Part shown: one piece after another, positions 1 to 20,839 of the stretch
Numbering within the stretch: position 1 is the first letter of the stretch
Layout: each line of letters begins with the position of its first letter
NCBI GenBank assembly: GCA_031265105.1
Contig: JAISDC010000082.1
Coordinates: forward strand, 1-20,839
Reading direction: 5' to 3'
Length of the DNA stretch: 20,839 nt
Source of the DNA: Verrucomicrobiales bacterium
GTDB taxonomy: Bacteria > Verrucomicrobiota > Verrucomicrobiia > Methylacidiphilales > JAAUTS01
The notes under the pieces: generated by a model
Seen by the model: only the letters and a program-made list of their open reading frames with translations
Database searches by the model: none
What the model was told of the DNA's origin: nothing
Made by a program: the position numbers and the translations under genes

Positions 1-2811
1 GCCGGGCCATTGCCACGGCCCTGGAGTCCGTGACCTCGACCGACGCCACCGCCTGGTTCCGTTCCTGCGGATATACGCCGTGGCCTGTTGAATCCATCTA
101 GTTTTGATGTGCTCTAGGGTGGTGTGGGCTTTCACCAACAGCGGGGGCATGGTCAGCGGGTCGTAGAGGTTGGCTAGGGTGGCGGTGGGGTAGTTGGCGC
201 GGATGTTCAGCACGGCGCGGGCGGCTTGCTCGACTTTGGCGCGTTGCGCCGCTGATGGTGTTGGCCACGGGAAATTGTTGTACACAAGTTTATTGGAGTA
301 GCGGTAGCGAGATTCTAAACGCCCGCAGACTTGTTTGGTCCATGCCATGTGCATCGCTGACGATAACACGCCAAAATGATAAAGCGTAGCTTCAGGGATG
401 GCGGCACAACTATTATGCACGATGGTTTTTGTCGTAAAATAACCGAACGGAATATAAGTACGTGTTTCCGAAGTGTGAAGTGGAACCAAAATATAAGTTT
501 TTTTCGGTTGCCGAATTTCCGCGAACAGCGACGGTGTTTTTGCTACCTCGCGGGTGGGAGCTTTTTTGCTCGCCAAACGAAAATCTTTGCACGCTTGGAC
601 ACGCTTTTTCACGCCGGGATTTTCCGCAATTATTTTTGGCGGTGCATCCACCAGCCACAGACAATAGCGCCGCTGACCATGAAGAAATTCTTCGGCGGAA
701 ACCATCGGGCGCACATACGGTGCCGCTGACGGATTGTCTTTGATAAATTGCGCGCGTTCGTTTTCCTCAATAATCAAATGCCCACCGTCAGCGGGTTTGT
801 TGCCGTAGATGATGGACGGCACATCGCACAATGGTTTGGAGCGCGACGTAATCACACTGTCAGCGCCTTCAATTAAATACGGGTTGATGTTTTTGACCGC
901 GCTGATGGTGGAATGTTCATCGTCAGCGACGTAGTCGTAGATTTTTTTGTGGTCACGGTCAGCGATGCCGAAACCGATGATGACGCAATGCACGTGCGCT
1001 TTGCCGGGCGCTTCGCTCGCCCATTTGAAGGTGTGGTGGGCGAAGTGAATTTTAACGCCACGCTGGAACAAACGCGACCAGAGCGCGCCGGGTTGTTCGC
1101 CTTGCGTGATGCTGTTGGTGGAGACGAAGGCTGCGCTGATGGTGAAATTTTTTTGCATATACTCCACTGCTTTCACATACCATGCGGTGACGTAATCCAA
1201 AATACCCGTGCCGTTGACGGTGCCGAAGACGCGCTCCATGTCTTGCGATTGCTCGACGGTCATCAAATGTTTGCCGACAAACGGCGGATTGCCCAGCACG
1301 TAGCTGCACGCTGACGGTGGCAGGATTTTTTCCCAGTCCACCGTCAGCGCGTTGGCGAGGTGGATGTGCGGGGCGGCTTTGAGTGGCAGGCGTTTGAATT
1401 GTTGTCCCATTTTTTCCGCCAGTTCGCTGTTACTTTGGTGGTCTTGCAGCCACAGGCCGACTTTGGCGATGCGGGCGGGCCATTCGCTGATTTCAATGCC
1501 ATAGAATTGGTCAACGTCCACGCACGCGAGGTTGCGGATGTCGAGTTCGGTTTGGACTTGACCGGCAGCGTCCCGATGCAGCGCGACGATGACGGCGTTT
1601 TCCATGACGCGCAGTTCGCGGTAGGCGAGGATGAGGAAGTTGCCGCAGCCGCAGGCGGGGTCGAGGAGTTTGATGTGACGCAGTTTTTTTGGGAACTCTT
1701 TCAAGCGCGTTACGCGGCGCGAGGAGCGGTCGCTGACGATGAGGCGCAGTTCGTCGCGGAGTTCGTTGAGGAACAGGTCGTTGAGCAACTTCATGATGTC
1801 GCGCTCGCCGGTGTAGTGCGCGCCGAGTTGCCGCCGCGCCTGGTCGTCCATGACGCCTTGGAAGAGCGAGCCGAAGATGGCGGGGGAGATTTTCGCCCAC
1901 TGGTAATCGCAGCAGCGGAGGAGCGCGTCGCGTTGCGCGGTGTCGAAGTGGCACACGGGCAGACGGTCGGCGAAGAGTCCGCCGTTGACGTGCGGGAACA
2001 GGTCGAATGTTGCGTGGCGCTGACGGCGCGCCGGCTCGGTGTCGAGTGTCCACCATAGTTCCGCGAGGGTGCCGCCGAGGTGGCGCGGCTCGGTGTGGCG
2101 GATGAGTTCGGTGAAACTTTGCGGCTCGAAGATGAACGAGTCTTCCGCGAACAGGCAAAAGAGCAGGCGCACGAGGTAACGCTCCAGTTCGCGGCGCGGG
2201 TAGTTGGTCGCTGACAGTGAGTCGTGCAAGTCGGCGAGGAGTTGCGCGGCTTTGATGTTCGCCGCGCGCTCGGTGTGGACGCGGACGCGCTGTTCGCCGA
2301 CGAGGAAGGCGAAGTCGCGGACGTGTTGCGGCAGGTCGCTGAGGGTGAACTCGGTGAGGTGATATTGGTGGTCGTCGAAGAGGGGGAGACCGAGGCGGTG
2401 GTCTTGCGGGTCGAGGTCAATGATGCGGAAGCGGGCGAAGTCGCACAGGACGATGAAGCGCGGGAGGTCGTTATGGCGACCGTCAGCGGCGAGGTCATGG
2501 ACGTAGCCGATGGCTTGCTGCTGCGCGGTGTCAATGTCGGCGCCGCGTGATTTGTGTTCGACGAGCATGACGCCTTTCCAGAAAAAATCAATGAACCCGC
2601 GCCCGCCGCTGACGGTGGCGACGGGGACTTCAAACGCGCCGAGGACGCGGCTGGGCAGACCGAAGGCGGCGAGGAGTTCGTGCCAGAAGAGTTGTTTGTC
2701 GGCGTTTTCGCGGGAGGCAGTTTTCCATGTGTCGGCGAAGCGCGCGGCGTTGGCGCGGATTTCCGCCCAAGTGAGCCGCGCTGACGGTGTGGGGTGCCGC
2801 TGTGGTTCCAT
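1..2811 (-). CDS. MmeI-family Type IIL/IIG restriction-modification enzyme (endonuclease plus N6-adenine methyltransferase fusion). Partial: the C-terminus lies beyond the window start.
   Basis: I translated the reverse complement myself. Frame-0 reading starts at ATG 2811..2809 (MEPQRHPTPSARLTWAEIRANAARFADTWK...). The upstream in-frame stop is the GNAT TAG at 2889..2887. N-terminal nuclease motif D-x9-E-x-K sits in GRGFIDFFWKGVMLVEHKSRG, as in MmeI (GFVDLFWPGILLIEMKSRG). Further blocks that match the MmeI sequence as I recall it: YLVRLLFCLFAEDSFIFE, RISPAIFGSLFQGVMDDQARRQLGAHYTGE, LDPACGCGNFLILAYRELR (SAM motif I), VLGNPPFVGK (NPPF motif IV), AFVSTNSITQGEQ, AHVHCVIIGFG, GRLESRYRYSNKLVYNNFPWP, LYDPLTMPP. 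There is no in-frame stop down to position 1, so the gene is at least 936 codons. It is not in the ORF track because it has no in-window stop. The last ~35 in-window codons are R/W-rich and atypical. Confidence 0.85.
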   Translation of the reverse strand, partial: MEPQRHPTPSARLTWAEIRANAARFADTWKTASRENADKQLFWHELLAAFGLPSRVLGAFEVPVATVSGGRGFIDFFWKGVMLVEHKSRGADIDTAQQQAIGYVHDLAADGRHNDLPRFIVLCDFARFRIIDLDPQDHRLGLPLFDDHQYHLTEFTLSDLPQHVRDFAFLVGEQRVRVHTERAANIKAAQLLADLHDSLSATNYPRRELERYLVRLLFCLFAEDSFIFEPQSFTELIRHTEPRHLGGTLAELWWTLDTEPARRQRHATFDLFPHVNGGLFADRLPVCHFDTAQRDALLRCCDYQWAKISPAIFGSLFQGVMDDQARRQLGAHYTGERDIMKLLNDLFLNELRDELRLIVSDRSSRRVTRLKEFPKKLRHIKLLDPACGCGNFLILAYRELRVMENAVIVALHRDAAGQVQTELDIRNLACVDVDQFYGIEISEWPARIAKVGLWLQDHQSNSELAEKMGQQFKRLPLKAAPHIHLANALTVDWEKILPPSACSYVLGNPPFVGKHLMTVEQSQDMERVFGTVNGTGILDYVTAWYVKAVEYMQKNFTISAAFVSTNSITQGEQPGALWSRLFQRGVKIHFAHHTFKWASEAPGKAHVHCVIIGFGIADRDHKKIYDYVADDEHSTISAVKNINPYLIEGADSVITSRSKPLCDVPSIIYGNKPADGGHLIIEENERAQFIKDNPSAAPYVRPMVSAEEFLHGQRRYCLWLVDAPPKIIAENPGVKKRVQACKDFRLASKKAPTREVAKTPSLFAEIRQPKKTYILVPLHTSETRTYIPFGYFTTKTIVHNSCAAIPEATLYHFGVLSSAMHMAWTKQVCGRLESRYRYSNKLVYNNFPWPTPSAAQRAKVEQAARAVLNIRANYPTATLANLYDPLTMPPLLVKAHTTLEHIKTRWIQQATAYIRRNGTRRWRRSRSRTPGPWQWPG

Positions 2812-2886
2812 CGAAAATATGCTGCGGATACGACCGTGAAAAGTCAACGGGGCTGATGGTGATGGCACCGCCGGTTTTGCGTGGCG

Positions 2887-3285
2887 CTAACGGTGGGCGT
2901 TATCAATGACCCCGCCGCGGAGAATGTGGAAGCCGTGGTCGCGGTAGAAGGATTCTTTTTCCGGGACAAAGGTGGTCCAGATACATTGGATGCCGTCCGT
3001 GGTCAGCGCGGTGACCGCGGTGGAGATTAGTTTTGCGCCGAGACCTTGTTTTTGATACTGCGGGTGGACGATGATGTTGACTAACAAAGCGTCGCCAACG
3101 CCGTCACTGATGACGTTTAAGAAAGCCGCCAGCCGCTGACGGTCACGCGCCGTGAAATAGCAGTACGAACCGCGCAACACCCGGGCTTGGGTGTGTTCGC
3201 AAGGTTCCCAGCCGACCGCCGCGCGCAATGCGGCGATTTCTCCGGGGGTGACGGGCTGGTTGCGTTCGATGGGTGGCAGTGTCAT
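2887..3285 (-). CDS. GNAT-family N-acetyltransferase, 132 aa
   Basis: ATG at 3285. Acetyl-CoA binding block Q/R-x-x-G-x-G/A is present (HPQYQKQGLGAKLISTAV). Size and beta-alpha layout are typical of small GNATs. The stop is 75 bp upstream of the RM gene start on the same strand. Confidence 0.75.
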   Translation of the reverse strand: MTLPPIERNQPVTPGEIAALRAAVGWEPCEHTQARVLRGSYCYFTARDRQRLAAFLNVISDGVGDALLVNIIVHPQYQKQGLGAKLISTAVTALTTDGIQCIWTTFVPEKESFYRDHGFHILRGGVIDNAHR

Positions 3286-3337
3286 GATATGCTATTAAAC
3301 CATATTCCTGCGCTAGCCCATCGTTTTTTCTCATCTC

Positions 3338-3366
3338 TTGAACCATCGATTGATTTCGTTTACCAT
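3338..3366 (+). promoter_or_regulatory. candidate sigma70-like promoter for the MIF-like gene (TTGAAC - 17 bp - TACCAT). The -10 hexamer ends 5 nt before the ATG, implying a leaderless or near-leaderless mRNA.
   Basis: TTGAAC at 3338-3343, a 17-nt spacer, TACCAT at 3361-3366, ATG at 3372. There is no Shine-Dalgarno sequence upstream of the ATG. The region is AT-rich and divergent, shared with the GNAT/RM operon. Confidence 0.3.
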
Positions 3367-3371
3367 GCGGC

Positions 3372-3716
3372 ATGCCTGTTCTCAAAATCCAAACCAATCT
3401 TGTCCTCAGCAGCCAGGAACAGCAAGACGTGCTAAAAGCCGTCTCGCGATTGGCGGCCAAGGAGCTTGGCAAGCCGGAGCGTTATGTCATGGTCAGCGTC
3501 GAGACCGCCGCCGCCATGCTGTTCGGCGGCACCGACGATCCCTGCGCATTCGTTGAATTATGCAGTCTCGGACTGCCCGCTGACCAGGCGGCGCGCTTGT
3601 CGGCGATGATTTGCGGTTTATTAAAAGAGTCGCTGAACCTCGACCCGCGGCGGGTGTATATCAGGATGTCCGATCACCCGGCCAACCTGTGGGGGTGGAA
3701 CGGGGAGACGTTTTGA
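3372..3716 (+). CDS. macrophage migration inhibitory factor (MIF)-like protein of the tautomerase superfamily, 114 aa, Pro-1 type
   Basis: MPVLKIQTN...YVMVSV...GGTDDPCAFVELCSLGL...RVYIRMSDHPANLWGWNGETF aligns end to end with mammalian MIF (MPMFIVNTNVPRA...[32 protein letters not shown]...[22 protein letters not shown]). Length is identical (114 aa). The catalytic Pro immediately follows the Met. Confidence 0.8.
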   Translation: MPVLKIQTNLVLSSQEQQDVLKAVSRLAAKELGKPERYVMVSVETAAAMLFGGTDDPCAFVELCSLGLPADQAARLSAMICGLLKESLNLDPRRVYIRMSDHPANLWGWNGETF

Positions 3717-3812
3717 TTGAAGATTGATGATGGCCAATTGACTATTTGCCGATTGCGCGCGGCGCGCCAACTAACAAATTATCAATATTCAATGATCAAT
3801 GGAAAATTCCCC

Positions 3813-5621
3813 ATGTCGCTCCTGCAACTCAACAACATCACGCTGCAATACGGCGCGGCGCCCTTGCTCGCTGGCGTCGATTTCCAGCTCGACGAGGGCG
3901 AGCGCGTGTGCTTGCTGGGCCGCAACGGCACGGGCAAGACCAGCCTGCTGCGGGTCATCGCCGGCGAGGAAACGCCCAACGGCGGCGAGGTCATCGTCAG
4001 CGGCGGTAAAATCATCACGCGGCTGCCGCAGGAAATTCCTGACAACTTAACCGGCGACACCGTCAGCGTCATTCGCGACGGACTGCCCGCTGACCGTCAC
4101 GAGGAGGAATGGGAAACGGCACGGCGCATCGAGACGCTGCTGGCGGCGATGAAGCTGCCCGCTGACGCTGACTTCACGGCGCTGTCCGGCGGCCTGCGGC
4201 GTCGCGTGCTGCTGGCGCGGGCACTGGCGGGGCGGCCCGACGCGCTGCTGCTCGACGAGCCGACCAACCATCTCGACATCGACTCGATTCTGTGGCTGGA
4301 GAATTTTTTGCTGGCGCAAAAAACCGCGTTGCTGTTCACCACGCACGACCGCGCGTTCCTGCAGCGGCTGGCCACGCGCATCGTCGAACTGGATCGCGGC
4401 AAACTCTCCTCGTGGGACTGCGATTACGCAACCTACCTTGTCCGCAAGGAAGCGTGGCTCGAAGCCGAGGAAAAAAACTGGGCGACATTCGATAAAAAAC
4501 TGACGCAAGAAGAAGCCTGGCTGCGGCAAGGGGTCAAAGCCCGCCGCACCCGCAACGAGGGCCGGGTCCGCGCGCTGGAGCAAATGCGCCGCGAGCGCAG
4601 CCAGCGGCGCGAACGGCTCGGCAACGCCAGGCTCAGCCTCAGCGAGGCCGAGGTGTCGGGCCGCAAAGTCATCACCGCCGAAAACCTCGGCTTCACCTAC
4701 GGCGACCGCCCCATCGTCAGCGGCTTCAGCACGGAAATCTGGCGCGGCGACAAAATCGGCATCATCGGCCCGAACGGCGCGGGCAAGACCACGCTACTGA
4801 AATTATTGCTGGGGCAACTATCACCGTCAGCGGGCCGCGCGCGGCACGGGACGAATTTGCAAGTTGCCTATCTCGACCAACTCCGCGCCATCAATAACGA
4901 GAAAACCGTGGCGGAGAATGTCGCCGGCGCCGCGGCAAGCATCACATTCCAGGGCCGGTCGCGACATATTCATAGTTACTTGTCAGACTTCCTGTTCGCG
5001 CCCGACCGCGCGCGCTCTCCCGCCAAGGTTTTGTCCGGCGGCGAGCGCAACCGGCTGCTGCTGGCAAAATTGTTTTTGCAACCCGCCAACGTGCTGGCGC
5101 TTGACGAACCGACCAACGACCTCGACGCCGAGACGCTGGAGTTGCTGGAAAATTTATTGGTGGAATACGACGGCACGCTGCTGCTGGTGTCGCACGACCG
5201 CGCCTTCCTGGACGAAGTTTGCGCCAGCACGCTGGTGTTCGGCGCTGACGGTGAGGTGACGGAATACCATGGCGGCTATAGCGATTGGTTGAAGCACGCT
5301 GCCAATGAACGAAAAATATCATCCGCTGACACTGACACAAAAAAATCCCCCGCTGACGTGGCGGTGAAAAAATCCTGCCGCCCGCGCAAATTCCTTAATC
5401 GCGAACAATGGGAGCTTGACGCCCTGCCTGGCAAAATCGAGCGACTCGAAGCCGAGCAAGAGCAAGTTTCGCAACAACTCTGGGATCCCGAACTATACCA
5501 AAAATCGCCTGAGAAAATCCCCGAACTCAAGTCACGTTCAGCGGCGCTGGAACAGGAAAGCAAAGCCGCCTACGCCCGCTGGGAGGAACTGGAGCAGCTC
5601 CGCCGGGAGTGCGGTGGCTGA
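3813..5621 (+). CDS. uup: ABC-F family ATP-binding protein Uup (tandem ABC domains plus C-terminal coiled-coil/DNA-binding tail)
   Basis: MSLLQLNNITLQYGAAPLL...GRNGTGKTSLLRV (Walker A 1), LSGGLRRRVLLARAL (signature 1), LLLDEPTNHLD (Walker B 1), GPNGAGKTTLLK (Walker A 2), LSGGERNRLLLAKL (signature 2), LALDEPTNDLD (Walker B 2), and the QEEAWLRQGVKARRTRNEGRVRALEQMRRER linker. It is collinear with E. coli Uup (MSLISMHGAWL...). The ORF-track start at 3717 is a TTG immediately after the MIF stop, so I prefer the in-frame ATG at 3813. Confidence 0.9.
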   Translation: MSLLQLNNITLQYGAAPLLAGVDFQLDEGERVCLLGRNGTGKTSLLRVIAGEETPNGGEVIVSGGKIITRLPQEIPDNLTGDTVSVIRDGLPADRHEEEWETARRIETLLAAMKLPADADFTALSGGLRRRVLLARALAGRPDALLLDEPTNHLDIDSILWLENFLLAQKTALLFTTHDRAFLQRLATRIVELDRGKLSSWDCDYATYLVRKEAWLEAEEKNWATFDKKLTQEEAWLRQGVKARRTRNEGRVRALEQMRRERSQRRERLGNARLSLSEAEVSGRKVITAENLGFTYGDRPIVSGFSTEIWRGDKIGIIGPNGAGKTTLLKLLLGQLSPSAGRARHGTNLQVAYLDQLRAINNEKTVAENVAGAAASITFQGRSRHIHSYLSDFLFAPDRARSPAKVLSGGERNRLLLAKLFLQPANVLALDEPTNDLDAETLELLENLLVEYDGTLLLVSHDRAFLDEVCASTLVFGADGEVTEYHGGYSDWLKHAANERKISSADTDTKKSPADVAVKKSCRPRKFLNREQWELDALPGKIERLEAEQEQVSQQLWDPELYQKSPEKIPELKSRSAALEQESKAAYARWEELEQLRRECGG

Positions 5622-5644
5622 CAAAGCGGTTGGGCACAGAGAGA

Positions 5645-5725
5645 CACAGAGCAGGCACAGAGTTCCACAGAAATTTTCTCTGTGGCTCCCGGTGCCTGCT
5701 CTGTGTGTGCTGCGGGCTGTTTTTA
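5645..5725 (+). terminator. long imperfect hairpin plus T-run downstream of uup. It is built from CACAGAG word repeats.
   Basis: CACAGAGCAGGCAC (5645-5658) pairs with GTGCCTGCTCTGTG (5692-5705). There is an inner stem CCACAGA (5665-5671) / TCTGTGG (5678-5684), then GCTGTTTTTAG at 5716-5726. Confidence 0.5.
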
Positions 5726-5965
5726 GAATTGATGGCGGCAGCCCGCTGTTAGTCTCCAGGATTTGTCGTACTTGTCGCCGAAAGAGGCTTCGTAGTCGAG
5801 GTGGAGTTGATTGTCAGCGTCAGCGCCGGGGGCTCGGTAATCTATATCGCTGCGGCCGTAACCGGCGTAAATTCCCAGATAGAGGTCACTGTCAGTGGAC
5901 AAGGTAAACTTAGTTATTTGTTCTTGGTTAAAATAGTGGTTTGAGGCTTGGTTGCTTCCCGCGCG
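5726..5965 (-). pseudogene. start-less remnant of an autotransporter beta-barrel domain, paralogous to the 3' end of the autotransporter at 18264..20839
   Basis: Minus-strand frame reads ...QEQITKFTLSTDSDLYLGIYAGYGRSDIDYRAPGADADNQLHLDYEASFGDKYDKSWRL... The autotransporter reads KFTLSADSDLYLGVFAGYGRSDLDYRTPGTDGELNSYYGG. About 80/99 nt are identical between 5813..5911 (reverse complement) and 20388..20486. The remnant has no Met start and is bounded by in-frame stops (TGA at 5968..5966, TAA at 5725..5723). Confidence 0.45.
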
Positions 5966-6078
5966 TCACCCTGAGCGGAGGCGAAGGGGCGGGTTGGCTC
6001 AGCAATGGAGCGGGCCGGTCCTGCGACGCGCTACGCTTGCCCAAGATGGGCGGGGACGCCAGCATGATGAAAATATAC

Positions 6079-6109
6079 TTGCTAGTCGAGGTCACTGTCA
6101 GCGTAGCAT
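6079..6109 (+). promoter_or_regulatory. candidate copA promoter with a 19-bp spacer (TTGCTA - 19 - TAGCAT). This geometry is typical of MerR/CueR-type metal-responsive promoters.
   Basis: TTGCTA at 6079-6084, a 19-nt spacer, TAGCAT at 6104-6109. Partial dyad GTCACTGTCAG in the spacer. No cueR gene is visible in the window. Confidence 0.2.
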
Positions 6110-6182
6110 CGGAATCATGACTGCCGGCGGCCAGGAACATTTTGCCGTTTGCGGGGCGCGGGGGCGGTGGCATACTCGCGGC

Positions 6183-8366
<2,184 letters not shown>

Positions 8367-8373
8367 CCATCGT

Positions 8374-8454
8374 TTTTTTTCACCACGAAGACACCAAGAC
8401 ACCAAGCATGTTTTAAATAAAACTTCGTGTCTTGGTGTCTTTGTGGTGAAAAGA
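8374..8454. terminator. ~30-bp-arm inverted repeat (family A element pair). It forms a bidirectional intrinsic terminator between the convergent copA and rmuC genes.
   Basis: Left arm TTTTTTTCACCACGAAGACACCAAGACACCAAG (8374-8406), loop CATGTTTTAAATAAAA, right arm CTTCGTGTCTTGGTGTCTTTGTGGTGAAAAG (8424-8454). A T-run lies on one side and an A-run on the other. Confidence 0.6.
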
Positions 8455-8487
8455 CCGCCGCCGCTCCCCTCGCGCGCGCCTTGGCGG

Positions 8488-9627
8488 CTAATCGGCCTGT
8501 TCCGCCAAGCCGGGCTGGCTTTCGCCGTCGCGGAGTTTGGTGATGGTTTTGTCGAAGCGGTCGAGGTCGCGGCCGGCTTTTTCGTAATCGTCCTGCGCCT
8601 GGCGGATGCGCTGGCCGCTGTTGACGAAGTCCTTGCGGAAGTTCTGGAAATGTTTGTCCATGTCCTGGATGGCGCGCAACAGCACGTTGGCGTTTTCCTG
8701 CATTTCGTAACCGCGGAACGCCAGCGCCACGGCGTATAACGTGGCGGCCAGCGTGTTCGGCGAGACGACGCTGACTTTGACTTTGCGGCAGTGCTCGGTC
8801 AGCTCGGGCAGCTTGAGGATTTCGTAATACAGACTTTCGCTCGGCACGAACAGGAAGGCCTGGTCGGTGGTGCCGAGTTCGGGCCGGACATACTTCTTCG
8901 CAATGTCAGCGGCCATCAGCTTGATGACCGCGGCGAGTTCCTTGCGCGCGGTTTCCCGCCCGGCCTCGTCATTGGCCGCGTCGAGCAGCGCGGCGATGCG
9001 GTCCTTGGGGAATTTGGCGTCCACGCACAGGCGCAGTTGCTTGATGCGGATGGTGGCGTCCGGCTGGCAGCCTTCCGCCAGGCGCGGCTGCAATTCGTAG
9101 GCGCCCTGCGGCAGAATGTCCGCCAGCAGCAGTTCCAACTCGGCCTCGCCGAAATTACCCTGGAGCTTCGGCGCGCCGAGAATCTGGTTGAGTTCGCCGA
9201 CCTGCTGGCTGACCCGCAACATCTGGTCGGCGCTGGCCTTCAAGTCGCCGAGGCTCCTGGTCATGTCCTTGAACGCGGAGAAATTCTGTTCCAGGTTTTC
9301 CTGCAACCGCCGCTCGACATTGGCGCGGATTTCCTGCAAGCGCTGCGCGGTCTGGTGTTGCAGTGACTCGAACCGCTGTTCCATCACCAGCGACTGGTTG
9401 GTCAGCGCGTCCTGGATGCTCTTGCGCAACAGCTCGCTGTTGGCGGAATTGAAATCGCGGAAATCACTCTTCTGATCGCCGAGGCTTTTTTGCAACAACT
9501 CGCGCAACCCGGCCAGTTGTTGTCCCTGGCTGCTGTGCAAGTCGGGCGCCAGCCGCGACAGCAGCCACAGGCCGACGGCCAGCACCAGCAGCACCAGCAC
9601 CAATAACATGACGGTCACCATTCCCAT
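8488..9627 (-). CDS. rmuC: DNA recombination protein RmuC
   Basis: N-terminal TM helix (MGMVTVMLLVLVLLVLAVGLWLL), a long coiled-coil region, and a C-terminal RmuC-type block (PDATIRIKQLRLCVDAKFP...LFVPSESLYYEIL...VSPNTLAATL). Confidence 0.8.
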   Translation of the reverse strand: MGMVTVMLLVLVLLVLAVGLWLLSRLAPDLHSSQGQQLAGLRELLQKSLGDQKSDFRDFNSANSELLRKSIQDALTNQSLVMEQRFESLQHQTAQRLQEIRANVERRLQENLEQNFSAFKDMTRSLGDLKASADQMLRVSQQVGELNQILGAPKLQGNFGEAELELLLADILPQGAYELQPRLAEGCQPDATIRIKQLRLCVDAKFPKDRIAALLDAANDEAGRETARKELAAVIKLMAADIAKKYVRPELGTTDQAFLFVPSESLYYEILKLPELTEHCRKVKVSVVSPNTLAATLYAVALAFRGYEMQENANVLLRAIQDMDKHFQNFRKDFVNSGQRIRQAQDDYEKAGRDLDRFDKTITKLRDGESQPGLAEQAD

Positions 9628-9766
9628 GCGCCGAGCTTACCCGCCGGCGCTCGCGCGGCAAGCCTGCCGTCATCCTTACAAAGAGATCATGGAGTTATTG
9701 GAGGAAGGGTTGCGGCAAGCAAAGGTACTGCTCCAATTCCTCCGTGCGCTCTTTGTAAAAAAGTAG

Positions 9767-11251
9767 TCACTGCTCCATGCTGGACAATTGCGCCAGCTTC
9801 ACGCGCAGCCGGAACCACAGGCTGCCCGCGTCATACCGGTTCAGGTCCTCGGCGTCAGCGGCGGCGAAATCCGCCGCGAGCATCCGCTCAACGTCAGCGG
9901 CGAAGGCACGGTCGTTGATGACGGCGGCCAGTTCGAAGTTCAGCATGAACGAGCGGTAGTCCGCGTTCACCGAGCCGATGATCGCCAGGTCATCGTCCGC
10001 AAGCAACACCTTCTGGTGCATGAAGCCGGGGCGGTAGCGGTAAATTTGCACGCCCGCGTCGCGCATGGCCGGATAATACGAGAACGACGACCACCACGGC
10101 AGCCAGTGGTCGGGCCGCGCCGGCAGCAGAATCCGCACCTCCACGCCGCGCAAGGCCGCCTGGGTCAGCGCCTGCCGCAGCACCGAGTCCGGCACGAAGT
10201 ACGGGCTGGCCAGCCACAGCCGGCGCCGGGCCGCCTGGATGATGGTGTCGTACACCGGCTGGCAGATGTTGCACGGGTCGGCCGGGCCGCTGGCGAAGAC
10301 GATGGCGGGGAGGGATGATTGATTATTTGTCGGTGGCTCAACCGCGGCGTCAGTGTCACCGTCAGCGGCAGTATTCAAATAATCAATAGAAAATAATCCA
10401 TTATCAATGCCCTCCGCATACCGCCAGTCCTCCGCGAAGTTCACCCGCAACGCGCGGATGGCCGGGCCGCGCAACTCCAGGTGCGTGTCGCGCCACGAGT
10501 CGAAGCGCGCGCCGCCGGTGAGGTACTCGTCCGCGGCATTCAGCCCGCCGAGGAACGCCACCGCGTCGTCCACCAACACCAGCTTGCGGTGGTTGCGGAA
10601 ATTGATTTGAAACCGCATCCCGACGCGGCGGTTGGTGACGAACCCGCTGACCTGCACGCCCGCGCGCCGCAGCGCGGCGAGGTAGCCGACGGTCATGTGT
10701 TTCGAGCCGATGCCGTCGTACAGCACCCAAGTCTTCACCCCGCGGGCGGCGGCGGCGATGAGCGCGTCCTTCAGCCGGTTGCCGAGCGCGTCGTCGCTGA
10801 TGATGAAGAACTGCACCGCCACCGTGCGGCGGGCGCGCCCGATGGCGTCCAGCATGGCGGCAAACGCGGCCTGGCCGTTGACCAGTAGCCGCGCCGTGTT
10901 GCCGCCGGTGGCCGGCAACCCGCGCAAGCGTTCCAGCAGCCGCGGCACATCGGCGTATTTCTCGGCAAAGTCAACGCGGGCCGCTGACATGGAGTGTTGC
11001 GCGGCGGCGAGGAGTCGCGCGAGGTCGCGGTCGGCGCCGTGGTCGGCGCGGAGGTAGCCGGAGAAGCGGGACTCGCCGAACACCAGGAACAGCGGGATGG
11101 CGACGAGGGGCAGAAAAAACAGCGCCAGGCCCCAGCCCACCGCCGCCTGCGGGGTGCGCGCGATGAACAGCGCCTTGGGAATCAGCAGCCAGCCGGTGAT
11201 TTGCACCACCGCCAGCAGCAGTGTTGGCACCCAATGCCAGTAAGTTTCCAT
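9767..11251 (-). CDS. cls: cardiolipin synthase (phospholipase D superfamily, two HKD motifs)
   Basis: Two N-terminal TM helices, then HRKLVLVDD and MHQKVLLADD...GSVNADYRS, which are HxK-x4-D motifs. Length 494 aa, as for ClsA. Confidence 0.85.
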   Translation of the reverse strand: METYWHWVPTLLLAVVQITGWLLIPKALFIARTPQAAVGWGLALFFLPLVAIPLFLVFGESRFSGYLRADHGADRDLARLLAAAQHSMSAARVDFAEKYADVPRLLERLRGLPATGGNTARLLVNGQAAFAAMLDAIGRARRTVAVQFFIISDDALGNRLKDALIAAAARGVKTWVLYDGIGSKHMTVGYLAALRRAGVQVSGFVTNRRVGMRFQINFRNHRKLVLVDDAVAFLGGLNAADEYLTGGARFDSWRDTHLELRGPAIRALRVNFAEDWRYAEGIDNGLFSIDYLNTAADGDTDAAVEPPTNNQSSLPAIVFASGPADPCNICQPVYDTIIQAARRRLWLASPYFVPDSVLRQALTQAALRGVEVRILLPARPDHWLPWWSSFSYYPAMRDAGVQIYRYRPGFMHQKVLLADDDLAIIGSVNADYRSFMLNFELAAVINDRAFAADVERMLAADFAAADAEDLNRYDAGSLWFRLRVKLAQLSSMEQ

Positions 11252-11313
11252 GCCGCCAGCCTAGCCGCTGACCGTGCCAAAGTCAGGCGGAATCGACGGC
11301 TTGGGTAATGCTG

Positions 11314-11394
11314 TTTTTTTACCACAAAGACACCAAGAATGAGCCGCCTTAACGCAAAGGGACCAAGGTGTAAAGGCGCAAAGGATTTTTTATA
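11314..11394. repeat. small intergenic repeat elements: one family A copy (TTTTTTTACCACAAAGACACCAAGAATGAG) abutting one family B copy (reverse-complement orientation: TTAACGCAAAGGGACCAAGGTGTAAAGGCGCAAAGGATTTTTTAT)
   Basis: Family A matches 8374-8406. Family B matches 18203-18245 and is partially present at 12533-12553. Confidence 0.55.
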
Positions 11395-11485
11395 GGGAGA
11401 GCATGGAGTTCATGGAGGTTTTTAAAAAAATAATCTCCCTGTTAAAAATTTCTTGGTTCCTTGGTGTTAATGAAGCTCCCGCCGG

Positions 11486-12445
11486 TCAGTTTGACCGGAT
11501 GAAGCTCGCGACTTTCTTCCCGACCAGTTCGCCCGCTTCGACGCGTAATTGGTCCAATTCGACGGTCGCGTCGCCGTGGTAGTTCTTCAACACGTCCGCC
11601 CACGCTTGCAGGCACAGGGCGGCGGTGAGGCGGTTGATGTCCAGCTTCCGGTCCTTCGCGATTTTTTGCAGGGCGCGGTATTGGTTGAAGGTGATGCCGG
11701 CGGGGCTGGGCGGGTAAATGTAGTAGTTGCCGGCGAACATCGCGGTGTTCGGCGCGTCGAGCAATTTTTGCTCCACCGCCGCCAGCTCGCCGTCGTCGAA
11801 ACCGAACGCGCGCAGGACGCCCTTCGCCATCAGCAGGTTGCCTTCCGGGTTCATGTGTACCCCGTCGGCGGTGAGGTAGCGCGGGCCGGGCGGCAGCGGC
11901 TTCAAGTATGCCCAGAAGTCGGCGCTGAGATCGGCCAGCGGCAGGTTTTTCTCCTTGGCCAGCGCGCGCAGAAAGTCGTTGTAGGCGGCGAGTTGCTGGT
12001 TGTTCGGGTTGTCAACTTCCTGAATCGGGGTAGCGGTGAGCAGCATGACTTTCACGCCGGCTTTGGTGGCCCGCTCGACGATGGCGGTGATGTTTTCCTG
12101 GTATTGCGGCAGTTCGACGCCGTTGGCGCCGTGCCAGACGTCGTTGACGCCGCAACTGAGCGTCATCCAGGTGGGCTTTTTCGCCAGCACGTCGCGCTCC
12201 AGTCGCTCCAGCATGTTGTTGGATTTGTGGCCGCCGATGCCCGCCGGGTAGGGGGTGACCTTGATGCCCGCCAGGGCCAGGCCGTCCACCACCAGATGCA
12301 CGTAGCCGCCGGTGTTGCCCCAGCCCTGCTGGGTGATGGAGTCGCCGAGGAAGGCGACGCTGTCGCCGTTTTTGATGAGCGGTTCCGCGTTGACGCTGAC
12401 GGTGGCCAGCAACGCGACGATTAACGAGGAGATGAAGGTTCTCAT
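11486..12445 (-). CDS. secreted SGNH/GDSL-family hydrolase (lipase/esterase-like), 319 aa
   Basis: Signal peptide MRTFISSLIVALLATVSVNA. GDS block (AFLGDSITQQGW) near the N-terminus. DGVH catalytic block near the C-terminus (ADGVHMNPEGN). The stop codon is embedded in the palindrome CCGGTCAgttTGACCGG (11478-11494). Confidence 0.75.
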   Translation of the reverse strand: MRTFISSLIVALLATVSVNAEPLIKNGDSVAFLGDSITQQGWGNTGGYVHLVVDGLALAGIKVTPYPAGIGGHKSNNMLERLERDVLAKKPTWMTLSCGVNDVWHGANGVELPQYQENITAIVERATKAGVKVMLLTATPIQEVDNPNNQQLAAYNDFLRALAKEKNLPLADLSADFWAYLKPLPPGPRYLTADGVHMNPEGNLLMAKGVLRAFGFDDGELAAVEQKLLDAPNTAMFAGNYYIYPPSPAGITFNQYRALQKIAKDRKLDINRLTAALCLQAWADVLKNYHGDATVELDQLRVEAGELVGKKVASFIRSN

Positions 12446-12632
12446 AGGCCCGGCATTGTGCCTCCCCGCGCGCGCGGTGTAAATGCCATAAATTCACGCG
12501 GTTGGCGCCGCCAGCCACGAATTTTAGTTAACAAAAAATCCTTCGCGCCTTGCTGCCTGCTTCGCAGGGGAATCAGAAGCGGCGTGCATTTGCCGCTTTA
12601 GTTGTTGCGTCTTCGTGGTCGGAGTTGCCCGG

Positions 12633-13856
12633 TCAACCGCACCGCGCCCCGTCCACCATGAACAACGCCGGCTTGCCCCGCGCGGCGGTCACCGCCAGAT
12701 ACGGATCCGTCCGCTCCGGCAGCGGGAACGCCACCAGGTCCGCCAGCGCGCCGCCGGCGATGACGCCCAGGACGCCCGCCTGGCCGAGTTGCGCGGCGGG
12801 CACGGTGGTCACCATGCGCAACCCTTCCTCGGCGCTGACGGCGGGGTGGGCGCGGCAGAACGCGCGCACCTCCGCGCGCAGATCCAGCACGTCGTTGCTC
12901 GCCAAACTGTCGGTGCCCAGCGACACGCTGCAACCGGCCGCGCGCAGGCGCTCGTACGGGAACCGCGCGCGGCCGAAGTAGGCGTGGCAGCGCGGGCAAT
13001 GCACCACCGGCAGCGGTTGCCGGCGCAGCAGCAGTTCATCGCGCGCCGACACGTGGTTCAAGTGCGCCACCAGGCATTGCGCGTCCAGCAGCCCGTCCGC
13101 CAGCAGGCGGGCCAGCGCGGAGTCCTGCCCGCAATCGCCCATGTCGCGGCCCGCGCCCCGGAAAAACTCGAACAGCGCGCCCCGCCGGTGCGCGAACATC
13201 TCTTGCTCCTCGTCGGACTCCGCGACGTGCGTGGTCAGCAACAGCCCCTCGCGCCGCGCCAGGCGCAGCGCGCGCCGGTATAACCACGCGCTGGCGGTGT
13301 ACGGCGCGTGCGGGCTGAGGCCGCCGCCGCCCGGCCACGCGCGGCTGCGCGCGAAGAACTCCAGCGCCAGCGTCAGCGCCTCGTCCGCCGCCGCCCGCGA
13401 GCGCGCGTCAATCAACTCGACGCACCACCACGTCCGCAACGGCGGGCGCGGCAGCAACGGCAGCACTTCGGGAAACGCCGCGATGTTGCACACCGTCGTG
13501 CAGCCGCTGTCGGCGAGTAATTGGAACCCGCGCGCGATGGCGGCCAGCCAGTCGCTGACGGTGAAGCTGCGCTTGAGGGTGTTGATGCGTTTTATCCACT
13601 CGGTGAACGGCAGCCCCGGCGGAATCGCGCCCTGGAGATTGGTGTAATCCAAATGGCAGTGCGCGTTAATCAACCCCGGCAGCAACACGCACCCCGGCAA
13701 GTCCAGCACCGTTTCGCCCGCCGCCGGCGTCAACCCCGCGCCGACCGCCGCGATGCGGTTGCCGCTGACCCTGACCGCCGCGCCCGCCAGCGGCGGCCCG
13801 GTCATCGTCAGCGTCATGGCGGGGCGGATGAGCATGGCCGTAATGCGCTCGCGCAT
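12633..13856 (-). CDS. metal-dependent amidohydrolase of the TRZ/ATZ, SsnA/MtaD-like deaminase family
   Basis: HxH metal-binding motif (LINAHCHLDYT). Downstream His/Asp ligands (TTHVAES, LVAHLNH, SLGTDS). Its start overlaps the def stop by 1 nt (TGATG). Confidence 0.7.
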   Translation of the reverse strand: MRERITAMLIRPAMTLTMTGPPLAGAAVRVSGNRIAAVGAGLTPAAGETVLDLPGCVLLPGLINAHCHLDYTNLQGAIPPGLPFTEWIKRINTLKRSFTVSDWLAAIARGFQLLADSGCTTVCNIAAFPEVLPLLPRPPLRTWWCVELIDARSRAAADEALTLALEFFARSRAWPGGGGLSPHAPYTASAWLYRRALRLARREGLLLTTHVAESDEEQEMFAHRRGALFEFFRGAGRDMGDCGQDSALARLLADGLLDAQCLVAHLNHVSARDELLLRRQPLPVVHCPRCHAYFGRARFPYERLRAAGCSVSLGTDSLASNDVLDLRAEVRAFCRAHPAVSAEEGLRMVTTVPAAQLGQAGVLGVIAGGALADLVAFPLPERTDPYLAVTAARGKPALFMVDGARCG

Positions 13857-14407
13857 CAGCGCGGCTGCGCGCGCAAACCGGCGAGTTTGTCCTTCAACTG
13901 CTCGCGCTCGGCGGCGCTCAGTTTGTCGATGAACAGCACGCCGTGCAAGTGGTCGAACTCATGCTGCACCGCGCGCCCCAGCAAGCCGCCCGCCTCAAAC
14001 TCGCGCGGTTGCAAATCCAGGTCCTGGTACCGCACCTTGACGCGGAAGCCGCGGTTGAGGTCGATGTTGATGCCGGGGAAGCTCAGGCAACCCTCGTTGT
14101 CGAGTTCCTTTTTCTTGGTGATTTCGATGTGCGGATTGATGAGCGTCAGCGGCATGATGCTTTGCACATCGGCCTCCTTGCCGTCCAGCCACAGGCGCGA
14201 CTTGCGCTTCGAGTCGGCGGGAATGTCAATCACCGCCAGTTGCAGCGCGCGCCCGACCTGCTGCGCCGCCAGCCCGACGCCCTCGGCTTTGCGCATCGTG
14301 TCGAGCATGTCCCGCGCGAGTTGGCGCAATTCCGGGGTTACTTTGCCGACCGTCGCGCCCCGCTGCCGCAGCACCGGGTCGCCGTATTTCACTATGGGTA
14401 AAATCAT
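13856..14407 (-). CDS. def: peptide deformylase
   Basis: Motif 1 GVGLAAQQVG, motif 2 EGCLSFPG, motif 3 QHEFDHLHG (HExxH). The ORF-track start at 14449 is a TTG. I prefer ATG 14407 (MILPIVKYGDPVL...), which matches Def N-termini. Confidence 0.85.
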   Translation of the reverse strand: MILPIVKYGDPVLRQRGATVGKVTPELRQLARDMLDTMRKAEGVGLAAQQVGRALQLAVIDIPADSKRKSRLWLDGKEADVQSIMPLTLINPHIEITKKKELDNEGCLSFPGINIDLNRGFRVKVRYQDLDLQPREFEAGGLLGRAVQHEFDHLHGVLFIDKLSAAEREQLKDKLAGLRAQPR

Positions 14408-14454
14408 AAATGCGCAGCCAGCATACAATATCACCGCGCGTGTTGCCAACAGGC

Positions 14455-15927
14455 TTATTGCTGTCCGCTGGCCGGGGGCGCTGACGGTGCCGGCGCGGGT
14501 TGCGCGGGCGGCGCCGGTTCAGCGTCAGCGGCGGGGGTGCCGAGGACGGACGGGAGTTTGAGGCCGACGTTGTTGAGCAATTCGTGCAGCGGCGGCAGCG
14601 CCGTCGCCAGCTTGTTCAAAAAGTTCGCGGTGCTGGTGCCGCCGTTCGCGCCGCCGTTGTCCCAGACGACGACTTTGTCGAATTTGATGTTCTTGATCGC
14701 CTCGGTTTGCGCGCCGACGAGCACGGGCATTTGTTCGACCAGCAGCAGATTGATTGCCAGCGCCGGGTTCGCGCCGGCGGCTTTGGTCAGGCGCTCGAAG
14801 CCCTCGGCGCGGCCGTTCAGCGCGGCCTTGATGCCGTCGGCCTCGGCGAGGCGCAGTTGCCGCAAGCCGTCGGCCTCCGCGGTTTTGACGGCGAGCAAGC
14901 CGTCGGCCTCGCCCTGCTTGGTTTTGCGCACGGCGTCGGCGGCGCCCTCGGCGGTTTTCACGCGCACGGCGGCGTCCGCCTCGGCCTGGATGACTTGCTG
15001 CGATTTGGTCTGGCGCGCCGGCACCAGCACGTCGGCCTCGTACGTCGCCTCGGTCACGCGGGCGCGCGCCATCTCGGCCTCCTGTTTGGCGAGCGCGGAG
15101 TTTTTCGCGGTCAGCGCGACGGCGACTTGCTCGGCGGTCTCGGCGAGTTTGCGCGCCTCGGCCTCGCGCGTGCGCCGCGCGGCGTCACTGTCAGCGATGG
15201 CGACCAGCGAGGTGTTCTCGCCCTGCCGCGTCTCGGCTTGCAGCGCGGCGACGGTCACGGCCTGCTCCATGCGCGCGCGGGCGGCGCCGACCGCGCCGTC
15301 GCGGTCCGCCTCGGCGACGCGGATGCTGGCGGTGTTGATGCGCTCGGCGGCGACTTCCTTGCCCAGCGAGTCGATGTAGCCGACGTCGTCGGTGATGTCG
15401 CGGATGTTGACGTTAATGAGGCGCAGGCCGATTTTTTCCAACTCGACGGAAATGGAGTCGCGCACGCTGACCAGCAGTTTGTCACGGTCAGCGTTGATTT
15501 CCTCAATCGAGAGCGAGGCGATGACCTGGCGCATCTGGCCGGTGATGATGTCGAGCGCGCTGGACATGATTTGCGGCAGCGTGAGGCCGAGCAGGCGCTC
15601 CGCGGCGTTCTGCATGATTTCCGGCTCGGTGGACAGGCCGATCATGAACGTGCTCGGCACGTCCACGCGGATTTTTTGCAACGACAGCGCGTCCTCCAGG
15701 TTGACCTCGACGCTGACGGGGCGCAAGTCCATGTATTGATAACCTTGGATGACCGGCCACACAAACGAGCCGCCGCCGTGGATGCAGCGCGCGCCGCGGC
15801 CGCCGGCGACTTTGCCGTAGATGACGAGGATGCGGTCGGACGGGCATTTTTTGTAGCACTTCAACAGTGACAGCATGGTCACGAAAAACAACAGTGCGAC
15901 GGCGATGATGGCGATGGCGAATGACAT
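14455..15927 (-). CDS. flotillin-like SPFH/band-7 protein (YqiK/FloT-like)
   Basis: N-terminal TM segment, SPFH core, and a long Ala/Glu-rich coiled coil (AEAEARKLAETAEQ...AEADGLRQLRLAEADGI). AAGGAA Shine-Dalgarno sequence 7 nt upstream of the ATG. Confidence 0.85.
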   Translation of the reverse strand: MSFAIAIIAVALLFFVTMLSLLKCYKKCPSDRILVIYGKVAGGRGARCIHGGGSFVWPVIQGYQYMDLRPVSVEVNLEDALSLQKIRVDVPSTFMIGLSTEPEIMQNAAERLLGLTLPQIMSSALDIITGQMRQVIASLSIEEINADRDKLLVSVRDSISVELEKIGLRLINVNIRDITDDVGYIDSLGKEVAAERINTASIRVAEADRDGAVGAARARMEQAVTVAALQAETRQGENTSLVAIADSDAARRTREAEARKLAETAEQVAVALTAKNSALAKQEAEMARARVTEATYEADVLVPARQTKSQQVIQAEADAAVRVKTAEGAADAVRKTKQGEADGLLAVKTAEADGLRQLRLAEADGIKAALNGRAEGFERLTKAAGANPALAINLLLVEQMPVLVGAQTEAIKNIKFDKVVVWDNGGANGGTSTANFLNKLATALPPLHELLNNVGLKLPSVLGTPAADAEPAPPAQPAPAPSAPPASGQQ

Positions 15928-15981
15928 ATGGTTCCTTGGTTGGTTCGGTTGGTTGAGTTGATTGGGTTGGGGTAAAATTGC

Positions 15982-16554
15982 TTACTCACCGTCAGCGAGC
16001 GGCTCGACGGCGACGCCGGTGCCCTCCAGCCGCAGCACCCGCACCTCCGTGCCGAACGGCGCCGCGCGGTCGCTGACGTTGAACGCCTTGACGGAAACTT
16101 TGCGCCCGCCGCTGACGACGGTGATTTCACCCGCGCCCGCGCCGCGCGGCGGCAGCGGCAAATACACGGTGCCGCTGGCGCCGACAGTTTGCGTCAACTG
16201 GAACGTGCCGTCCTCCGCCAGCCGCGCGAACTGGCGCATCAGCCACACCAGCAGCGCCGCCAGCGCGAACCCGACCAGCGCCGCGAGCAGGGTCGCGGAC
16301 ACGGCGCCGAGGCCGAGTTGCAAACAGCACAAGCCGCCCCAGCCGCTGCCGGTGGCGAACGCGGTGATGGCCTTGAACGAAAACCAGTGTACGCCGGCGT
16401 CACCGTCAGCGTCGGGCGAGTCGAAATCACCGTCAGCGCCGAACAAAGCCATGCCGCCCTGGGCGACGAGCATGGCGGTGCCGAGGATGCCGAGCGTCCA
16501 AAAAATCCGCGCGGCCAGCTCCAGCCCGTCCCACCATTCGACGATAGCATTCAT
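15982..16554 (-). CDS. NfeD-family membrane protein (short YuaF-like form), partner of the downstream flotillin
   Basis: N-terminal hydrophobic helices and a C-terminal OB-fold-like block (GEITVVSGGRKVSVKAFNVSDRAAPFGTEVRVLRLEGTGVAVEPL). This is the conserved nfeD-SPFH operon arrangement. The ORF-track start 16593 is a TTG; I prefer ATG 16554 (MNAIVEWW...). Confidence 0.7.
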   Translation of the reverse strand: MNAIVEWWDGLELAARIFWTLGILGTAMLVAQGGMALFGADGDFDSPDADGDAGVHWFSFKAITAFATGSGWGGLCCLQLGLGAVSATLLAALVGFALAALLVWLMRQFARLAEDGTFQLTQTVGASGTVYLPLPPRGAGAGEITVVSGGRKVSVKAFNVSDRAAPFGTEVRVLRLEGTGVAVEPLADGE

Positions 16555-16676
16555 GCGGGGCCAAAGGTAACGCGCCGGCCCGCCGCCTAACAAGCAAAAT
16601 CAGCGCCAGGTGGAAATTTTCGGCGCCGCGGCGCGCTGCCTTTGCGGTCATTGCTTGCCGGCCCGCCTTTGGCAGT

Positions 16677-16717
16677 AAAAAAAAAAACTTGCGGTCATCC
16701 GGCTATTGTAATACAGT
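16677..16717 (+). promoter_or_regulatory. A11 homopolymer tract immediately upstream of a candidate promoter (TTGCGG - 17 - TACAGT) that reads toward the repeat/autotransporter locus
   Basis: A x11 at 16677-16687. TTGCGG at 16689-16694, a 17-nt spacer, TACAGT at 16712-16717. Confidence 0.25.
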
Positions 16718-16837
16718 CGCGCCCCGTTGCCGCAAACGGCTGATAGTGAAAGCTCCGCCAGCAGGGGGGCTTAAGCCAAAGCGGAAAAGCGGCAACTCCT
16801 TGAAGATGATTGACCTGGGCCATAACCGCAGGACGCC

Positions 16838-16894
16838 GCGCTCACGCGCTCACGCGCTCACGCGCTCACGCGCTCACGCGCTCACGCGCTCACG
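16838..16894. repeat. perfect octanucleotide tandem repeat (GCGCTCAC) x7
   Basis: Seven head-to-tail copies run from 16838 to 16893, preceded by a partial unit. They lie in the divergent intergenic region between nfeD and the 42-bp repeat locus. The unit length is not a multiple of 3. Confidence 0.9.
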
Positions 16895-17059
16895 CGCTCA
16901 CGGTATGACTCTTGCCCTGATTCCTTAATTTCCCCGCCAGTTTTTACCCTTTTCATTCCCCATGCGGTAACATTCCGGCAGGATGCCACCCCGTCACGAT
17001 TAGCGTCACCTCCCGCACGGTATCATACGATTCCTACCTGGCGAGAGCCGTTTCATGCA

Positions 17060-17377
17060 GTGCAGGAAGCGCATACTGCATTGCATGATTTGCCTCCTGC
17101 GGCGCGGGAACCGAATACTGCAACGCATGACGCGCATCCTGCAACGCAGGAGTCGAATACTGCACTGCATGATTCACCTCCTGCGGCGCGGGAACCGCAT
17201 ACTGCAACGCATGACGCGCATCCTGCAATGCAGGAGTCGAATACTGCGCCGCATGATTCACCTCCTGCGGTGCGGGAAGCGCATACTGCAACGCATGACA
17301 CACCTCCTGCCGAGCAGGATTACCCACTTTTGGCGGCTGTGTGGCCGCCATTAAACCAACCCCAAAGGAACCCATGA
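17060..17377 (+). CDS. possible 105-aa repeat protein (14-aa HD/P/T-rich repeats) encoded by the 42-bp array. Coding status and strand are uncertain.
   Basis: GTG start at 17060. Its TGA stop overlaps the ATG of the next gene (ATGA at 17374-17377), which suggests translational coupling. The unit length is a multiple of 3. A minus-strand alternative exists (ATG 17351 to stop 17034: MAATQPPKVGNPARQEV, then a 14-aa repeat alternating PAPQEVNHAAQYST / PALQDARHALQYAV). Neither candidate has a Shine-Dalgarno sequence. Confidence 0.25.
   Translation: MQEAHTALHDLPPAAREPNTATHDAHPATQESNTALHDSPPAAREPHTATHDAHPAMQESNTAPHDSPPAVREAHTATHDTPPAEQDYPLLAAVWPPLNQPQRNP
17073..17324. repeat. 42-bp tandem repeat array, about 6 units, with two alternating unit types forming an 84-bp higher-order repeat
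   Basis: Units start with ATACTGCA at 17073, 17115, 17157, 17199, 17241 and 17283. Odd units read ...GCATGATTYRCCTCCTGCGGYGCGGGAASCGM. Even units read ...AACGCATGACGCGCATCCTGCAAYGCAGGAGTCGA. Units contain short stem-loops such as CCTGCaacGCAGG. All six frames are open across the array. Confidence 0.9.
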
Positions 17378-18129
17378 ATAGAAACCAACATGCAGTCAGC
17401 AACATCAGCGTCAAAAAATACATCCACAAAACCTGGGACGGTATTGACGACTTCTTCACCCAATACGGCGACAACCTCGTCAACGTCCAGACCAAAACCG
17501 ACCCCGGTCTCGCCGACGCCGACATCGCCAATGTCAAGGAAACCACCGCCGCCTACGGCAAATTGAACCAAGCCATTGACGAAGTGGAAAGACTCCTCGC
17601 CGCCCTGCGCGCCCTGCGCATCCAACTCCTCACCCAGCAAACTATGGACCCCGTCCGCGTCCCCCTCATCCAACCCCTCACCACCCTCCTTGCCGCCATC
17701 GAAGGCAAACGCGGCGGCTTGCTCTGGCAAGAAGACCGCCTCACCGACCGCATCTTCCGCAGCCCCAGATGCACCCAGGAAGACTACGAAATGCTCGGCA
17801 TCGTTTACAAACCCAACACTTCAGCCCCCATTGATAACCTCATCGGCAAACTCTACGCCGTGTTTGACGGCGGCAAAGTTCCGATCCATTGGACCCTCCC
17901 GCGCGGCTACCACAACGCCCGCCTCACCGCCAGCACCAACCACGGCGAATGGGTACTACTCTACGAAGGCAGCGAAAGCCACTTCATCGACGCGCGCCCC
18001 ATCCCCGCCATCTCCGAAATCCGCTCCTACAAACTCGAAATCATGGAAACCGGCAAACCCATCGGCAAACCCGCCATCGACAAAATCCTCGTCGGCCAAG
18101 ACATCTCCGTCGAAGAAACCAAACTCTAA
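17374..18129 (+). CDS. hypothetical protein, 251 aa. No domain recognised; no signal peptide.
   Basis: AAAGGAA Shine-Dalgarno sequence 4-5 nt upstream of ATG 17374. Protein-like composition (MNRNQHAVSNISVKKYIHKTWDGIDDFF...). Codon usage has more A/T-ending codons than the core genes and resembles the adjacent autotransporter. A long inverted-repeat terminator follows it. Confidence 0.6.
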   Translation: MNRNQHAVSNISVKKYIHKTWDGIDDFFTQYGDNLVNVQTKTDPGLADADIANVKETTAAYGKLNQAIDEVERLLAALRALRIQLLTQQTMDPVRVPLIQPLTTLLAAIEGKRGGLLWQEDRLTDRIFRSPRCTQEDYEMLGIVYKPNTSAPIDNLIGKLYAVFDGGKVPIHWTLPRGYHNARLTASTNHGEWVLLYEGSESHFIDARPIPAISEIRSYKLEIMETGKPIGKPAIDKILVGQDISVEETKL

Positions 18130-18140
18130 CTAGCCTCATT

Positions 18141-18248
18141 AACGCAAAGACGCAAAGGAACAAAGTAACGCAAAGATTTTTGTTAATTGAAAAACCAAAC
18201 CAAAAAAATCTTCGCGCCTTTGCCCCTTTGTTCCTTTGCGTTAATGCA
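18141..18248. terminator. family B inverted-repeat element pair forming a long hairpin after the 251-aa gene
   Basis: Left arm ATTAACGCAAAGACGCAAAGGAACAAAGTAACGCAAAG, then ATTTTTG. Right arm AAAAAATCTTCGCGCCTTTGCCCCTTTGTTCCTTTGCGTTAAT. Homologous copies are at 11343-11394 and 12533-12553. Confidence 0.55.
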
Positions 18249-18263
18249 GCTCAAAAAAACTTT

Positions 18264-20839
18264 ATGAAAACCTCCAACATGAAAACACGAAAACTAACCC
18301 TGATACTAACCCTCCTCTGCGCCCTCAGCGTCTCCGCGTTGAACATCTTCGCGGAAAACAAAATCGTCAATACCGGCACCGTGGTGGAATCCGGCAGTAC
18401 CTACGCCGCCTCCACCAATCAGTCGGCCCTGACGGTCAGCGGCAGCGGGACGCTGTACGAGGGCACTAACCTTACTTTGTCCAGCACCGAGACCAACCAG
18501 CATGGCGTCTTCGTCAACACCCAAGGCGCGCTATCGTTACGTGACAGCACGGTTTTCACTTCCGCCACTGGCGCTTACGGCATTGCGTTGACCACCACCT
18601 CGTCCGCCAGCCTGGAACGTGTCGCGGTCACGGTCAGCGAAGCGTTTTCGCATGGCATCTATATGTTGAACTCCAAGCTGTCCGTGACCGACGCGACAGT
18701 GGTGATTTCGGCATCCAATAGGAACGGTCATTTCGACGGAATATACATCGGCAACACCAGCGAAGCTGATTTGACAAATGTGAGCGTAGAATTACGGGGC
18801 GACCAGACCAACGGCATCAGCATCCTCAACACCGCCACCGACAAAAGCACCGTCACGGCCACCGGTATCAACATTGCCGCGCAAGGCGAACTTGCCGACG
18901 GTCGGGCCAATGTCAGCGGTGTCACCGTAGAAGGTAACGCGGACCTGCAAATGCGCGATTTTTTAGTCACGGTGCGCGACGGTAATGCGGGCGTGAACAC
19001 TTGGACGAACCCTATACTACGGGTTGACGAGTTTGTGACGCTGCGCAGCGGCACCATCATTATGATTGATAGCGGCGCCGGGATTAATGTCGGCGGCAAC
19101 GGTAATCGCTATGTGGCATTGCACGATGTGGCTATCAGCGCGAGCGGCGAGGACACCCATGCCATTCTTATGGACACGCGCGGGTTGGACATTGATGACA
19201 AAGTTCTGCTGGTTGACGGCGGCAAGTTCATCGCCGAAAACGGGGCGGCGCTCCGGGTGGGGCTGTTCGGCGAGACATCCGAGCTCAATGCCACGCAGTC
19301 CGCGGGCGCCAACTATACCGTCACCATCACCGGCAGCGCCGCCCTCAGCGGCACGGCGGCCATGGAATTCGGCACCACCGCCATTGCCCCCAGCGGCACG
19401 GCCTACGAACTGGTCAACCACGCCCGCATAACCGTGGCGGATGGCTCCACCCTCACCGGTGCCACCAACATCCACGGCAACTCCGACGTGAATATAGAAC
19501 TCACCGACAACTCCGCCCTGACCGGCGACCTTACCGCCAGCGGCTCGTCCAACACCACCCTCAGCGGCAGCAACGGCGCCACCATCACCGGCACCGTCAG
19601 CGGCAACGATAACGCCGTCATCGACCTCACCGTCAGAGGCCCCGGCAGCACCATCATCAGTGACATTAACCAAAACGACGACGCAGCCGTCACCATCACC
19701 CTCGATAACAGCGCCACCGGCCAAGGCGGCTACCACGGCGGCAACCTCATCACCGGCAGCGATAGCACCTGGACTTTTGACAAGGACAGCCACGGCAACT
19801 ACGGCGAAAACAATGGCACTTGGAACATCGGCGACTACGAAGTCATCTTCGATAACATGACCCACACCGGCACCGTTAACATCAGCGTCAACACCGACAC
19901 CGGCGACGGCGGCTCTATCACTGTGGATACCGCTGACGGTGAAGGCACCGTCCACATCGACACCACCGGCAACGGTAAACTCAACCCCAACGACGTACTC
20001 CCCGGCGTCGTCACCGGCGACGGCACGGAACACTGGCAATGGGATCCCATCGACTGGGGCATCGACACCATCATCAAAGACGGCGACCACTTCATCAAAC
20101 AAGGCACCAGCCCCGCCGGCGCAGAATTGAACAGCAGCGTAGCCATCCAACAAGCCAGGTGGTTCGCGCAGCAAAACAGCCTGCTCAAACGCATGGGTGA
20201 CCTCCGCTTTTCGTCATCCCGTCAACTCGTCACCTCGTCGTCTGACAAAGCCGTCACCCTCAGCGCTGCCAACCTGATCGAAAACATCTGGCTCAGAAGC
20301 TACGGCCAACAATTAAACGTCGGCAGTAAAGTATCAGGCAAAGCCTACGAACAACTCATCTACGGCGTGGACTTGGGCACTGACCATAAGTTCACCTTGT
20401 CCGCTGACAGTGACTTATATCTGGGCGTCTTCGCCGGTTACGGCCGCAGCGACCTCGACTACCGCACCCCCGGCACTGACGGTGAACTCAACTCCTACTA
20501 CGGCGGCCTCTACGCCACGTGGTTACACAGCAGCGGCCTCTACATCGACGCTACCGTCAAAGCCGCCAGCGTGGACAACAATCTAAAAGCTCCCTACAGC
20601 GGCAGTCAAATCACCGCCAACTACAGTGATGTGAACCTCGGCGGCAGCATCGAAATCGGGAAGAAGTTCACCTTCGCTGATGATTGGTTCATCGAACCCC
20701 AGTTTCAAGTCAACTACCTCCACATCCTCGCCGAGGACTATCAAGCCGGCCCCATGAGCATCACCGCCAGCGACCTCGACGCCCTCCAGTTCAGAATCGG
20801 CAGCGTATTCGGCCGCACCCTCAAGCTCGCCAACGGCGG
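18264..20839 (+). CDS. classical (type Va) autotransporter: signal peptide, Gly/Thr/Asn-rich beta-helical passenger, C-terminal beta-barrel. Partial: runs off the window end.
   Basis: MKTSNMKTRKLTLILTLLCALSVSALNIFA signal peptide. The passenger has repetitive beta-helix-like tracts (TLSGSNGATITGTVSGNDNAVIDLTV...). The junction reads AIQQARWFAQQNSLLKRMGDLRF...NIWLRSYGQQ, followed by barrel strands (YLGVFAGYGRSDLDY...GGLYATWLH...GGSIEIGKKF...). No stop occurs before 20839, hence it is absent from the ORF track. Confidence 0.85.
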   Translation, partial: MKTSNMKTRKLTLILTLLCALSVSALNIFAENKIVNTGTVVESGSTYAASTNQSALTVSGSGTLYEGTNLTLSSTETNQHGVFVNTQGALSLRDSTVFTSATGAYGIALTTTSSASLERVAVTVSEAFSHGIYMLNSKLSVTDATVVISASNRNGHFDGIYIGNTSEADLTNVSVELRGDQTNGISILNTATDKSTVTATGINIAAQGELADGRANVSGVTVEGNADLQMRDFLVTVRDGNAGVNTWTNPILRVDEFVTLRSGTIIMIDSGAGINVGGNGNRYVALHDVAISASGEDTHAILMDTRGLDIDDKVLLVDGGKFIAENGAALRVGLFGETSELNATQSAGANYTVTITGSAALSGTAAMEFGTTAIAPSGTAYELVNHARITVADGSTLTGATNIHGNSDVNIELTDNSALTGDLTASGSSNTTLSGSNGATITGTVSGNDNAVIDLTVRGPGSTIISDINQNDDAAVTITLDNSATGQGGYHGGNLITGSDSTWTFDKDSHGNYGENNGTWNIGDYEVIFDNMTHTGTVNISVNTDTGDGGSITVDTADGEGTVHIDTTGNGKLNPNDVLPGVVTGDGTEHWQWDPIDWGIDTIIKDGDHFIKQGTSPAGAELNSSVAIQQARWFAQQNSLLKRMGDLRFSSSRQLVTSSSDKAVTLSAANLIENIWLRSYGQQLNVGSKVSGKAYEQLIYGVDLGTDHKFTLSADSDLYLGVFAGYGRSDLDYRTPGTDGELNSYYGGLYATWLHSSGLYIDATVKAASVDNNLKAPYSGSQITANYSDVNLGGSIEIGKKFTFADDWFIEPQFQVNYLHILAEDYQAGPMSITASDLDALQFRIGSVFGRTLKLANG

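Follow-up and report, generated by a model that had tools for sequence, protein, structure and literature searches.

The DUS of the Neisseriaceae (GCCGTCTGAA and its dialects) has the minor pilin ComP as its receptor, and the USS of the Pasteurellaceae come in AAGTGCGGT and ACAAGCGGT types. Known uptake sequences occur at ~1 per kb, and the accumulation of Pasteurellaceae USS is explained by molecular drive through uptake bias and recombination. The highly iterated palindrome HIP1 of cyanobacteria (GCGATCGC) is a further abundant word, while Chi, KOPS and other architecture-imparting sequences are over-represented, species-specific oligomers that a DNA-processing machine reads. Like these last, the word described here, GTCAGCG, is an over-represented oligomer specific to its lineage. 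It was studied in a window of 20.8 kb (20,839 nucleotides, the whole stretch of DNA analysed). The window is a complete contig from the MAG of an uncultured termite-gut Verrucomicrobiota; an MmeI-type RM enzyme, uup, copA, cls, flotillin and an autotransporter are among its genes, as correctly named in the earlier note.

On both strands together, the window holds 79 copies of GTCAGCG (41 as GTCAGCG on the plus strand and 38 as CGCTGAC), compared with 4.79 +/- 2.29 (maximum 12) in 100 dinucleotide-preserving shuffles of the window. This 16.5-fold excess confirms, at a higher count, the ~70 copies and ~16-fold excess reported earlier, and ranks GTCAGCG first among the 7-mers of the window, above every GC-rich low-complexity word. 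The 5′ flank of the 79 copies favours T at -5 (43/79), C at -4 (60/79), A at -3 (61/79), Y at -2 (60/79) and C at -1 (45/79), and the 3′ flank favours G at +1 (34/79) and C at +2 (48/79), giving an extended consensus of ~12 bp, T-C-A-Y-C-GTCAGCG-n-C; conservation of the flanks had been proposed before, and reaches beyond the positions then named. The 11-mer CACCGTCAGCG occurs 18 times in the window, against 1.1 expected from a synonymous-codon shuffle. The motif resembles two hexamers in tandem, TCAYCG + TCAGCG, and overlapping doubles of the word are frequent. All three local duplications listed in the earlier note exist: GTCAGCGTCAGCG, an overlapping double, was correctly placed (5813-5825), while CGCTGACGCTGAC lies at 4160-4172 rather than 4162 and CGCTGACACTGAC at 5324-5336 rather than 5328. 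Copies are found in 13 of the 14 genes and three are intergenic, in keeping with the earlier description of a word in nearly every gene and in the DNA between genes. Spacing of the word is near random (CV 1.06-1.17), with plus and minus orientations interleaved. The density of ~4 per kb, or ~4.5% of the DNA when copies are scored as 12-mers, is several times that of known uptake sequences, for which 'up to ~2% of the chromosome' is given. Each copy is listed below with the match of its 5′ flank to TCAYC out of five (full 12-mer, 5/5). D1 denotes dialect 1, GTCAGCG, the word of clade A (W, which is the window, L002, L003 and L005), and D2 denotes dialect 2, RTTAGCG, the word of clade B (L004, L200 and L201).

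152..158 (+), copy GTCAGCG, flank gcatg 3/5, MmeI-family gene antisense
355..361 (-), copy, flank ttatc 4/5, MmeI gene sense
671..677 (-), copy, flank tcatg 4/5, MmeI gene sense
724..730 (-), copy, flank aatcc 2/5, MmeI gene sense
787..793 (+), copy, flank ccacc 4/5, MmeI gene antisense
859..865 (+), copy, flank acact 3/5, MmeI gene antisense
922..928 (+), full 12-mer, flank tcatc 5/5, MmeI gene antisense
958..964 (+), copy, flank tcacg 4/5, MmeI gene antisense
1309..1315 (-), copy, flank ccacc 4/5, MmeI gene sense
1343..1349 (+), copy, flank ccacc 4/5, MmeI gene antisense
1731..1737 (-), full 12-mer, flank tcatc 5/5, MmeI gene sense
2018..2024 (-), copy, flank gcgcc 3/5, MmeI gene sense
2209..2215 (-), copy, flank tcact 4/5, MmeI gene sense
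2482..2488 (+), copy, flank cgacc 3/5, MmeI gene antisense
2607..2613 (-), copy, flank ccacc 4/5, MmeI gene sense
2779..2785 (-), copy, flank acacc 4/5, MmeI gene sense
3002..3008 (+), copy, flank ccgtg 2/5, GNAT antisense
3134..3140 (-), copy, flank tgacc 4/5, GNAT sense
3492..3498 (+), copy, flank tcatg 4/5, MIF sense
3578..3584 (-), copy, flank gcctg 2/5, MIF antisense
3996..4002 (+), full 12-mer, flank tcatc 5/5, uup sense, common to L002 only
4062..4068 (+), copy, Uup column 108, D1 in W, L002 and L005, D2 in L004 and L200
4088..4094 (-), copy, flank tgacg 3/5, uup antisense
4160..4166 (-), overlapping double CGCTGACGCTGAC, Uup column 140, D2 in L200
4166..4172 (-), overlapping double, uup antisense
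4716..4722 (+), copy, Uup column 326, 4/4 clade-A, D2 in 3/3 clade-B Uup genes
4826..4832 (+), full 12-mer, flank tcacc 5/5, uup sense
5243..5249 (-), full 12-mer, Uup column 502, orthologous D2 in clade B
5324..5330 (-), copy CGCTGACACTGAC, uup antisense, within 27-bp repeat
5351..5357 (-), copy, Uup column 543, orthologous D2 in L200/L201
5813..5819 (+), overlapping double GTCAGCGTCAGCG, intergenic
5819..5825 (+), overlapping double GTCAGCGTCAGCG, intergenic
6097..6103 (+), copy, flank tcact 4/5, copA sense
6212..6218 (-), copy, flank tcacg 4/5, copA antisense
6674..6680 (+), copy, flank ccacc 4/5, copA sense
6842..6848 (-), copy, flank acatc 4/5, copA antisense
6942..6948 (+), copy, flank tcgtc 4/5, copA sense
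7204..7210 (-), copy, flank cgaac 2/5, copA antisense
7257..7263 (+), copy, flank cgatg 2/5, copA sense
7432..7438 (-), copy, flank cgacg 2/5, copA antisense
7465..7471 (-), copy, flank cgacc 3/5, copA antisense
7508..7514 (+), copy, flank cgact 2/5, copA sense
7711..7717 (-), copy, flank cgacc 3/5, copA antisense
7800..7806 (+), copy, flank tgctg 2/5, copA sense
8769..8775 (-), copy, flank tcaaa 3/5, rmuC sense
8905..8911 (+), copy, flank gcaat 2/5, rmuC antisense
9401..9407 (+), copy, flank ggttg 1/5, rmuC antisense
9854..9860 (+), copy, flank tcggc 3/5, cls antisense
9893..9899 (+), copy, flank tcaac 4/5, cls antisense
10164..10170 (+), copy, flank cctgg 1/5, cls antisense
10361..10367 (+), full 12-mer, flank tcacc 5/5, cls antisense
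10645..10651 (-), copy, flank tgcag 1/5, cls sense
10982..10988 (-), copy, flank tccat 2/5, cls sense
11266..11272 (-), copy, intergenic
12394..12400 (-), copy, flank ccacc 4/5, GDSL lipase sense
12833..12839 (-), copy, flank ccgcc 3/5, amidohydrolase sense
13372..13378 (+), copy, flank ccagc 3/5, amidohydrolase antisense
13553..13559 (-), full 12-mer, flank tcacc 5/5, amidohydrolase sense
13763..13769 (-), copy, flank tcagg 3/5, amidohydrolase sense
13807..13813 (+), full 12-mer, flank tcatc 5/5, amidohydrolase antisense
14145..14151 (+), copy, flank tgagc 3/5, def antisense
14479..14485 (-), copy, flank gcacc 4/5, flotillin sense
14524..14530 (+), copy, flank tcagc 4/5, flotillin antisense
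15110..15116 (+), copy, flank tcgcg 3/5, flotillin antisense
15190..15196 (+), copy, flank tcact 4/5, flotillin antisense
15465..15471 (-), copy, flank tgctg 2/5, flotillin sense
15487..15493 (+), copy, flank tcacg 4/5, flotillin antisense
15711..15717 (-), copy, flank gcccc 3/5, flotillin sense
15991..15997 (+), full 12-mer, flank tcacc 5/5, hyp203 antisense
16071..16077 (-), copy, flank tcaac 4/5, hyp203 sense
16110..16116 (-), copy, flank ccgtc 3/5, hyp203 sense
16405..16411 (+), full 12-mer, flank tcacc 5/5, hyp203 antisense
16432..16438 (+), full 12-mer, flank tcacc 5/5, hyp203 antisense
18435..18441 (+), copy, flank tgacg 3/5, autotransporter sense
18633..18639 (+), copy, flank tcacg 4/5, autotransporter sense
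18912..18918 (+), copy, flank ccaat 2/5, autotransporter sense
19596..19602 (+), copy, flank gcacc 4/5, autotransporter sense
19931..19937 (-), full 12-mer, flank tcacc 5/5, autotransporter antisense
20402..20408 (-), copy, flank tcact 4/5, autotransporter antisense

The GTCAGCG word is a signal at the DNA level, as the earlier note had maintained. The coding DNA of the window contains 76 copies, compared with 14.4 +/- 3.2 (maximum 27) in 1000 synonymous-codon shuffles that keep protein and codon usage fixed, and five of the six reading frames are used, the sixth being the one that would make a TGA stop. Codon or dipeptide bias, named earlier as a possible source of the excess, fails to explain it. 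Preferences for particular amino acids, dipeptides or codons (V-S-G, A-D-G, for example), with the word as their by-product, or the remnants of REP/MITE mobile repeats, would be in line with the uneven frames (23, 4 and 10 copies in sense; 13 and 26 in antisense), with protein sequences alone lifting the expected copies from 4.8 to 14.4, and with the autotransporter gene, whose 6 copies against 2.4 expected are accounted for by T-V-S-G-type repeats. However, besides the codon shuffle, the word is read in five frames on both strands and encodes unrelated peptides, outgroup orthologues encode similar proteins without it, and its coding density of 3.22 per kb is matched by 3.62 per kb in intergenic DNA (six clade loci pooled, 97.6 kb). 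Copies stand singly as 12-mers, and similarity does not continue into the sequence around them, unlike in a true REP/MITE-like element present in L202. The shuffle, frame use, outgroup orthologues and intergenic density refute both peptide or codon bias and mobile repeats, which we regard as exceedingly improbable.

The same six loci hold 144 sense and 141 antisense copies, and the two strands of three loci carry 41:38 (the window), 36:33 and 50:35, in agreement with the earlier claim of no strand bias. This balance argues against Chi, KOPS and transcription-linked signals. Chi, KOPS and the other architecture-imparting sequences are strongly co-oriented with replication and occur once per several kb, whereas the word is ~50:50 in every locus at ~4 per kb, and a Chi/KOPS-type signal was rejected on strand and orientation balance. 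Adjacent inverted pairs were not enriched (19 vs ~26 expected), and the arrangement is not terminator-like.

Within clade A the word is genome-wide, and it is strictly clade-restricted. GTCAGCG reaches hyper-abundance (2.7-4.9 per kb) in all contigs sampled from the closest relatives. These include unlinked contigs, with 4.2 per kb on L207, 2.7 per kb on L208 and 2.8 per kb on L209 (the recA locus), and the non-syntenic flanks of L003 (4.9 per kb) and L005 (3.9 per kb), so that enrichment extends beyond the window, a point on which the earlier note had staked its claim. It is at background, 0-0.43 per kb, in 40 loci from more distant relatives, and likewise in 33 relatives from metagenomes whose Uup is <=70% identical, in L202 (68%) and in L210 (RecA 91%); neither GTCAGCG nor RTTAGCG is abundant in ~75 more distant relatives. 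The foreign-looking segments poor in the word are the RM island of L209, 1-4.5 kb of L205, and the autotransporter and repeat region of the window, while low-GC genes as a class are not word-depleted after composition control (O/E 16.5 vs 21.4).

The MmeI-family Type IIL enzyme of the window (1-2811, minus strand) raises the question of whether the word is its site, CGCTGAC, with the penultimate A methylated as a mark. In form, CGCTGAC resembles an MmeI-family site, predicted contacts fit positions 2-6 (Y642/K645, C; L751/N773, T or Y; S774/R810, purine; E806/R808, C), and D1 and D2 differ at bases beside the would-be target adenine. However, K723 with E738 is the signature of C for position 1, which is G in the word, and orthologues of the enzyme nowhere exceed 67% identity. 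In addition, P0130 (from the MAG of L003) and P0122 (L208), both from D1 carriers, have K806/D808, which predicts G as the last base (site ...AG), and the P0130 residues for positions 1-4 differ too. This indicates that enzyme specificity varies while the word stays constant. Restriction sites are also normally avoided, whereas the word is enriched 16-fold. The position-1 signature and the varying specificity among D1 carriers largely refute this reading, which is very unlikely.

In clade B, RTTAGCG has the same architecture as its clade A counterpart and reaches 4.0 per kb, with 43 copies in L200 compared with 2.45 +/- 1.6 expected. The split between dialects follows phylogeny, and the dialects differ by transitions only (C to T, G to R, A to R; flank T-C-A to T-C-R). 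At least seven orthologous Uup positions, identical in column, frame and strand, hold D1 in clade A, D2 in clade B and neither in outgroups; chance overlap would give <0.1 sites. This replacement of one dialect by the other and the strict clade restriction lend new support to the earlier reading of the word as an uptake-like sequence or other genome-wide signature. Between ~23% diverged species, word sites are bimodal, with 48 perfectly conserved (17 expected), 32 with 1-2 mismatches (71 expected) and 23 with 4-5 mismatches (6 expected), and overall retention is 33-59% compared with 15-28% under neutral decay. Existing sites persist 2-3x longer than expected under neutral decay, and new sites are gained by multi-base change.

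Hyper-abundant copies, indifference to orientation, confinement to a clade, a switch of dialect and bimodal sites would be expected as well from a DNA-modification or mismatch-repair-linked process that targets the word, as in a HIP1-like genome signature. Such a process, for example a very-short-patch-type repair enzyme acting with a methyltransferase or another form of biased gene conversion, is a possible but doubtful source of the word; it would turn near-matches into matches without DNA uptake, and the dialects might then, with similar doubt, reflect changed enzyme specificity. Consistent with this, D1 and D2 differ by transitions alone, and HIP1, a hyper-abundant word of unknown function, occurs outside competent lineages. 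HIP1 shares with the word a density of ~1 per kb or more, presence in all frames and intergenic DNA, lineage variants and an unproven function. However, HIP1 is a palindrome tied to methyltransferase sites, and the word, with five further conserved flank positions, is asymmetric, unlike HIP1 and most methyltransferase or Vsr targets. One-mismatch neighbours in carriers show no repair-type signature, as deamination-type variants are not specifically depleted (GTTAGCG, 3 vs 4.5 expected; GTCAGTG, 14 vs 10 expected). C-restoring repair also fails for clade B, which favours the form with T, and the loci examined hold no candidate enzyme.

The long persistence of sites would also suit a dense array of binding sites under selection for some chromosomal role unrelated to uptake. 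The sites could be bound by a sequence-specific protein of the nucleoid or of condensin loading, for instance, or could mark resident DNA as 'self' and shield it from a nuclease or defence system (Chi-like in logic but orientation-independent). Equal coding and non-coding densities, the absence of the word from some accessory or foreign-looking segments, and tandem hexamers with frequent overlapping doubles, which suit a multimeric DNA-binding protein, all favour such an array. Yet none of the known nucleoid, segregation and Chi-type systems relies on a 12-bp motif at ~4 sites per kb, placed at random relative to replication and transcription, Chi/KOPS-type signals are strongly skewed where the strands of the three loci are not, and selecting thousands of intragenic sites individually would be costlier than drive. 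We therefore judge an array unlikely.

The word most closely follows the uptake sequences. Like the Neisseriaceae DUS, it is non-palindromic and ~12 nt long, its core strong and its flanks less so, is hyper-abundant genome-wide in either orientation, genic and intergenic, avoids stop-making frames, and is confined to one clade with few-base dialects tracking phylogeny. It differs in its phylum, Verrucomicrobiota (uncultured termite-gut MAGs), in a density ~4 times higher, in having no enriched inverted-repeat pairs or terminators, and in its unrelated sequence, the CCGTC-G overlap with the neisserial DUS being superficial and of no evidential weight. As with the Pasteurellaceae USS, sites are mostly single and in coding DNA at about the coding proportion, orientations are equal, the core has graded flanks, two dialects occur in sister sub-clades, and molecular drive would be the shared explanation. 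Unlike the USS, the word is denser, GC-rich in its core, without AT-rich flanking tracts and reminiscent of a tandem hexamer (TCAYCG-TCAGCG), and its uptake role is putative.

We consider it about an even chance (~50%) that GTCAGCG serves its lineage as a DUS/USS-type sequence for recognizing 'self', spread by a drive that is sequence-specific and most probably consists in uptake bias. Its reader would then be a DNA-uptake receptor, and the host bacteria would be competent. Word-bearing fragments would be favoured by a component that binds DNA sequence-specifically, most probably the receptor of a natural-transformation (uptake) machine, and would enter cells and recombine at a higher rate than other fragments; mutations that create or improve a copy would thereby be over-transmitted, a molecular drive. 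Copies would build up to ~4 per kb, in either orientation, wherever protein code or regulation allows. In the sister lineage, receptor specificity may have shifted from G-T-C-A-G-C-G to R-T-T-A-G-C-G (flank T-C-A to T-C-R), after which the genome's copies would have changed to the new dialect at their existing positions. Such drive predicts depletion in foreign-looking DNA, which is seen in particular segments only, and every evolutionary signature found is also expected from any other sequence-specific drive or from binding-site selection. The literature holds no report of transformation in Verrucomicrobiota, nor of any such word outside Neisseriaceae and Pasteurellaceae, and comparison with it upheld the earlier statement that the word matches no known dialect or published signal. 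The only documented class to combine the hyper-abundance, DNA-level maintenance and neutrality to orientation, frame and coding status observed here with confinement to a clade, dialects that switch at orthologous sites, and maintenance and directional gain of copies is that of the Neisseriaceae and Pasteurellaceae uptake sequences, dialects and stop-frame avoidance included (PMC3630211; bioRxiv 10.1101/2025.10.24.684340). Outside these termite-gut bacteria, the pattern is known solely from Neisseria and Haemophilus relatives, in their DNA-uptake sequences.

The 20,839-bp window contains 79 copies of the word GTCAGCG or its complement CGCTGAC (plus strand 41, minus strand 38), where 100 dinucleotide-preserving shuffles gave 4.79 ± 2.29 copies and a maximum of 12, and GTCAGCG is the top-ranking 7-mer of the window by count. 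The earlier note had set the number of copies slightly too low and had placed two coordinates 2-4 nt off, while the rest of its description was accurate. When the 79 copies are aligned, the 5′ flank is conserved at T(-5) in 43/79, C(-4) in 60/79, A(-3) in 61/79, Y(-2) in 60/79 and C(-1) in 45/79, the 3′ flank has a weak G(+1) in 34/79 and C(+2) in 48/79, and there is no information content beyond positions -5 to +2. This flank conservation indicates a unit of about 12-14 nt, TCAYC-GTCAGCG-nC. The 11-mer CACCGTCAGCG is present in 18 copies in the window, the 12-mer has the appearance of a hexamer tandem (TCAYCG + TCAGCG), and overlapping doubles of the word (GTCAGCGTCAGCG) are frequent. An imperfect 27-bp repeat at 5297-5357 (CGCTGACAATGAACGAAAAAAATCACC, 2.3 copies), which lies in the C-terminal linker of uup and consists of word copies and A-rich spacers, suggests that copies of the word arose here by slippage or duplication.

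The genes of the window are listed below.

1-2811, minus strand, MmeI-family Type IIL RM enzyme, partial
2887-3285, minus strand, GNAT acetyltransferase
3372-3716, plus strand, MIF-family protein
3813-5621, plus strand, Uup (ABC-F)
5952-8366, plus strand, CopA
8488-9627, minus strand, RmuC
9767-11251, minus strand, cardiolipin synthase
11486-12445, minus strand, GDSL lipase
12633-13856, minus strand, amidohydrolase
13856-14449, minus strand, Def
14455-15927, minus strand, flotillin
15982-16593, minus strand, hypothetical ORF
17034-17546, minus strand, hypothetical ORF
17868-20837, plus strand, autotransporter, partial

Coding copies number 76 (96% of the window's copies; 37 sense and 39 antisense) and occupy five of the six reading frames, the unused frame, CGC-TGA-C, being the one that would put a stop codon in the gene. 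In 1000 shuffles of synonymous codons within each gene, with proteins and codon usage held constant, 14.4 ± 3.2 coding copies were expected (maximum 27), and the 11-mer was expected 1.1 times against the 18 observed. Because the observed counts far exceed the synonymous-shuffle expectation, the excess sits at the DNA level, as the earlier note had argued in setting aside a peptide motif, and the shuffle together with the frame usage rules out peptide or codon bias as the source of the word. In per-gene shuffles, every gene was enriched apart from the autotransporter gene (6 vs 2.4) and a hypothetical ORF that has 0 copies. Base composition varies strongly inside this one contig, as a comparison of 7000-8500 with 1-1500 illustrates: GC reaches 70-74% in the 3′ half of copA, and the MmeI-family gene has 53% GC in its 3′ half, which is atypically low, yet this gene has the highest word density of the window (5.7 per kb). 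The GC skew also shows large local swings.

The window spans one entire contig of a MAG that carries the NCBI label 'Verrucomicrobiales bacterium', and the accessions of its relatives fall in the range of termite-gut MAGs deposited by Mies et al. 2024 (PMC11257099). When 185,579 species genomes were scanned with Uup as the anchor, 45 loci were recovered, and hyper-abundance was limited to the closest of them: L002 (94% Uup identity) with 3.3 per kb, L003 (80%) with 4.9 per kb, L005 (77%) with 3.9 per kb, and L001, the same organism from another sample's assembly, with 5.7 per kb. The 40 more distant loci had just 0-0.43 per kb. Neither L003 nor L005 shares synteny with the window in its flanks, and these loci therefore represent independent genes. 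Enrichment outside the window, on which the earlier note's suggestion of a genome-wide word depended, was found on three unlinked contigs of carriers, namely L207 from the MAG of L003 (4.2 per kb), L208 (2.7 per kb) and the recA locus L209 (2.8 per kb, 42 copies in 15.1 kb). DNA of clade A, which comprises the window, L002, L003 and L005, totals 263 copies in 64.8 kb on at least five contigs, unlinked ones included. These counts confirm that the word is genome-wide in its carriers, and thousands of copies per genome are implied.

Outside this group, about 75 outgroup loci were negative for the word, among them L202 (68% Uup identity) and L210 (RecA 91%). A JGI metagenome scan with Uup returned zero clade members and 33 relatives (≤70% identity), all without the word, and a scan of viral contigs for a 16-mer form of the motif gave single chance matches only. 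The same 7-mer is enriched on L160, a 14.8-kb IMG/VR viral contig of unknown host (23 GTCAGCG, 1.55 per kb), where the enrichment differs from that of the clade in being strand-polar (17:6) and in having no TCAYC flank. Several compared loci have hyper-abundant words of their own: L037 (Thiomicrospira sp. ALE5) carries the HIP-like palindrome CAGGCCTG in 24 copies vs 0.8 expected, L012 carries TTCCCTAC in 10 copies vs 0.2 expected, and L044 carries TGTATACT in 10 copies vs 0.1 expected. An apparent third dialect in L202 (GTCATCCTGAGC) proved to be an intergenic inverted-repeat element of ~120 bp. This REP/MITE-like element has termini GTCATCCTGAGCTTGTCGAAGGA in convergent pairs ~100-120 bp apart between genes, with 14 termini in 21.8 kb (for example 176/275, 1680/1779, 1860/1960, 11949/12071 and 16835/16955). 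In contrast, 96% of the window's copies of GTCAGCG are genic and their similarity ends with positions -5 to +2, and a dispersed REP/MITE repeat was rejected as the identity of the word.

Our comparison also revealed a second dialect. The locus L004 (76% Uup identity) appeared negative for GTCAGCG, yet its one-mismatch spectrum contained 18 copies of GTTAGCG vs 1.3 expected, within the variant motif tTCG-YC-RTTAGCG. Two relatives recovered via the protein collection share this preference, with 43 copies of RTTAGCG in 10.8 kb of L200 (4.0 per kb, vs 2.45 ± 1.62 copies in shuffles), beside one GTCAGCG, and 12 in 8.3 kb of L201. The 12-mers of the two dialects are TCACCGTCAGCG and TCGTCATTAGCG. 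The Uup identity matrix separates the carriers into two sister clades, with 73-79% identity between them and 61-68% to the outgroups.

Sister clades of carriers by Uup identity, with the dialect of each
Clade A: window and L002, mutual identity 94%; L003 and L005 at 77-80%; dialect 1, GTCAGCG
Clade B: L200 and L201, mutual identity 93%; L004 at 86-87%; dialect 2, RTTAGCG

At seven columns of the Uup codon alignment (108, 140, 326, 502, 529, 543 and 611), clade-A sequences have the dialect-1 word and clade-B sequences the dialect-2 word, in identical frame and on the identical strand, while the outgroups have neither; chance would produce fewer than 0.1 coincidences of this kind. These seven orthologous positions indicate that the sites are older than the split between the clades and switched from one word to the other in situ as the preference shifted.

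Placement of the word shows no preference for strand or transcription. Density is 3.22 per kb in coding and 3.62 per kb in intergenic DNA, and sense and antisense copies stand at 144:141, with six clade loci pooled (97.6 kb). Strand counts are 36:33 in L003, 50:35 in L005 and 16:27 in L200, and orientations are interleaved. The lack of strand bias that had been noted from the window alone (41:38) extends to sense and antisense in the pooled loci, and the absence of both biases rules out a Chi- or KOPS-type polar or transcription-linked signal. Even spacing was not seen, as the spacing of copies is near random (CV 1.06-1.17). Inverted adjacent pairs of the terminator type are not enriched (19 vs ~26 expected), and close direct pairs are mildly enriched (36 vs 26, p = 0.03).

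Certain segments are poor in the word. These include 16.5-18.4 kb of the window (the repeat and autotransporter region), the initial 4.5 kb and the EPS genes of L004/L205, an IS200 transposase, toxin-antitoxin-like ORFs, and a low-GC restriction-modification island on L209, whose centre has 1 copy in 3.6 kb vs 8 per kb in the adjoining cinA. A general depletion in low-GC genes is gone after composition control (O/E 16.5 vs 21.4), and specific segments alone are depleted. The L209 island (350-8071, 41-51% GC) lies directly upstream of cinA-recA in a clade-A MAG and contains an N6/N4 methyltransferase, an Eco57I/MmeI-like methylase fusion and a ResIII helicase. The window's repeat region comprises a perfect 8-bp tandem repeat at 16837-16902 (CGCGCTCA, 8.2 copies, 100% match) and, beside it, an 11-copy 21/42/84-bp array at 17062-17310, which overlaps an ORF with alanine-zipper-like heptad repeats immediately 5′ of the autotransporter gene. 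An analogous pair stands in another genomic context on L002, with a 21/42-bp array of 10.7 copies at 519-762 and a perfect repeat of AGTGCGAG in 10 copies at 870-949. A simple repeat of this kind, perfect and with a non-triplet unit, is a candidate switch for phase variation, and the repeat regions of both the window and L002 are deserts for GTCAGCG.

The history of individual sites bears on how the word is maintained. The Uup gene has 10 copies in the window, 10 in L002, 11 in L003, 5 in L005 and 0 in outgroups; four sites are common to all carriers and several others are lineage-specific. Between species ~23% diverged, site retention is 33-59% vs 15-28% under neutral decay, and mismatches at the partner's orthologous 7-mer follow a bimodal distribution.

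Mismatches at the orthologous 7-mer of the partner
0 mismatches: 48 observed, 17 expected
1-2 mismatches: 32 observed, 71 expected
4-5 mismatches: 23 observed, 6 expected

Old copies are kept, near-matches are scarce, and new copies are acquired via several coordinated substitutions. The same evolutionary signatures would be left by any sequence-specific drive other than uptake, such as a HIP1-like methylation or repair process, which we consider unlikely. A HIP1-type palindromic octamer with a methyltransferase site is ruled out by the asymmetry of the word and its 12-mer context, and no VSR-like repair signature was found in one-mismatch neighbours. Selected binding-site arrays or self-tags would leave these signatures as well, and appear less likely again.

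Because CGCTGAC resembles an MmeI-family site and the gene for such an enzyme adjoins, the contact residues of the window enzyme were mapped. This enzyme has all five MmeI Pfam domains and scores 836 bits to PDB 5HR4, and the published base-contact residues of MmeI (PMC4833311, PMC2731914) were transferred to it by alignment to MmeI.

MmeI contact positions, residues of the window enzyme and predicted base
723 / 738: K / E, predicted C at position 1
642 / 645: Y / K, predicted C at position 2
751 / 773: L / N, predicted T or Y at position 3
774 / 810: S / R, predicted purine at position 4
806 / 808: E / R, predicted C at position 6

The predicted site, roughly C-C-Y-R-A-C, fits the word at positions 2-6 (C-T-G-A-C), and at position 1 C is predicted where the word has G. 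The nearest homologue of the window enzyme anywhere has 67% identity. Two other carriers of dialect 1 have MmeI-family genes that encode K806/D808, predicting G last (a site ending AG), and one of these two enzymes also differs at the residues for the remaining readable bases (positions 1-4). The word is a near miss as the recognition site of the window enzyme, given the mismatch at position 1; there is no conserved orthologue, the homologues in other carriers differ in predicted specificity, and since the word does not track the enzyme, we reject the link. These RM genes are themselves rich in the word (4.6-5.7 per kb). In the MAG of L003, the homologue P0130 (L207 57-2474, 805 aa) is missing most of the N-terminal nuclease domain present in the other family members, and its predicted site is another one, about G-M-C-G-A-G. 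P0130 may represent a methylase-only enzyme or a copy in decay.

After ~40 years of study, sequence-specific uptake words are known from two proteobacterial families only (bioRxiv 10.1101/2025.10.24.684340), and they have been documented in just the Neisseriaceae (DUS) and the Pasteurellaceae (USS) (PMC3630211; bioRxiv 10.1101/2025.10.24.684340). The word shares with DUS and USS its short, non-palindromic form and hyper-abundance far above compositional expectation; its presence in both orientations, in all permissible frames and in coding and intergenic DNA with no replication or transcription bias; its asymmetric ~12-nt structure with a strong core, graded flanks and avoidance of stop-codon frames; its strict clade restriction, with dialects that track phylogeny and replace each other at orthologous positions; and the maintenance of existing copies with directional gain of new ones. 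It differs from known uptake sequences in phylum and in sequence, in a density ~4x higher (~4.5% of DNA counted as 12-mers), and in the absence of terminator pairing. It is neither the neisserial GCCGTCTGAA nor a known dialect with inverted terminator pairs, and the earlier note was right to separate it from every published dialect. Among annotated neighbours in ~110 kb of clade DNA, there are no competence genes except the ubiquitous cinA-recA. Combined, the shared properties constitute the published DUS signature and favour a DUS/USS-like self-recognition word, for which we estimate roughly even odds (about 0.5); biased uptake and homologous recombination would have spread it through the genome.

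Alternatively, the word may have nothing to do with uptake and instead reflect a system, so far undescribed, by which Verrucomicrobiota write or self-tag their genomes in a sequence-specific manner, a reading to which we give a low probability. In one example of such a system, a DNA-binding protein linked to recombination, repair or defence would place a 12-bp tag roughly every 250 bp and keep it there, and a specificity switch between sister lineages would rewrite thousands of sites in place. In the literature searched, the GTCAGCG word was not found described as a genomic signal, nor was any link found between uptake sequences or competence and Verrucomicrobiota. At the least, the word would be a new variant of uptake sequence from a phylogenetically remote group, one that comes with its own pair of dialects, and at the most a new kind of genome-wide sequence-specific process.

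The word can serve as a free taxonomic or 'self-DNA' marker for binning and for the detection of foreign DNA in these MAGs. In addition, two close dialects with switched orthologous sites provide an ideal natural experiment, both for identifying the receptor by co-variation and for testing the molecular-drive model. Should the word not be related to uptake, it would point to a new genome-wide process with sequence specificity, an even more interesting outcome. If it is a self-recognition word spread by uptake, uncultured termite-gut Verrucomicrobiota would provide a third, remote case, which would mean that this form of bacterial mate recognition evolved repeatedly and would imply that natural transformation takes place in a phylum not so far known for it.

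What the first reader, a model, noticed from the sequence alone, without database searches (positions are those of the whole stretch)
1..3285. Cryptic MmeI-like Type IIL RM enzyme co-transcribed with a GNAT acetyltransferase; compositionally mosaic 3' third; not in ORF track
The largest gene in the window is invisible in the supplied ORF list because it lacks an in-window stop.

It carries the MmeI-type D-x9-E-x-K nuclease, SAM motif I and NPPF motif IV. It is therefore a single-chain restriction-plus-modification enzyme, which modifies one strand only and cuts at a distance.

Two unusual points:
- A 132-aa GNAT gene sits 75 bp upstream on the same strand with no other obvious promoter, suggesting an operon. 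I know of no reported GNAT and Type IIL pairing. The GNAT could be an accessory or regulator, or an unrelated passenger.
- The segment from about 380 to 900 is markedly AT-rich (about 48% GC by eye, against more than 60% elsewhere). It encodes the region aligned to the MmeI target-recognition/C-terminal part (codons about 637-811). This may point to a recently exchanged specificity module.

The final ~35 codons are R/W-rich and unlike MmeI tails, so a frameshift or an early true stop near position ~100 cannot be excluded.
Basis: partly seen in the sequence, partly recalled or inferred. Interest (0 to 1): 0.65.

Follow-up and report, generated by a model that had tools for sequence, protein, structure and literature searches.

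The report
IS-interrupted, mosaic MmeI-type restriction-modification gene
This is an ordinary member of the well-known MmeI family of one-protein restriction-plus-methylation enzymes; its DNA-recognition half came from a different lineage, its end is cut off by a jumping gene, and the neighbouring acetyltransferase is probably just a neighbour.

Summary
A 937-codon open frame runs on the minus strand from the ATG at 2811 off the contig end. It has all five MmeI Pfam domains, the D75-x9-E85-x-K87 nuclease motif, SAM motif I and NPPF, and matches MmeI (PDB 5HR4) at E=2e-250.

The odd R/W-rich tail is neither a frameshift nor a novel C-terminus. Positions 1-114 are the right end of an IS630-family insertion sequence, inserted at the TA of a native CTAG at codon 899/900. 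About 46 residues of the C-terminal helical bundle are missing, and the contig breaks inside the repeat.

The AT-rich segment is real: TRD GC3 is 0.48 against 0.81 expected, z=-11. The gene is a statistically robust mosaic. Its front half resembles one relative (72-90% identity) and its back half another (70-86%), with a breakpoint near aa 480 (p=4e-33). However, a GC3 dip in the TRD is family-wide (79 loci, mean -0.14), and the nearest back-half relative is only about 78% identical. The exchange is therefore supported, but not shown to be recent.

The GNAT pairing recurs only at the same, decayed locus of one close relative. It is absent from 8 other GNAT-orthologue loci and is not recurrent next to 79 other MmeI loci.

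Verdict: a new member of a known kind, of low interest.

The parts
1..114 (+). Right end of an IS630-family insertion sequence. It holds the transposase 3' end (codons at 3-98, stop TAG at 99-101) and then the 13-nt terminus TTTTGATGTGCTC (102-114). The contig ends inside the element.
   Evidence: The peptide RAIATALESVTSTDATAWFRSCGYTPWPVESI is 76% identical to the C-terminus of P0253. It aligns to the C-termini of ORFs that pass the NCBIfam IS630 cut-off and Pfam DDE_3. In 38 of 42 such loci the element ends GCT[CA] followed by TA, 7-22 nt after the stop. In the window the distance is 13 nt.
115..116 (.). TA target dinucleotide of the IS630-type insertion, within the native CTAG of the MmeI_C coding region.
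   Evidence: Homologues L003, L001 and L002 read CCCTAGAC / CATTGGAC / CCCTGAAC and continue in mutual homology. The window diverges right after CCCTA. IS630 targets the TA in CTAG (PMC2577343, Table 1, citing Tenzen & Ohtsubo 1991).
115..2811 (-). Native part of the MmeI-family (Type IIL) restriction-modification gene, codons 1-899. The frame then reads on through the IS (codons 900-937, positions 114-1) with no stop in the window.
   Evidence: All five MmeI Pfam domains are present. PADLOC REase_MTase_IIG scores 1076 bits. MmeI 5HR4 matches at E=2e-250, aa 13-900 aligned to 3-873 of 919.
2212..2751 (-). N-terminal PD-(D/E)XK endonuclease domain (aa 21-200). The catalytic residues D75, E85 and K87 lie at 2551-2589.
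   Evidence: MmeI_N scores 4.6e-37. D-x9-E-x-K is read in the translation and aligned to MmeI D70/E80/K82 (PMC2731913).
1972..2190 (-). Helical spacer domain (aa 208-280).
   Evidence: MmeI_hel scores 1.3e-19.
937..1719 (-). Gamma-class N6-adenine methyltransferase domain (aa 365-625). Motif I DPACGCG lies at 1642-1662 and motif IV NPPF at 1279-1290.
   Evidence: MmeI_Mtase scores 1.9e-86. These residues are invariant in a 30-sequence alignment.
1366..1377 (-). Inferred recombination breakpoint (aa 478-482). Upstream the gene resembles P0010; downstream it resembles P0002.
   Evidence: By maximum chi-square, informative sites split 100:12 upstream and 20:109 downstream. Fisher p=4e-33; observed statistic 128 against a permutation maximum of 16.9. 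The sliding identity profile agrees.
259..867 (-). Target recognition domain (aa 649-851). The strongly AT-rich part is aa 649-810, positions 382-867.
   Evidence: MmeI_TRD scores 5.1e-74. GC3 is 0.48 observed against 0.81 expected, z=-11.4. Nucleotide homology to the sister locus L003 resumes at window 381.
115..252 (-). Truncated C-terminal helical domain (aa 854-899). Only profile positions 3-49 of 83 are present.
   Evidence: MmeI_C scores 2.8e-16 with a partial match. All homologues continue for another 45-60 residues (...DRAVDxxYR...ERVExLF...LTAPL).
2812..2886 (-). 75-nt spacer between the GNAT stop and the RM start.
   Evidence: No terminator-like site lies on this strand. The fold is no more stable than shuffles, z=0.46. 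No consensus sigma-70 promoter was scored. The spacer is conserved at 91.5% nt identity in L003.
2887..3285 (-). Small GNAT N-acetyltransferase gene (132 aa), the upstream same-strand neighbour.
   Evidence: Acetyltransf_7/1/10 are above the Pfam cut-offs. Only weak sub-threshold RimI-like NCBIfam hits were found and no PADLOC hit.

Best explanation
Positions 115-2811 (minus strand) encode a chromosomal MmeI-family Type IIL restriction-modification enzyme of a Verrucomicrobiales bacterium.

**How an intact enzyme would work (by homology).** One polypeptide binds an asymmetric 6-7-bp site with its TRD. It flips out and N6-methylates one adenine on one strand using the gamma-class MTase domain. 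On unmodified DNA it cuts about 20 nt away with the N-terminal PD-(D/E)XK nuclease, and it needs two sites for efficient cleavage.

**Two things have happened to this copy.**
1. It is a recombinant. Residues up to about 478 share ancestry with one lineage (P0010, another Verrucomicrobiales MAG). Residues from about 482 onward (the C-lobe of the MTase plus the TRD) share ancestry with another lineage (P0002). The TRD keeps a foreign, AT-rich codon composition.
2. An IS630-family element has inserted at the TA of a CTAG at codon 899/900. It removes about 46 residues of the C-terminal helical bundle and fuses the frame to antisense IS sequence. The short-read contig ends in this repeat, which is why no stop codon is seen. 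The gene is therefore probably inactivated or impaired (inferred, not shown).

**The GNAT.** The upstream GNAT gene is plausibly co-transcribed, since the gap is 75 nt and holds no terminator. It is best read as a neighbour without a dedicated role in restriction.

**Shown:** family membership, motifs, mosaic ancestry, composition, the IS junction, and the lack of GNAT recurrence.

**Inferred:** enzymatic behaviour, loss of function, co-transcription, and a tentative partial specificity of position 3 = Y(?), 4 = purine, 5 = methylated A, 6 = C.
For: **Family membership.**
- Five MmeI domains.
- PADLOC Type IIG model at 1076 bits, covering 3-883 of 912 profile positions.
- 5HR4 MmeI at E=2e-250.
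- 7,985 homologues at E<=1e-10.
- Catalytic and SAM motifs intact.

**Mechanism of the family.** One-strand methylation, the two-site requirement and D70/E80/K82 come from PMC2731913. The domain map comes from PMC4833311.

**Mosaic ancestry.**
- Per-domain identities: P0010 is 76-86% identical in the N, helical and linker regions but 48% in the TRD. P0002 is 47-58% in the front but 79% in the TRD.
- The sliding-window identities cross over near aa 476-500.
- Max-chi-square p=4e-33, and the statistic exceeds all 200 permutations.
- The sister locus L003 is 91.5% and 85.6% nt-identical on both sides, but carries a different TRD that is about 45% aa-identical.
- The window-P0002 pair belongs to the rare class 'back half >=70%, front <=55%' (23 of 718 pairs). 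Faster TRD evolution cannot produce that pattern.

**Composition.**

**IS insertion.**, plus PMC2577343.

**GNAT not linked.**
- Eight GNAT-orthologue loci (52-68% identity) contain no MmeI.
- No GNAT family recurs among 102 upstream ORFs from 79 MmeI loci.
- No orthologue was found among 217 flanking ORFs.
- The upstream gene at P0002's locus is not a GNAT by inspection of its 34-residue partial product.

**Specificity residues.** MmeI E751/N773/A774/E806/R808/R810 align to L778/N800/S801/E833/R835/R837, read with the code of PMC2731914.
Against: - Only one end of the IS is visible. Just 32 transposase residues fall in the window, so the IS630 assignment rests on a C-terminal motif, the conserved terminus and the TA/CTAG target.
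- The other junction and the remaining 3' part of the gene were not found.
- The IS insertion could be present in only part of the population.
- Loss of function is an inference. The role of the C-terminal helices is unknown (PMC2731913).
- The direction and date of the exchange cannot be set from three sequences.
- The compositional boundary (about aa 649) does not coincide with the ancestry breakpoint (about aa 480).
- GC3 dips in the TRD are family-wide, so the dip alone does not prove an exchange here.
- The GNAT-RM block has a sharp left boundary, 2 nt before the GNAT ATG, in two different genomic contexts: MIF in the window and PPK2-like in L003. That leaves some room for the two genes travelling together.
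Confidence: 0.82

Rival explanations
1. GNAT and the MmeI-like gene form a functional two-gene cassette. The acetyltransferase would be an accessory or regulator of the RM enzyme, or the two would move together as one mobile module.
For: - Same strand, 75-nt spacer, and no terminator.
- GNAT, spacer and the first 13 RM codons are conserved at 91.5% nt identity in an independent assembly, L003.
- The homology starts 2 nt before the GNAT ATG, while the upstream neighbour differs: MIF in the window, PPK2-like in L003.
- GNAT GC3 is slightly below host expectation, z=-4.0.
- GNAT orthologues sit in varied contexts, one of them next to a DDE transposase.
Against: - The only recurrence is the same locus in one close relative, so it is shared descent rather than independent association.
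- Eight other GNAT-orthologue loci lack MmeI.
- No GNAT family recurs in the nearest upstream ORFs of 79 MmeI-family loci, and no orthologue appears among 217 flanking ORFs.
- The upstream neighbour at P0002's locus is a 34-residue partial product that does not look like a GNAT by inspection.
- No PADLOC model hits the GNAT.
- MmeI enzymes work alone in vitro (PMC2731913).
Confidence: 0.06
2. The non-homologous tail is an artefact (a frameshift, a sequencing error or a chimeric contig end) or a genuinely novel C-terminal extension, rather than an IS insertion.
For: - The junction lies only 114 nt from a contig end, where assemblies are least reliable.
- Only one side of the putative IS is seen.
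- The frame stays open to the end of the contig.
Against: - No frame of positions 1-114 encodes the missing MmeI_C sequence.
- The opposite strand encodes a recognisable IS630 transposase C-terminus, followed at the modal 13-nt distance by the conserved GCTC terminus and a TA within a native CTAG.
- The R/W-rich composition is what an antisense reading gives.
- Contigs breaking just inside a multicopy IS are expected in short-read assemblies.
Confidence: 0.06
3. The AT-rich TRD and the low TRD identity to the nearest front-half relative reflect only faster, AT-biased divergence of the specificity domain in place, with no lateral exchange.
For: - TRD GC3 is lower than the front domains in nearly all of 79 family loci from many phyla. 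The mean difference is -0.14 for the TRD and -0.17 for its core, and the dip also occurs in AT-rich hosts.
- 25% of pairs with front >=70% identity have back halves <=55% identical.
Against: - The back half of the window protein is much closer to P0002 (70-86%) than its front half is (40-62%). That is the reverse of what faster TRD evolution predicts.
- The crossover is abrupt and highly significant.
- L003 has >85% nt identity on both flanks but an unalignable TRD.
Confidence: 0.12

Closest known systems
MmeI (Methylophilus methylotrophus) and the MmeI family of Type IIL / IIG restriction-modification enzymes (PDB 5HR4; Pfam PF20464, PF20465, PF20473, PF20466, PF20467)
   Same: - Same five-domain order.
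- D-x9-E-x-K nuclease motif, gamma-class m6A MTase motifs I and IV, and the FPWP motif after the TRD.
- E=2e-250 over residues 13-900.
- The position-6 and position-4 contact residues E/R/R are identical to MmeI E806/R808/R810.
   Different: - The last ~46 residues of the C-terminal helical bundle are absent and replaced by IS-derived read-through.
- 12 extra N-terminal residues.
- The position-3 contact is L778 in place of E751, and position 774 is S in place of A. The recognition site is therefore probably not TCCRAC.
- The nearest database relative is only 63% identical overall.
IS630-family insertion sequences (NCBIfam NF033545; IS630/Tc1/mariner superfamily)
   Same: - Transposase C-terminal motif AIxxALxxVTxxDAxxWFxxCGY.
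- Element terminus ...GCTC 13 nt after the stop codon.
- Insertion at a TA within CTAG.
   Different: Only the last 114 nt are in the window. The DDE domain, the left end and the second TA duplication are not visible.
Domain movement or TRD exchange in specificity determinants of Type I and Type IIG systems (for example Helicobacter pylori, PMC3983042)
   Same: A specificity-bearing segment has a different ancestry from the catalytic backbone of the same gene.
   Different: Here the exchanged block begins inside the MTase domain, near aa 480, in a single-chain MmeI-type enzyme. The partners are 70-86% identical rather than near-identical alleles. No repeats or an allelic pool are seen in the window. 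The PMC3983042 paper was seen only as an abstract in a search listing.
BREX PglX and DISARM DrmMI methyltransferases
   Same: They share the MmeI-like gamma MTase/TRD core, giving weak to moderate partial hits.
   Different: Scores are far below the family cut-offs (27 bits against 900 for BREX-6 PglX). The window protein has the N-terminal nuclease that those proteins lack. No BREX or DISARM partner genes are in the window.

Membership tests
MmeI family (Type IIL RM enzymes) | Five-domain single polypeptide: PD-(D/E)XK nuclease, helical spacer, gamma-class m6A MTase, TRD and C-terminal helical region. | tested here: met
   All five Pfam MmeI domains are above their cut-offs and in order. The alignment with MmeI 5HR4 is colinear.
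MmeI family (Type IIL RM enzymes) | Catalytic D-x9-E-x-K (MmeI D70/E80/K82). | tested here: met
   D75, E85 and K87 are present and aligned. They are nearly invariant in the alignment.
MmeI family (Type IIL RM enzymes) | SAM-binding motif I and catalytic motif IV NPPF/Y. | tested here: met
   DPACGCGNF (aa 384-392) and NPPF (aa 508-511) are invariant across 30 homologues.
MmeI family (Type IIL RM enzymes) | Complete C-terminal helical bundle (MmeI residues 826-919). | tested here: not met
   Homology ends at MmeI residue 873. The Pfam MmeI_C match covers only positions 3-49 of 83. The rest is displaced by the IS. This reflects disruption of a family member, not non-membership.
MmeI family (Type IIL RM enzymes) | Methylation of one adenine on one strand only, cleavage about 20/18 nt from an asymmetric site, and a two-site requirement. 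| not testable with these tools
   This needs a methylome or biochemistry. The properties are taken from PMC2731913.
IS630 family insertion sequence | DDE (DD35E-type) transposase matching NF033545 / Pfam DDE_3. | tested here: inconclusive
   Only the last 32 residues are in the window, and they give no Pfam hit on their own. They align at 41-58% identity to the C-termini of ORFs, of which the four tested (L092, L137, L146, L131) pass NF033545 and DDE_3. They are 76% identical to P0253.
IS630 family insertion sequence | Insertion at a TA, preferentially within CTAG, with TA duplication. | tested here: met
   The visible junction is ...GCTC|TA|GGG at a site that reads CTAG in the closest homologue, L003 (PMC2577343). 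The second TA copy lies outside the window.
IS630 family insertion sequence | Conserved element terminus a few nucleotides after the transposase stop. | tested here: met
   38 of 42 related loci end GCT[CA]+TA, 7-22 nt after the stop. In the window the distance is 13 nt.
GNAT superfamily | Acetyltransf (GNAT) fold profile above the curated cut-off. | tested here: met
   PF13508 scores 44.2 bits (cut-off 27), PF00583 39.4 (cut-off 20.7) and PF13673 34.7 (cut-off 23.6). No specific NCBIfam equivalog was reached; RimI scores 33 bits against a cut-off of 86.
BREX PglX / DISARM DrmMI | Full-length match above the family cut-off, with partner genes present. | tested here: not met
   NF033455 scores 27.4 bits against a cut-off of 900. 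The PADLOC DrmMI and PglX hits are only partial. The neighbouring genes are housekeeping.

The most novel reading that the evidence does not exclude
GNAT plus the MmeI-like gene is a two-gene unit that moves as a block and is functionally coupled. For example, the acetyltransferase might modulate the RM enzyme or a host target during establishment. This would explain why the block keeps its exact left boundary, 2 nt before the GNAT ATG, in two different chromosomal contexts (window and L003).

A more sober and separate possibility is that MTase-C-lobe+TRD cassettes of MmeI-type enzymes circulate across phyla. That would leave the family-wide AT-rich GC3 footprint seen in 79 loci.
Probability: 0.06. 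Interest if true: 0.55.

Novelty: new member of a known kind. Interest (0 to 1): 0.2.

Why it matters
For annotation, a 'hypothetical protein, partial' can be renamed as an IS630-disrupted MmeI-family Type IIL RM gene. The puzzling tail is explained.

For RM biology, the locus is a clean natural example of a single-chain MmeI-type enzyme whose specificity half has a different ancestry from its nuclease half. Together with its sister locus L003, it also shows how quickly such genes decay through IS insertion, deletion and replacement.

The by-product survey may merit a dedicated study. TRD GC3 is lower than the rest of the gene in nearly all of 79 loci, and 23 of 718 pairs have similar back halves on dissimilar fronts. 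This hints that specificity modules of this engineering-relevant family are exchanged more widely than point-mutation models assume. It does not make this locus exceptional.

Tried and rejected
- **Frameshift.** I looked for the missing MmeI_C end in the other frames of positions 1-200. There is none, so the frameshift idea is rejected.
- **Repeats of the tail.** I looked for copies of the tail elsewhere in the window. Only chance 11-mers turned up.
- **Plasmid origin.** Megablast of 1-3300 against plasmids gave no match.
- **RNA features.** The Rfam scan at gathering thresholds and the tRNA scan of the whole window found nothing.
- **Closer TRD donor.** A protein search with the back half alone (aa 476-850) gave new hits of at most 65% identity. 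P0002, at about 78%, stays the closest, so no recent donor was identified.
- **GNAT as a defence gene.** PADLOC gave no hit on the GNAT.
- **Literature.** A search for GNAT with Type IIG/RM pairing found nothing relevant.
- **Promoter and terminator scan of 1-3800.** No site lies in the GNAT-RM spacer on the minus strand. The counts are no higher than in shuffles.
- **Tail peptide.** Pfam gave no hit on the 32-aa peptide alone. The 98-aa relative P0253 was used instead.
- **Downstream neighbours.** The 112 downstream ORFs of the 79 MmeI loci were screened only with local GNAT profiles, not with Pfam.

Full report
**1. The observation**

The window is a complete 20,839-bp contig of a Verrucomicrobiales metagenome-assembled genome. 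The database copy of the protein is named 'hypothetical protein LBK71_03700, partial'. On the minus strand the frame is open from 2886 to position 1, and the first ATG is at 2811, giving 937 codons with no stop. The ORF lister omits ORFs that run off an end, which is why the gene is 'invisible' in the ORF track.

The GNAT gene (2887-3285, minus strand, 132 aa) sits exactly 75 nt upstream. The low-GC stretch is real. GC is 0.47-0.53 across 301-1050, against 0.58-0.69 across 1201-2850.

**2. What the large gene is**

- All five Pfam MmeI domains are found in order: N 21-200, helical spacer 208-280, MTase 365-625, TRD 649-851 and C 854-900.
- A PADLOC Type IIG model scores 1076 bits over almost its whole length.
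- The solved MmeI structure 5HR4 matches at E=2e-250, with residues 13-900 aligned to MmeI 3-873.
- 7,985 homologues score E<=1e-10. The closest is 63% identical.

This is therefore a new but ordinary member of a large family. By homology (PMC2731913; PMC4833311) an intact enzyme would methylate one adenine on one strand of an asymmetric site. It would cut about 20 nt away and would need two sites.

I used the contact-residue code of Morgan & Luyten (PMC2731914) and the alignment. MmeI E751/N773/A774/E806/R808/R810 correspond to L778/N800/S801/E833/R835/R837. This gives a tentative reading: position 6 = C, position 4 = purine, and position 3 possibly pyrimidine (an uncharged residue plus N, as in PspPRI). 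This is an inference only.

**3. The tail**

All homologues continue after '...KAH(T/A)xLD' with 45-60 more residues, but the window protein does not. A four-way DNA alignment places the break right after CCCTA at window 115/114. Blastn homology to L003 ends at 113. No frame of positions 1-200 encodes the missing end.

The opposite strand reads ...RAIATALESVTSTDATAWFRSCGYTPWPVESI, followed by a stop at 99-101. The evidence for what this is:

- A search of 1.84 billion representatives found a 98-aa protein (P0253) whose C-terminus is 76% identical.
- That C-terminus hits the ends of annotated IS630-family transposases on plasmids.
- 67 metagenome loci were recovered with P0253. The window peptide aligns directly to the C-termini of their ORFs (motif AIxxALxxVTxxDAxxWFxxCGY). 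The four ORFs tested pass the NCBIfam IS630 cut-off and Pfam DDE_3.
- In 38 of 42 such loci the element ends GCT[CA] followed by TA, 7-22 nt after the stop, and the flanks diverge beyond that point.
- The window has the stop, then TTTTGATGTGCTC (13 nt), then TA (115-116), inside what is CTAG in the closest homologue. IS630 inserts at the TA of CTAG (PMC2577343).

So positions 1-114 are the right end of an IS630-family element inserted at codon 899/900. The R/W-rich 'tail' is antisense read-through. The contig stops inside the repeat, as short-read assemblies do.

About 46 residues, roughly half of the C-terminal helical bundle (MmeI 826-919), are missing. The function of that region is unknown, so loss of activity is likely but inferred.

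**4. The compositional mosaic**

GC3 falls from 0.74-0.90 (aa 1-400) to 0.40-0.50 (aa 676-800) and recovers to about 0.8. Other genes of the contig have GC3 of 0.73-0.92. After correcting for amino-acid content with host codon usage:

| Segment | Observed GC3 | Expected GC3 | z |
|---|---|---|---|
| Nuclease domain (aa 1-200) | 0.79 | 0.83 | -1.3 |
| Spacer (aa 201-364) | 0.86 | 0.83 | +1.1 |
| TRD (aa 649-810) | 0.48 | 0.81 | -11.4 |

'Uniform composition when computed properly' is therefore rejected.

The dip is not special to this locus, however. The closest relatives show it too. Across 79 family loci from many phyla, TRD GC3 is on average 0.14 lower than the front domains, and the TRD core 0.17 lower (minimum -0.36). 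The window, at -0.29 and -0.35, lies at the extreme end.

**5. Ancestry**

Domain-wise identities are discordant:

| Relative | N / helical / linker | TRD |
|---|---|---|
| P0010 (another Verrucomicrobiales MAG) | 76-86% | 48% |
| P0002 | 47-58% | 79% |

The sliding-window identities cross near aa 476-500. Maximum chi-square puts one breakpoint at aa 478-482 (window 1366-1377). Informative sites split 100:12 upstream and 20:109 downstream, with Fisher p=4e-33. The observed statistic is 128, against a maximum of 16.9 in 200 permutations.

Among 190 family members, pairs with similar back halves (>=70%) but dissimilar fronts (<=55%) are rare: 23 of 718, and the window-P0002 pair is one of them. 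Faster TRD evolution cannot make that pattern, so lateral exchange of the MTase-C-lobe+TRD block is the better reading.

The exchange is not demonstrably recent. P0002 is about 78% identical over the block, and a dedicated search found nothing closer.

**6. The sister locus L003**

This is an independent assembly whose GNAT is 90% identical. L003 297-757 matches window 3287-2772 at 91.5% nt identity, covering the GNAT, the spacer and the first 13 RM codons. L003 1792-2061 matches window 381-113 at 85.6%.

Between these two segments L003 carries a second acetyltransferase gene (Acetyltransf_3) and a different, internally deleted TRD fragment that is about 45% aa-identical to the window's TRD. 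Its GNAT also has a ~49-nt 5' deletion.

L003 confirms that the GNAT-RM adjacency is not an assembly artefact. It shows that the TRD has been replaced between close relatives, with the right edge at window 381, which is also the right edge of the AT-rich stretch. It also shows that this cassette is decaying in the lineage. L003 continues into an intact MmeI_C end, which confirms the window's break.

**7. The GNAT**

- It is a generic small GNAT with no specific equivalog and no PADLOC hit.
- No terminator and no stable hairpin lie in the 75-nt spacer, so co-transcription is plausible but untested.
- Only nine homologues exist in the 5.8-billion-protein set.
- Outside L003, eight loci with 52-68% identical orthologues have other neighbours and no MmeI. 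These include a DDE transposase, a UvrC-like protein, a ClC channel and a sigma factor.
- Among 79 MmeI-family loci, no GNAT family recurs in 102 nearest upstream ORFs. No GNAT orthologue is found among 217 flanking ORFs.
- The upstream neighbour of the closest full-length homologue, P0002, is a 34-residue partial product that does not look like a GNAT by inspection.

One loose end remains. The window/L003 homology begins 2 nt before the GNAT ATG, while the upstream genes differ (MIF in the window, PPK2-like in L003). So the two genes may have been transferred or rearranged as a block.

**8. Context**

The rest of the contig is housekeeping: MIF-type tautomerase, ABC-F, copper P-type ATPase, RmuC, cardiolipin-synthase-like PLD, GDSL lipase, amidohydrolase and SPFH. 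There are no other defence genes, no RNA genes and no plasmid match.

**9. Verdict**

This is a new member of the MmeI family with a laterally acquired specificity half, interrupted by an IS630-family element. The GNAT pairing is most likely incidental. Interest is low. The only mildly novel by-product is the family-wide AT-rich TRD and the evidence for back-half exchange.

Noticed in passing
L009-L088 (79 MmeI-family loci) and window 382-867: Third-position GC of the TRD is lower than that of the nuclease, spacer and MTase domains in nearly every family member, in both GC-rich and AT-rich hosts. The mean difference is -0.14 for the TRD and -0.17 for its core. In addition, 23 of 718 protein pairs have similar back halves on dissimilar fronts. 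This suggests widespread exchange or AT-biased turnover of specificity modules.
   Followed up: partly
L003 1-3096: The sister locus is decayed. Its GNAT has a ~49-nt 5' deletion. Most of the MmeI gene is replaced by an Acetyltransf_3 (RimJ/RimL-like) gene plus a foreign, internally deleted TRD fragment, while the MmeI_C end is intact. The upstream neighbour is PPK2-like rather than MIF.
   Followed up: partly
L002 1-60: The gene of the closest front-half relative, P0010, is 5'-truncated at a contig end. It is preceded by a GC-rich stretch that by eye looks palindromic (the frame-0 translation of L002 1-120 reads NVAQAILPVSQPEHRQDCLCH...). This could be a REP-like repeat that breaks the assembly. 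The DNA was not inspected and no repeat search was run.
   Followed up: no
window about 18270-20839 (+): A large ORF runs off the right contig end. It starts with a signal-peptide-like MKTSNMKTRKLTLILTLLCALSVSALNIFA and continues as T/S/G/N-rich repeats, resembling an autotransporter or adhesin. The region has strong negative GC skew and positive AT skew. The candidate ORFs at 17341-18129 and 19017-20174 gave no Pfam hit.
   Followed up: no
P0253 (98 aa, from the representative library): This ORF looks chimeric. Its N-terminal part weakly resembles the 23S rRNA intervening-sequence (four-helix-bundle) protein, and it is fused to the last ~50 residues of an IS630 transposase. It is probably another insertion junction read through.
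   Followed up: no
window 2841-2846 and 2815-2820 (minus strand): The GNAT-RM spacer contains TTGACT and, 20 nt downstream, CATATT just before the RM ATG. The spacing is non-canonical, so the consensus scan did not score it. It is a possible weak internal promoter, which would argue against obligatory co-transcription.
   Followed up: no
window 5952-8366 and 12633-13856: Composition is very heterogeneous within this housekeeping contig. The copper ATPase and amidohydrolase genes reach 0.69-0.72 GC (GC3 0.83-0.92), while MIF, ABC-F and GNAT are at 0.59-0.61.
   Followed up: no

What the first reader, a model, noticed from the sequence alone, without database searches (positions are those of the whole stretch)
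3286..3716. Bacterial MIF homologue with an apparently leaderless promoter arrangement
A 114-aa protein aligns over its full length with mammalian macrophage migration inhibitory factor, including the N-terminal catalytic Pro (MP...) and the C-terminal GWNG/STF region.

MIF-family tautomerases are uncommon in bacteria and are sometimes linked to host interaction.

The candidate -10 hexamer TACCAT ends only 5 nt before the ATG and there is no Shine-Dalgarno sequence. This suggests a leaderless transcript.

The gene is divergent from the GNAT/RM operon and precedes uup.
Basis: partly seen in the sequence, partly recalled or inferred. Interest (0 to 1): 0.5.

Follow-up and report, generated by a model that had tools for sequence, protein, structure and literature searches.

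The report
Bacterial MIF-like tautomerase, probably leaderless mRNA
A Verrucomicrobiales bacterium carries an ordinary member of the known bacterial MIF-like tautomerase family, and its promoter sits so close to the start codon that the mRNA probably has no leader, a habit shared by about a fifth of the genes in this bacterial group.

Summary
ORF 3372..3716 (+) encodes a 114-aa protein that is a full-length MIF-family member. It scores 81.7 bits against Pfam PF01187 (cut-off 22) and is 37% identical to human MIF. The predicted fold has TM 0.92 to the Prochlorococcus MIF crystal structure. It sits in a broad bacterial/archaeal MIF clade, not in 4-OT, and does not look like a recent eukaryotic import.

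TACCAT (3361-3366) ends 5 nt before the ATG. TTGAAC lies 17 nt upstream of it, there is no Shine-Dalgarno sequence, and an in-frame stop excludes any other start.

Alone this promoter match is weak (8/12). Comparison gives it weight:
- In the closest relatives, 5 of 8 distinct upstream sequences keep TANNNT 5-6 nt before the ATG, and none has an SD.
- Among 72 distant orthologues, 46 have an SD and 1 has such a hexamer.
- Across 73 genes of this clade, 14 show the arrangement, against 2.5 expected.

The leaderless arrangement is therefore probably real but clade-wide, as already measured in Akkermansia. No transcription start was measured.

Both components are known kinds, so interest is low.

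Side lead: the asymmetric word CGCTGAC(GGTG) is hyper-abundant, about 4 copies per kb, and is unexplained.

The parts
3286..3371 (.). 86-bp divergent intergenic region between the GNAT and MIF-like genes. It must hold both promoters unless one lies inside a coding region.
3338..3343 (+). Candidate -35 hexamer TTGAAC (4/6 to TTGACA), 17 nt upstream of the -10.
   Evidence: sequence; -35 scoring of clade promoters: mean best score 3.36/6 in the 14 leaderless-type genes against 2.64/6 in the others
3361..3366 (+). Candidate -10 hexamer TACCAT (TANNNT class), ending 5 nt before the ATG.
   Evidence: Hexamers at the same place in orthologues: TATAGT+6 (L002, L081), TACAAT+6 (L003), TATCAT+5 (L082), TTAAAT+6 (L084)
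3372..3374 (+). ATG start codon and inferred transcription start (+1 at A3372, or within a few nt of it).
   Evidence: Inference from -10 geometry (a -10 at -11..-6 or -12..-7 relative to the A). The clade-wide peak of TANNNT at 5-6 nt supports it. Not measured.
3372..3716 (+). CDS of the 114-aa MIF-family tautomerase homologue. Pro-1 follows Met removal; Lys34 (= Lys32 of human MIF) and Tyr96 (= Tyr95) are kept; Asn97 is replaced by Arg; there is no CXXC motif.
2887..3285 (-). Divergent GNAT acetyltransferase gene (context only). It also lacks an SD.
3813..5621 (+). Downstream Uup-like ABC-F ATPase gene. It has its own -10-like GAAAAT at 3802-3807, 5 nt before ATG 3813. MIF-Uup adjacency recurs in 9 Verrucomicrobia loci.

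Best explanation
The gene encodes a cytoplasmic enzyme of the MIF branch of the tautomerase superfamily. The family is annotated as phenylpyruvate/hydroxyphenylpyruvate-type keto-enol tautomerases.

Inferred mechanism of the enzyme: after the initiator Met is removed, the N-terminal proline acts as the catalytic base. The active-site pocket is expected to form between subunits of a homotrimer. Trimer formation and activity are inferred from the family, not shown here.

Inferred mechanism of expression: a sigma-70-type promoter (TTGAAC-17 nt-TACCAT) has its -10 element ending 5 nt before the ATG. Transcription should therefore start at or within a few nucleotides of the A of the start codon. 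The mRNA has no leader and no Shine-Dalgarno site, and the ribosome would initiate on the 5'-terminal AUG.

This mode is not special to the gene. The clade is SD-poor, and roughly one gene in five has the same arrangement. In this clade the MIF gene has exchanged the SD-led start seen in other bacteria for a leaderless-type start.

Shown: family membership, fold, key residues, the promoter-like hexamers, their conservation and the clade-wide positional peak. Inferred: the transcription start, the initiation mechanism, the enzyme activity and its physiological substrate.
For: Protein:
- Pfam MIF 81.7 bits, full length.
- Best PDB sequence match is Prochlorococcus MIF 2xcz at E=2.6e-22; mammalian MIFs score about 1e-17.
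- 37% identity to human MIF.
- The AlphaFold model has pLDDT 91.4, with strand/helix order E H E E H E, i.e. two beta-alpha-beta units. Foldseek gives TM 0.92, rmsd 1.2 A to 2xcz.
- Pro2, Lys34, Arg94 and Gly108 are invariant in 47 sequences, and Tyr96 is present in 45 of 47.
- A neighbour-joining tree places it within bacterial sequences, apart from human MIF and D-DT.

Expression:
- The geometry is read directly from the sequence.
- TANNNT is kept 5-6 nt before the ATG in the window/L001, L002, L003, L081 and L082, although the rest of the upstream DNA does not align.
- Close clade: 5/8 with the hexamer, 0/8 with an SD. Distant orthologues: 1/72 with the hexamer, 46/72 with an SD.
- Of 73 clade genes, 14 have TANNNT at 5-6 nt. 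Shuffles give a mean of 2.5, and 0 of 5000 reach 14. The offset histogram peaks sharply at 6 (10 genes) and 5 (4 genes), against about 0.9 elsewhere. All 14 start with ATG.
- Published data: 10% of Akkermansia muciniphila transcription starts are leaderless (PMC4782308). TANNNT about 12 nt upstream of the start is the accepted signature of bacterial leaderless genes (PMC3160421). Some Verrucomicrobia are SD-scarce (PMC10783764).
Against: - No transcription start data exist for this organism.
- The promoter match is only 8/12, and the scan tool did not call it.
- Three close relatives have no clean TANNNT at 5-6 nt: L083, L085/L086 and L084, which has TTAAAT.
- Gene starts in the clade survey come from automatic gene calls. 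These could favour starts preceded by a common motif and so inflate the peak.
- Asn97 of human MIF is Arg here, and the substrate is unknown.
- The neighbours (GNAT, Uup, GATase, Tex) give no functional clue.
Confidence: 0.72

Rival explanations
1. The mRNA has a normal leader. Transcription starts further upstream, in the 86-bp intergenic region or inside the GNAT gene. Translation starts without an SD, through an unstructured A/U-containing leader and ribosomal protein S1, as in SD-poor bacteria. On this view the TACCAT hexamer is not the active -10.
For: - The clade is SD-poor in general: about 8 of 73 genes have an SD core of 4 nt or more. Absence of an SD therefore does not by itself imply a leaderless mRNA.
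- Other weak -10-like hexamers exist upstream, TATGCT near 3288 and CATATT near 3301.
- The promoter scan did not call TTGAAC/TACCAT.
- L083 and L085/L086 lack the hexamer at the expected distance.
Against: - TANNNT is kept at a fixed 5-6 nt in otherwise diverged upstream regions.
- The clade-wide peak sits at exactly the offsets expected if the A of ATG is +1. Mere A/T-richness would give a broad distribution.
- The upstream alternatives have poorer -35 partners.
Confidence: 0.18
2. The hexamer next to the ATG is a chance match with no function, and the gene is read through from a neighbouring transcript.
For: - A single TANNNT at 5-6 nt is expected by chance in about 3.4% of genes.
- In L089 the upstream gene (Tex) is on the same strand.
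Against: - In the window the upstream gene is divergent, so read-through is impossible.
- Recurrence in 5 of 8 close orthologues against 1 of 72 distant ones is far beyond chance.
Confidence: 0.04
3. The protein is a host-directed mimic of animal MIF, released by a gut-associated bacterium to modulate host immunity as parasite MIFs do, rather than a housekeeping enzyme.
For: - 37% identity and the same fold as animal MIF.
- MIFs of eukaryotic parasites are secreted and act on the host (PMC6826473).
- The names of the sister MAGs resemble host-gut metagenome bins. This is my own unverified impression; a literature search for the names found nothing.
Against: - There is no signal peptide; the protein begins MP... 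with a catalytic Pro.
- The closest relatives outside the clade are from bog, soil and peat Verrucomicrobia, methanotrophs, chemoautotrophic symbionts, Thermotogae and Asgard archaea.
- The tree places it among bacterial sequences.
- The mammalian CXXC motif is absent.
- Neighbourhoods are housekeeping: ilv genes, ProS, Uup.
Confidence: 0.03

Closest known systems
Prochlorococcus marinus MIF homologue (PmMIF, PDB 2xcz; Wasiel et al. 2010, cited in PMC6826473)
   Same: Best sequence match in the PDB (E=2.6e-22) and best structural match (TM 0.92, rmsd 1.2 A). It has the same length, and shares Pro-1, GKPE..YVM, RxYI and the C-terminal WGWNGxTF. It is a bacterial, cytoplasmic protein for which tautomerase activity is reported.
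   Different: Only 36% identical, and from a different phylum. Position 97 is Gly in PmMIF and Arg here. No activity data exist for this protein.
Mammalian MIF / D-dopachrome tautomerase (Pfam PF01187)
   Same: Full-length homology (37% identity to human MIF). Pro-1, Lys32 and Tyr95 equivalents are kept, and the fold is the same.
   Different: No CXXC motif (CAFV instead of CALC), and Asn97 is Arg. It groups with bacterial sequences rather than eukaryotic ones. No cytokine role is expected.
4-oxalocrotonate tautomerase family (PF01361 / TIGR00013)
   Same: Same superfamily logic: a beta-alpha-beta unit with a catalytic N-terminal proline. Weak sub-threshold matches are seen (19 and 22.5 bits).
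   Different: 4-OT subunits are about 60-70 aa single beta-alpha-beta units. This protein is a 114-aa double unit that scores far above threshold for MIF and below threshold for 4-OT.
Bacterial leaderless ('TA-led') genes, as in Actinobacteria, Deinococcus and Akkermansia muciniphila (PMC3160421, PMC4782308)
   Same: TANNNT -10 box starting about 11-12 nt before an ATG, with no SD. Many genes of the same lineage share the arrangement.
   Different: There is no measured start site here. The evidence is positional and comparative only.

Membership tests
MIF family (Pfam PF01187; MIF branch of the tautomerase superfamily) | Full-length match to the family profile above the curated threshold | tested here: met
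   81.7 bits against a cut-off of 22, residues 2-114 on profile 1-113/114. 97 PDB MIF-family sequences matched at E<=0.01.
MIF family (Pfam PF01187; MIF branch of the tautomerase superfamily) | Proline immediately after the initiator Met (catalytic Pro-1) | tested here: met
   The sequence starts MPVL. The start is fixed by an in-frame stop at 3351-3353. Pro2 is invariant in 47/47 sequences in two alignments.
MIF family (Pfam PF01187; MIF branch of the tautomerase superfamily) | About 115-aa subunit made of two beta-alpha-beta units (MIF fold) | tested here: met
   AlphaFold2 model with pLDDT 91.4 and elements E3-8 H14-32 E40-44 E59-65 H70-88 E95-101. Foldseek TM 0.89-0.95 to MIF crystal structures.
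MIF family (Pfam PF01187; MIF branch of the tautomerase superfamily) | Active-site residues equivalent to human Lys32, Ile64, Tyr95 and Asn97 | tested here: inconclusive
   Lys34 and Tyr96 are conserved. Ile64 is Leu. Asn97 is Arg (Gly in PmMIF). The core is kept but the pocket rim differs.
MIF family (Pfam PF01187; MIF branch of the tautomerase superfamily) | Homotrimer with active sites at subunit interfaces | not tested
   Only a monomer was modelled.
MIF family (Pfam PF01187; MIF branch of the tautomerase superfamily) | Keto-enol tautomerase activity (phenylpyruvate, 4-hydroxyphenylpyruvate, D-dopachrome) | not testable with these tools
   Requires recombinant enzyme.
4-oxalocrotonate tautomerase family (PF01361 / TIGR00013) | Match above threshold to the 4-OT profile, and a subunit of about 60-70 aa | tested here: not met
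   PF01361 19 bits (cut-off 22). TIGR00013 22.5 bits (cut-off 56.9). The protein is 114 aa.
Bacterial leaderless (TA-led) genes | TANNNT -10 box whose first T lies about 11-12 nt before the start codon | tested here: met
   TACCAT at 3361-3366 and ATG at 3372. The same is seen in 5 of 8 close orthologues.
Bacterial leaderless (TA-led) genes | No Shine-Dalgarno sequence, and an AUG start codon | tested here: met
   No GGAG/GAGG/AGGA in -17..-5, and the start is ATG.
Bacterial leaderless (TA-led) genes | Lineage-wide positional peak of the TA signal | tested here: met
   14/73 genes at 5-6 nt. Shuffle mean 2.5, and 0/5000 shuffles reach 14.
Bacterial leaderless (TA-led) genes | Transcript 5' end at (or within a few nt of) the start codon | not testable with these tools
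   No transcriptome data are available. Needs 5'-RACE, dRNA-seq or Cappable-seq.

The most novel reading that the evidence does not exclude
The MIF-like protein of this Verrucomicrobiales lineage is exported or released and acts on an animal host as a cytokine mimic, as parasite MIFs do. That would make it a bacterial example of MIF-based host manipulation. A milder version is much more likely (about 0.6) but only modestly interesting: the clade records a recent switch of one orthologous gene from SD-led to leaderless initiation, as part of a genome-wide change of initiation mode.
Probability: 0.03. Interest if true: 0.6.

Novelty: new member of a known kind. Interest (0 to 1): 0.2.

Why it matters
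It matters little as a discovery. Bacterial MIF-like tautomerases and leaderless genes in Verrucomicrobia are both documented.

Its modest value is as a clean comparative example. The same orthologous gene uses an SD in most bacteria and a -10 box abutting the ATG in one Verrucomicrobiales clade, so initiation mode turns over with the lineage rather than with the gene.

It also bears on annotation. In this clade gene starts should be called with a leaderless model, and absence of an SD is not evidence against a start.

The physiological substrate of bacterial MIFs remains open, and this locus gives no new handle on it.

Tried and rejected
1. Promoter/terminator scan of 2800-4200. It did not list the TTGAAC/TACCAT pair (8/12) and found no terminator on the + strand between the MIF and uup genes.
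2. NCBIfam. It has no specific model for this protein; the only match is a sub-threshold 4-OT hit.
3. Conserved gene neighbourhood as a clue to function. Gammaproteobacterial loci share ilvC/ilvH/ilvI, DUF4124, MIF, ProS and a class IV aminotransferase. Verrucomicrobia loci share Uup or GATase. These are housekeeping synteny with no pathway link.
4. Sample origin. A literature search for the MAG names and accessions found nothing relevant, so no habitat claim is made.
5. Rfam and tRNA scans of the whole window found nothing.
6. Side hypothesis that the hyper-abundant word CGCTGAC is the recognition site of the resident MmeI-family enzyme.
   - The specificity residues are L/N/S/E/R/R at MmeI positions 751/773/774/806/808/810. 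Under the published code (PMC2731914) I read these as NN(Y)(R)AC, which fits ..TGAC.
   - It was rejected on two counts. The MmeI homologue of a second word-rich genome has signature ENLKDR (which I read as ..CGAG), yet its contig has 4.2 words/kb. An unrelated contig encoding an enzyme with the same LNSERR signature has no enrichment.
7. A Chi-like role for that word is unlikely, because there is no strand skew (38+/41-).

Full report
**What is there**

The window is a contig of a Verrucomicrobiales metagenome-assembled genome. The identical protein is on record as LBK71_03710.

ORF 3372..3716 (+) encodes 114 aa, MPVLKIQTN...ANLWGWNGETF. An in-frame TGA at 3351-3353, with no ATG/GTG/TTG after it, leaves ATG 3372 as the only start. 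This is also the start needed to place Pro directly after the initiator Met.

Upstream lies an 86-bp intergenic region, and then a divergent GNAT gene at 2887..3285 (-). Behind the GNAT gene is a long ORF at 1..2811 (-) that runs off the window. It is a close MmeI homologue (PDB 5hr4, E=2e-250). Downstream, a Uup-like ABC-F ATPase starts at ATG 3813.

**The protein**

- Pfam MIF (PF01187) matches residues 2-114 at 81.7 bits, against a cut-off of 22. The 4-OT models stay below threshold: PF01361 at 19 bits (cut-off 22) and TIGR00013 at 22.5 bits (cut-off 56.9).
- The best solved relative is the Prochlorococcus marinus MIF homologue 2xcz (E=2.6e-22). Next come an entry deposited as 'MIF homologue', 8ap3 (Arabidopsis MDL2), and the mammalian MIFs at about 1e-17.
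- Identity to human MIF is 37% over the whole length.
- An AlphaFold2 model built on 47 homologues has pLDDT 91.4 and two beta-alpha-beta units. It superposes on 2xcz with TM 0.92 and rmsd 1.2 A, and on human, plant and Trichomonas MIFs with TM 0.89-0.95.
- In alignments of 47 sequences, Pro2, Lys34 (human Lys32), Arg94 and Gly108 are invariant, and Tyr96 (human Tyr95) is nearly so.
- Human Ile64 is Leu here, and Asn97 is Arg. The mammalian CXXC motif is absent (CAFV).

**How common, and where it belongs**

The family is small but well established. A full HMMER scan of 1.84 billion cluster representatives found 1538 at E<=1e-3 and 564 at E<=1e-10.

In a set of one genome per species, 97 stretches encode relatives. 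They come from Verrucomicrobia of bogs, peat and soils, Methylocaldum, tubeworm symbionts, Thermotogae, Myxococcota and Asgard archaea. Sources call them 'phenylpyruvate tautomerase' or 'phenylpyruvate tautomerase MIF-related protein'.

A rough neighbour-joining tree puts the window protein with its close relatives inside this bacterial group, apart from human MIF and D-DT. There is equally no sign of a recent eukaryotic origin.

Bacterial MIFs with tautomerase activity are already in the literature (Wasiel et al. 2010, as cited in PMC6826473).

**The promoter arrangement**

TACCAT occupies 3361-3366, followed by gcggc and the ATG. TTGAAC at 3338-3343 lies 17 nt upstream. No SD-like run precedes the start.

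On its own this is weak. It is an 8/12 match that the scan tool did not list, and shuffles put a TANNNT at 5-6 nt in about 3.4% of upstream regions.

Comparison changes the picture. I collected the closest orthologues, 68-89% identical in protein.

| Locus | Hexamer | nt before ATG |
|---|---|---|
| window / L001 | TACCAT | 5 |
| L002, L081 | TATAGT | 6 |
| L003 | TACAAT | 6 |
| L082 | TATCAT | 5 |
| L084 | TTAAAT | 6 |
| L083, L085/L086 | unclear | - |

The rest of the upstream DNA is not alignable between these lineages, and the upstream neighbour differs (GNAT, Tex, GATase).

- Among 8 distinct upstream sequences of this clade, 5 have TANNNT at 5-6 nt and none has an SD core.
- Among 72 distinct upstream sequences of more distant orthologues, 46 have GGAG/GAGG/AGGA at -17..-5 and only 1 has such a hexamer.

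**It is a clade-wide habit**

I compiled 73 gene starts from the window and from the clade contigs L089, L090, L091 and L082. The number of TANNNT hexamers at each distance from the start codon peaks at 6 nt (10 genes) and 5 nt (4 genes). All other distances from 0 to 39 average about 0.9.

- Fourteen genes of 73 carry the arrangement, against 2.5 in shuffles, and none of 5000 shuffles reaches 14.
- All 14 start with ATG. Their best -35 matches are somewhat better than in the other genes (mean 3.36 against 2.64 of 6).
- Only about 8 of the 73 genes have an SD core of 4 nt or more.
- In the window itself, RmuC (TAAGCT+6, start 9627) and the PLD/cardiolipin-synthase-like gene (TAGGCT+6, start 11251) show the arrangement. 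Uup has the related GAAAAT+5.

A -10 box at -12..-7 or -11..-6 relative to the A of ATG is exactly what is expected if that A is +1. It is the accepted computational signature of bacterial leaderless genes (PMC3160421). It agrees with direct mapping in Akkermansia muciniphila, another member of Verrucomicrobiales, where 10% of transcription starts coincide with start codons, against 0.4% in E. coli (PMC4782308). It also agrees with the report that some Verrucomicrobia are SD-scarce (PMC10783764).

One caveat applies. Most of the 73 starts are automatic gene calls, which could favour starts preceded by a recurrent motif. The MIF start is independent of that.

**Most likely mechanism**

The gene encodes a cytoplasmic MIF-type tautomerase whose Pro-1 is exposed after Met removal. 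It is transcribed from a sigma-70-type promoter whose -10 abuts the ATG, which gives a leaderless mRNA translated from its 5'-terminal AUG.

- Family, fold, residues and the sequence arrangement with its conservation are shown.
- The transcription start, the mode of initiation, trimer formation, the activity and the substrate are inferred.
- I put the whole statement at about 0.72. The protein identity is near certain, and the leaderless part is about 0.75.

The main rival is a leadered but SD-independent mRNA from a promoter further upstream (0.18). Chance plus read-through is excluded in the window by the divergent neighbour. A host-directed cytokine mimic is not excluded, but nothing supports it: there is no signal peptide, the relatives are free-living, and the neighbourhoods are housekeeping.

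**Verdict**

This is a new member of the bacterial MIF-like tautomerases, expressed in the way that is usual for its lineage. Interest is 0.2.

**Side observations**

The word CGCTGAC (extended consensus G-C-CGCTGAC-G-G-T-G-A) is the most frequent 7-mer of the window.

- It has 79 copies, or 3.8 per kb, split 38+/41-. The core hexamer GCTGAC occurs 86 times against 13.3 +/- 3.7 expected, the 8-mer GCTGACGG 26 times against 1.4, and the 11-mer CGCTGACGGTG 18 times.
- It occurs in coding DNA in every permitted frame and in both orientations.
- In aligned Uup orthologues it is created by synonymous and by amino-acid-changing substitutions, at positions only partly shared between genomes.
- The same density is found in L001, L003/L091, L084/L090, L083 and L093, but not in the other loci fetched with the MIF query (median 0.24 per kb over all loci held).
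- The sister group L089/L082/L081 instead carries CGCTAAC, 21 observed against 2.7 expected, often at homologous places. It looks like a dialect.
- There is no strand skew, so a Chi-like role is unlikely. The word is asymmetric, unlike cyanobacterial HIP1.
- A link to the resident MmeI enzyme was tested and not supported.

It remains unexplained, and it is probably more interesting than the finding I was given.

Noticed in passing
whole window 1-20839; also L001, L088, L003/L091, L084/L090, L083, L093: A hyper-abundant asymmetric word, CGCTGAC (consensus GnCGCTGACGGTGA). It has 79 copies (3.8/kb, 38+/41-) and is the most frequent 7- to 12-mer. The core hexamer GCTGAC occurs 86 times against 13.3+/-3.7 expected, GCTGACGG 26 times against 1.4, and CGCTGACGGTG 18 times. 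It occurs in all permitted reading frames and both orientations. It is created by synonymous and non-synonymous changes in Uup orthologues. It is absent from the other loci fetched with the MIF query (median 0.24/kb). Its density resembles HIP1 or DNA uptake sequences, but it is not palindromic and shows no strand skew. Unexplained.
   Followed up: partly
L089 (1-20345), L082, L081: The sister lineage lacks CGCTGAC enrichment. It carries a one-base variant instead, CGCTAAC/CGCTAAY (21 observed against 2.7 expected; consensus CGCTAAYnRYG), often at positions homologous to CGCTGAC sites in the other genomes. This resembles the 'dialects' of uptake sequences.
   Followed up: partly
window 1-2811 (-): An MmeI-family type IIL restriction-modification gene (5hr4 E=2e-250, PD-ExK motif kept), truncated by the contig end and therefore missing from the ORF list. 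Its specificity residues (L,N,S,E,R,R at MmeI 751/773/774/806/808/810) suggest a site NN(Y)(R)AC, which resembles the ..TGAC of the abundant word. The link failed two checks (L093: different signature but same word density; L092: same signature but no enrichment).
   Followed up: yes
window 9627 (-), 11251 (-), 3813 (+): Other genes of the window have a -10-like hexamer 5-6 nt before the ATG and no SD: RmuC (TAAGCT+6), a PLD/cardiolipin-synthase-like gene (TAGGCT+6) and Uup (GAAAAT+5). They are part of the clade-wide leaderless-type pattern.
   Followed up: yes
window 16837-16902: A perfect tandem repeat (CGCGCTCA) x 8.2. It lies in the region between minus-strand ORFs 15982..16593 and 17034..17546. 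The unit is not a multiple of three, so it may be a slipped-strand (phase-variation) tract. There is no Rfam hit in the region.
   Followed up: no
window 17062-17310: A repeat with 21/42/84-bp periods (3 copies of 84 bp at 90% identity) inside ORF 17034..17546 (-). That ORF has only a weak sub-threshold 'Alanine_zipper' lipoprotein hit. It is probably a repetitive surface or lipoprotein.
   Followed up: no
L054, L056, L057, L058 (Promethearchaeota MAGs), MIF homologue start: Four Asgard MIF homologues have ATA where the ATG should be (..aagaggtgctataagcATACCATAC..). There is an in-frame TAA upstream, no ATG/GTG/TTG in between, and a GAGGTG SD-like element a few nucleotides (about 8) upstream. 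This looks like an ATA start codon before the catalytic Pro. A fifth Asgard locus (L030) has ATG.
   Followed up: no
protein P0102: A 333-aa protein with three MIF-like stretches (E=2e-29). It may be a single-chain covalent version of the MIF homotrimer.
   Followed up: no
L025-L062 (Gammaproteobacteria loci): Conserved neighbourhood ilvC - ilvH - ilvI ... DUF4124 - MIF - ProS - class IV aminotransferase in 13-17 loci. In Verrucomicrobia, MIF-Uup adjacency recurs in 9 loci. Neither suggests a pathway.
   Followed up: partly

Follow-up and report, generated by a model that had tools for sequence, protein, structure and literature searches.

In the metagenome-assembled genome of an uncultured Verrucomicrobiales bacterium, the stretch at 5628-5912 between uup and copA is very probably the non-functional relic of a type Va autotransporter (AT) gene that was convergent to uup and was reduced to its present form by two deletions. 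As judged from homology, these 285 nt of the minus strand can be read as two pieces of a beta-barrel, a stop codon and a terminator hairpin (Table 1; coordinates refer to the window, i.e., the whole analyzed stretch of 20,839 nt, which is a complete contig, unless another contig is named). A dead AT beta-barrel remnant between these two genes had already been proposed in a preliminary description of the same DNA, and the homology of both barrel pieces (blocks A and B) bears this out. Its extent had been put at about 100 nt: it is indeed an AT barrel fragment, but one of ~285 nt in two blocks.

Table 1. Features of the relic and its surroundings (a dot denotes that no strand applies).
Feature	Position	Strand	Basis
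uup (ABC-F ATPase), upstream neighbour	3813..5621	+	Pfam ABC_tran x2, ABC_tran_Xtn, ABC_tran_CTD
AT 3' untranslated module, long hairpin	5628..5722	-	L072 match, folding, inverted repeat
Native TAA stop of the ancestral AT gene, in conserved TAAAAAC	5723..5725	-	homology to L038, L072, L073
ORF, hypothetical protein LBK71_03720, 59 aa, TTG start	5723..5902	-	P0001 / MDR1145228.1, GenBank
Block B, last 30-32 codons of the AT beta-barrel (DADNQLHLDYEASFGDKYDKSWRLTAGCRHQF), terminal Phe	5726..5821	-	homologues
Deletion junction, overlapping tandem GTCAGCGTCAGCG	5813..5825	.	three-way layout live AT/L073, relic, L038/L073
Block A, early beta-barrel segment (KFTLSTDSDLYLGIYAGYGRSDIDYRAPGAD)	5818..5912	-	blastn, tblastn, partial Pfam
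Non-AT spacer, relic 5' border to copA	5913..6182	.	tblastn, GC by segment
copA-type P1B heavy-metal ATPase, downstream neighbour	6183..8366	+	Pfam E1-E2_ATPase, Hydrolase, HMBD
Live AT paralogue	18264..20839, past contig end	+	PF03797, blastn

Two barrel pieces and a 3' module

The relic is convergent with uup, the start of which lies at 3792 or 3813, and copA is followed by ordinary chromosomal genes (rmuC, a PLD-family enzyme, a GDSL lipase, an amidohydrolase, and an SPFH protein). The gene at the far end of the window, which had been taken for a live AT, is indeed a real one: its N-terminus is signal-peptide-like, it stays open over 858 codons until the contig ends, and its residues 675-857 match Pfam PF03797 (E 9e-32). 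When 5600-6200 was compared with the whole window by blastn, this live AT gave the sole strong non-self match (5803-5912 against 20495-20387; 83.6 % over 110 nt, E 3e-28), and tblastn found 25/33 residues identical (E 5e-12). Over the 99 nt for which about 81 % identity had been claimed (5813-5911 against 20388-20486), 82 positions agree (82.8 %). The 5' border of the relic at 5912/5913 is sharp, the next 40 nt being identical at only 12/40 positions, which is the random level; the similarity is thus a block of ~110 nt and not merely a shared word of 13 nt, as would have been conceivable. Block A is the counterpart of live-AT residues 709-739 and of positions 37-64 in the PF03797 profile, to which it gives a partial, sub-threshold hit (E 0.022, 14.9 bits against a cut-off of 26).

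Both blocks are similar to bona fide AT beta-domains (PF03797) by blastn and tblastn. When the 80-residue minus-strand frame 5965..5726, whose translation is exactly as quoted in the preliminary description, served as the query, it was the second half that found matches and not the first (...LDADNQLHLDYEASFGDKYDKPWGLTAGYRHQF). The sequence of block B forms the very C-terminal end of AT barrels in this clade, as seen in 38 homologues, among them full-length proteins with 812 and 1000 residues. It shares 28/32 residues with P0006 (E 5e-15) and matches both P0006 and P0009, which are PF03797-positive, while block B itself is invisible to Pfam because the PF03797 profile stops ~21 residues short of the C-terminus. 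At the nucleotide level, 5719-5821 match the 3' end of an AT in a sister genome (L038 8162-8264; 83 % over 103 nt, E 9e-26), and 5628-5814 match the 3' end of an AT paralogue in the same genome (L072 69-255; 89.3 % in an ungapped alignment of 187 nt, E 4e-69). The latter match takes in the TAA stop, the conserved TAAAAAC and the whole long hairpin; TAAA(A/G)AC was found at all five AT 3' ends examined. Block B, stop codon and hairpin, which together occupy 5628-5821, also match L038, L073, and L074.

The hairpin (28-bp arms at 5644-5671 and 5679-5706) directly follows the relic stop codon and folds with -54.8 kcal/mol (z -5.5) on the plus strand and -52.4 kcal/mol (z -6.1) on the minus strand. 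It lies 7 nt past the stop codon of uup, with a T5 run 3' of the outer stem on the plus strand; on the AT (minus) strand, the sequence past the hairpin lacks a clear U-tract. The same type of hairpin follows the AT stop codon in L072. The preliminary description had assigned this spot to the uup terminator region, which is probably correct in so far as the hairpin also terminates uup, but the L072 match shows that it belongs to an AT 3' module; an AT-derived hairpin would thus now probably serve as putative terminator of uup. A simple scanner reported no terminator-like site in 5500-6300, which may be owed to the bulged stem, and a search of 5500-6400 against Rfam returned nothing beyond sub-threshold matches of the inverted repeat to microRNA hairpins, which are meaningless here.

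As a side observation, a second type of hairpin was seen 3' of the AT stop codons in L038, L073, and L074. Gene ends in this lineage carry very long hairpins built of short periodic words (-48 to -58 kcal/mol, z to -9.4), for example, at 18137-18245 (in the gap that separates a gene end at 18129 from the start of the live AT), at L038 8265-8345, and near the starts of L073 and L074.

Deletion junction, lost parts, and the sister genome

The two adjacent GTCAGCG copies that had been noted before are present at 5813-5819 and 5819-5825, and comparison with intact barrels shows that they are the two sides of a 501-nt in-frame deletion junction. In the intact barrel of L073, site 1 (CCCGGCGCTGACGGTGAG) and site 2 (CTCGACACCAAC) lie 501 nt (167 codons) apart. 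Site 1 reads CCCGGCGCTGAC/GGTGAG and site 2 reads CTCGAC/ACCAAC (GCTGAC in L038), while the relic reads CCCGGCGCTGAC/GCTGACAATCAA, so that the two sites are joined at a 4-nt overlap, GACG. On the plus strand this microhomology is CGTC at 5818-5821, inside GTCAGCGTCAGCG. At the protein level, P0009 gives the same count of 167 codons, and the order of the sites is confirmed by the full-length P0036 and P0037 as well as by P0009.

On its 5' side, the relic lacks at least 708 codons (signal peptide, passenger, and first strand), i.e., at least 2.1 kb. The surviving 31 + 32 codons are 63 of the ~260 codons of a barrel, and a complete 12-stranded barrel (~250-280 residues) is absent. Neither a signal peptide nor a passenger is encoded ahead of these codons, and from 6183 the opposite strand is taken up by copA. 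A tblastn search with the 858-aa live AT found no homology to AT passenger or signal peptide in 5913-6182, a spacer that is made up of a 28 %-GC stretch (5914-5945), a short repeat (5965-5996) and the copA upstream region. The past recombination or deletion that had been suspected at this spot can hence be specified as a 501-nt internal deletion plus a 5' truncation.

The following course of events would account for these features, and as a whole we regard it as very likely. A classical (type Va) AT gene would once have stood tail-to-tail with uup. An in-frame deletion of 501 nt, at a 4-nt microhomology between two copies of CGCTGAC, a hyper-abundant word of this genome, would have removed 167 barrel codons and joined '...YRAPGAD' (second strand region) to 'ADNQLHL...RHQF' and the stop codon (last strands), and a separate 5' truncation would have taken the promoter, the signal peptide, the passenger, and the first barrel strand. 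The sister lineage (L001) would then have lost another 136 nt of the relic. That the gene decayed in place we infer from the comparisons given here; the 5' truncation and the internal deletion may have occurred in either order.

Bacterial deletions between short direct repeats arise by replication slippage or illegitimate recombination. Like microhomology-mediated deletions, the present one joined sites 501 nt apart at a 4-nt GACG with an imperfect 11-nt similarity; unlike the usual ones, it has both of its sites in copies of a 16-fold over-represented word. The join is out of register with this 7-nt word, so that both word copies were kept.

L001 belongs to an independently assembled sister genome (GCA_031266335.1), in which uup is 94.7 % identical at the nucleotide level. 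It has the same deletion junction and the same 5' border as the relic in the window, which indicates that both deletions predate the split of the two genomes and are not assembly artefacts. L001 lacks window positions 5672-5807 (136 nt), a loss that leaves hardly anything of block B and takes away the second arm of the hairpin; its remnant has no stable hairpin (z -0.8), and the hairpin is thus dispensable. Divergence between the window and L001 amounts to 5.7 % in the relic as compared to 5.3 % in uup, 9.1 % at third positions of uup, and 5-8 % in the other spacer; the spacer 5913-6182 is 92-95 % identical. The relic differences from L001 are distributed 1/3/4 over the codon positions, which, small as these numbers are, gives no sign of coding constraint. 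Moreover, three residues of the relic, S, R, and C, stand in place of what is P in 38/38, G in 36/38, and Y in 37/38 of the homologues. Its C-terminus reads ...AGCRHQF before the stop, as compared to ...AGYRHQF in the 38 homologues, i.e., the aromatic end, a signature of outer-membrane proteins, is kept and the Tyr is replaced by Cys. Both the divergence and the replacements fit neutral decay as deduced from sequence comparison, and the relic combines the hallmarks of a pseudogene: homology to paralogues together with disruption, and relaxed constraint (on small numbers).

A synteny comparison with relatives that might carry an intact gene here, as had been suggested, found only L001 to be syntenic, with the relic present there too. 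Among 37 Uup loci in genome contigs, no intact AT was found between uup and copA, and the order uup-relic-copA is kept only in L001 (94 %). Uup orthologues in L001-L004 range from 94 to 76 % identity, and in L002-L004 (76-80 %) unrelated genes lie downstream of uup. In metagenome contigs searched with Uup, the best hit had 70 % identity, and neither an AT nor copA adjoined uup.

Alternative readings

The 59-aa ORF LBK71_03720 is a gene-caller product over the relic. One may nevertheless ask whether it is a real small protein, such as a mini beta-hairpin peptide derived from the AT barrel. The relic frame is open over 80 codons and down to its native stop, the ORF was called by PGAP, and the internal deletion has kept the reading frame, as one in three would by chance; in addition, a sigma70-like match (CTGACA-18-TATATT, minus strand 6101..6072) points into the relic, which could conceivably be transcribed from there. 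Such a protein would, however, have no signal peptide, would begin with a TTG within a former beta-strand, and would retain 63 of the ~260 barrel codons, with three otherwise invariant C-terminal residues replaced, among them the last-strand Tyr. Its C-terminal half is missing from L001, where the frame enters antisense uup, and the substitutions show no third-position bias. We hence consider a functional small protein highly improbable. A role at the RNA level is extremely unlikely in turn. The preliminary description had spoken of an antisense remnant, which is right as to orientation, but nothing points to an antisense function. In principle, a plus-strand RNA of the relic would be 83-89 % complementary to AT barrel-coding sequence over ~190 nt and might regulate the paralogues, and the intergenic region is 92-95 % conserved in comparison with L001. 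This conservation is nevertheless at the neutral-like level of the neighbours, and L001 dispenses with 136 nt of the relic. On the plus strand, moreover, the relic lies behind a strong hairpin with T5 after uup and upstream of the likely copA promoter region, so that no plus-strand transcript is expected over it.

The origin of the relic can be debated as well. That the block was copied in from a paralogue, be it as a templated break-repair patch or by ectopic gene conversion, would agree with the failure to find an intact gene at this locus in any relative examined and with the AT 3' modules being multi-copy repeats in the genome. Yet barrel, stop codon and hairpin stand in native order and orientation, the relic borders directly on a convergent gene, an arrangement also seen for live or fragmentary ATs in L038, an in-frame microhomology join of two non-contiguous segments is more simply derived from a deletion inside a single gene, and no close donor was seen, the best matches being 83-89 % identical; a copied-in patch is accordingly very unlikely. 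Finally, AT barrels do break assemblies, as the window itself ends inside one and several 36-aa 'proteins' lie 36-69 nt from contig ends, which might raise the suspicion that the junction is a chimera assembled from repeated AT sequences. The chance of this is practically negligible: the same junction and borders recur in the independently assembled, 5 % divergent L001, and a 4-nt overlap is too short to mislead a long-k-mer assembler (the contigs of the relatives are named k119_). Decay of a resident AT gene by deletion thus remains the preferred reading.

The AT family, comparable cases, and the abundant word

The preliminary description had deduced at least one more AT paralogue in this lineage. 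Further paralogues do exist, but the figure was a large understatement, as at least 11 further AT C-termini could be placed in the relic's genome by accession and locus-tag numbering (anchored by LBK71_03720 = MDR1145228 and LBK71_08390 = MDR1146114). This genome has a full-length AT of 812 aa (P0036). P0004 (86 aa) is a genuine 5'-truncated AT fragment with 29 N-terminal residues that are non-AT. The first 24 residues of P0027 are the last residues of the live AT of the window, and P0027 is probably its missing end. The sister genome carries a comparable AT set, including an internal 150-aa fragment (P0006 in L038) that is convergent with its neighbour across a hairpin.

Two further groups of candidates were discarded. 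The 36-aa P0021, P0023, and P0028 had looked like recurrent AT 3' relics, but their distances from contig ends identify them as assembly breaks; P0020 had been considered as a second product of internal deletion, but in the alignment its N-terminus turned out to be a last hairpin in divergent form. Proteins of 36 aa (MWQLD...YRHQF) were observed at L072 50-160, L073 69-179, and L074 36-146 in the sister genome, and as P0023 in the window's genome; several 36-aa 'hypothetical proteins' of GenBank are AT C-termini truncated where a contig stops.

One might go further and picture the AT 3' module (last strands, TAAAAAC, and hairpin) as a recombination anchor of at least 12 paralogues, with GTCAGCG promoting rearrangements, with relics such as the present one, P0004, and P0006 as by-products or silent donors of a programmed or frequent cassette exchange that diversifies the surface passengers, and with the relic hairpin exapted as uup terminator. 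We regard this as a distinctly unlikely scenario.

The relic adds a case from another phylum to the well-known decay of AT families. In Rickettsia, the sca ATs occur as complete, split, fragment or remnant genes and vary in this between close lineages (PMC1388218). Common to both cases is a paralogous AT family with members in decay. Unlike the sca genes, which reside in obligate intracellular pathogens, the relic belongs to an uncultured Verrucomicrobiales bacterium; it is also much smaller (63 codons), and its exact junction and a kept terminator are resolved. In Campylobacter, the ATs capC and capD undergo lineage-specific progressive decay with inactivation patterns shared within lineages (PMC7168839), and pseudogenised type Va ATs are mentioned for Brucella (PMC8111173). 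The Campylobacter and Brucella cases are mostly frameshifts and truncations that leave the genes recognisable, whereas more than 85 % of the gene is gone here.

What follows from the relic is, in the first place, that the 'hypothetical protein' LBK71_03720 is to be re-labelled as an AT pseudogene fragment. Beyond annotation, the relic is a record of birth-and-death turnover within the large AT family of this uncultured Verrucomicrobiales lineage and offers a clean, nucleotide-level case of stepwise erosion, with a 5' truncation, a microhomology deletion, and a third deletion in a sister lineage. It also illustrates that the terminator of a dead gene can outlast the gene itself beside a convergent neighbour. 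On its own, the relic raises no new biological question; the genome-wide GTCAGCG word is the more interesting feature nearby.

This word has 79 copies in the window (41 on the plus and 38 on the minus strand) as compared to 4.8 expected, i.e., it is 16-fold over-represented. Its extended consensus is about GTCAccGTCAGCGgC, and copies are found, for example, at 4160-4172, 5813-5825, and 6097-6103, as well as in L001, L002, L004, and L038. Per kb there are 3.3-4.9 copies in the window, in the sister genome and in relatives with 77-80 % identical Uup, as compared to no more than 0.15-0.37 in L003 (76 % Uup) and in less closely related Verrucomicrobia. The uup orthologues hold 10, 10, 11, 5, and 0 copies, at positions that are partly shared and partly lineage-specific, some of them by way of amino-acid-changing substitutions. 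In density and turnover, the word resembles DNA uptake sequences or the cyanobacterial HIP1; a literature search for GTCAGCG as an uptake sequence returned no match.

A 14-mer, GAGGTCACTGTCAG, is common to 5882-5895 in the relic and to 6071-6104 upstream of copA. The latter site was considered as a second AT fragment and dismissed, the 14-mer being a member of the abundant word family GTCAc(c/t)GTCAGCG, which has 8 matches at up to 2 mismatches as compared to 0.07 expected. By eye, the plus strand of 6071-6104 also shows TTGCTA-19 nt-TAGCAT, a spacing reminiscent of MerR/CueR promoters. A short GC-rich repeat, GTCA(C/T)CCTGAGCGGAG(G/C)CGAAGG..CGGGTTG, lies at 5965-5996, some 50 nt off the 5' border of the relic, and was also seen at L001 3913-3935 and at L038 14800-14845 and 6684-6710. 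Its copies in the sister genome stand at unrelated intergenic sites, and it may be REP- or MITE-like.

Within copA, the segment 6401-6560 (first membrane helices) is only ~55-70 % identical to L001, with indels, while its flanks and the spacer are 85-95 % identical. A clear recombination breakpoint was considered here and rejected, as identity to L001 recovers past 6560; the alignment points to hypervariability confined to this segment or to a small patch of recombination. Lastly, Uup contains ...FGADGEVTEYHGGYSDWL... (5241-5420), which resembles ...PGADGEINSYYGGLYATWL... of the AT (tblastn within the window, E 3e-5). In both genes it is the extended abundant word GGCGCTGACGGTGA that encodes the GADGE motif, and the likeness of Uup and AT is apparently a word-driven convergence and not homology.

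What the first reader, a model, noticed from the sequence alone, without database searches (positions are those of the whole stretch)
8374..18248. Families of small modular inverted-repeat elements made of purine-rich words, sited at gene 3' ends
At least two reusable sequence modules recur:
- Family A: TTTTTT(C)ACCAC(R)AAGACACCAAG, as an inverted pair at 8374-8454 and as a single copy at 11314-11343.
- Family B: AAAAAATC(C)TTYGCGCCTTTnnnCCTTnGTnCCTTTGCGTTAA, as an inverted pair at 18141-18248, a single reversed copy at 11343-11394 and a truncated copy at 12533-12553.

A and B abut each other at 11314-11394.

A third style built from CACAGAG words makes the uup terminator hairpin (5645-5705).

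Another shared word, ATGGAGTT(A/C)(T/A)TGGAGG, occurs at 9688 and 11402.

These look like a REP/Correia-like family of mobile or recombining terminator modules. They would be useful as genome landmarks. They may act as bidirectional terminators or RNA-stability elements.
Basis: seen in the sequence. Interest (0 to 1): 0.6.

Follow-up and report, generated by a model that had tools for sequence, protein, structure and literature searches.

The report
Pan-bacterial intergenic word-repeat hairpins
The small inverted repeats are real and belong to a very widespread, apparently undescribed class of DNA hairpins between genes whose two arms are short strings of one 8-letter "word"; the same words turn up from cyanobacteria to soil bacteria, and the hairpins look neither like transcription terminators nor like classical jumping elements.

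Summary
Families A (CAC-N-AAG), B (CGC-A-AAG) and the uup hairpin (CAC-A-GAG) are three vocabularies of one grammar: arms made of 2-5 tandem 8-nt units (C-R-C-N-R-A-G plus a spacer), A/C-rich and T-free on one arm, G/T-rich on the other.

They are not unique to this Verrucomicrobiales contig. An exact 22-mer of A occurs in more than 114 genome loci from at least 15 phyla, isolates included. A 20-mer of B occurs in at least 120 metagenome loci.

Across about 110 foreign hairpins the six fixed word positions pair 96-100%, but position N is mismatched in 43% (A) or 19% (B). Arms differ by whole 8-nt units between paralogous and orthologous copies.

The feet lie 0-10 nt from stop and start codons, including inside a phage head operon. 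Flank polarity is T-run 5' and A-run 3', the reverse of a terminator. I found no target duplications, transposase, Rfam family or paper.

Best reading: slippage-evolving boundary stem-loops that do not terminate transcription. Their function, and why the words are shared across phyla, remain open.

The parts
8373..8454 (.). Family A word hairpin between the convergent stop codons of the P-type ATPase gene (8366) and rmuC (8488). Layout: T-run 8373-8380; A/C-rich arm 8381-8406 (CAC CACGAAG A CACCAAG A CACCAAG); loop 8407-8422; G/T-rich arm 8423-8448; A-run 8449-8452.
   Evidence: I8; -46.9 and -47.2 kcal/mol, z -9.7 and -9.4.
11314..11337 (+). Unpaired family A arm (T-run + ACCACAAAG ACACCAAG). 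It lies 63 nt upstream of the cls start codon on the opposite strand and abuts the B1 element.
   Evidence: (I16).
11341..11478 (.). Family B element B1, degenerate. Layout: A/C-rich arm 11340-11391 (TTAACGCAAAG GGACCAAGG TGTAAAGG CGCAAAGG A + T-run); inner small hairpin 11393-11442 carrying CATGGAGTTCATGGAGG; short diverged G/T-rich arm 11443-11479 (CTTGGTT CCTTGGTG TTAATGAAGCTC). Its right foot is 7 nt from the GDSL-lipase stop codon.
   Evidence: (I2).
12533..12616 (-). Partial composite without a partner arm. On the - strand it reads ACCACGAAGACGCAAC ... GGCGCGAAGGA + TTTTTT. It lies between the amidohydrolase stop codon (12633) and the GDSL-lipase start codon (12445).
   Evidence: exact 19-mer shared with B1; no significant fold, z +0.4.
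18132..18251 (.). Family B word hairpin B2. Layout: TTAACGCAAAG ACGCAAAG GAACAAAG TAACGCAAAG A + T-run, loop, A-run + complementary arm ending GCGTTAA. It starts 3 nt after the stop codon of the 262-aa ORF (18129) and ends 12 nt before the ATG of the autotransporter-like ORF (18264).
   Evidence: I3; -48.4 and -61.8 kcal/mol, z -9.6 and -11.5.
5644..5706 (.). Word hairpin in the CAC-A-GAG vocabulary, downstream of uup (stop codon at 5621). Further CACAGAG words lie 5' of it from 5633.
   Evidence: I24; -48.5 kcal/mol, z -5.0; 11-nt tandem unit GGCACAGAGA.
9676..9758 (.). Near-grammar word hairpin (ACAAAGAG / CATGGAG / TTGGAGG) filling the spacer between the cls stop codon (9767) and the rmuC start codon (9627). 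On the + strand it is followed by an A-run.
   Evidence: (-38.9 and -34.9 kcal/mol, z -5.4 and -6.1).

Best explanation
**What it is.** The window carries members of one superfamily of extragenic 'word hairpins'.
- Each arm is a short tandem array of 2-5 copies of a degenerate 8-nt unit.
- On one arm the unit is C-R-C-N-R-A-G plus a 1-nt purine spacer. This arm is A/C-rich and almost T-free.
- The other arm carries the complement, C-T-Y-N-G-Y-G. It is G/T-rich and almost A-free.
- The 5' foot is usually a T-run followed by NAC(C). The 3' foot is its complement followed by an A-run.
- Family A (CAC-N-AAG), family B (CGC-A-AAG) and the uup hairpin (CAC-A-GAG) are three vocabularies of this one grammar.

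**How the elements behave.** They are chromosomal, neutral in orientation, and not tied to any gene family. They change in place in four ways:
- gain or loss of whole 8-nt units (replication slippage);
- free change at two 'soft' positions, N and the spacer;
- tandem duplication of whole hairpin modules;
- occasional copying within a genome.

**How they most likely work.** They are co-transcribed with their neighbours and would fold into very stable stem-loops (-35 to -60 kcal/mol) right at cistron boundaries. The most likely role is a non-terminating boundary stem-loop, working like REP/BIME or Correia hairpins. Such a stem-loop would block 3' exonucleases or act as a processing site at the end of the upstream message. 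Where its foot touches a start codon, it would occlude or set the start region of the downstream gene.

**Shown versus inferred.**
- Shown: anatomy, grammar, cross-phylum distribution, position relative to genes, modes of change, and non-membership of the terminator, REP and MITE classes.
- Inferred: transcription through the elements and the RNA-level role.
- Unexplained: why the same words are used in so many phyla.
For: **Real and recurrent**
- The window repeats are real and the folds are strong.
- The A 22-mer is found in more than 114 loci against about 2 expected. The hosts include isolates of Nostoc, Fischerella, Pedobacter, Endozoicomonas, Propionivibrio and Kouleothrix.
- The B 20-mer is found in at least 120 metagenome loci with the same layout.

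**Pairing profile**
- In family A (60 hairpins), word positions 1-3 and 5-7 pair at 96-100%. Position 4 is Watson-Crick in 49% and mismatched in 43%. The spacer is mismatched in 18%.
- In family B (52 hairpins), position 4 and the spacer are each mismatched in 19%.

**Slippage and duplication**
- An 8-nt unit differs between the paralogous copies L050 and L115, and between the orthologous Nostocales copies L029/L061 and L010.
- L002 has 4 hairpin modules in tandem at 109-nt spacing; L075 has 4 at 98 nt.
- 61 of 181 long hairpins in the fetched loci have arms with a 7-9-nt period.

**Position**
- Arm density is 2.4 per kb of convergent spacer, 1.4 in tandem spacer and 0.67 in divergent spacer.
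- Feet lie 0-9 nt from stop codons on 22 of 60 stop-adjacent sides (A) and 20 of 47 (B), and 0-9 nt from start codons on 19 of 37 start-adjacent sides (B).
- In 12 of 26 tandem gene pairs both gaps are at most 14 nt.
- The hairpins also fill intercistronic gaps of a phage head-morphogenesis operon.

**Not a terminator**
- The flank polarity is reversed and the terminator scan gives no hit on them.

**No link to mobile genes**
- 150 flanking ORFs fall into 177 Pfam families, none with more than 3 members, and no transposase family is among the 25 most frequent that were listed.
Against: - No expression data exist, so the RNA-level role is inference by analogy.
- Selection for stem stability alone does not explain why one position per unit pairs at close to the random rate (51% observed, 42% expected).
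- It also does not explain why the same words and foot recur in at least 15 phyla. That points to common descent by transfer or to a trans-acting reader, and neither is part of this explanation.
- About a third of arms (40 of about 119 seed matches; 81 arms) have no partner arm and cannot form the hairpin.
- B1 folds poorly on the strand that its neighbours are transcribed from (z -0.8).
- Gene calls in foreign loci were crude longest-ORF calls and gave at least one visible error, so the distance statistics carry noise.
- The loci were fished with the patterns themselves, so copy number per genome and the share of this grammar among all hairpins are not known.
Confidence: 0.45

Rival explanations
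1. They are REPIN-like, non-autonomous hairpin elements copied through single-stranded DNA by a host-encoded HUH/Y1 enzyme (RAYT / TnpA-Y1 type) acting in trans. The enzyme's patchy, horizontally transferred distribution would carry its cognate hairpin vocabulary across phyla. Single arms would be decayed, immobile remnants.
For: **Signs of copying and spread**
- There is no target-site duplication. Y1 transposition leaves none.
- Single arms show no strand bias relative to flanking genes, 52 to 52, which suggests a DNA-level element.
- In half of the tandem gene pairs the hairpin fills an otherwise minimal stop-to-start spacer, as an insertion would.
- One MAG has at least 6 near-identical copies of a 145-nt module that contains the hairpin.
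- Copies within the window share termini beyond the words (I2 and I16).
- The same 22-mer occurs in at least 15 phyla.

**Precedent**
- The literature reports REP types specific to TnpA-Y1 subclasses and a patchy, transfer-like distribution of those genes (PMC6006769).
Against: - The arms are not palindromes in themselves and carry no GT[AG]G or CGTC foot tag (REP definition in PMC3733652 and PMC6006769).
- Copies within a genome are not near-identical. Loops are unrelated and range from 3 to 185 nt.
- No Y1 or other transposase family appears among the 25 most frequent families of 150 flanking ORFs, and none lies between distant arm pairs.
- Orthologous hairpins persist across diverged relatives: L129/L204, L139/L203, L190/L232.
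- No empty site was observed.
Confidence: 0.25
2. The arms are arrays of binding sites for a conserved protein that binds single-stranded nucleic acid. Candidates are ribosomal protein S1, cold-shock-domain, RRM or KH proteins, or a ring-shaped oligomer. The protein would read C-R-C and R-A-G (or their complement) and ignore N and the spacer. The hairpin would sequester or present the sites. A shared reader would explain the shared words.
For: - The fixed positions are kept at 96-100% while N is essentially free. This is what recognition with an unread position predicts, and selection for stem stability alone does not predict it.
- N on the A/C-rich arm is A, C or G and almost never T.
- Many feet lie 0-19 nt from start codons.
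- There is a precedent: TAACTGA heptamer repeats shared by Beggiatoaceae, Cyanobacteria and Bacteroidetes, located at start codons, with S1, Csp and CsrA proposed as readers (PMC4679880).
- From memory and untested: the G/T-rich arm word GTCTTTG equals the heptamer reported as preferred by Bacillus CspB.
Against: - Unpaired arms show no strand preference relative to flanking genes, 52 to 52. That is unexpected for a site read on mRNA.
- Other vocabularies with quite different words build the same kind of hairpin.
- Candidate readers such as Rho or classical Csp proteins are lacking in cyanobacteria (my own knowledge).
- No protein was tested here.
Confidence: 0.15
3. They are bidirectional intrinsic terminators, or RNA 3'-end stabilisers that terminate transcription.
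For: - They are enriched between convergent genes and depleted between divergent ones.
- The stems are very stable.
- About 17% have a T-rich 3' flank.
- The uup hairpin is followed by GTTTTT 12 nt downstream.
Against: - The flank polarity is reversed in most cases: 84 of 147 are T-rich on the 5' side and 66 of 147 A-rich on the 3' side.
- None of the window elements is picked up by the terminator scan.
- Stems of 25-33 bp with loops of 10-30 nt are far from the canonical form.
- They occur between start-adjacent co-directional genes and inside a phage head operon, where termination would be harmful.
Confidence: 0.07
4. They have no function. They are self-growing by-products of replication slippage: a short inverted repeat with periodic arms can misalign by one unit and expand. 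They are tolerated only in non-coding spacers and are therefore seen at gene boundaries.
For: - Whole-unit indels occur.
- A third of all long hairpins in the loci have periodic arms, in many unrelated vocabularies.
- The elements are neutral in orientation.
- They are not associated with any gene family.
- There is prior evidence that 7-nt-class tandem repeats are slippage-prone and over-represented in some bacteria (Mrazek 2007, as summarised in PMC4679880).
Against: - This does not explain the identical words and foot across phyla.
- It does not explain the T-free / A-free arm composition.
- It does not explain retention at orthologous sites while the flanking genes diverge.
- It does not explain why slippage would homogenise six positions but not N.
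Confidence: 0.15

Closest known systems
REP / BIME / REPIN elements (GTAG- and CGTC-tagged extragenic palindromes; PMC3733652, PMC6006769, PMC3116915)
   Same: - Both are small extragenic repeats that can fold into hairpins.
- Both are found mostly between convergent and co-directional genes and are co-transcribed with them.
- Neither has a target-site duplication.
- Inverted doublets form long imperfect hairpins, and single units occur as well.
- A role as an RNA 3' stabiliser is plausible for both.
   Different: - A REP unit is itself a 20-40-bp palindrome (stem 6-13 bp, loop 4-5) with an unpaired GT[AG]G or CGTC tag. Here a single arm is a non-palindromic tandem array of 8-nt words, the foot is T-run + NACC, and stems are 25-33 bp with a periodically unpaired position.
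- REP consensus sequences are reported to show low conservation between species (PMC12306157). Here the same 20-22-mers recur in at least 15 phyla.
- No RAYT was seen.
- A true GTAG-tagged doublet family exists in the relative L116 and looks quite different.
Correia (NEMIS) elements and other bacterial MITEs
   Same: - Both are about 80-150 nt with inverted ends that fold into a hairpin in mRNA.
- Both are inserted close to genes.
- Both have a possible role as an RNA processing or stability site. Correia hairpins are RNase III substrates (my own knowledge).
   Different: - There is no TA or other target-site duplication.
- There is no conserved interior and no discrete size classes.
- No parent insertion sequence was found.
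- The arms are internally periodic.
Cyanobacterial STRR / long simple-sequence repeats of 5-11 nt, and the Nostoc tRNA-Leu intron P6b stem built from complementary degenerate 7-nt repeats (PMC4476775; Mrazek 2007 via PMC4679880)
   Same: - The stem is built from tandem degenerate short units on both arms.
- Length varies by whole units.
- Slippage is the proposed driver.
- Small insertions can sit in the arms. L004 has about 95 nt inserted in an arm.
- An STRR-type TTGGTCA hairpin occurs in L010.
   Different: - The unit here is 8 nt with a different, specific grammar.
- Arrays are short (2-5 units) and are anchored by a defined foot.
- The elements are dispersed at gene boundaries and are not confined to cyanobacteria.
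Intergenic TAACTGA heptamer direct repeats of Beggiatoaceae, Cyanobacteria and Bacteroidetes (PMC4679880)
   Same: - One specific short word is repeated in tandem in intergenic DNA.
- The word is shared by distant phyla with no evident transfer mechanism.
- The repeats often sit directly upstream of start codons.
- They are not linked to any gene function.
   Different: - Those are direct repeats in a preferred orientation and do not form hairpins.
- Here inverted arrays form long hairpins, single arms have no orientation bias, and the words are different.
Rho-independent (intrinsic) terminators
   Same: Both are stable stem-loops downstream of genes, flanked by runs of A and T.
   Different: - The runs are on the wrong sides: T on the 5' side and A on the 3' side.
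- Stems and loops are much longer.
- The hairpins are common inside operons.

Membership tests
REP / REPIN | The unit is itself a short imperfect palindrome (20-40 bp, stem about 6-13 bp, loop 4-5 nt). | tested here: not met
   Single arms are T-free or A-free tandem word arrays and cannot self-pair. A hairpin needs both arms. Ungapped stems are 16-51 bp (mostly 25-29) with inner unpaired stretches of 3-185 nt.
REP / REPIN | A conserved GT[AG]G (or CGTC) tag, unpaired at the foot of the stem. | tested here: not met
   The foot is T-run + (C/T/A)AC(C) on the 5' side and its complement + A-run on the 3' side. GTGG/CCAC is present but lies inside the paired stem, in the opposite 5'-3' order to a 'double-foot' REP (PMC6006769).
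REP / REPIN | A RAYT / TnpA-REP gene flanked by copies of the repeat. | not testable with these tools
   No complete genome of a carrier could be scanned. As a partial check, the 25 most frequent Pfam families of 150 ORFs next to the hairpins include no transposase.
REP / REPIN | Located mainly between convergent and co-directional genes. | tested here: met
   There are 2.4, 1.4 and 0.67 arms per kb of convergent, tandem and divergent spacer. Of 79 hairpins, 19 are in convergent, 26 in tandem and 4 in divergent contexts.
MITE / Correia-like | A target-site duplication of fixed length flanking the terminal inverted repeats. | tested here: not met
   For 113 hairpins, direct repeats of 2-3 nt at the two ends are no more frequent than with shuffled partners (69 against 65.7; 25 against 25.9). 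There is only a slight excess at 4-6 nt, which I attribute to leftover A/T runs.
MITE / Correia-like | A conserved interior and discrete length classes; a parent element with the same ends that encodes a transposase. | tested here: not met
   Loops are unrelated in sequence and length. The three distant arm pairs enclose ordinary genes. No transposase family is listed among the frequent neighbour families. Exception: one MAG has at least 6 near-identical 145-nt modules.
Intrinsic terminator | A G+C-rich stem-loop immediately followed by a U-tract on the transcribed strand. | tested here: not met
   No window element appears among 35 terminator-like sites. Of 147 hairpins, 66 have an A-rich and only 25-27 a T-rich 3' flank, and 84 have a T-rich 5' flank.
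Long simple-sequence repeats / STRR (tandem 5-11-nt units) | Head-to-tail copies of a 5-11-nt unit, with copy number varying by whole units. | tested here: met
   The period is 8 (sometimes 9) in both arms. Whole-unit differences occur between related copies. Arrays are short (2-5 units) and paired with an inverted array, which the class definition does not include.
Integron attC sites | R''/R' core sites (RYYYAAC ... GTTRRRY) bounding promoterless cassettes in one orientation next to an integrase. | tested here: not met
   Read from the sequence: the B ends TTAACGC...GCGTTAAT do not fit RYYYAAC/GTTRRRY. The neighbours are housekeeping genes in mixed orientation. No integrase is present in the window.
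Any Rfam RNA family | A match at or near the family's gathering score. | tested here: not met
   The window gave only sub-threshold microRNA-hairpin look-alikes. There were 0 matches in 128 kb from 16 carrier loci.

The most novel reading that the evidence does not exclude
The C-R-C-N-R-A-G hairpins may be a pan-bacterial cis-element with a conserved code. Two versions are not excluded.

1. They are read by a widely conserved factor that ignores the fourth position and the spacer.
2. They are spread by a still unrecognised trans-acting single-strand DNA enzyme.

In operons they may work as a structural bridge. The stem would bring the upstream stop codon and the downstream start codon, each 0-14 nt from the two feet, next to each other. 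Terminating ribosomes could then re-initiate across an 80-120-nt insert, a prokaryotic counterpart of ribosome shunting. The periodic mismatches would keep the helix from being an RNase III substrate.
Probability: 0.15. Interest if true: 0.85.

Novelty: new variant of a known kind. Interest (0 to 1): 0.7.

Why it matters
If the family is as widespread as the two truncated scans suggest, it is one of the most cosmopolitan non-coding sequence families in bacteria. It has been missed because model organisms lack it.

**Practical uses**
- The grammar gives a simple landmark for cistron boundaries in MAGs of poorly studied phyla.
- It explains many 'orphan' intergenic hairpins that terminator predictors mis-call or miss.
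- It flags sites where short-read assemblies and gene callers may err. Crude ORF calls ran through the stop-free arms.

**Biological questions it opens**
- It poses a sharp question: why are identical 20-22-mers kept across phyla while one position per word is free?
- The answer would reveal either a conserved reader of nucleic acid or a new way of spreading small DNA.
- Cultured carriers are available for experiments: Nostoc, Fischerella, Pedobacter psychrodurus and Endozoicomonas elysicola.

Tried and rejected
- **Rfam.** The window at E up to 1, and 16 carrier loci at gathering threshold, gave nothing relevant.
- **Terminator and promoter scan.** No hit on the elements.
- **Orthologous loci in the nearest relatives.** I fetched them through the cls protein (73% and 67% identity). 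Synteny is lost, so no empty-site comparison was possible.
- **The Logan contig of the same organism.** It is 100% identical over 2.7 kb, so it gave no polymorphism.
- **BLAST of the A hairpin against plasmids.** No match, possibly because of the low-complexity filter.
- **Autonomous element between distant arm pairs.** The pairs enclose ordinary genes.
- **A gene family linked to the hairpins.** None found.
- **'Absent from phages'.** The A 22-mer has 0 viral hits, but this idea was rejected. The B 20-mer has 8 and a general three-word A pattern has 100 viral-contig hits.
- **Vocabulary tracking host G+C.** Only a weak trend: rho 0.15, p 0.08.
- **A/C-rich arm as a sense-strand translation enhancer.** Rejected, because single arms show no strand bias.
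- **Integron attC and CRISPR.** Considered and rejected on anatomy.
- **Literature.** Full-text searches for 12 diagnostic 15-18-mers found no relevant paper; the single hit was a fish eDNA study. Keyword searches found only analogues.

Full report
**1. Source and gene context**

The window is a complete 20,839-bp contig of a MAG labelled 'Verrucomicrobiales bacterium'. Its cardiolipin synthase is the 100% hit P0001, whose longest contig is 20,839 bp.

Genes, from Pfam and ORF reading:

| Coordinates | Strand | Gene |
|---|---|---|
| 3717-5621 | + | uup-type ABC-F |
| 5952-8366 | + | P-type ATPase |
| 8488-9627 | - | rmuC |
| 9767-11251 | - | cls (PLD) |
| 11486-12445 | - | GDSL lipase |
| 12633-13856 | - | amidohydrolase |
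| 14455-15927 | - | SPFH protein |
| 17341-18129 | + | 262-aa ORF |
| 18264 to the contig end | + | autotransporter-like ORF |

**2.

- The repeat finder recovers the A hairpin (8377-8406 / 8423-8452, 93% complementary) and the A arm at 11310-11338.
- It also recovers the B hairpin (18132-18182 / 18201-18251), the reversed B copy (11340-11391, 83% to 18202-18253) and the CACAGAG hairpin (5644-5706).
- Motif counts exceed all shuffles:
  - A core: 3 exact matches against 0.09 expected.
  - B core: 3 exact matches against 0.02 expected.
  - B run end: 3 matches against 0.04 expected, including an exact 19-mer at 12533-12551.
  - ATGGAG word: 2 matches against 0 expected.
- As RNA, the A, B2, uup and 9676-9758 elements fold at -35 to -62 kcal/mol, with z from -5 to -11.5.

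Two corrections apply. First, the 'single' B copy pairs with a diverged G/T-rich arm at 11443-11479. That fold is weak on the strand its neighbours use (z -0.8). Second, the T-run precedes the stem and the A-run follows it.

**3. The elements are not unique to the window**

- The exact pattern TTTTYACCACRAAGACACCAAG was scanned over one genome for each of 185,579 species. About 2 chance matches are expected from pattern length and 596 Gb (my arithmetic).
- The hosts span many groups: Cyanobacteria, Chloroflexota, Planctomycetota, Acidobacteriota, Bacteroidota and relatives, Verrucomicrobiota, Nitrospirota, Nitrospinota, Methylomirabilota, Desulfobacterota, Pseudomonadota, Abditibacteriota, Latescibacterota, Cloacimonadota and others.
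- They include cultured isolates, so bin contamination is not the explanation: Fischerella PCC 7521 and PCC 7414, Nostoc NIES-4103, Westiellopsis, Pedobacter psychrodurus (two strains), Endozoicomonas elysicola, Propionivibrio limicola and Kouleothrix.
- In nearly all loci the match is the foot of the same structure.
The layout is the same: T-run, TTAAC, (GCAAAG R C)n, loop, complement, GTT(A/G)AA.

**4. Anatomy and grammar**

- One arm is a tandem array of C-R-C-N-R-A-G plus a 1-nt spacer. I call it the M arm. It is A/C-rich, and T at position N was seen once in 147 cases.
- The other arm, K, is the complement.
- A = CAC-N-AAG, B = CGC-A-AAG with variants CGCGAAG, CGCAGAG and CGCGGAG, and the uup hairpin = CAC-A-GAG. 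All fit one grammar.
- Three layouts occur among the A seed matches:
  - T-run-M-loop-K-A-run: 62 cases.
  - K-A/T spacer-M: 16 cases. This layout predominates in Nostocales and often lies just upstream of a start codon.
  - Lone M arms: 40 cases.
- Pairing by word position:

| Family (hairpins) | Positions 1-3, 5-7 paired | Position 4 | Spacer mismatched |
|---|---|---|---|
| A (60) | 96-100% | 49% Watson-Crick, 8% G-U, 43% mismatch | 18% |
| B (52) | 95-100% | 77% Watson-Crick, 5% G-U, 19% mismatch | 19% |

- In the earlier sample of 53 type-i A-family hairpins (the T-run-M-loop-K-A-run layout), position N paired in 51%, against 42% expected if the two sides were independent.
- The stems are therefore 3-bp blocks separated by soft positions. 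Selection on helix stability alone does not predict this.

**5. How the elements change**

- Paralogous copies in the Verrucomicrobiales MAG Gx481_bin192 (L050, L115) differ by exactly one 8-nt unit.
- Orthologous Nostocales copies (L029/L061 against L010) differ by one unit and at N positions.
- Whole hairpin modules are tandemly duplicated in L002 (4 at 109 nt) and L075 (4 at 98 nt).
- One MAG has at least 6 near-identical 145-nt modules, each ending at the ATG of a different gene.
- Orthologous B hairpins persist while flanking genes diverge: L129/L204, L139/L203 and L190/L232.
- Periodic arms are common in general. 61 of 181 long hairpins in the loci have them, in many vocabularies including the cyanobacterial TTGGTCA heptamer.
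- The unselected relatives L116 and L117 carry CGCGGAG/CGCAGAG, CTCAAAA and GTGAAAA word hairpins.

**6. Position relative to genes**

All figures here rest on crude longest-ORF gene calls.

- Arms per kb of spacer: 2.4 in convergent, 1.4 in tandem and 0.67 in divergent spacers.
- Feet abut coding sequence:
  - A: 60 stop-adjacent sides (22 within 0-9 nt) and 29 start-adjacent sides.
  - B: 47 stop-adjacent sides (20 within 0-9 nt) and 37 start-adjacent sides (19 within 0-9 nt).
- Of 79 hairpins, 19 are in convergent, 26 in tandem and 4 in divergent contexts. In 12 of the 26 tandem cases both gaps are at most 14 nt.
- In the window, B2 starts 3 nt after a stop codon and ends 12 nt before an ATG.
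- Lone M arms show no strand bias relative to their neighbours, 52 to 52.
- Neighbouring genes are unrelated: 177 Pfam families among 150 ORFs, none in more than 3.

**7. What the elements are not**

- *Terminators.* The flank polarity is reversed and the terminator scan finds none of them. The hairpins also sit in each intercistronic gap of a co-directional phage head module in L267, between portal-like, minor head and maturation protease genes.
- *DDE-type MITEs.* There is no target duplication, no conserved interior and no transposase.
- *REPs.* There is no GT[AG]G or CGTC tag and the arms are not palindromic. A genuine GTAG-tagged doublet family in L116 provides the contrast (definitions in PMC3733652 and PMC6006769).
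- *Any Rfam family*.
- *Confined to chromosomes.* Viral contigs hold 8 B matches and 100 general A matches.

**8. Interpretation**

- *Best-supported reading.* The elements are slippage-evolving word hairpins that act as non-terminating stem-loops at cistron boundaries. This is function by analogy with REP/BIME and Correia hairpins and has not been shown.
- *Open problem.* The shared vocabulary across phyla and the unread N position argue for one of two things:
  - a trans-acting reader;
  - spread by an unrecognised single-strand DNA enzyme, which would fit the lack of target duplications and the orientation neutrality.
- *Precedent.* One specific short repeat shared by distant phyla with no known vector has been reported before: the TAACTGA heptamer (PMC4679880).
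- *Stop-start geometry.* It also allows a bridging, shunt-like role in translational coupling. This is speculative.

**9. Literature**

Full-text searches for twelve diagnostic 15-18-mers found no relevant paper. The closest descriptions are:
- REPs (PMC3733652, PMC12306157);
- TnpA-Y1-associated REP types (PMC6006769);
- cyanobacterial heptamer repeats and the Nostoc trnL P6b stem (PMC4476775);
- the TAACTGA repeats (PMC4679880).

**10. Limits**

- Both large scans were truncated and were seeded with the window's own words.
- No whole genome, no empty site and no expression data were available.
- Gene calls in foreign loci are heuristic and produced at least one visible error: a spurious ORF left of 11314.

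Noticed in passing
window 5760-5951 (- strand) and 20387-20485: A 99-nt stretch (5814-5912) is 84% identical, in inverted orientation, to part of the autotransporter-like ORF. On the - strand it reads KFTLSTDSDLYLGIYAGYGRSDIDYRAPG, against KFTLSADSDLYLGVFAGYGRSDLDYRTPG in the ORF. It looks like an orphan fragment of an autotransporter beta-domain gene between the uup hairpin and the ATPase gene.
   Followed up: partly
window 16837-16902: A perfect tandem array of the 8-nt unit CGCGCTCA, 8.2 copies at 100% match, in the long non-coding stretch 16594-17340. It is a candidate slippage (phase-variation) tract upstream of the 262-aa ORF.
   Followed up: no
window 17062-17310: A nested 21/42/84-nt tandem repeat (3 copies of 84 nt at 90% match) directly upstream of, or overlapping, the start of the ORF at 17341-18129. 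I did not resolve whether it is coding or non-coding. Rfam gave only sub-threshold microRNA look-alikes there.
   Followed up: no
window 15928-15981: The 54-nt spacer upstream of the SPFH gene is a run of GGTTGGTTG-type words (9-nt period, 3.7 copies). On the mRNA strand it reads CAACC words ending AAGGAACCATG, with no partner arm.
   Followed up: no
L116 4780-4890, 9889-10000, 13140-13250; L117 about 16250-16340: The nearest relatives carry a different, classical-looking repeat: about 110-nt palindromic doublets (CCCTTCCGTGAAGG...GGGGTAGTTCAGCGTT...) with a GTAG tag, i.e. REPIN-like. L116 has three copies with exact 16-mer matches (6 matches, one per arm); the similar L117 element was seen only by eye. 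The window has none.
   Followed up: partly
L025, L049 (two copies), L051, L069, L106 (MAG 'bacterium BQF270218_bin_21'): At least six near-identical copies of a 145-nt module (TATAGTATTACTCCGAAAAAATTATCACGACCACGAAAATCT + A-type hairpin + TTTGATTGCGGCCAAAGTCGCGCTATG). Its last three bases are the ATG of different downstream genes. It may be a portable 5' leader or promoter cassette.
   Followed up: partly
L002 4720-5190; L075 6260-6630: Tandem arrays of four complete hairpin-plus-spacer modules (109-nt and 98-nt period) in two Chloroflexota MAGs. They resemble BIME clusters or tandem small-RNA gene arrays.
   Followed up: partly
L004, near the match (- strand, about 7200-7330): In Nostoc sp. 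MG11 the G/T-rich arm of a word hairpin is interrupted by an insertion of about 95 nt that is itself G+C-rich and palindromic. The related loci L024 and L031 have shorter versions. This recalls the very small mobile repeats described in Nostocales (my own knowledge).
   Followed up: no
L267 1-5800 (IMG/VR contig): This is a phage head-morphogenesis module with a word arm or hairpin in every gap between the genes. In one case the two arms lie 311 nt apart and may enclose a small ORF.
   Followed up: partly
window 9688-9704 and 11402-11418: On the - strand, which is the sense strand of the neighbouring genes, the shared ATGGAG/TGGAGG module reads CCUCCA..CUCCAUG. It therefore contains the anti-Shine-Dalgarno core CCUCC, paired within the hairpin to GGAGG-like words.
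   Followed up: no

What the first reader, a model, noticed from the sequence alone, without database searches (positions are those of the whole stretch)
16594..17059. Repeat-dense divergent promoter region: A11 tract, perfect 8-bp repeat (GCGCTCAC)x7 and hairpins, upstream of an adhesin-like locus
The region between nfeD (minus) and the repeat/autotransporter block (plus) contains three elements:
- a homopolymeric A11 run abutting a -35-like TTGCGG (17-bp spacer to TACAGT);
- a hairpin GCCGTTgccgcaAACGGC (16727-16744);
- seven perfect head-to-tail copies of an octamer.

Homopolymer tracts and 7-8-bp tandem repeats upstream of surface-protein genes are classic slipped-strand mispairing switches. 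Examples are 7-bp repeats upstream of HMW adhesins in Haemophilus and poly-tracts in Neisseria promoters.

An 8-bp unit shifts promoter and element phasing by about 0.76 helical turn per copy.

The only ORF covering it (16689..16928, RSRAHALT repeats) is just the translation of the repeat.
Basis: partly seen in the sequence, partly recalled or inferred. Interest (0 to 1): 0.7.

Follow-up and report, generated by a model that had tools for sequence, protein, structure and literature searches.

The report
Octamer repeat frameshift switch in leader ORF
The perfect 8-base tandem repeat is real (8 copies, not 7) and most likely sits inside an unannotated leader reading frame, where gaining or losing a copy shifts the frame and would switch an autotransporter (surface-protein) operon on or off in an uncultured Verrucomicrobiales gut-type bacterium.

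Summary
The A11 tract (16677-16687) and the octamer array are real. The array is (GCGCTCAC)x8 at 16838-16901, not x7. The hairpin is mis-read and no better than chance.

The same layout recurs at 7 related loci in Verrucomicrobiales/Opitutaceae MAGs: [8-bp repeat x7-13] - spacer - [self-complementary 21-nt array] - 250-aa gene - autotransporter. The octamer unit differs between loci (GCGCTCAC, CCCTCGCT, CCCCAGCT). The period of 8 is kept and the arrays are perfect or nearly so.

The closest genome (96% identical flanks) has 7 units, A9 and G5, against 8, A11 and G6 here.

At all six loci tested, exactly one strand has a frame open from just before the octamer, through the 21-nt array, to the start of the 250-aa gene. 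An ATG lies 29-44 nt upstream of the octamer at the five loci with upstream sequence. In the window, 8 units give a 40-aa dead end. Seven or ten units give a 187/195-aa ORF whose TGA overlaps the next gene's ATG (ATGA).

So the slipped-strand switch idea is supported. The likely mechanism is translational frameshifting in a leader ORF, not promoter phasing. Expression effects and within-population variation remain untested.

The parts
16677..16687 (+). A11 homopolymer. It occupies -48..-38 relative to the putative -35, the position of an UP-element proximal subsite. The closest relative has A9.
   Evidence: A-rich tracts also lie 5' of the octamer at L081, L082 and L083.
16690..16718 (+). Putative weak promoter TTGCGG-17 nt-TACAGT (7/12 match to consensus). 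Not established.
   Evidence: Read from the sequence. Both hexamers are identical in L001. Not reported by the consensus scan.
16764..16769 (+). G6 tract in the putative 5' leader. L001 has G5.
16806..16928 (+). Leader ORF as it reads with 8 units: ATG 16806, 40 aa (MIDLGHNRRTP-RSRAHALT repeats-GMTLALIP), stop TAA 16926-16928. This is the predicted OFF state.
16838..16901 (+). (GCGCTCAC)x8 perfect octanucleotide tandem repeat. This is the proposed slipped-strand frameshift site.
   Evidence: Copy-number comparison.
16826..17377 (+). Long stop-free frame (position mod 3 = 2). It runs through the octamer, the conserved block and the whole 21-nt array, and ends at TGA 17375-17377, which overlaps ATG 17374 (ATGA). 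It is reached from ATG 16806 only with 7, 10, ... units.
16904..16969 (+). Conserved block just after the octamer, YDSCPDSLISPPVFTLFIPHAV in the long frame. It carries the two out-of-frame stops (TGA 16906, TAA 16926) that end the two OFF frames. It is C-rich and G-poor.
17062..17310 (+). 21-nt-period array of about 12 units (42/84-nt super-period). It is self-complementary and is part of the long frame.
17374..18129 (+). 251-aa gene with SD AAGGA. It belongs to a small family with several copies per MAG. The predicted fold is an N-terminal helical domain plus a C-terminal FN3-like sandwich.
18264..20839 (+). Autotransporter gene (N-terminal MKTSNMKTRKLTLILTLLCALSVSA, which looks like a signal peptide by eye, not run through a predictor; beta-barrel domain). 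It runs off the end of the window.
15982..16554 (-). Divergent NfeD-like membrane protein (ATG at 16554), upstream partner of the Band_7/flotillin gene at 14455-15927.

Best explanation
The (GCGCTCAC)8 array is a hypermutable octanucleotide repeat in the 5' part of an unannotated leader ORF. That ORF heads an operon: leader ORF, then a 251-aa FN3-like protein, then an autotransporter.

Proposed mechanism:
1. Translation starts at ATG 16806, 32 nt before the array.
2. Because 8 is not a multiple of 3, each unit gained or lost by slipped-strand mispairing shifts the frame.
3. In two of the three frames the ribosome stops at conserved stops 5 and 25 nt after the array (TGA 16906, TAA 16926).
4. 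In the third frame it reads about 190 codons through the C-rich spacer and the structured 21-nt array. It terminates on the TGA that overlaps the ATG of the 251-aa gene.
5. The window, with 8 units, is in an OFF frame. Seven or ten units would be ON.

Inferred consequence: full-length leader translation promotes expression of the downstream genes, by termination-reinitiation coupling and/or by shielding a C-rich, G-poor stretch from Rho. In that case repeat number would act as a stochastic ON/OFF switch for the surface protein.

The A11 tract is more likely an UP-element-like, length-polymorphic A tract at the 5' edge of the cassette than a switch.

Shown: the repeat, its conservation of period and position, copy-number differences between genomes, the frame arithmetic, and the ORF continuity. 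Inferred: that the leader is translated, and that its frame state controls downstream expression.
For: (1) Recurrent architecture. An octamer array of 7-13 units, a 46-199 nt spacer, a 21-nt array, a 250-aa gene and then usually an autotransporter recur at window, L001, L081, L082, L083, L084 and L205. The units are GCGCTCAC, CCCTCGCT and CCCCAGCT/CGCCAGCT.

(2) Length polymorphism between the window and L001, whose flanks are 96% identical: 8 vs 7 units, A11 vs A9, G6 vs G5. Related loci sharing a unit have 7, 8, >=9.6 and >=12 copies, or 9 and 13. Six of the seven arrays score 100% unit identity (L081 98%), although the sequence just after the octamer is about 24% diverged between window and L001.

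(3) At all six loci tested, only the + strand has a stop-free frame covering both the octamer and the 21-nt array. None of the 18 minus-strand frames does. At the four OFF loci that frame opens 4-27 nt before the octamer. It ends from 29 nt upstream of the gene ATG to 1 nt into it, or is fused in frame (L084; L081 at +1 unit).

(4) Null model with shuffled spacer and tail and random phase: P(continuous frame) is 0.08-0.44 per locus, with a product of 6e-5.

(5) An ATG lies 29-44 nt upstream of the array at all five loci with upstream sequence. Simulated +/-1 or 2 units give the short/short/long pattern at four of them. L081 is currently in frame (192 aa).

(6) The CPDSLI core after the octamer is invariant as peptide in 5 loci. 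All 5 variable DNA columns there are synonymous in the long frame. My hypergeometric estimate is P about 0.002.

(7) The 78 nt after the octamer have a C/G ratio of 2.0-3.0 in 5 of 7 loci, the 97th percentile within the window. This is compatible with a Rho loading site that would be exposed in the OFF state.

(8) TGA is a normal stop in this genome, so the frame calls stand.
Against: - No Shine-Dalgarno sequence precedes the leader ATG at any locus, whereas the 251-aa gene has a clear AAGGA. No promoter or transcription start is established.
- Outside the CPDSLI core, the conserved block shows no third-position bias (variable columns 14/14/12). The leader peptide is not conserved at L081.
- In the window and L083 the frame homologous to the heptad frame of the other loci is closed by TGA codons. 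The open frame there is a different one, which could be chance (P about 0.25 and 0.19).
- The SD and ATG of the 251-aa gene are unpaired in the predicted fold, so coupling is not obviously required.
- Four of five scorable loci are OFF in the assemblies.
- All comparison sequences are MAG or metagenome contigs. No read-level heterogeneity or expression data could be examined.
- The leader product has no homologues with a known function.
Confidence: 0.55

Rival explanations
1. The octamer lies in the promoter or 5'-UTR. It tunes transcription or mRNA stability in a graded way through spacing or RNA structure, and the long open frame is incidental.
For: - Octanucleotide (GCATCATC x12-15) and heptanucleotide repeats upstream of hmw adhesin genes are documented (PMC3309571; PMC12721329).
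- The leader ATG has no SD.
- An A tract and a weak -35/-10 pair lie 120-160 nt upstream.
- Most of the conserved block lacks a codon-position signature.
Against: - No consensus promoter was found.
- The array does not take part in any long hairpin, and 16725-17060 folds no better than shuffles (z=+0.10). This is unlike the hmw 5'-UTR.
- Frame continuity at six loci, the conserved immediate stops in the two other frames, and the synonymous-only variation in CPDSLI are unexplained by this model.
Confidence: 0.2
2. A neutral microsatellite in a decaying region. The leader is the remnant of an N-terminal extension of the 250-aa gene (still fused in frame at L084). The octamer is an unstable but functionless repeat.
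For: - L084 is fused in frame to the 250-aa gene, and L081 becomes fused at +1 unit.
- The heptad frame is closed by TGA in the window and L083.
- Four of five loci are out of frame.
- L080 lacks the octamer altogether.
Against: - Period 8, copy number 7-13 and position are kept at 7 loci while the unit sequence and flanks diverge.
- An open frame persists at every locus even where its phase changed.
- The arrays remain perfect, which argues for ongoing turnover with retention rather than decay.
Confidence: 0.15
3. The functional element is the DNA or RNA of the repeats themselves, for example protein-binding sites phased every 21 bp (two helical turns) or recombination substrates for cassette exchange. 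The octamer would be a spacer or boundary element.
For: - All eight 21-nt arrays are self-complementary (z = -2.8 to -10).
- The array is swapped for an unrelated 21-nt array between genomes with 96% identical flanks.
- Array sequence and 250-aa paralogue diverge together (81% protein identity against 96% DNA identity in the flanks).
Against: - This gives no explanation for a unit length that is not a multiple of three, the ATG, the frame continuity, or the stop placed on the next start codon.
- No candidate binding protein was identified. The 250-aa protein has a helical plus FN3-like fold with no DNA-binding match.
Confidence: 0.08

Closest known systems
Intragenic repeat (frameshift) phase variation: Neisseria opa (CTCTT in the signal-peptide coding region), H. 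influenzae lic1/licA (CAAT), and Neisseria hpuAB (poly-G with polarity on the downstream gene). Recalled from my own knowledge, not tested here.
   Same: A tandem repeat whose unit is not a multiple of 3 lies a few codons after the start codon. One frame in three is productive. Downstream genes of the operon could be affected by polarity.
   Different: - The unit is an octamer, which is rare.
- The repeat sits in a leader ORF of about 190 codons with no known function rather than in the structural gene.
- The leader ends on or next to the next gene's start codon and runs through a structured 21-nt array.
- The host is an uncultured Verrucomicrobiales bacterium, not a classical pathogen.
H. influenzae HMW1/HMW2 adhesin repeats: 7-bp ATCTTTC in NTHi and 8-bp GCATCATC x12-15 in biogroup aegyptius (PMC3309571). 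They act through a 5'-UTR hairpin processed by RNase III (PMC12721329).
   Same: A 7-8 bp tandem repeat lies upstream of a large secreted adhesin-type gene. Copy number is variable.
   Different: Here the array is not part of any predicted long hairpin. It lies inside an open frame with an upstream ATG. Predicted behaviour depends on number modulo 3 rather than being graded.
Promoter-spacer homopolymer or dinucleotide switches (Neisseria porA/opc poly-tracts, H. influenzae hif TA repeats). Recalled from my own knowledge.
   Same: A long homopolymer (A11) lies next to a -35-like hexamer and is length-polymorphic between relatives.
   Different: The A11 is upstream of the -35 (-48..-38), not between -35 and -10. 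Its length does not change hexamer spacing, and it fits an UP-element position better.

Membership tests
Repeat-mediated translational (frameshift) phase-variable locus | Perfect tandem repeat whose unit length is not a multiple of three | tested here: met
   (GCGCTCAC)x8, 100% identity.
Repeat-mediated translational (frameshift) phase-variable locus | The repeat lies within an ORF downstream of a start codon, and only one frame continues | tested here: met
   ATG 16806 is 32 nt upstream. Frames 0 and 1 stop at 16926 and 16906. Frame 2 is open to 17375. The same pattern holds at L001, L082 and L083. L081 differs: two frames continue, one of them fused to the 250-aa gene. Actual translation was not tested.
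Repeat-mediated translational (frameshift) phase-variable locus | Repeat number varies between closely related genomes or within a population | tested here: inconclusive
   Between genomes: 8 vs 7 units for window vs L001. Related loci have 7, 8, >=9.6, >=12 and 9, 13 units. Within-population heterogeneity could not be examined because no reads were available.
Repeat-mediated translational (frameshift) phase-variable locus | Reversible ON/OFF change of expression with repeat number | not testable with these tools
   Needs reporter fusions or proteomics.
HMW-type promoter/5'-UTR repeat switch | The repeat lies between a mapped promoter and the start codon of the regulated gene, outside any ORF | tested here: not met
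   No consensus promoter was found. The repeat is inside an open frame with an upstream ATG.
HMW-type promoter/5'-UTR repeat switch | The repeat forms one arm of a long 5'-UTR hairpin with a complementary region | tested here: not met
   The fold of 16725-17060 has z=+0.10. The array forms only local GCGC mini-hairpins. No complementary arm was found.
Promoter-spacer homopolymer switch | The tract lies between the -35 and -10 hexamers, so its length changes their spacing | tested here: not met
   A11 (16677-16687) ends 2 nt upstream of TTGCGG (16690).
Autotransporter (type Va secretion), for the downstream gene | C-terminal beta-barrel translocator domain | tested here: met
   PF03797 E=9.3e-32 and TIGR01414 E=2.5e-33. 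The L001 orthologue also has a Beta_helix passenger.
Known RNA families (riboswitch, sRNA, leader) | Match to an Rfam covariance model at its gathering score | tested here: not met
   No hit in the window at gathering threshold. Only sub-threshold hairpin-like (miRNA model) hits on the 21-nt array.

The most novel reading that the evidence does not exclude
A family of phase-variable leader ORFs. An octanucleotide repeat sets the frame of a leader of about 190 codons that must be translated through a self-complementary 21-nt array to reach the start codon of the next gene.

This would give a two- or three-state translational switch for paired FN3-like protein and autotransporter genes, present in several copies per genome in gut Verrucomicrobiales:
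- OFF;
- leader terminating on the next gene's ATG;
- at some loci, an in-frame fusion with the 250-aa protein.

The peptide would matter less than the act of translating, through coupling or protection from Rho. That would explain why the open frame is kept even where its phase and sequence changed.
Probability: 0.3. Interest if true: 0.75.

Novelty: new variant of a known kind. Interest (0 to 1): 0.6.

Why it matters
Repeat-driven phase variation is documented mainly in a few host-adapted pathogens such as Neisseria, Haemophilus, Campylobacter, Helicobacter and Mycoplasma.

If this reading is right, an uncultured Verrucomicrobiales lineage uses the same bet-hedging logic. It does so with an unusual octamer unit, at several related autotransporter operons per genome, and through a leader ORF rather than the structural gene.

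The practical consequences are:
- It points to stochastic surface variation in gut symbionts.
- It flags a class of genes that annotation pipelines miss. At five of the related loci the callers placed a gene on the opposite strand over the 21-nt array (L080, L082, L083, L084) or called only the array part on the plus strand (L205). In the listing for L081 nothing was called upstream of the 250-aa gene.
- It offers a simple test: unit number modulo 3 against expression.
- It explains why MAG contigs break at these loci.

Tried and rejected
- Exact-protein look-ups for three window proteins found nothing. P0001, P0002 and P0010, which include the closest relatives of the window's 251-aa protein, were also not retrievable.
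- Metagenome scan with the 251-aa protein found no relatives.
- Metagenome scan with the conserved-block pattern TGYCCNGAYTCNYTAATTT returned 120 loci. None has an upstream 8-bp tandem repeat, and the one partial block match is AT-rich and unrelated, so I treat them as chance hits.
- Rfam gave nothing at gathering score, only sub-threshold miRNA-like hits on the 21-nt array.
- The sigma-70 consensus scan found no promoter upstream of the octamer in the window, L082 or L083.
- The leader ORF product has no homologues when the window's frame is the query. With the L084 frame as query there is one further family member (P0016) plus unrelated proteins that merely contain RSRAHALT repeats. There are no Pfam or NCBIfam hits.
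- TGA recoding or selenocysteine, considered as an explanation for the in-frame TGAs in the array frames of the window and L083, was rejected. TGA ends 7 of the 14 long ORFs I took as genes in the window. The TGA replaces Cys only at L083, not in the window.
- Codon-position bias over the whole 26-codon block is absent (14/14/12). Only the 6-codon CPDSLI core shows it.
- The afdb50 fold library was unavailable.
- Literature searches for a phase-variable leader ORF or uORF, and for Opitutaceae autotransporters, found nothing.
- The source habitat of the MAGs could not be verified.

Full report
**What is in the sequence**

The window reads ...GCAGT-A11-CT-TTGCGG-17 nt-TACAGT... at 16677-16718. 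A G6 run follows at 16764-16769 and an ATG at 16806. Eight perfect GCGCTCAC units occupy 16838-16901.

The A11 is the only run of nine or more A in the window. The two hexamers match the sigma-70 consensus at 7 of 12 positions. The consensus scan reports no promoter in 16300-18400.

The sequence is CCCCGTTGCCGCAAACGGC, which allows a 4-5 bp stem only. The segments 16719-16840 and 16725-17060 fold no better than dinucleotide shuffles (z=-0.47 and +0.10). No Rfam family and no tRNA is present.

**Genes around it**

On the minus strand lie a Band_7/flotillin gene (14455-15927) and an NfeD-like membrane protein whose ATG is at 16554.

On the plus strand lie:
- a 21/42/84-nt periodic array at 17062-17310;
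- a 251-aa ORF at 17374-18129, preceded by AAGGA;
- a long hairpin at 18137-18246 (z=-9.6);
- an autotransporter from 18264 that runs off the window (PF03797, TIGR01414).

The 251-aa protein has no family assignment. Its AlphaFold model (pLDDT 83) is an N-terminal helical domain plus a C-terminal FN3-like sandwich.

**Relatives**

The flotillin gene led to L001, a Verrucomicrobiales MAG (isolate Gx481_bin192, contig JAISBF010000063.1). It is 96% identical over 13895-16967 and 88% identical over 17401-18259. Nothing is alignable between those two blocks or beyond 18259.

In the aligned intergenic region L001 has A9 instead of A11 and G5 instead of G6. It has six GCGCTCAC units plus one GCGCTCAT unit instead of eight.

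The 251-aa protein belongs to a family of only 15 database proteins. All named members are from Verrucomicrobiales or Opitutaceae MAGs; the rest are unnamed JGI or ENA metagenome proteins. Several MAGs carry multiple copies: four in LBK71 and five in LBK76. I could fetch the DNA for six of them.

**A recurrent cassette**

Tandem-repeat scans show the same layout at seven loci.

| Locus | Octamer | 21-nt array |
|---|---|---|
| window | (GCGCTCAC)x8 | x12 |
| L001 | same unit, x7 | x12 |
| L084 | same unit, x>=12 (contig starts inside the array) | x10 |
| L205 | same unit, x>=9.6 (contig starts inside the array) | x10.5 |
| L082 | (CCCTCGCT)x9 | x15 |
| L083 | (CCCTCGCT)x13 | x8 |
| L081 | (CCCCAGCT)x5 + (CGCCAGCT)x3 | x10 |

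Each cassette is followed by the 250-aa gene. An autotransporter or a large secreted-looking gene usually comes next. L080 has the 21-nt array and the gene but no octamer.

The three octamer units are rotations of one another that differ at two positions. Period, copy range and position are kept while unit sequence and upstream context differ. Upstream neighbours are NfeD, a tRNA plus integrase, an IS200-like transposase, or haem-biosynthesis genes. Six of the seven arrays are perfect (L081 scores 98% and mixes two unit variants), although the DNA immediately after the octamer differs by about 24% between window and L001. That homogeneity is what ongoing slippage produces.

**The octamer is inside an open frame**

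Stop-codon maps show one plus-strand frame at every octamer-bearing locus tested. It is stop-free from just before the octamer, through it, through the spacer and the whole 21-nt array, to the start of the 250-aa gene.

| Locus | Stop-free frame | Gene ATG |
|---|---|---|
| window | 16826-17374; next stop is the TGA of the ATGA at 17374-17377 | 17374 |
| L001 (reverse complement) | 9258-9776 | 9804 |
| L082 | 5365-5982 | 6001 |
| L083 | 4471-4971 | 5001 |
| L081 | 1798-2469; a second frame is fused to the gene | 2474 |
| L084 | fused in frame to the gene | 506 |

None of the 18 minus-strand frames spans both repeats.

I tested this against a null in which spacer and tail are shuffled and the array phase is random. 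The chance of such continuity is 0.08-0.44 per locus, with a product of 6e-5. The loci are not fully independent. Their spacers are unalignable beyond the first ~70 nt, and their arrays have different consensus units.

**Start codon and frame arithmetic**

An ATG lies 29-44 nt upstream of the array at all five loci with upstream sequence:
- window and L001: MIDLGH...
- L082 and L083: MISELDN...
- L081: MRLLTKV...

I simulated the gain or loss of units.
- In the window, 8 units give a 40-aa product ending at TAA 16926.
- 9 or 6 units give 36 or 28 aa ending at TGA 16906.
- 7 or 10 units give a 187- or 195-aa ORF whose TGA overlaps ATG 17374.
- L001, L082 and L083 are likewise one unit away from the long frame.
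- L081 is in frame now (192 aa, stop 1 nt before the ATG). With one more unit it would encode a 446-aa fusion with the 250-aa protein.

The two non-productive frames end within 1-27 nt of the array at five loci. Those stops are embedded in the conserved block.

**Is it coding?**

In the long frame, the block after the octamer reads:
- window: YDSCPDSLISPPVFTLFIPHAV
- L001: YEPCPDSLISRLVFTRLIPHPAV
- L082: HDYCPDSLISSQSFTFSIPNPAG
- L083: LDPCPDSLIFRQSFTLFIPH
- L084: YDSCPDSLISQPVFTHSIPHPAG

In the 18-nt CPDSLI core, all five variable columns are synonymous transitions in this frame and non-synonymous in the frame that gives the seven-codon mini-ORF. By my hypergeometric estimate, 5 of 5 among 7 synonymous out of 18 possible transitions gives P about 0.002. 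This estimate is post hoc.

The rest of the block shows no third-position bias (14/14/12). L081 has an unrelated spacer. The leader ATGs have no SD. The evidence for translation is therefore moderate, not strong.

**The 21-nt array**

Every array is self-complementary (z = -2.8 to -10 against shuffles). The arrays share a GCAGAT/CCAGAT core every 21 nt. In one frame this gives heptads beginning A/P/G-D (ADIDTCG, PDIATCE, PDCATFx, ADSYRPA) and a conserved tail F-D/A-G-G..AR.N.

In the window and L083 that frame is closed by a TGA in alternate units or in every unit. The frame that continues from CPDSLI is the next one. TGA ends 7 of the 14 long ORFs I took as genes in the window, so recoding is not an explanation.

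An open frame thus persists although its phase and peptide changed. That persistence is the main reason I favour 'translation through the leader matters' over 'the peptide matters'. For these two loci alone it could be chance (P about 0.25 and 0.19).

Between the window and L001 the array is replaced by an unrelated 21-nt array although the flanks are 96% identical. The 250-aa gene is only 88% identical and the autotransporter passenger is unalignable. This locus is therefore a hotspot of exchange or diversification.

**How it most likely works**

Shown:
- a perfect, copy-number-polymorphic octamer;
- its position after an ATG;
- the one-in-three frame logic;
- the leader's stop on or next to the next start codon.

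Inferred:
- slipped-strand mispairing toggles the leader between a short dead-end peptide and a full-length read;
- the full-length read favours expression of the 251-aa gene and the autotransporter.

Two routes are possible for the second inference. One is termination-reinitiation at ATGA. The other is cover for the C-rich, G-poor 78 nt after the octamer, which would otherwise be exposed to Rho. That stretch has a C/G ratio of 2.0-3.0 in 5 of 7 loci, the 97th percentile in the window.

The SD of the 251-aa gene is not sequestered in the predicted fold, so coupling is not obligatory.

The A11 occupies -48 to -38 relative to TTGCGG. From my own knowledge, this is the position of the proximal UP-element subsite. 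A-rich tracts sit at the 5' edge of the cassette at L081, L082 and L083 too. Its length differs between relatives, but it cannot change -35/-10 spacing.

**Comparison with known systems**

The logic is that of intragenic repeat phase variation (opa CTCTT, licA CAAT, hpuAB poly-G with polarity; my own knowledge).

Those repeats act through a 5'-UTR hairpin cut by RNase III (PMC12721329). That defining hairpin is absent here, and the repeat lies in a frame, so I do not file the window under that type.

I found no report of a repeat-bearing leader ORF of this kind, nor of phase variation in Verrucomicrobia. The absence of reports in the searched library is weak evidence of novelty.

**Verdict**

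The main limitation is that everything rests on MAG and metagenome consensus sequences. No read-level variation, transcription start or expression data were available.

Noticed in passing
window 17062-17310; L001 5732-5990: The 21-nt-period array is replaced by an unrelated 21-nt-period array (CTCTATCGTCAATAGAGCCGG type) in a genome whose flanks are 96% identical. All eight arrays examined are self-complementary (z -2.8 to -10) and share a (G/C)CAGAT core every 21 nt.
   Followed up: partly
L081 1894-3226; L084 2-1258: At L084 the leader frame is fused in frame to the 250-aa gene with no stop between them. At L081 one extra octamer unit would give a 446-aa leader-250-aa fusion. This suggests a three-state switch, or an ancestral single gene.
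   Followed up: partly
window 18137-18246: A long imperfect hairpin (-48 kcal/mol, z=-9.6) built from ACGCAAAG-type repeats lies between the 251-aa gene and the autotransporter. A similar repeat follows the paralogue at L080 6735-6801.
   Followed up: partly
L001 493-571: A second octamer array, (GCCGCCAA)x~10, lies inside ORF 429-875. That ORF overlaps the ATG (862) of a 274-aa gene with a weak FkbM methyltransferase match. The same leader-ORF logic may apply at an unrelated gene.
   Followed up: partly
L084 1-96; L205 1-77: Two contigs begin inside GCGCTCAC arrays. Assemblies break at these repeats, either because several loci in one genome share the array or because its length varies in the population.
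   Followed up: no
L080, L082, L083, L084, L205 (gene tables): Over the 21-nt array, gene callers placed a gene on the opposite strand (L080, L082, L083, L084) or called only the array part on the plus strand (L205). The frameshifted leader ORF is not annotated as such at any locus.
   Followed up: partly
P0019, P0017, P0018, P0020: RSRAHALT-type peptide repeats, the translation of GCGCTCAC arrays, occur inside unrelated database proteins. One is an IS4/IS5-type transposase (PF01609).
   Followed up: no
L082 4646-5092; L081 200-1520: Different mobile-element neighbours lie immediately upstream of the cassette: an IS200-like Y1 transposase at L082, and a reading frame and a tRNA-like sequence at L081 that I took, by eye and without running a tool, for a tyrosine-recombinase gene and a tRNA gene.
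   Followed up: no
window 16562-16585 / 16621-16644: A 24-nt inverted repeat (79% complementary) lies just upstream of the NfeD-like start codon. The substitutions in L001 are not compensatory.
   Followed up: partly
window 16902-16980: The stretch after the octamer is C-rich and G-poor (C/G 2.2, 97th percentile of the window). The same holds at 5 of 7 loci. This is compatible with a Rho loading site.
   Followed up: partly

What the first reader, a model, noticed from the sequence alone, without database searches (positions are those of the whole stretch)
17060..17377. 42-bp x6 tandem repeat array open in all six frames, ATGA-coupled to the downstream gene; coding or RNA element unresolved
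The array has two alternating 42-bp unit types (an 84-bp higher-order repeat). Each unit carries small stem-loops (CCTGCaacGCAGG, TGCAttGCATGA). The array ends in a GGCGGCtgtgtgGCCGCC hairpin at 17332-17349.

Because 42 = 14 codons, both a + frame and a - frame give clean 14-aa repeats:
- + frame: HDAHPATQESNTAL / HDSPPAAREPHTAT;
- - frame: PAPQEVNHAAQYST / PALQDARHALQYAV.

The + frame terminates with TGA overlapping the ATG of the 251-aa gene. The - frame would start inside that hairpin.

It could be any of the following:
- a small repeat protein whose copy number varies in 14-aa steps;
- a structured leader or sRNA array;
- a recombinogenic spacer.

It is not a CRISPR array: the spacer-like units are near-identical.

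I recognise neither peptide repeat.
Basis: seen in the sequence. Interest (0 to 1): 0.7.

Follow-up and report, generated by a model that had tools for sequence, protein, structure and literature searches.

The report
Palindromic repeat leader of adhesin operon
The 42-bp repeats are neither a protein gene nor a CRISPR array. They are a self-complementary 21-base repeat array inside a long reading frame with no start codon, in the leader of a surface-protein operon. A nearby 8-base repeat appears to switch reading of that frame on and off, and the same design recurs at a dozen related loci.

Summary
The array is real: 12 x 21 bp = 6 x 42 = 3 x 84 bp, at 17062-17313. It is open in four of six frames, not all six.

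It is one module of a conserved leader, found upstream of every close homologue of the 251-aa gene for which upstream sequence was available (Verrucomicrobiales/Opitutaceae MAGs). The order is: promoter-like block, ATG, perfect 8-bp repeat (16837-16902), conserved 65-nt block, 21-nt array, 251-aa gene, autotransporter.

Array sequence differs at every locus, even between orthologous loci with 96% identical flanks. Three features persist:
- the 21-nt period;
- dyad symmetry (as RNA the window array folds into one long hairpin, -146 kcal/mol, z -6);
- one + frame that stays open from the 8-bp repeat to within 0-37 nt of the gene's ATG (9/9 independent loci versus 4/18 control frames).

That frame has no start codon after the 8-bp repeat, shows no third-codon-position excess of variation, and has no protein homologues.

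With 8 repeat copies the upstream ATG stops at 16926. With 7 or 10 copies it would read through the array to the ATGA.

Best reading: a phase-variable, translated leader whose self-complementary array gates downstream expression. The gating mechanism is inferred, not shown.

The parts
16677..16717 (+). Promoter-like block: A-tract (16677-16687), TTGCGG (16689-16694), a 17-nt spacer, then TACAGT (16712-16717).
   Evidence: The same A-tract + TTGC(G/A)C + 17 nt + TA(T/C)(C/A)GT block aligns in 8 of 10 loci. The strict sigma-70 scan found nothing here, so promoter function is inferred.
16806..16928 (+). Short upstream ORF as it stands now: ATG 16806, read through the 8-bp repeat, stop TAA 16926-16928.
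   Evidence: The ATG lies 31 nt before the repeat in the window, L001 and L005-L009, within a conserved CTGAAGATGA. In a simulation, 8 copies give a stop at 16926, while 4, 7 or 10 copies read on to TGA 17375.
16837..16902 (+). Perfect 8-bp simple sequence repeat, CGCGCTCA x 8.2. This is the proposed frame switch.
   Evidence: TRF gives 100% match, score 132. The orthologous locus L001 has 7 copies. Paralogues have 4, 9, at least 9.5, at least 12 or 13 copies, or different octamers (CCCTCGCT, CCCCAGCT).
16903..16967 (+). Conserved leader block (..TATGAC..TAATTT..TTTTACC..CATTCCCCAT). It holds the stops of the two short frames (TGA 16906, TAA 16926).
   Evidence: The block is 77-92% identical in 9 other loci and aligns without gaps. 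Conservation is at nucleotide level, with no third-codon-position excess.
16826..17377 (+). 'Frame C': a stop-to-stop open frame with no internal start codon before GTG 17060. It spans the 8-bp repeat, the leader, the array and the terminal hairpin, and ends in a TGA that overlaps the ATG of the 251-aa gene.
   Evidence: With the frame defined in advance by the CATTCCCCAT motif, it stays open to within 40 nt of the ATG in 9/9 independent loci, against 4/18 for the other + frames (Fisher p = 1.5e-4, computed by hand from those counts).
17062..17313 (.). The array: 12 units of 21 nt (6 x 42, 3 x 84). It is dyad-symmetric around a CTGC-nnn-GCAG core. A degenerate 13th unit lies at 17314-17331.
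   Evidence: TRF; unit listing. There are two symmetry centres 10.5 nt apart, with 0.65/0.62 Watson-Crick pairing against a median of 0.24 at other centres. The array is 0.66 identical to its own reverse complement. It folds back as one long hairpin, -146.4 kcal/mol, z -6.1.
17332..17349 (+). Terminal GC hairpin GGCGGC-tgtgtg-GCCGCC.
   Evidence: A related CTTTCG(A)CGGCGG..CCGCC motif is present in 8 of 11 loci, with weak covariation. The same nucleotides are read in different frames in L003 and L004.
17350..17373 (+). C/A-rich, G-poor spacer containing AAGGA just before the ATG. It is predicted to be unpaired.
17374..18129 (+). 251-aa gene: an N-terminal helical domain plus a C-terminal FN3-like beta-sandwich. 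Function unknown.
18132..18251 (+). A second long hairpin, between the 251-aa gene and the autotransporter gene. Its 51-nt arms are built from ACGCAAAG-type short repeats.
   Evidence: Inverted repeat with 73% complementary arms. RNA fold -48.4 kcal/mol, z -9.3.
18264..20839 (+). Autotransporter gene (signal peptide, passenger domain, beta-barrel). It runs off the end of the window.
   Evidence: Pfam PF03797, E = 9e-32; translation.

Best explanation
The array is a nucleic-acid-level element, not a gene for a repeat protein. It is a dyad-symmetric tandem repeat of 21 nt (7 codons). It forms the body of a long leader reading frame in the 5' region of a surface-protein operon (251-aa helical/FN3 protein, then an autotransporter).

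That frame has no start codon of its own. It can only be entered from an ATG at 16806 through a perfect 8-bp repeat, so the repeat's copy number decides the outcome:
- OFF: ribosomes stop within 30 nt after the repeat. This is the window's state, with 8 copies and a stop at 16926.
- ON: ribosomes read about 150 further codons through the array and terminate on the ATGA of the 251-aa gene. This would need 7 or 10 copies.

Proposed mechanism:
- In the OFF state the ribosome-free array folds into a long imperfect hairpin. The untranslated leader is then exposed to Rho-dependent termination and/or double-strand-specific RNase cleavage, so the downstream genes are poorly expressed.
- In the ON state, translating ribosomes keep the array unfolded, cover the leader and deliver ribosomes to the ATG.
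- A 21-nt unit lets the array gain or lose units without breaking the frame.

Shown here: the architecture, the frames, the symmetry, and their conservation. Inferred: the start site, the promoter, the switching, and every regulatory consequence.
For: 1. Same module order at the window and at 10 other loci that encode close homologues of the 251-aa protein.

2. The array is the variable part.
- The window and the orthologous L001 are 95.9% identical up to 16967. They are unalignable over 16968-17400, then 88% identical.
- Each locus has its own palindrome, for example CTCTATC/GATAGAG, CTCTAAA/TTTAGAG, TCTGGTG/CACCAGA, ACTTGG/CCAAGT.
- All arrays keep a 21-nt period and two dyad centres with 0.5-0.75 Watson-Crick pairing, against about 0.24 elsewhere.

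3. Folding: window -146.4 kcal/mol, z -6.1; other loci z -4 to -13.

4. Frame C stays open.
- It holds 0 stops, against 22 and 25 in the other two + frames outside the arrays, and 0 against 7 and 78 inside them.
- With the frame defined in advance, 9/9 independent loci stay open against 4/18 control frames.
- In L011 it is the only one of six frames open through the array.
- Its stop lies 0-37 nt before the ATG, or the frame is fused in-frame to the gene (L002, L003).

5. The peptide itself is not constrained.
- There is no third-codon-position excess of variation.
- The frame's register relative to the conserved motifs differs between loci.
- Neither peptide has a homologue.

6. The 8-bp repeat behaves like a switch.
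- Two of the three frames close within 30 nt after it.
- Copy number is 8 in the window and 7 in the orthologue L001, and 4-13 among paralogues.
- A simulation of 4-12 copies gives read-through at 4, 7 and 10 copies.

7. Loci without the 8-bp repeat (L010, L137) have an ordinary ATG-started ORF reading through the array.

8. Distant homologues of the protein (hhalign probability 96%, 20-24% identity) also have 21-nt arrays directly upstream and secreted-protein genes downstream. Arrays there differ by -63 and +21 bp between samples.
Against: - There is no expression data of any kind.
- The promoter and the ATG at 16806 are inferred. The ATG has no clear Shine-Dalgarno sequence, and the strict promoter scan found nothing.
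- Nine of the ten loci that could be scored are in an OFF frame, and five of those have only 4 copies. This is compatible with 'mostly off' but gives no positive evidence of switching.
- In the predicted fold the ribosome-binding site and ATG of the 251-aa gene are unpaired, so masking of the start site is not the mechanism.
- Mismatches in the palindrome arms show no excess of G-T over A-C (47 versus 35). The symmetry therefore cannot be assigned to RNA rather than DNA.
- If only a hairpin were needed, it is unclear why every locus has its own sequence.
- The Bacteroidota-like relatives have only weak dyad symmetry, and there the - strand carries an ORF that starts with ATG.
- All comparison loci come from short-read MAGs or metagenome contigs, so repeat counts may be mis-assembled.
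Confidence: 0.5

Rival explanations
1. DNA-level operator or iteron-like array. The 21-bp units present inverted half-sites every 10.5 bp, on one face of the helix. A dimeric DNA-binding protein, possibly the linked 251-aa protein, polymerises along them and silences or activates the operon. The locus-specific sequences would give each paralogue its own cognate regulator.
For: - Two dyad centres lie exactly 10.5 bp apart in every array, and the period is strictly 21 bp = two helical turns.
- Arm mismatches show no strand asymmetry, which fits a double-stranded DNA site.
- The array and the first ~9 codons of the 251-aa gene are exchanged together between the window and L001.
- Loci with similar arrays have similar protein N-termini (L003/L004; L002/L011).
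- The array and the protein family stay linked over large evolutionary distance.
Against: - Two centres 10.5 bp apart follow automatically from one dyad in a 21-bp period, so this is not independent evidence.
- The 251-aa protein shows no HTH or RHH fold. Only an FN3-like domain and an unmatched helical domain were found.
- The similarity of N-termini is also what simple linkage would produce.
- This model does not explain why one + frame is kept open from the 8-bp repeat to the ATG, nor why loci without the repeat supply an ATG for that frame.
Confidence: 0.2
2. A genuine small repeat protein is encoded, whose sequence matters. Candidates are the + frame (105 aa from GTG 17060, or about 187 aa from ATG 16806 when the repeat is in phase) and the - frame (170 aa, 17546..17034). 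Copy number would vary in 7- or 14-aa steps.
For: - The + frame is kept open at all loci.
- Gene callers annotated ORFs over the arrays in public records: L132 has a 96-aa + ORF, and L010, L011 and L134-136 have - ORFs.
- In the Bacteroidota-like relatives a - strand ORF with an ATG changes length by whole heptads.
Against: - There is no third-position excess of variation in any array.
- The peptide repeats are unrelated between loci, and the frame's register relative to the conserved nucleotides shifts.
- There is no conserved start codon.
- Neither peptide has a homologue among 5.8 billion proteins. The only Pfam hits fall below the gathering thresholds.
- The - ORF would have to start inside the conserved 5' end of the 251-aa gene, and no - frame is open through the array in L011.
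Confidence: 0.08
3. A functionless hypervariable minisatellite. On this view it is a quasi-palindromic spacer kept symmetrical by template-switching and slippage, and it marks a recombination hot spot between paralogous adhesin cassettes.
For: - The array has been completely replaced between orthologous loci whose flanks are 96% identical.
- Contigs break inside the multicopy gene family.
- Length varies in unit steps in the relatives.
Against: - Period, symmetry, position and the open frame persist at every locus although the sequences have diverged beyond alignment.
- The array stays next to homologues that are only 20-24% identical.
Confidence: 0.1

Closest known systems
Neisseria opa genes: CTCTT pentamer repeats in the leader-peptide coding region of about 11 paralogous outer-membrane protein genes (own knowledge).
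   Same: A multicopy surface-protein family in which each locus carries its own frameshifting simple sequence repeat just after a start codon. Only one of the three frames is productive.
   Different: Here the repeat sits in a separate leader ORF, not in the structural gene. That ORF encodes no conserved peptide, contains a dyad-symmetric 21-nt array, and ends at the start of the next gene.
Haemophilus influenzae hmw1A/hmw2A adhesin genes with 7-bp repeats upstream, or in biogroup aegyptius the octamer GCATCATC x 12-15 (PMC3309571).
   Same: A non-triplet simple sequence repeat, including an octamer, lies upstream of adhesin genes, and its copy number differs between strains.
   Different: Those repeats are described as lying in the promoter region. 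No reading-frame logic, leader ORF or palindromic array has been described for them.
Leader-ORF control of Rho access (E. coli tnaC/tna operon), and leader switches of Clostridioides difficile cwpV and flgB, where the OFF state gives termination within the leader (own knowledge).
   Same: The proposed logic is the same: whether the 5' leader is translated or folded decides whether transcription and translation reach the downstream genes.
   Different: In those systems the switch is an amino-acid-sensing nascent peptide or an invertible DNA segment, not a simple sequence repeat. None contains a long tandem palindromic array. Nothing has been shown experimentally here.
Centromere- or iteron-type arrays: F plasmid sopC (12 x 43 bp, each with an inverted repeat) and ParR/parC tandem repeats (own knowledge).
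   Same: Tandem units in helical phase, each carrying a short inverted repeat, next to a gene that stays linked to the array.
   Different: The context here is chromosomal and housekeeping, with about ten loci per genome. The array lies in a transcribed, open-frame leader. The adjacent protein has no known DNA-binding fold.
Chlamydia pmp autotransporter family with poly-G phase variation (PVC superphylum; surfaced, details from own knowledge).
   Same: A paralogous autotransporter family in a related phylum, switched by slipped-strand frameshifts.
   Different: That switch is a homopolymer tract inside the pmp genes. There is no leader ORF and no array.

Membership tests
Phase-variable contingency locus driven by a simple sequence repeat (translational frameshift type) | A perfect tandem repeat whose unit length is not a multiple of three | tested here: met
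   CGCGCTCA x 8.2, 100% match, at 16837-16902. Other loci carry 4-13 copies or different octamers.
Phase-variable contingency locus driven by a simple sequence repeat (translational frameshift type) | The repeat lies inside a reading frame downstream of a start codon, and only one of the three frames gives the long product | tested here: met
   The ATG lies 31 nt upstream and is conserved in the window, L001 and L005-L009. Two frames stop within 30 nt after the repeat, and the third runs about 470 nt to the next gene. That the ATG is actually used is inferred.
Phase-variable contingency locus driven by a simple sequence repeat (translational frameshift type) | Copy number differs between strains or within populations at the same locus | tested here: inconclusive
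   The window has 8 copies and the orthologous L001 has 7. This is a single pair of assemblies. Read-level heterogeneity could not be examined.
Phase-variable contingency locus driven by a simple sequence repeat (translational frameshift type) | Observed ON/OFF switching of expression | not testable with these tools
   No expression data are available.
CRISPR array | Conserved repeats separated by unique spacers of similar length | tested here: not met
   The units are contiguous 21-mers with no spacers, and all units are variants of one sequence.
Protein-coding tandem-repeat gene | Variation between units and between homologues follows codon structure (third-position excess), with a conserved start codon and detectable protein homologues | tested here: not met
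   Across nine arrays (period-42 rows; L006, L007 omitted) the mean entropy at codon positions 1/2/3 is about 0.40/0.40/0.31. There is no conserved start codon and no homologues.
Iteron or centromere-like protein-binding array (sopC / parC type) | Tandem repeats in helical phase, each carrying dyad half-sites | tested here: met
   The period is 21 bp, with dyad centres 10.5 bp apart in all arrays.
Iteron or centromere-like protein-binding array (sopC / parC type) | An adjacent gene for a cognate DNA-binding protein (Rep, ParB, ParR) in a plasmid or phage replicon | tested here: not met
   The neighbouring protein has a helical domain plus an FN3-like domain, with no known DNA-binding fold. The surrounding genes are chromosomal housekeeping genes. 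The phage collection gave no match.
Any described RNA family (Rfam 15) | A match at the family's gathering score | tested here: not met
   There were no matches at gathering score. Only sub-threshold matches to generic eukaryotic miRNA-precursor hairpin models appeared.
Leader-ORF/Rho polarity or RNase III-gated leader | Termination or cleavage within the untranslated leader that is relieved by translation | not testable with these tools
   Only the prerequisites are seen: a long leader ORF, a strongly folding array, and C-rich, G-poor flanks. No intrinsic terminator was found on the + strand.

The most novel reading that the evidence does not exclude
The 21-nt (7-codon) dyad array and the helical/FN3 protein form a previously undescribed, widely conserved control module for secreted and surface proteins. 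In this reading the array is both translated and specifically recognised, as RNA or DNA, by the cognate protein encoded just downstream. Each of the roughly ten paralogous adhesin loci would then have a private feedback loop on top of a stochastic 8-bp-repeat switch. That would amount to a bacterial system for choosing individual members of a surface-protein family.
Probability: 0.15. Interest if true: 0.85.

Novelty: new variant of a known kind. Interest (0 to 1): 0.62.

Why it matters
Slipped-strand phase variation of adhesin families is well known in pathogens. It has hardly been described in Verrucomicrobiota, the phylum these MAGs belong to.

In the known cases the repeat lies either in the structural gene or in the promoter. 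Here the switch would act through a long leader reading frame that is kept open but whose peptide is not constrained. The body of that frame is a self-complementary repeat array, and its unit length (7 codons, two helical turns) lets it expand and contract without breaking the frame.

If the model holds, it is a new way of coupling a stochastic DNA switch to expression of an operon. It would also explain why gene callers annotate spurious 'hypothetical proteins' on either strand of such arrays.

The array stays linked to an orphan helical/FN3 protein family, even at 20-24% protein identity. This gives a concrete handle on a protein family of unknown function.

Tried and rejected
- CRISPR: rejected, because there are no spacers.
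- Known RNA families: none at gathering score; only generic hairpin (miRNA-model) noise at permissive thresholds.
- tRNA/tmRNA: none.
- Phage origin: no match in the phage collection.
- Pfam on the candidate peptides: only sub-threshold chance hits (PAAR_motif, Alanine_zipper, IBV_3B), all below their gathering scores.
- Protein homology of the + and - peptides: none.
- The - strand ORF 17546..17034: rejected. It would start inside the conserved 5' end of the 251-aa gene. Its extent is inconsistent between loci. No - frame is open through the array in L011.
- Codon-position test for peptide constraint: negative in the arrays and in the conserved leader.
- G-T versus A-C mismatch asymmetry, used to tell RNA structure from DNA structure: 47 versus 35, uninformative.
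- Covariation in the terminal GC hairpin: weak. The hairpin is absent from L001, L005-7 and L010.
- A stem flanking the 8-bp repeat (GTCATAA / TTATGAC): present in the CGCGCTCA-type loci but only marginally better than shuffles, and absent from the other repeat types.
- Masking of the 251-aa gene's start site by the array: not supported by the fold.
- More family members from metagenome contigs: the protein-pattern scan confirmed nothing, and all matches returned by the leader-DNA pattern scan (131 loci held after it) were chance matches.
- Function of the 251-aa protein from its structure: only generic FN3 matches. The AFDB library was unavailable.
- Strict sigma-70 promoter scan and intrinsic-terminator scan: no promoter-like site, and no terminator-like site on the + strand.
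Full report

Yes, in the main. Tandem Repeats Finder reports one array at 17062-17310. It has period 84 (3.0 copies, 90% matches, score 393), period 42 (5.9 copies) and period 21 (11.1 copies).

The following are all present:
- the GGCGGCtgtgtgGCCGCC hairpin at 17332-17349;
- the two 14-aa peptide repeats;
- the TGA (17375-17377) overlapping the ATG (17374) of a 251-aa ORF.

One claim is wrong. The array is not open in all six frames. One + frame carries a TGA every 42 bp, six in all, and one - frame carries two TGA codons, so four of six frames are open.

The basic unit is 21 nt. The 42-nt unit exists because neighbouring 21-mers are approximate reverse complements of each other.

**2. Genomic context**

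The window is chromosomal. It encodes peptide deformylase, an ABC-F protein, a P-type ATPase, RmuC, a PLD-family protein and an MmeI-type restriction enzyme.

The 251-aa gene (17374-18129) has no Pfam domain. It is followed by a long hairpin (18132-18251; -48.4 kcal/mol, z -9.3). After that comes an autotransporter gene that starts at 18264 and runs off the window (PF03797, E = 9e-32).

About 160 bp upstream of the array lies a perfect 8-bp repeat, CGCGCTCA x 8.2, at 16837-16902.

**3. Related loci**

The 251-aa protein belongs to a tiny family. Only 15 proteins were found among 5.8 billion, all from Verrucomicrobiales/Opitutaceae MAGs or JGI metagenomes.

A genome scan returned nine loci, eight of them from a single MAG. 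Several contigs break inside the gene, which marks a multicopy family. Four more loci came from exact-protein look-ups.

Where upstream sequence is present, the module order is the same in all but two (L133 has an IS66 insertion in place of the array; L010 has the array but lacks the 8-bp repeat and leader block, section 8):
- an A-tract followed by TTGC(G/A)C, 17 nt, then a TAnnGT block;
- an ATG within a conserved CTGAAGATGA;
- a perfect 8-bp repeat (CGCGCTCA x 4 to at least 12, CCCTCGCT x 9 or 13, or CCCCAGCT x 8);
- a conserved ~65-nt block ending in CATTCCCCAT;
- a short variable linker;
- a 21-nt-period array of 8-16 units;
- usually a GC hairpin;
- a C/A-rich spacer;
- the gene.

The downstream cargo is an autotransporter where it can be read to its end (window, L001, L002, L003), a signal-peptide protein cut off by the contig end in L004 and L011, and a PEP-CTERM protein in L132.

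**4. What varies and what is kept**

The array sequence is locus-specific. The window and L001 are clearly orthologous, at 95.9% identity over 3 kb ending at 16967. They share nothing over 16968-17400, then resume at 88%.

Despite this divergence, every array keeps the same three properties:
- **Period.** It is 21 nt in every array.
- **Dyad symmetry.** Each array has two symmetry centres per unit, 10.5 nt apart. Watson-Crick complementarity there is 0.5-0.75, against a median of about 0.24 at other centres.
- **Self-complementarity.** Each array is 0.58-0.73 identical to its own reverse complement. A null that preserves the tandem structure gives about 0.49.

The arms differ between loci but stay complementary. 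Examples are TCCTGC/GCAGGA, CTCTATC/GATAGAG, CTCTAAA/TTTAGAG, TCTGGTG/CACCAGA, TCTCAC/GTGAGA, ATCTGC/GCAGAT and ACTTGG/CCAAGT.

As single strands the arrays fold back into one long imperfect hairpin. The window gives -146.4 kcal/mol with z -6.1 against dinucleotide shuffles. Other loci give z -4 to -13.

Within arrays, variation sits in the loop and spacer columns, and the arms are nearly invariant.

**5. Coding or not?**

One + frame, here called frame C, is open in every locus that has the 8-bp repeat. It runs from the repeat through the leader block, linker, array and hairpin. It stops 0-37 nt before the gene's ATG. In the window the stop is the ATGA overlap. In L002 and L003 a frame runs straight into the gene.

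The other two + frames stop within 30 nt after the repeat, at a conserved TTATGA and a conserved TAATTT.

Stop-codon counts for frame C and the two other + frames:

| Region | Frame C | Frame C+1 | Frame C+2 |
|---|---|---|---|
| Non-array segments | 0 | 22 | 25 |
| Arrays | 0 | 7 | 78 |

Further points on the open frame:
- I defined frame C in advance from the CATTCCCCAT motif. It then reaches within 40 nt of the ATG in 9 of 9 independent loci, against 4 of 18 control frames (Fisher p = 1.5e-4, computed by hand from those counts).
- In L011 it is the only one of six frames open through the array.

Nothing suggests that the peptide itself matters:
- There is no third-codon-position excess of variation in the arrays or in the conserved leader.
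- The heptad peptides are unrelated between loci.
- The conserved CAGAT core is read in all three registers in different loci. The terminal-hairpin nucleotides are read in different frames in L003 and L004.
- There is no start codon in frame C after the 8-bp repeat.
- Neither the + nor the - peptide has any homologue.

The - strand frames are open largely because a dyad-symmetric sequence looks the same on both strands. Their ends are inconsistent between loci and fall inside the 251-aa gene.

So the frame is kept open, but not for the sake of its product.

**6. The 8-bp repeat as a gate**

Frame C can only be entered from upstream. A conserved ATG lies 31 nt before the repeat (16806 in the window).

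With the observed 8 copies it reads into the frame that stops at TAA 16926. A simulation shows that 4, 7 or 10 copies would carry it through the array to TGA 17375, giving 179-195 codons.

Copy numbers and states at other loci:
- The orthologous L001 has 7 copies. Because its junction is 2 nt shorter, it is also out of frame.
- L005-L009 have 4 copies and stop at TTATGA.
- L004 and L011 are out of frame.
- Only L002 is in frame. Its repeat is interrupted, which may lock it in that state.

Nine of the ten loci that can be scored are therefore OFF. This is compatible with a mostly silent family but is not evidence of switching.

**7. Proposed mechanism (inferred)**

In the OFF state, about 450 nt of leader is free of ribosomes, so the array can fold into a long duplex. 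The C-rich, G-poor flanks and this duplex would expose the transcript to Rho-dependent polarity and/or double-strand-specific RNase cleavage.

In the ON state, ribosomes unwind the array, cover the leader and terminate at or next to the ATG, which favours re-initiation.

The start region of the 251-aa gene is predicted to be unpaired, so simple masking of the start site is not supported.

The 21-nt unit keeps the frame intact when units are gained or lost.

**8. Independent support from variant loci**

Two loci lack the 8-bp repeat and instead supply an ordinary start for the array-spanning frame:
- In L010, ORF 2615..3004 contains ATG codons and ends 30 nt inside the gene.
- In L137, the ORF has an ATG near position 514.

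A profile search of 1.8 billion representative proteins found only four remote full-length relatives of the 251-aa protein. For two of them (P0025, P0031) hhalign gives 96% probability at 20-24% identity. Their loci look like this:

| Locus | Relative | Upstream element | Downstream / notes |
|---|---|---|---|
| L134-L136 | P0025 | 21-nt-period arrays, weak dyad symmetry | AT-rich; T9SS-type secreted protease (Peptidase_S8 + Por_Secre_tail); three samples differ by -63 and +21 bp |
| L137 | P0031 | Palindromic 21-nt array | Leader ORF with its own ATG |
| L139 | P0033 | Palindromic 21-nt array | Short contig |
| L138 | P0027 | (CG)10.5 repeat, then degenerate dyads | Autotransporter |

The pairing of a 21-nt array with this protein family and a secreted-protein gene is therefore old and conserved.

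**9. What remains open**

- **RNA or DNA?** Mismatches in the arms show no excess of G-T over A-C (47 versus 35), so the symmetry cannot be assigned to RNA rather than DNA. An operator-like array for a dimeric DNA-binding protein remains a serious rival. The 21-bp period equals two helical turns, and the array and the protein's N-terminus are exchanged together.
- **The neighbouring protein.** It shows no DNA-binding fold. The AlphaFold2 model (pLDDT 83) has a helical domain plus an FN3-like sandwich, and structure searches match only FN3 domains.
- **The operator model's gap.** It does not explain why frame C stays open.
- **The Bacteroidota-like relatives.** Their arrays are only weakly dyadic, and a - strand ORF with an ATG covers the array. 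Which strand matters there is unresolved.
- **Data quality.** All comparison loci come from short-read assemblies, so repeat counts may be imprecise.

**10. Comparison with known systems, and novelty**

The 8-bp repeat fits the classical slipped-strand contingency-locus pattern. Examples are the opa genes, Chlamydia pmp, and the octamer repeats upstream of hmw adhesin genes (PMC3309571).

Four literature searches found no description of a repeat-gated leader ORF that carries a palindromic tandem array. Rfam has no matching family.

I rate it a new variant of a known kind: phase-variable control of an adhesin family, carried out through an unusual translated, self-complementary leader. There is a smaller chance that the array-protein pair is a regulatory module of a new type.

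Noticed in passing
window 16837-16902: A perfect octanucleotide repeat, CGCGCTCA x 8.2, lies about 160 bp upstream of the array. It has 7 copies in the orthologous locus L001 and 4-13 copies (or a different octamer) in paralogues. It sets the reading frame that enters the array.
   Followed up: yes
window 18132-18251: A second long hairpin lies between the 251-aa gene and the autotransporter start. Its 51-nt arms are built from ACGCAAAG-type short repeats (RNA fold -48.4 kcal/mol, z -9.3). Pieces of it are conserved in L004, L005 and L007. It could be a processing site or an attenuator between the two cistrons.
   Followed up: partly
L134, L135, L136 (about 3300-3900): A remote homologue of the 251-aa protein sits upstream of a T9SS-type secreted protease in an AT-rich, Bacteroidota-like genome. 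It is preceded by about 24 units of 21 bp. Three samples differ by -63 and +21 bp. A + frame is open for 585 nt without a start codon. A - strand ORF with an ATG has been called at 94, 181 and 188 aa.
   Followed up: partly
L138 2597-2617: Another remote homologue has a (CG)10.5 dinucleotide repeat in place of the octamer. It is followed by degenerate, non-homogenised dyads (CCCCATC..GATGGGG), with an autotransporter downstream.
   Followed up: partly
L006 3340-3460, L007 3360-3450, L008 3278-3365, L137 320-405: A large palindrome made of CCACGGATGGACACGGAT-type repeats, flanked by A/T runs, sits just upstream of the promoter-like block in several loci. It looks like a bidirectional terminator or insulator shared by the family.
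   Followed up: no
L133 1562-2064: In one family member an IS66-type transposase fragment lies immediately upstream of the gene. Only a degenerate remnant of the array is left.
   Followed up: no
L137 833-858: A 7-bp repeat, TTTGAGA x 3.7, lies between the stop of the array-spanning ORF and the start of the homologous gene. It may be another length-variable element.
   Followed up: no
window 16903-16928 and the same block in L001, L003, L005-L009: The two short frames after the 8-bp repeat are linked. In the loci whose junction reads TTATGAC (L001, L003, L005-L007) or GTATGAC (L008, L009), the TGA of the short upstream ORF overlaps an ATG (T-ATG-A). That ATG opens a conserved 7-codon mini-ORF ending at the conserved TAATTT. 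In the window (8 copies) the upstream ORF reads through this ATG in frame and stops at the same TAA.
   Followed up: partly
window 1-2886 (- strand): A complete-looking MmeI-family type IIL restriction-modification enzyme, with all five MmeI domains. It is unrelated to the finding.
   Followed up: no

What the first reader, a model, noticed from the sequence alone, without database searches (positions are those of the whole stretch)
17374..20839. Unknown 251-aa protein immediately upstream of a classical autotransporter, both with atypical codon usage
The 251-aa ORF (no signal peptide, no motif I recognise) and the autotransporter use many more A/T-ending codons (aaa, acc, atc, ttc) than copA, uup or cls in the same window.

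Together with the upstream repeat switches, this looks like a horizontally acquired, possibly phase-variable adhesin/virulence module. The cytoplasmic 251-aa protein could be a dedicated accessory (modifier, chaperone or regulator).

The passenger is Gly/Thr/Asn-rich and beta-helical, with a standard RMGDLR junction and barrel.
Basis: partly seen in the sequence, partly recalled or inferred. Interest (0 to 1): 0.55.

Follow-up and report, generated by a model that had tools for sequence, protein, structure and literature searches.

The report
Phase-variable autotransporter cassette with orphan partner
The unknown 251-aa protein and the autotransporter are real and are one copy of a many-copy cassette in uncultured Verrucomicrobia that an upstream 8-base repeat appears to switch on and off; this is a new variant of a familiar way of varying surface proteins, not a recently imported island.

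Summary
Observation partly confirmed. ORF 17374-18129 (251 aa, no signal peptide, no Pfam/NCBIfam/PHROG/PADLOC hit) sits directly upstream of a type Va autotransporter (18264 to the contig end).

The codon anomaly is real but misdescribed. It is depletion of G at third positions (G3 0.08 against 0.33-0.52 in nine neighbouring genes), replaced by C and A. It is not A/T-ending usage.

The 251-aa protein belongs to an orphan family found only in a few Verrucomicrobiales/Opitutaceae MAGs, with 7 to 9 or more copies per genome. An autotransporter follows it in at least 9 loci. Its model shows a helical N-domain plus an Fn3-like C-domain.

Every copy that carries an 8-nt repeat upstream has the same layout: an ATG, then the 8-nt repeat, a conserved peptide motif, and a 21-nt periodic array that differs in each copy. 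One reading frame runs stop-free through all of this and ends within -29 to +5 nt of the 251-aa start codon (ATGA overlap in the window). In the window the repeat (8 units) leaves this leader ORF out of frame (OFF); 7 or 10 units would restore it.

The cassette occupies the same site in a related MAG, with 95-96% identical flanks but a mosaic interior. This argues for recombining contingency loci rather than recent horizontal acquisition. How the leader gates downstream expression (translational coupling or Rho polarity) and what the 251-aa protein does biochemically are inferred, not shown.

The parts
16679..16717 (+). A11 tract followed by promoter-like hexamers TTGCGG-N17-TACAGT, 88 nt upstream of the leader ATG
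   Evidence: Found by regex scan and visible in the sequence. The same hexamers are present in orthologue L003, where the tract is A9. The strict sigma-70 scan found nothing here, so promoter function is inferred.
16806..16928 (+). Leader ORF as it stands now (OFF): 40 aa, MIDLGHNRRTP(RSRAHALT)n...HGMTLALIP*
   Evidence: An ATG lies 29-45 nt upstream of the SSR in all 8 loci where that sequence is available.
16837..16902 (+). Octanucleotide SSR (CGCGCTCA), 8.25 units, 100% perfect
   Evidence: TRF. There are 7 units at the orthologous locus L003, at least 12 in L008 and 7 in L011. Other paralogues use CCCTCGCT, CCTCGCTA or CCCCAGCT, in 5 to 13 units.
16903..16970 (+). Conserved leader motif, read in the long frame as YDSCPDSLISPPVFTLFIPHA
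   Evidence: This is the only frame free of stops in six paralogues. In the core TGC CCN GAY TCN YTA ATT TCC, 6 of 7 variable columns are synonymous. The 100 nt after the SSR are 34% C and 16% G.
17041..17330 (+). 21-nt periodic array (21/42/84-nt periods, about 13 units), each unit built around a short palindrome such as CTGCaacGCAG. It lies inside the long leader frame.
   Evidence: TRF places the array at 17062-17310 and the register table is. The RNA of 16925-17400 folds at -178.8 kcal/mol, z -5.8. There is no similarity to the array at the orthologous locus.
16901..17377 (+). Long (ON) frame of the leader ORF. It has no stop from the SSR to TGA at 17375-17377, which overlaps the o251 ATG as ATGA.
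   Evidence: With 7 or 10 SSR units the ORF from ATG 16806 becomes 187 or 195 aa and ends at 17377.
17332..17349 (+). Small G+C hairpin (GGCGGC tgtgt GGCCGCC) near the 3' end of the leader frame. It is followed by a C/A-rich stretch and AAGGAA (17365-17370).
   Evidence: Visible in the sequence and paired in the MFE fold. Read by eye from the sequences, GC-rich inverted repeats lie at the same place in L008, L002, L004, L010 and L011; these were not folded.
17374..18129 (+). o251: a 251-aa protein with no signal peptide, made of an N-terminal helical domain (aa 13-141) and a C-terminal Fn3-like beta-sandwich (aa about 155-240)
   Evidence: AF2 model, pLDDT 82.9. The only fold matches are to Fn3. 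The family has 15 members at 90% clustering, all labelled 'hypothetical'. dN/dS is 0.17-0.42 for close pairs.
18132..18251 (+). Long imperfect hairpin (REP-like) between o251 and the autotransporter, with no U-tail
   Evidence: (-48.4 kcal/mol, z -9.8). It is 95-97% identical in paralogues L003 and L015, and related nested hairpins occupy the same spacer in most loci. There is no Rfam family for it.
18264..20839 (+). Classical (type Va) autotransporter, 858 aa present and cut by the contig end. Signal peptide aa 1-30; variable N-terminal passenger (nt 18345-19520); RMGDLR at nt 20190-20207; beta-barrel from about nt 20286.
   Evidence: The syntenic orthologue is complete at 845 aa and carries PF13229 plus PF03797. 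Identity to the orthologue, read from the alignment, is 27% over the N-terminal passenger, 49% over aa 193-857 and about 85-90% across the barrel; nucleotide mosaic.

Best explanation
The finding covers the two structural genes of one copy of a multicopy contingency (phase-variable) cassette. The host is an uncultured Verrucomicrobiales bacterium. The window is the whole 20.8-kb contig of the MAG with locus tag LBK71, and o251 is LBK71_03770.

The cassette, in order:
1. A promoter-like region.
2. A leader ORF that starts at ATG 16806.
3. An 8-nt SSR inside that ORF.
4. A conserved peptide motif (CPDSLIS..FT..IPH).
5. A 21-nt periodic array that is specific to each locus and is translated in the same frame.
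6. A stop codon at or just before the o251 start codon.
7. o251.
8. A long REP-like hairpin.
9. An autotransporter whose N-terminal passenger is hypervariable.

Shown by sequence analysis:
- The repeat unit is 8 nt, so the copy number sets the leader frame. With 8 units, as in the window, translation stops after 40 codons at 16928 (OFF). With 7 or 10 units it runs 187 or 195 codons and ends on the TGA of ATGA at the o251 start.
- Copies in a genome are in different states, and they exchange segments by recombination.

Inferred mechanism:
- Only in-frame leader translation brings ribosomes to the o251 start, allowing termination-reinitiation coupling.
- In-frame translation also keeps the unusually C-rich, G-poor transcript covered, so Rho cannot terminate it. 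o251 and the co-transcribed autotransporter would then be expressed together in the ON state only.
- The G3 depletion would then be a selected RNA-level or translational property of the cassette, not a mark of foreign origin.

o251 itself is a conserved cytoplasmic partner of the autotransporter. It has a helical domain and an Fn3-like domain and no catalytic signature. The most likely role is a protein-binding accessory that holds, targets or regulates its cognate autotransporter before export. This role is inferred from gene linkage alone.
For: Family and linkage:
- The family has only 15 cluster representatives among 5.8 billion proteins. All are about 250 aa and all come from Verrucomicrobiales/Opitutaceae MAGs.
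- An exhaustive profile search of 1.84 billion representatives adds only four remote full-length relatives. A second profile search adds none.
- One MAG holds at least 9 copies. The window's own MAG holds at least 7.
- An autotransporter homologue lies directly downstream in L003/L005, L004, L002/L009, L006, L008, L010, L014 and L015. The same holds for the remote relative in L025.

Leader ORF:
- In 9 of 9 SSR-bearing loci, the frame that carries the conserved motif has 0 stops in 1195 codons. The other two + frames have 130 stops in 2389 codons.
- The leader-frame stop lies at +1, -27, -4, (fused), -18, -29, -18, +1 and +5 nt from the o251 ATG.
- The conserved core shows 6 of 7 variable columns synonymous, and it is the only frame free of stops.
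- In four loci a TTGAC[ACG]-N16/17-TAYYTT pair ends exactly 7 nt before the leader ATG.

SSR variability:
- The orthologous locus has 7 units against 8.25 in the window, within flanks that are 95-96% identical.
- States among paralogues: 2 ON (L006, L013) and 6 OFF.

Mosaicism:
- Window against syntenic L003: flanks 95-96% identical, array with no similarity, o251 region 85%, N-terminal passenger with no similarity, C-terminal AT 74%.

Composition:
- G3 is 0.08-0.11 in o251 paralogues.
- pS stays at or below 0.35 even at 40% amino-acid identity.
- C/G is about 2 across o251 and in the 100 nt after the SSR.

Precedents in the literature:
- Rho attenuation that depends on an upstream ORF, and Rho-mediated phase variation (PMC12360218).
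- SSR-associated autotransporter families and an octanucleotide SSR upstream of hmwA (PMC3309571).
Against: - There are no expression, read-level or experimental data. ON and OFF states are deduced from consensus MAG assemblies.
- o251 has its own Shine-Dalgarno-like AAGGAA, and its start is not clearly sequestered in the predicted fold. It could therefore be translated independently of the leader.
- The same DNA repeat unit is read in different frames in L008/L004 and in L002.
- GC3 of the leader frame is low (0.39-0.75), and its product is predicted to be disordered. The array's amino-acid sequence may therefore be irrelevant, or the array may act as DNA or RNA.
- In remote relatives the array is not an ORF (L025) or is open with normal codon usage only on the opposite strand (L027).
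- A second promoter-like hexamer pair directly abuts the SSR in four loci. If used, it would start transcripts downstream of the leader ATG.
- Two family members have no autotransporter downstream (L001, L026).
- Whether C- and A-ending codons are simply the preferred codons of highly expressed genes in this organism could not be tested.
- Rho dependence is pure inference.
Confidence: 0.6

Rival explanations
1. The SSR and the 21-nt array are non-coding regulatory nucleic acid rather than a translated leader. The array would be a tandem set of short palindromes or hairpins. It could act as a structured 5' UTR (as in the hmw1A SSR hairpin processed by RNase III) or as a phased set of protein-binding sites (21 bp is two helical turns). 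SSR length would tune this element, and the open frame would be a side effect.
For: - Each unit carries a short inverted repeat, and the array RNA is strongly structured (z -5.8).
- Related units are read in different frames in different paralogues.
- The array of L025 has stops in all frames and irregular unit lengths, yet keeps CCCC-N7-GGGG hairpins.
- In the Bacteroidota relative L027 the array lies upstream of the AT-rich spacer that precedes the gene. Only the opposite strand there has an ORF with a start codon and normal GC3.
- TTGACA-N18-TARRCT hexamers end 0-2 nt before the SSR in four loci.
- The leader product is predicted to be disordered.
- Precedent: PMC12721329.
Against: - The leader frame has 0 stops in 1195 codons across 9 loci, against 5.4% stop codons in the other two + frames. 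It is always contiguous with the motif frame and always ends within -29 to +5 nt of the o251 ATG.
- Variation in the conserved motif is synonymous.
- No alternative start codon lies between the SSR and the motif.
- A conserved ATG sits 29-45 nt before the SSR, and in four loci a promoter-like pair ends 7 nt before that ATG.
- The palindromes differ completely between paralogues, even though the o251 proteins are 60-90% identical. This argues against a shared DNA-binding partner.
Confidence: 0.25
2. One reading: a horizontally acquired virulence or adhesin island whose foreign origin explains the atypical codon usage.
For: - GC content is lower (0.57-0.59 against 0.61-0.72) and third-position usage is atypical.
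- The local GC skew is opposite to the rest of the contig.
- One paralogue (L004) lies next to an IS200-type Y1 transposase and low-GC genes.
Against: - The cassette occupies the same site between the same housekeeping genes in a related MAG.
- There are 7 to 9 or more copies per genome, and the family is unknown outside this clade.
- The window has no tRNA, and none of its ORFs scanned against Pfam matched an integrase family.
- GC3 (0.76) lies at the low end of the neighbours' range.
- The G3 depletion is conserved among paralogues that are only 40% identical, with low synonymous divergence. The bias is therefore maintained, not decaying.
- The orphan copy L001 has lost most of the bias.
Confidence: 0.07
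3. The codon bias is ordinary translational selection. C-ending and A-ending codons would be the optimal codons of this organism, and the cassette genes would simply be very highly expressed when ON. No RNA-level or Rho-related meaning would be needed.
For: - The bias consistently favours NNC in four-fold and Y-ending families, and favours AAA, GAA and CAA.
- Synonymous sites are strongly constrained.
- Surface proteins are often abundant. Preference for C-ending codons in highly expressed genes of GC-rich bacteria is established knowledge, not tested here.
Against: - None of the roughly 35 neighbouring genes sampled comes close (third-position skew -0.38 to +0.37 against -0.72 to -0.78), but none of them is a ribosomal or other reference gene.
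- The hypervariable passenger segment of the same gene lacks the bias.
- Most copies are in the OFF state.
Confidence: 0.3

Closest known systems
SSR-controlled (contingency) autotransporter and adhesin families, e.g. the 10-member trimeric autotransporter family and octanucleotide-repeat hmwA loci of Haemophilus influenzae biogroup aegyptius (PMC3309571); the Neisseria and Haemophilus phase-variable autotransporters and the chlamydial Pmp family are cited from my own knowledge
   Same: - Many paralogous autotransporter loci in each genome.
- A simple-sequence repeat whose unit is not a multiple of 3.
- Different repeat numbers at orthologous loci.
- Variable passenger and conserved barrel.
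- Paralogues in mixed ON and OFF states.
   Different: - The SSR is not in the autotransporter gene or its promoter. It lies in a separate upstream leader ORF of about 190 codons, two genes away.
- A conserved non-secreted 250-aa gene lies between the switch and the autotransporter.
- Each copy carries its own 21-nt array.
- The host is an uncultured Verrucomicrobiales bacterium, not a known pathogen.
hmw1A 5'-UTR SSR hairpin processed by RNase III (PMC12721329)
   Same: - A tandem repeat is transcribed upstream of a type V secreted adhesin gene.
- The leader contains long, stable RNA structure.
   Different: - There the 7-nt repeat acts in an untranslated leader, and expression is graded with repeat number.
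- Here the 8-nt repeat lies inside an ORF with a three-state frame logic, and the structured part is a separate 21-nt array.
- RNase III involvement was not tested.
uORF-dependent Rho attenuation and Rho-mediated phase variation (fim and flgB invertible switches; review PMC12360218)
   Same: The proposed logic is the same: whether a leader is translated or exposed decides whether Rho terminates before the structural genes. The RNA downstream is C-rich and G-poor (C/G about 2).
   Different: - The stochastic input would be SSR slippage that changes the uORF frame, not DNA inversion or a metabolic signal.
- Nothing about Rho was tested here.
Autotransporter genes with a dedicated upstream cytoplasmic modifier (aah-aidA, tibC-tibA heptosyltransferases; from my own knowledge)
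   Same: A gene for a protein with no signal peptide lies immediately upstream of the autotransporter gene, apparently in the same operon.
   Different: o251 has no glycosyltransferase fold or motif. Its only recognisable part is an Fn3-like domain. It has no homology to Aah or TibC in any library searched.

Membership tests
Classical (type Va) autotransporter | N-terminal Sec signal peptide | tested here: met
   The protein begins MKTSNMKTRKLTLILTLLCALSVSALNIFA|ENK, read from the translation. No predictor was run.
Classical (type Va) autotransporter | C-terminal 12-stranded beta-barrel translocator (Pfam PF03797 / TIGR01414) | tested here: met
   PF03797 E 9.3e-32 at aa 675-857, matching model positions 1-187 of 255 because the contig ends. 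TIGR01414 E 2.5e-33. The complete domain is present in orthologue L003.
Classical (type Va) autotransporter | Beta-helical passenger | tested here: inconclusive
   There is no Pfam beta-helix hit in the window protein. PF13229 is found in the orthologue L003 and in the L025 relative. No structure was predicted for the passenger.
SSR contingency locus (translational phase variation) | Perfect tandem repeat, with a unit not divisible by 3, lying inside an ORF downstream of its start codon | tested here: met
   (CGCGCTCA)8.25 at 16837-16902 lies 31 nt after ATG 16806.
SSR contingency locus (translational phase variation) | A change of one unit switches between a truncated and a full-length product | tested here: met
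   In silico, 6, 8, 9 and 11 units give 28-48 aa, while 7 and 10 units give 187 and 195 aa.
SSR contingency locus (translational phase variation) | Repeat number is polymorphic between strains and within populations | tested here: inconclusive
   Between related MAGs: 8.25 against 7 units at the orthologous locus. Within-population heterogeneity needs the reads and is not testable with these tools.
Fibronectin type III domain (o251 C-terminal half) | Seven-stranded beta-sandwich of Fn3 topology | tested here: met
Fibronectin type III domain (o251 C-terminal half) | Match to the Pfam fn3 sequence model | tested here: not met
   There is no PF00041 hit at E up to 1. The relation is seen only through profile hits to Fn3/GH85_C repeats in long proteins.
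Recently acquired genomic island | Absent from the same site in close relatives; flanked by tRNA or mobility genes | tested here: not met
   The cassette is present at the syntenic site in L003. The window has no tRNA, and none of the window ORFs scanned against Pfam matched an integrase or transposase family.
Rho-dependent polarity switch | rut-like C-rich, G-poor untranslated RNA downstream of the OFF-state stop, with termination that depends on Rho | tested here: inconclusive
   Composition fits: C 34% and G 16% in the 100 nt after the SSR, and C/G 1.98 across o251. Rho dependence is not testable with these tools.

The most novel reading that the evidence does not exclude
The conserved unit may not be the autotransporter at all. 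It may be a three-part module: a 21-nt periodic palindrome-bearing array, a helical-plus-Fn3 protein of about 235-250 aa, and the gene for a secreted surface protein. The module recurs with a type V autotransporter in Verrucomicrobiota (this family and L025). It recurs with a type IX-secreted S8 protease in a Bacteroidota relative (L027). The array is hypervariable between copies and between samples. On this reading o251 and its array form a previously undescribed system in which the protein acts on, or is controlled by, its own locus-specific repeat array. That action could be as RNA or DNA binder, or through the heptad-repeat product. The system would set or diversify expression of surface proteins across phyla.
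Probability: 0.2. Interest if true: 0.75.

Novelty: new variant of a known kind. Interest (0 to 1): 0.6.

Why it matters
- Phase-variable surface-protein families are textbook biology for a handful of pathogens. Here the same strategy appears in uncultured Verrucomicrobia, in a different design.
- In this design the slippery repeat sits in a long leader ORF that ends on the start codon of a conserved orphan gene, upstream of the autotransporter.
- If the gating model holds, it links SSR slippage to translational coupling or Rho polarity. It would also offer an explanation for an extreme, selected depletion of G at synonymous sites.
- The work defines a new orphan protein family (helical plus Fn3) that is tied to secreted proteins in two phyla and could be studied experimentally.
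- For annotation, the gene callers used on these MAGs placed spurious opposite-strand ORFs over the arrays and missed the leader ORF.

Tried and rejected
- Pfam, NCBIfam, PHROGs and PADLOC on o251 and its remote relatives gave nothing above threshold.
- The PDB sequence profile search gave nothing.
- Rfam gave only sub-threshold miRNA-hairpin look-alikes, which were rejected.
- The metagenome DNA-pattern scan for the conserved leader segment returned 9 chance hits with no o251, autotransporter or SSR.
- Exact-protein look-ups for the window protein and for LBK71 paralogues are not on record. SSR heterogeneity across samples could therefore not be examined.
- A CsrA-type GGA-hairpin array was considered and rejected, because the arrays of most paralogues lack GGA.
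- The o251-AT hairpin as an intrinsic terminator was rejected, because it has no U-tail.
- A minus-strand heptad ORF, as called by the MAG annotators, was rejected for this family. Minus frames are closed in L010 (longest 41 codons) and do not include the conserved motif. It remains the better reading for the Bacteroidota relative L027.
- o251 as a DNA-binding regulator of its own array was judged unlikely. By my reading of the sequence the protein is acidic, and o251 sequences that are 60-90% identical sit next to unrelated palindromes.
- AF2 on the leader product gave a low-confidence, disordered model from a single sequence.
- The literature search found no paper on these MAGs or on this family.

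Full report
**What is at the coordinates**

The window is a G+C-rich contig of about 62% GC. It carries uup, copA, rmuC, cls, a GDSL lipase, an amidohydrolase, def, a Band-7 protein and an NfeD-like gene. After the NfeD-like gene (15982-16593, minus strand) comes a 780-nt stretch with no housekeeping gene.

After a 134-nt spacer, an ORF starts at 18264 and runs off the contig end.

The second ORF is a classical autotransporter:
- It has a Sec-type signal peptide.
- RMGDLR lies at residue 643.
- Pfam PF03797 matches residues 675-857 (E 9e-32) and TIGR01414 matches at E 2.5e-33.

o251 has no hydrophobic N-terminus and no significant hit in Pfam, NCBIfam, PHROGs or PADLOC. An exact look-up shows that the window is the 20,839-nt contig of a 'Verrucomicrobiales bacterium' MAG with locus tag LBK71. 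o251 is LBK71_03770.

**The codon claim**

The anomaly is real but was described wrongly.

| Gene or segment | G3 | C3 | A3 |
|---|---|---|---|
| o251 | 0.083 | 0.675 | 0.179 |
| 3' half of the autotransporter | 0.094 | 0.70 | 0.109 |
| Nine neighbouring genes | 0.33-0.52 | 0.32-0.55 | 0.03-0.16 |

- GAA, AAA, CTC, GCC and CCC replace GAG, AAG, CTG, GCG and CCG.
- GC3 (0.76-0.77) lies at the low end of the neighbours' range of 0.75-0.92.
- The bias is patchy within the autotransporter. Segment 18534-19340 has G3 of 0.27-0.32.
- Over positions 1-16000 the + strand is G-rich whichever way the genes point. The cassette's C over G on that same strand therefore runs against the local replication-type skew.
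- The same third-position skew (-0.72 to -0.78) is seen in o251 paralogues on other contigs, whose neighbours range from -0.38 to +0.37. An orphan copy without an autotransporter (L001) has largely lost it.
- Synonymous divergence between paralogues stays at 0.23-0.35 even when the proteins are only 40% identical.

The bias is therefore actively maintained, not a fading foreign signature.

**The o251 family**

- A word-indexed search of 5.8 billion proteins finds 15 cluster representatives. All are about 250 aa, all are labelled 'hypothetical', and all come from three or four Verrucomicrobiales/Opitutaceae MAGs.
- An exhaustive profile search of 1.84 billion representatives adds only fragments, Fn3 repeats of long proteins, and four remote full-length relatives of 233-283 aa.
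- A second profile search adds nothing.
- One GTDB representative MAG (Gx481_bin192) holds at least nine copies. The window's own MAG holds at least seven.
- The AlphaFold model (pLDDT 82.9) has an N-terminal helical domain, including a long hairpin of helices 21-41 and 48-87, and a C-terminal beta-sandwich.
- No catalytic motif is conserved in the remote relatives.
- dN/dS of 0.17-0.42 between close pairs shows a functional gene.

**Linkage to autotransporters**

tblastn with the window's autotransporter shows a homologue starting 50-230 nt after the o251 stop in L003/L005, L004, L002/L009, L006, L008, L010, L014 and L015.

The remote relative P0027 (about 21% identity) is likewise followed by an autotransporter-type passenger. 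That passenger has the same N-terminal signature and a PF13229 beta-helix.

Exceptions:
- L001/L007 is followed by an ABC transporter on the other strand.
- L026 has no autotransporter downstream.

A Bacteroidota relative (P0025) sits directly upstream of an S8 protease that carries a type IX secretion tail.

It is not met. The protein is narrowly distributed and linked.

**The upstream region is part of the same unit**

Upstream of every o251 copy for which sequence is available, the elements below recur in the same order. The orphan copy L001 keeps only the array and has no SSR.

1. An A-tract and promoter-like hexamers.
   - In the window these are TTGCGG-N17-TACAGT at 16689-16717, preceded by A11. 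The orthologue has A9.
   - In four other loci TTGAC[ACG]-N16/17-TAYYTT ends exactly 7 nt before an ATG, the spacing expected for a leaderless mRNA.
2. That ATG (16806 in the window).
3. A perfect 8-nt tandem repeat, 29-45 nt after the ATG.
   - The unit is CGCGCTCA in the window. Other copies use CCCTCGCT, CCTCGCTA or CCCCAGCT, in 5 to 13 units.
4. A conserved segment of about 65 nt.
5. A 250-350-nt array with a strict 21-nt register. Its unit sequence, built around a short palindrome, is different in every paralogue.
6. A small G+C hairpin, a C/A-rich stretch with a Shine-Dalgarno-like AAGGA or AGGAG, and the o251 ATG.

**Evidence that this region is a translated leader ORF**

- In all nine SSR-bearing loci, one + frame runs from the SSR through the conserved segment and the array without a stop. 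The count is 0 stops in 1195 codons, against 130 in 2389 codons in the other two + frames.
- That frame terminates at +1, -27, -4, (fused in frame), -18, -29, -18, +1 and +5 nt relative to the o251 ATG.
- In the window the stop is the TGA of ATGA at 17374-17377.
- The conserved segment reads [Y/H]D.CPDSLIS..(V/S)FT..IPH in exactly that frame in eight loci.
- In the core TGC CCN GAY TCN YTA ATT TCC, six of seven variable columns are synonymous. It is the only one of six frames with no stop in six paralogues.
- No start codon lies between the SSR and the motif, so translation must begin upstream of the SSR.

**The switch**

Because the unit is 8 nt, the copy number sets the frame.
- With the window's 8 units, the ORF from ATG 16806 ends after 40 codons at 16928.
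- With 7 or 10 units it is 187 or 195 codons and ends on the o251 start.
- The syntenic locus in the related MAG has 7 units against 8.25 here, inside flanks that are 95-96% identical.
- Among the loci where the state can be read, two are in frame (L006, L013) and six are out of frame. This fits random occupancy of three frames.

These are the formal properties of a contingency locus. Heterogeneity within a population could not be examined, because only consensus assemblies are available.

**Mosaic structure argues against recent horizontal acquisition**

Alignment of the window to the syntenic contig L003:

| Window segment | Identity to L003 |
|---|---|
| Flanks up to 16967, the end of the conserved leader motif | 95-96% |
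| Array, 16968-17400 | none detectable |
| o251, the hairpin and the first 80 nt of the autotransporter | 85% |
| N-terminal passenger, 18345-19520 | none detectable in DNA; 27% in protein |
| C-terminal passenger and barrel | 74% in DNA; barrel about 85-90% in protein |

- The cassette is therefore old at this site and has been reshuffled, most simply by exchange among the many paralogues.
- The window has no tRNA, and none of its ORFs scanned against Pfam matched an integrase or transposase family.
- A 33-codon relic of an autotransporter barrel (76% identical to residues 709-741) lies in the uup-copA spacer at 5813-5911 on the minus strand. This is further evidence of past cassette turnover.

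**How it most likely works**

Shown:
- the gene order;
- the frame logic of the SSR;
- termination of the leader frame at the o251 start;
- the family-wide linkage of o251 to an autotransporter.

Inferred:
- Only in-frame leader translation delivers ribosomes to the o251 start (termination-reinitiation).
- In the OFF state, the 450 nt of untranslated leader plus the C-rich, G-poor o251 message invite Rho-dependent termination. C/G is about 2 across o251, and the 100 nt after the SSR are 34% C and 16% G. Termination there would silence o251 and the autotransporter together.
- Rho attenuation that depends on an upstream ORF, and Rho-based phase switches, are documented elsewhere (PMC12360218).
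- The autotransporter is probably co-transcribed. The spacer holds no promoter-like site. It holds a long REP-like hairpin without a U-tail (-48.4 kcal/mol, z -9.8). Such a hairpin would more plausibly set relative mRNA stability than terminate transcription.

For o251 itself I commit to a cytoplasmic protein-binding accessory of its autotransporter, acting in holding, targeting or regulation. This rests on gene linkage and on the Fn3 fold only.

**Why the mechanism remains uncertain**

- o251 has its own ribosome-binding site, and its start is not clearly sequestered in the predicted fold.
- The array's DNA unit is read in different frames in related paralogues (L008 and L004 against L002).
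- GC3 of the leader frame is atypically low, and its product is predicted to be disordered.
- In remote relatives the array is not an ORF (L025), or it is open with normal codon usage only on the opposite strand (L027, 181 aa, GC3 0.13).
- L027 is also a variable-number repeat between samples.
- A second promoter-like pair abuts the SSR in four loci.

These points keep alive the rival that the array works as structured RNA or as phased DNA sites. The hmw1A 5'-UTR repeat hairpin cleaved by RNase III is a precedent (PMC12721329). They also support the more novel reading: that array, helical-Fn3 protein and secreted-protein gene together form a module conserved across phyla.

**Comparison and verdict**

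The closest known systems are SSR-controlled families of autotransporter adhesins. One example is the ten trimeric autotransporters and the octanucleotide-repeat hmwA loci of H. influenzae biogroup aegyptius (PMC3309571).

This locus works like them, and the autotransporter is a bona fide type Va member. The differences are:
- the switch is placed in a long leader ORF;
- that ORF ends on the start codon of an orphan accessory gene;
- each copy has its own 21-nt array;
- G is strongly and selectively depleted at synonymous sites;
- the host is an uncultured Verrucomicrobiales bacterium.

I rate it a new variant of a known kind, with interest 0.6.

Noticed in passing
window 5813-5911 (-), in the uup-copA spacer: A 33-codon fragment (KFTLSTDSDLYLGIYAGYGRSDIDYRAPGADAD) is 76% identical to residues 709-741 of the window's autotransporter barrel. 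It looks like a relic of another cassette.
   Followed up: partly
window 11340-11391 (cls-GDSL spacer); also L003 1544-1701 and L001/L007: Partial copies (about 85% identity over about 52 nt) of the palindromic element that forms the o251-autotransporter hairpin. The hairpin therefore belongs to a dispersed REP/MITE-like family, and several nested types occupy the same spacer in different paralogues.
   Followed up: partly
window 16679-16689; L003 about 7304-7312: A homopolymeric A11 tract lies immediately upstream of the -35-like TTGCGG. It is A9 at the orthologous locus. It may be a second, transcriptional, length-variable element.
   Followed up: no
L004 6820-6849, L002 7467-7496, L010 955-984, L013 218-247: A second promoter-like pair, TTGACA-N18-TA(A/G)(A/G)CT, lies inside the leader ORF and ends 0-2 nt before the SSR. 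It is conserved in four loci. Whether it is a real internal promoter or a coding constraint (L/V-D-N-A) is unresolved.
   Followed up: partly
L027 5317-5862 (-), 6001-6702 (+), 6853-8451 (+); L028, L029: In a low-GC (32%) Bacteroidota contig, a remote o251 relative is preceded by two 21-nt arrays. These form a 181-aa heptad-repeat ORF on the opposite strand. The relative is followed by an S8 protease with a type IX secretion tail. The number of array units differs between samples.
   Followed up: partly
o251 paralogues: window 17374-18126 against L013 719-1465 and others: Synonymous divergence saturates at only 0.23-0.35 even at 40% protein identity, which gives apparent dN/dS above 1. Synonymous sites in this family are under unusually strong constraint.
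   Followed up: partly
L004 1613-6574: One paralogous cassette lies next to an IS200-type Y1 transposase gene and a block of low-GC3 genes (GC3 0.24-0.43). That copy borders foreign DNA.
   Followed up: no
L003 7539-7988 (-), L004 7075-7533 (-), L002 7703-8029 (-), L001 7667-7945 (-), L026 408-752 (-): The gene calls recorded for these contigs place 92-152-aa ORFs on the opposite strand across the arrays. They do not call the leader ORF on the + strand. For the Verrucomicrobiales copies these calls are probably annotation artefacts of the quasi-palindromic repeats.
   Followed up: yes
L008 2-1258: In this paralogue the leader frame has no stop before o251. The SSR, motif, array and o251 therefore form one continuous open frame. 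The contig begins inside the SSR, so the start is unknown.
   Followed up: no
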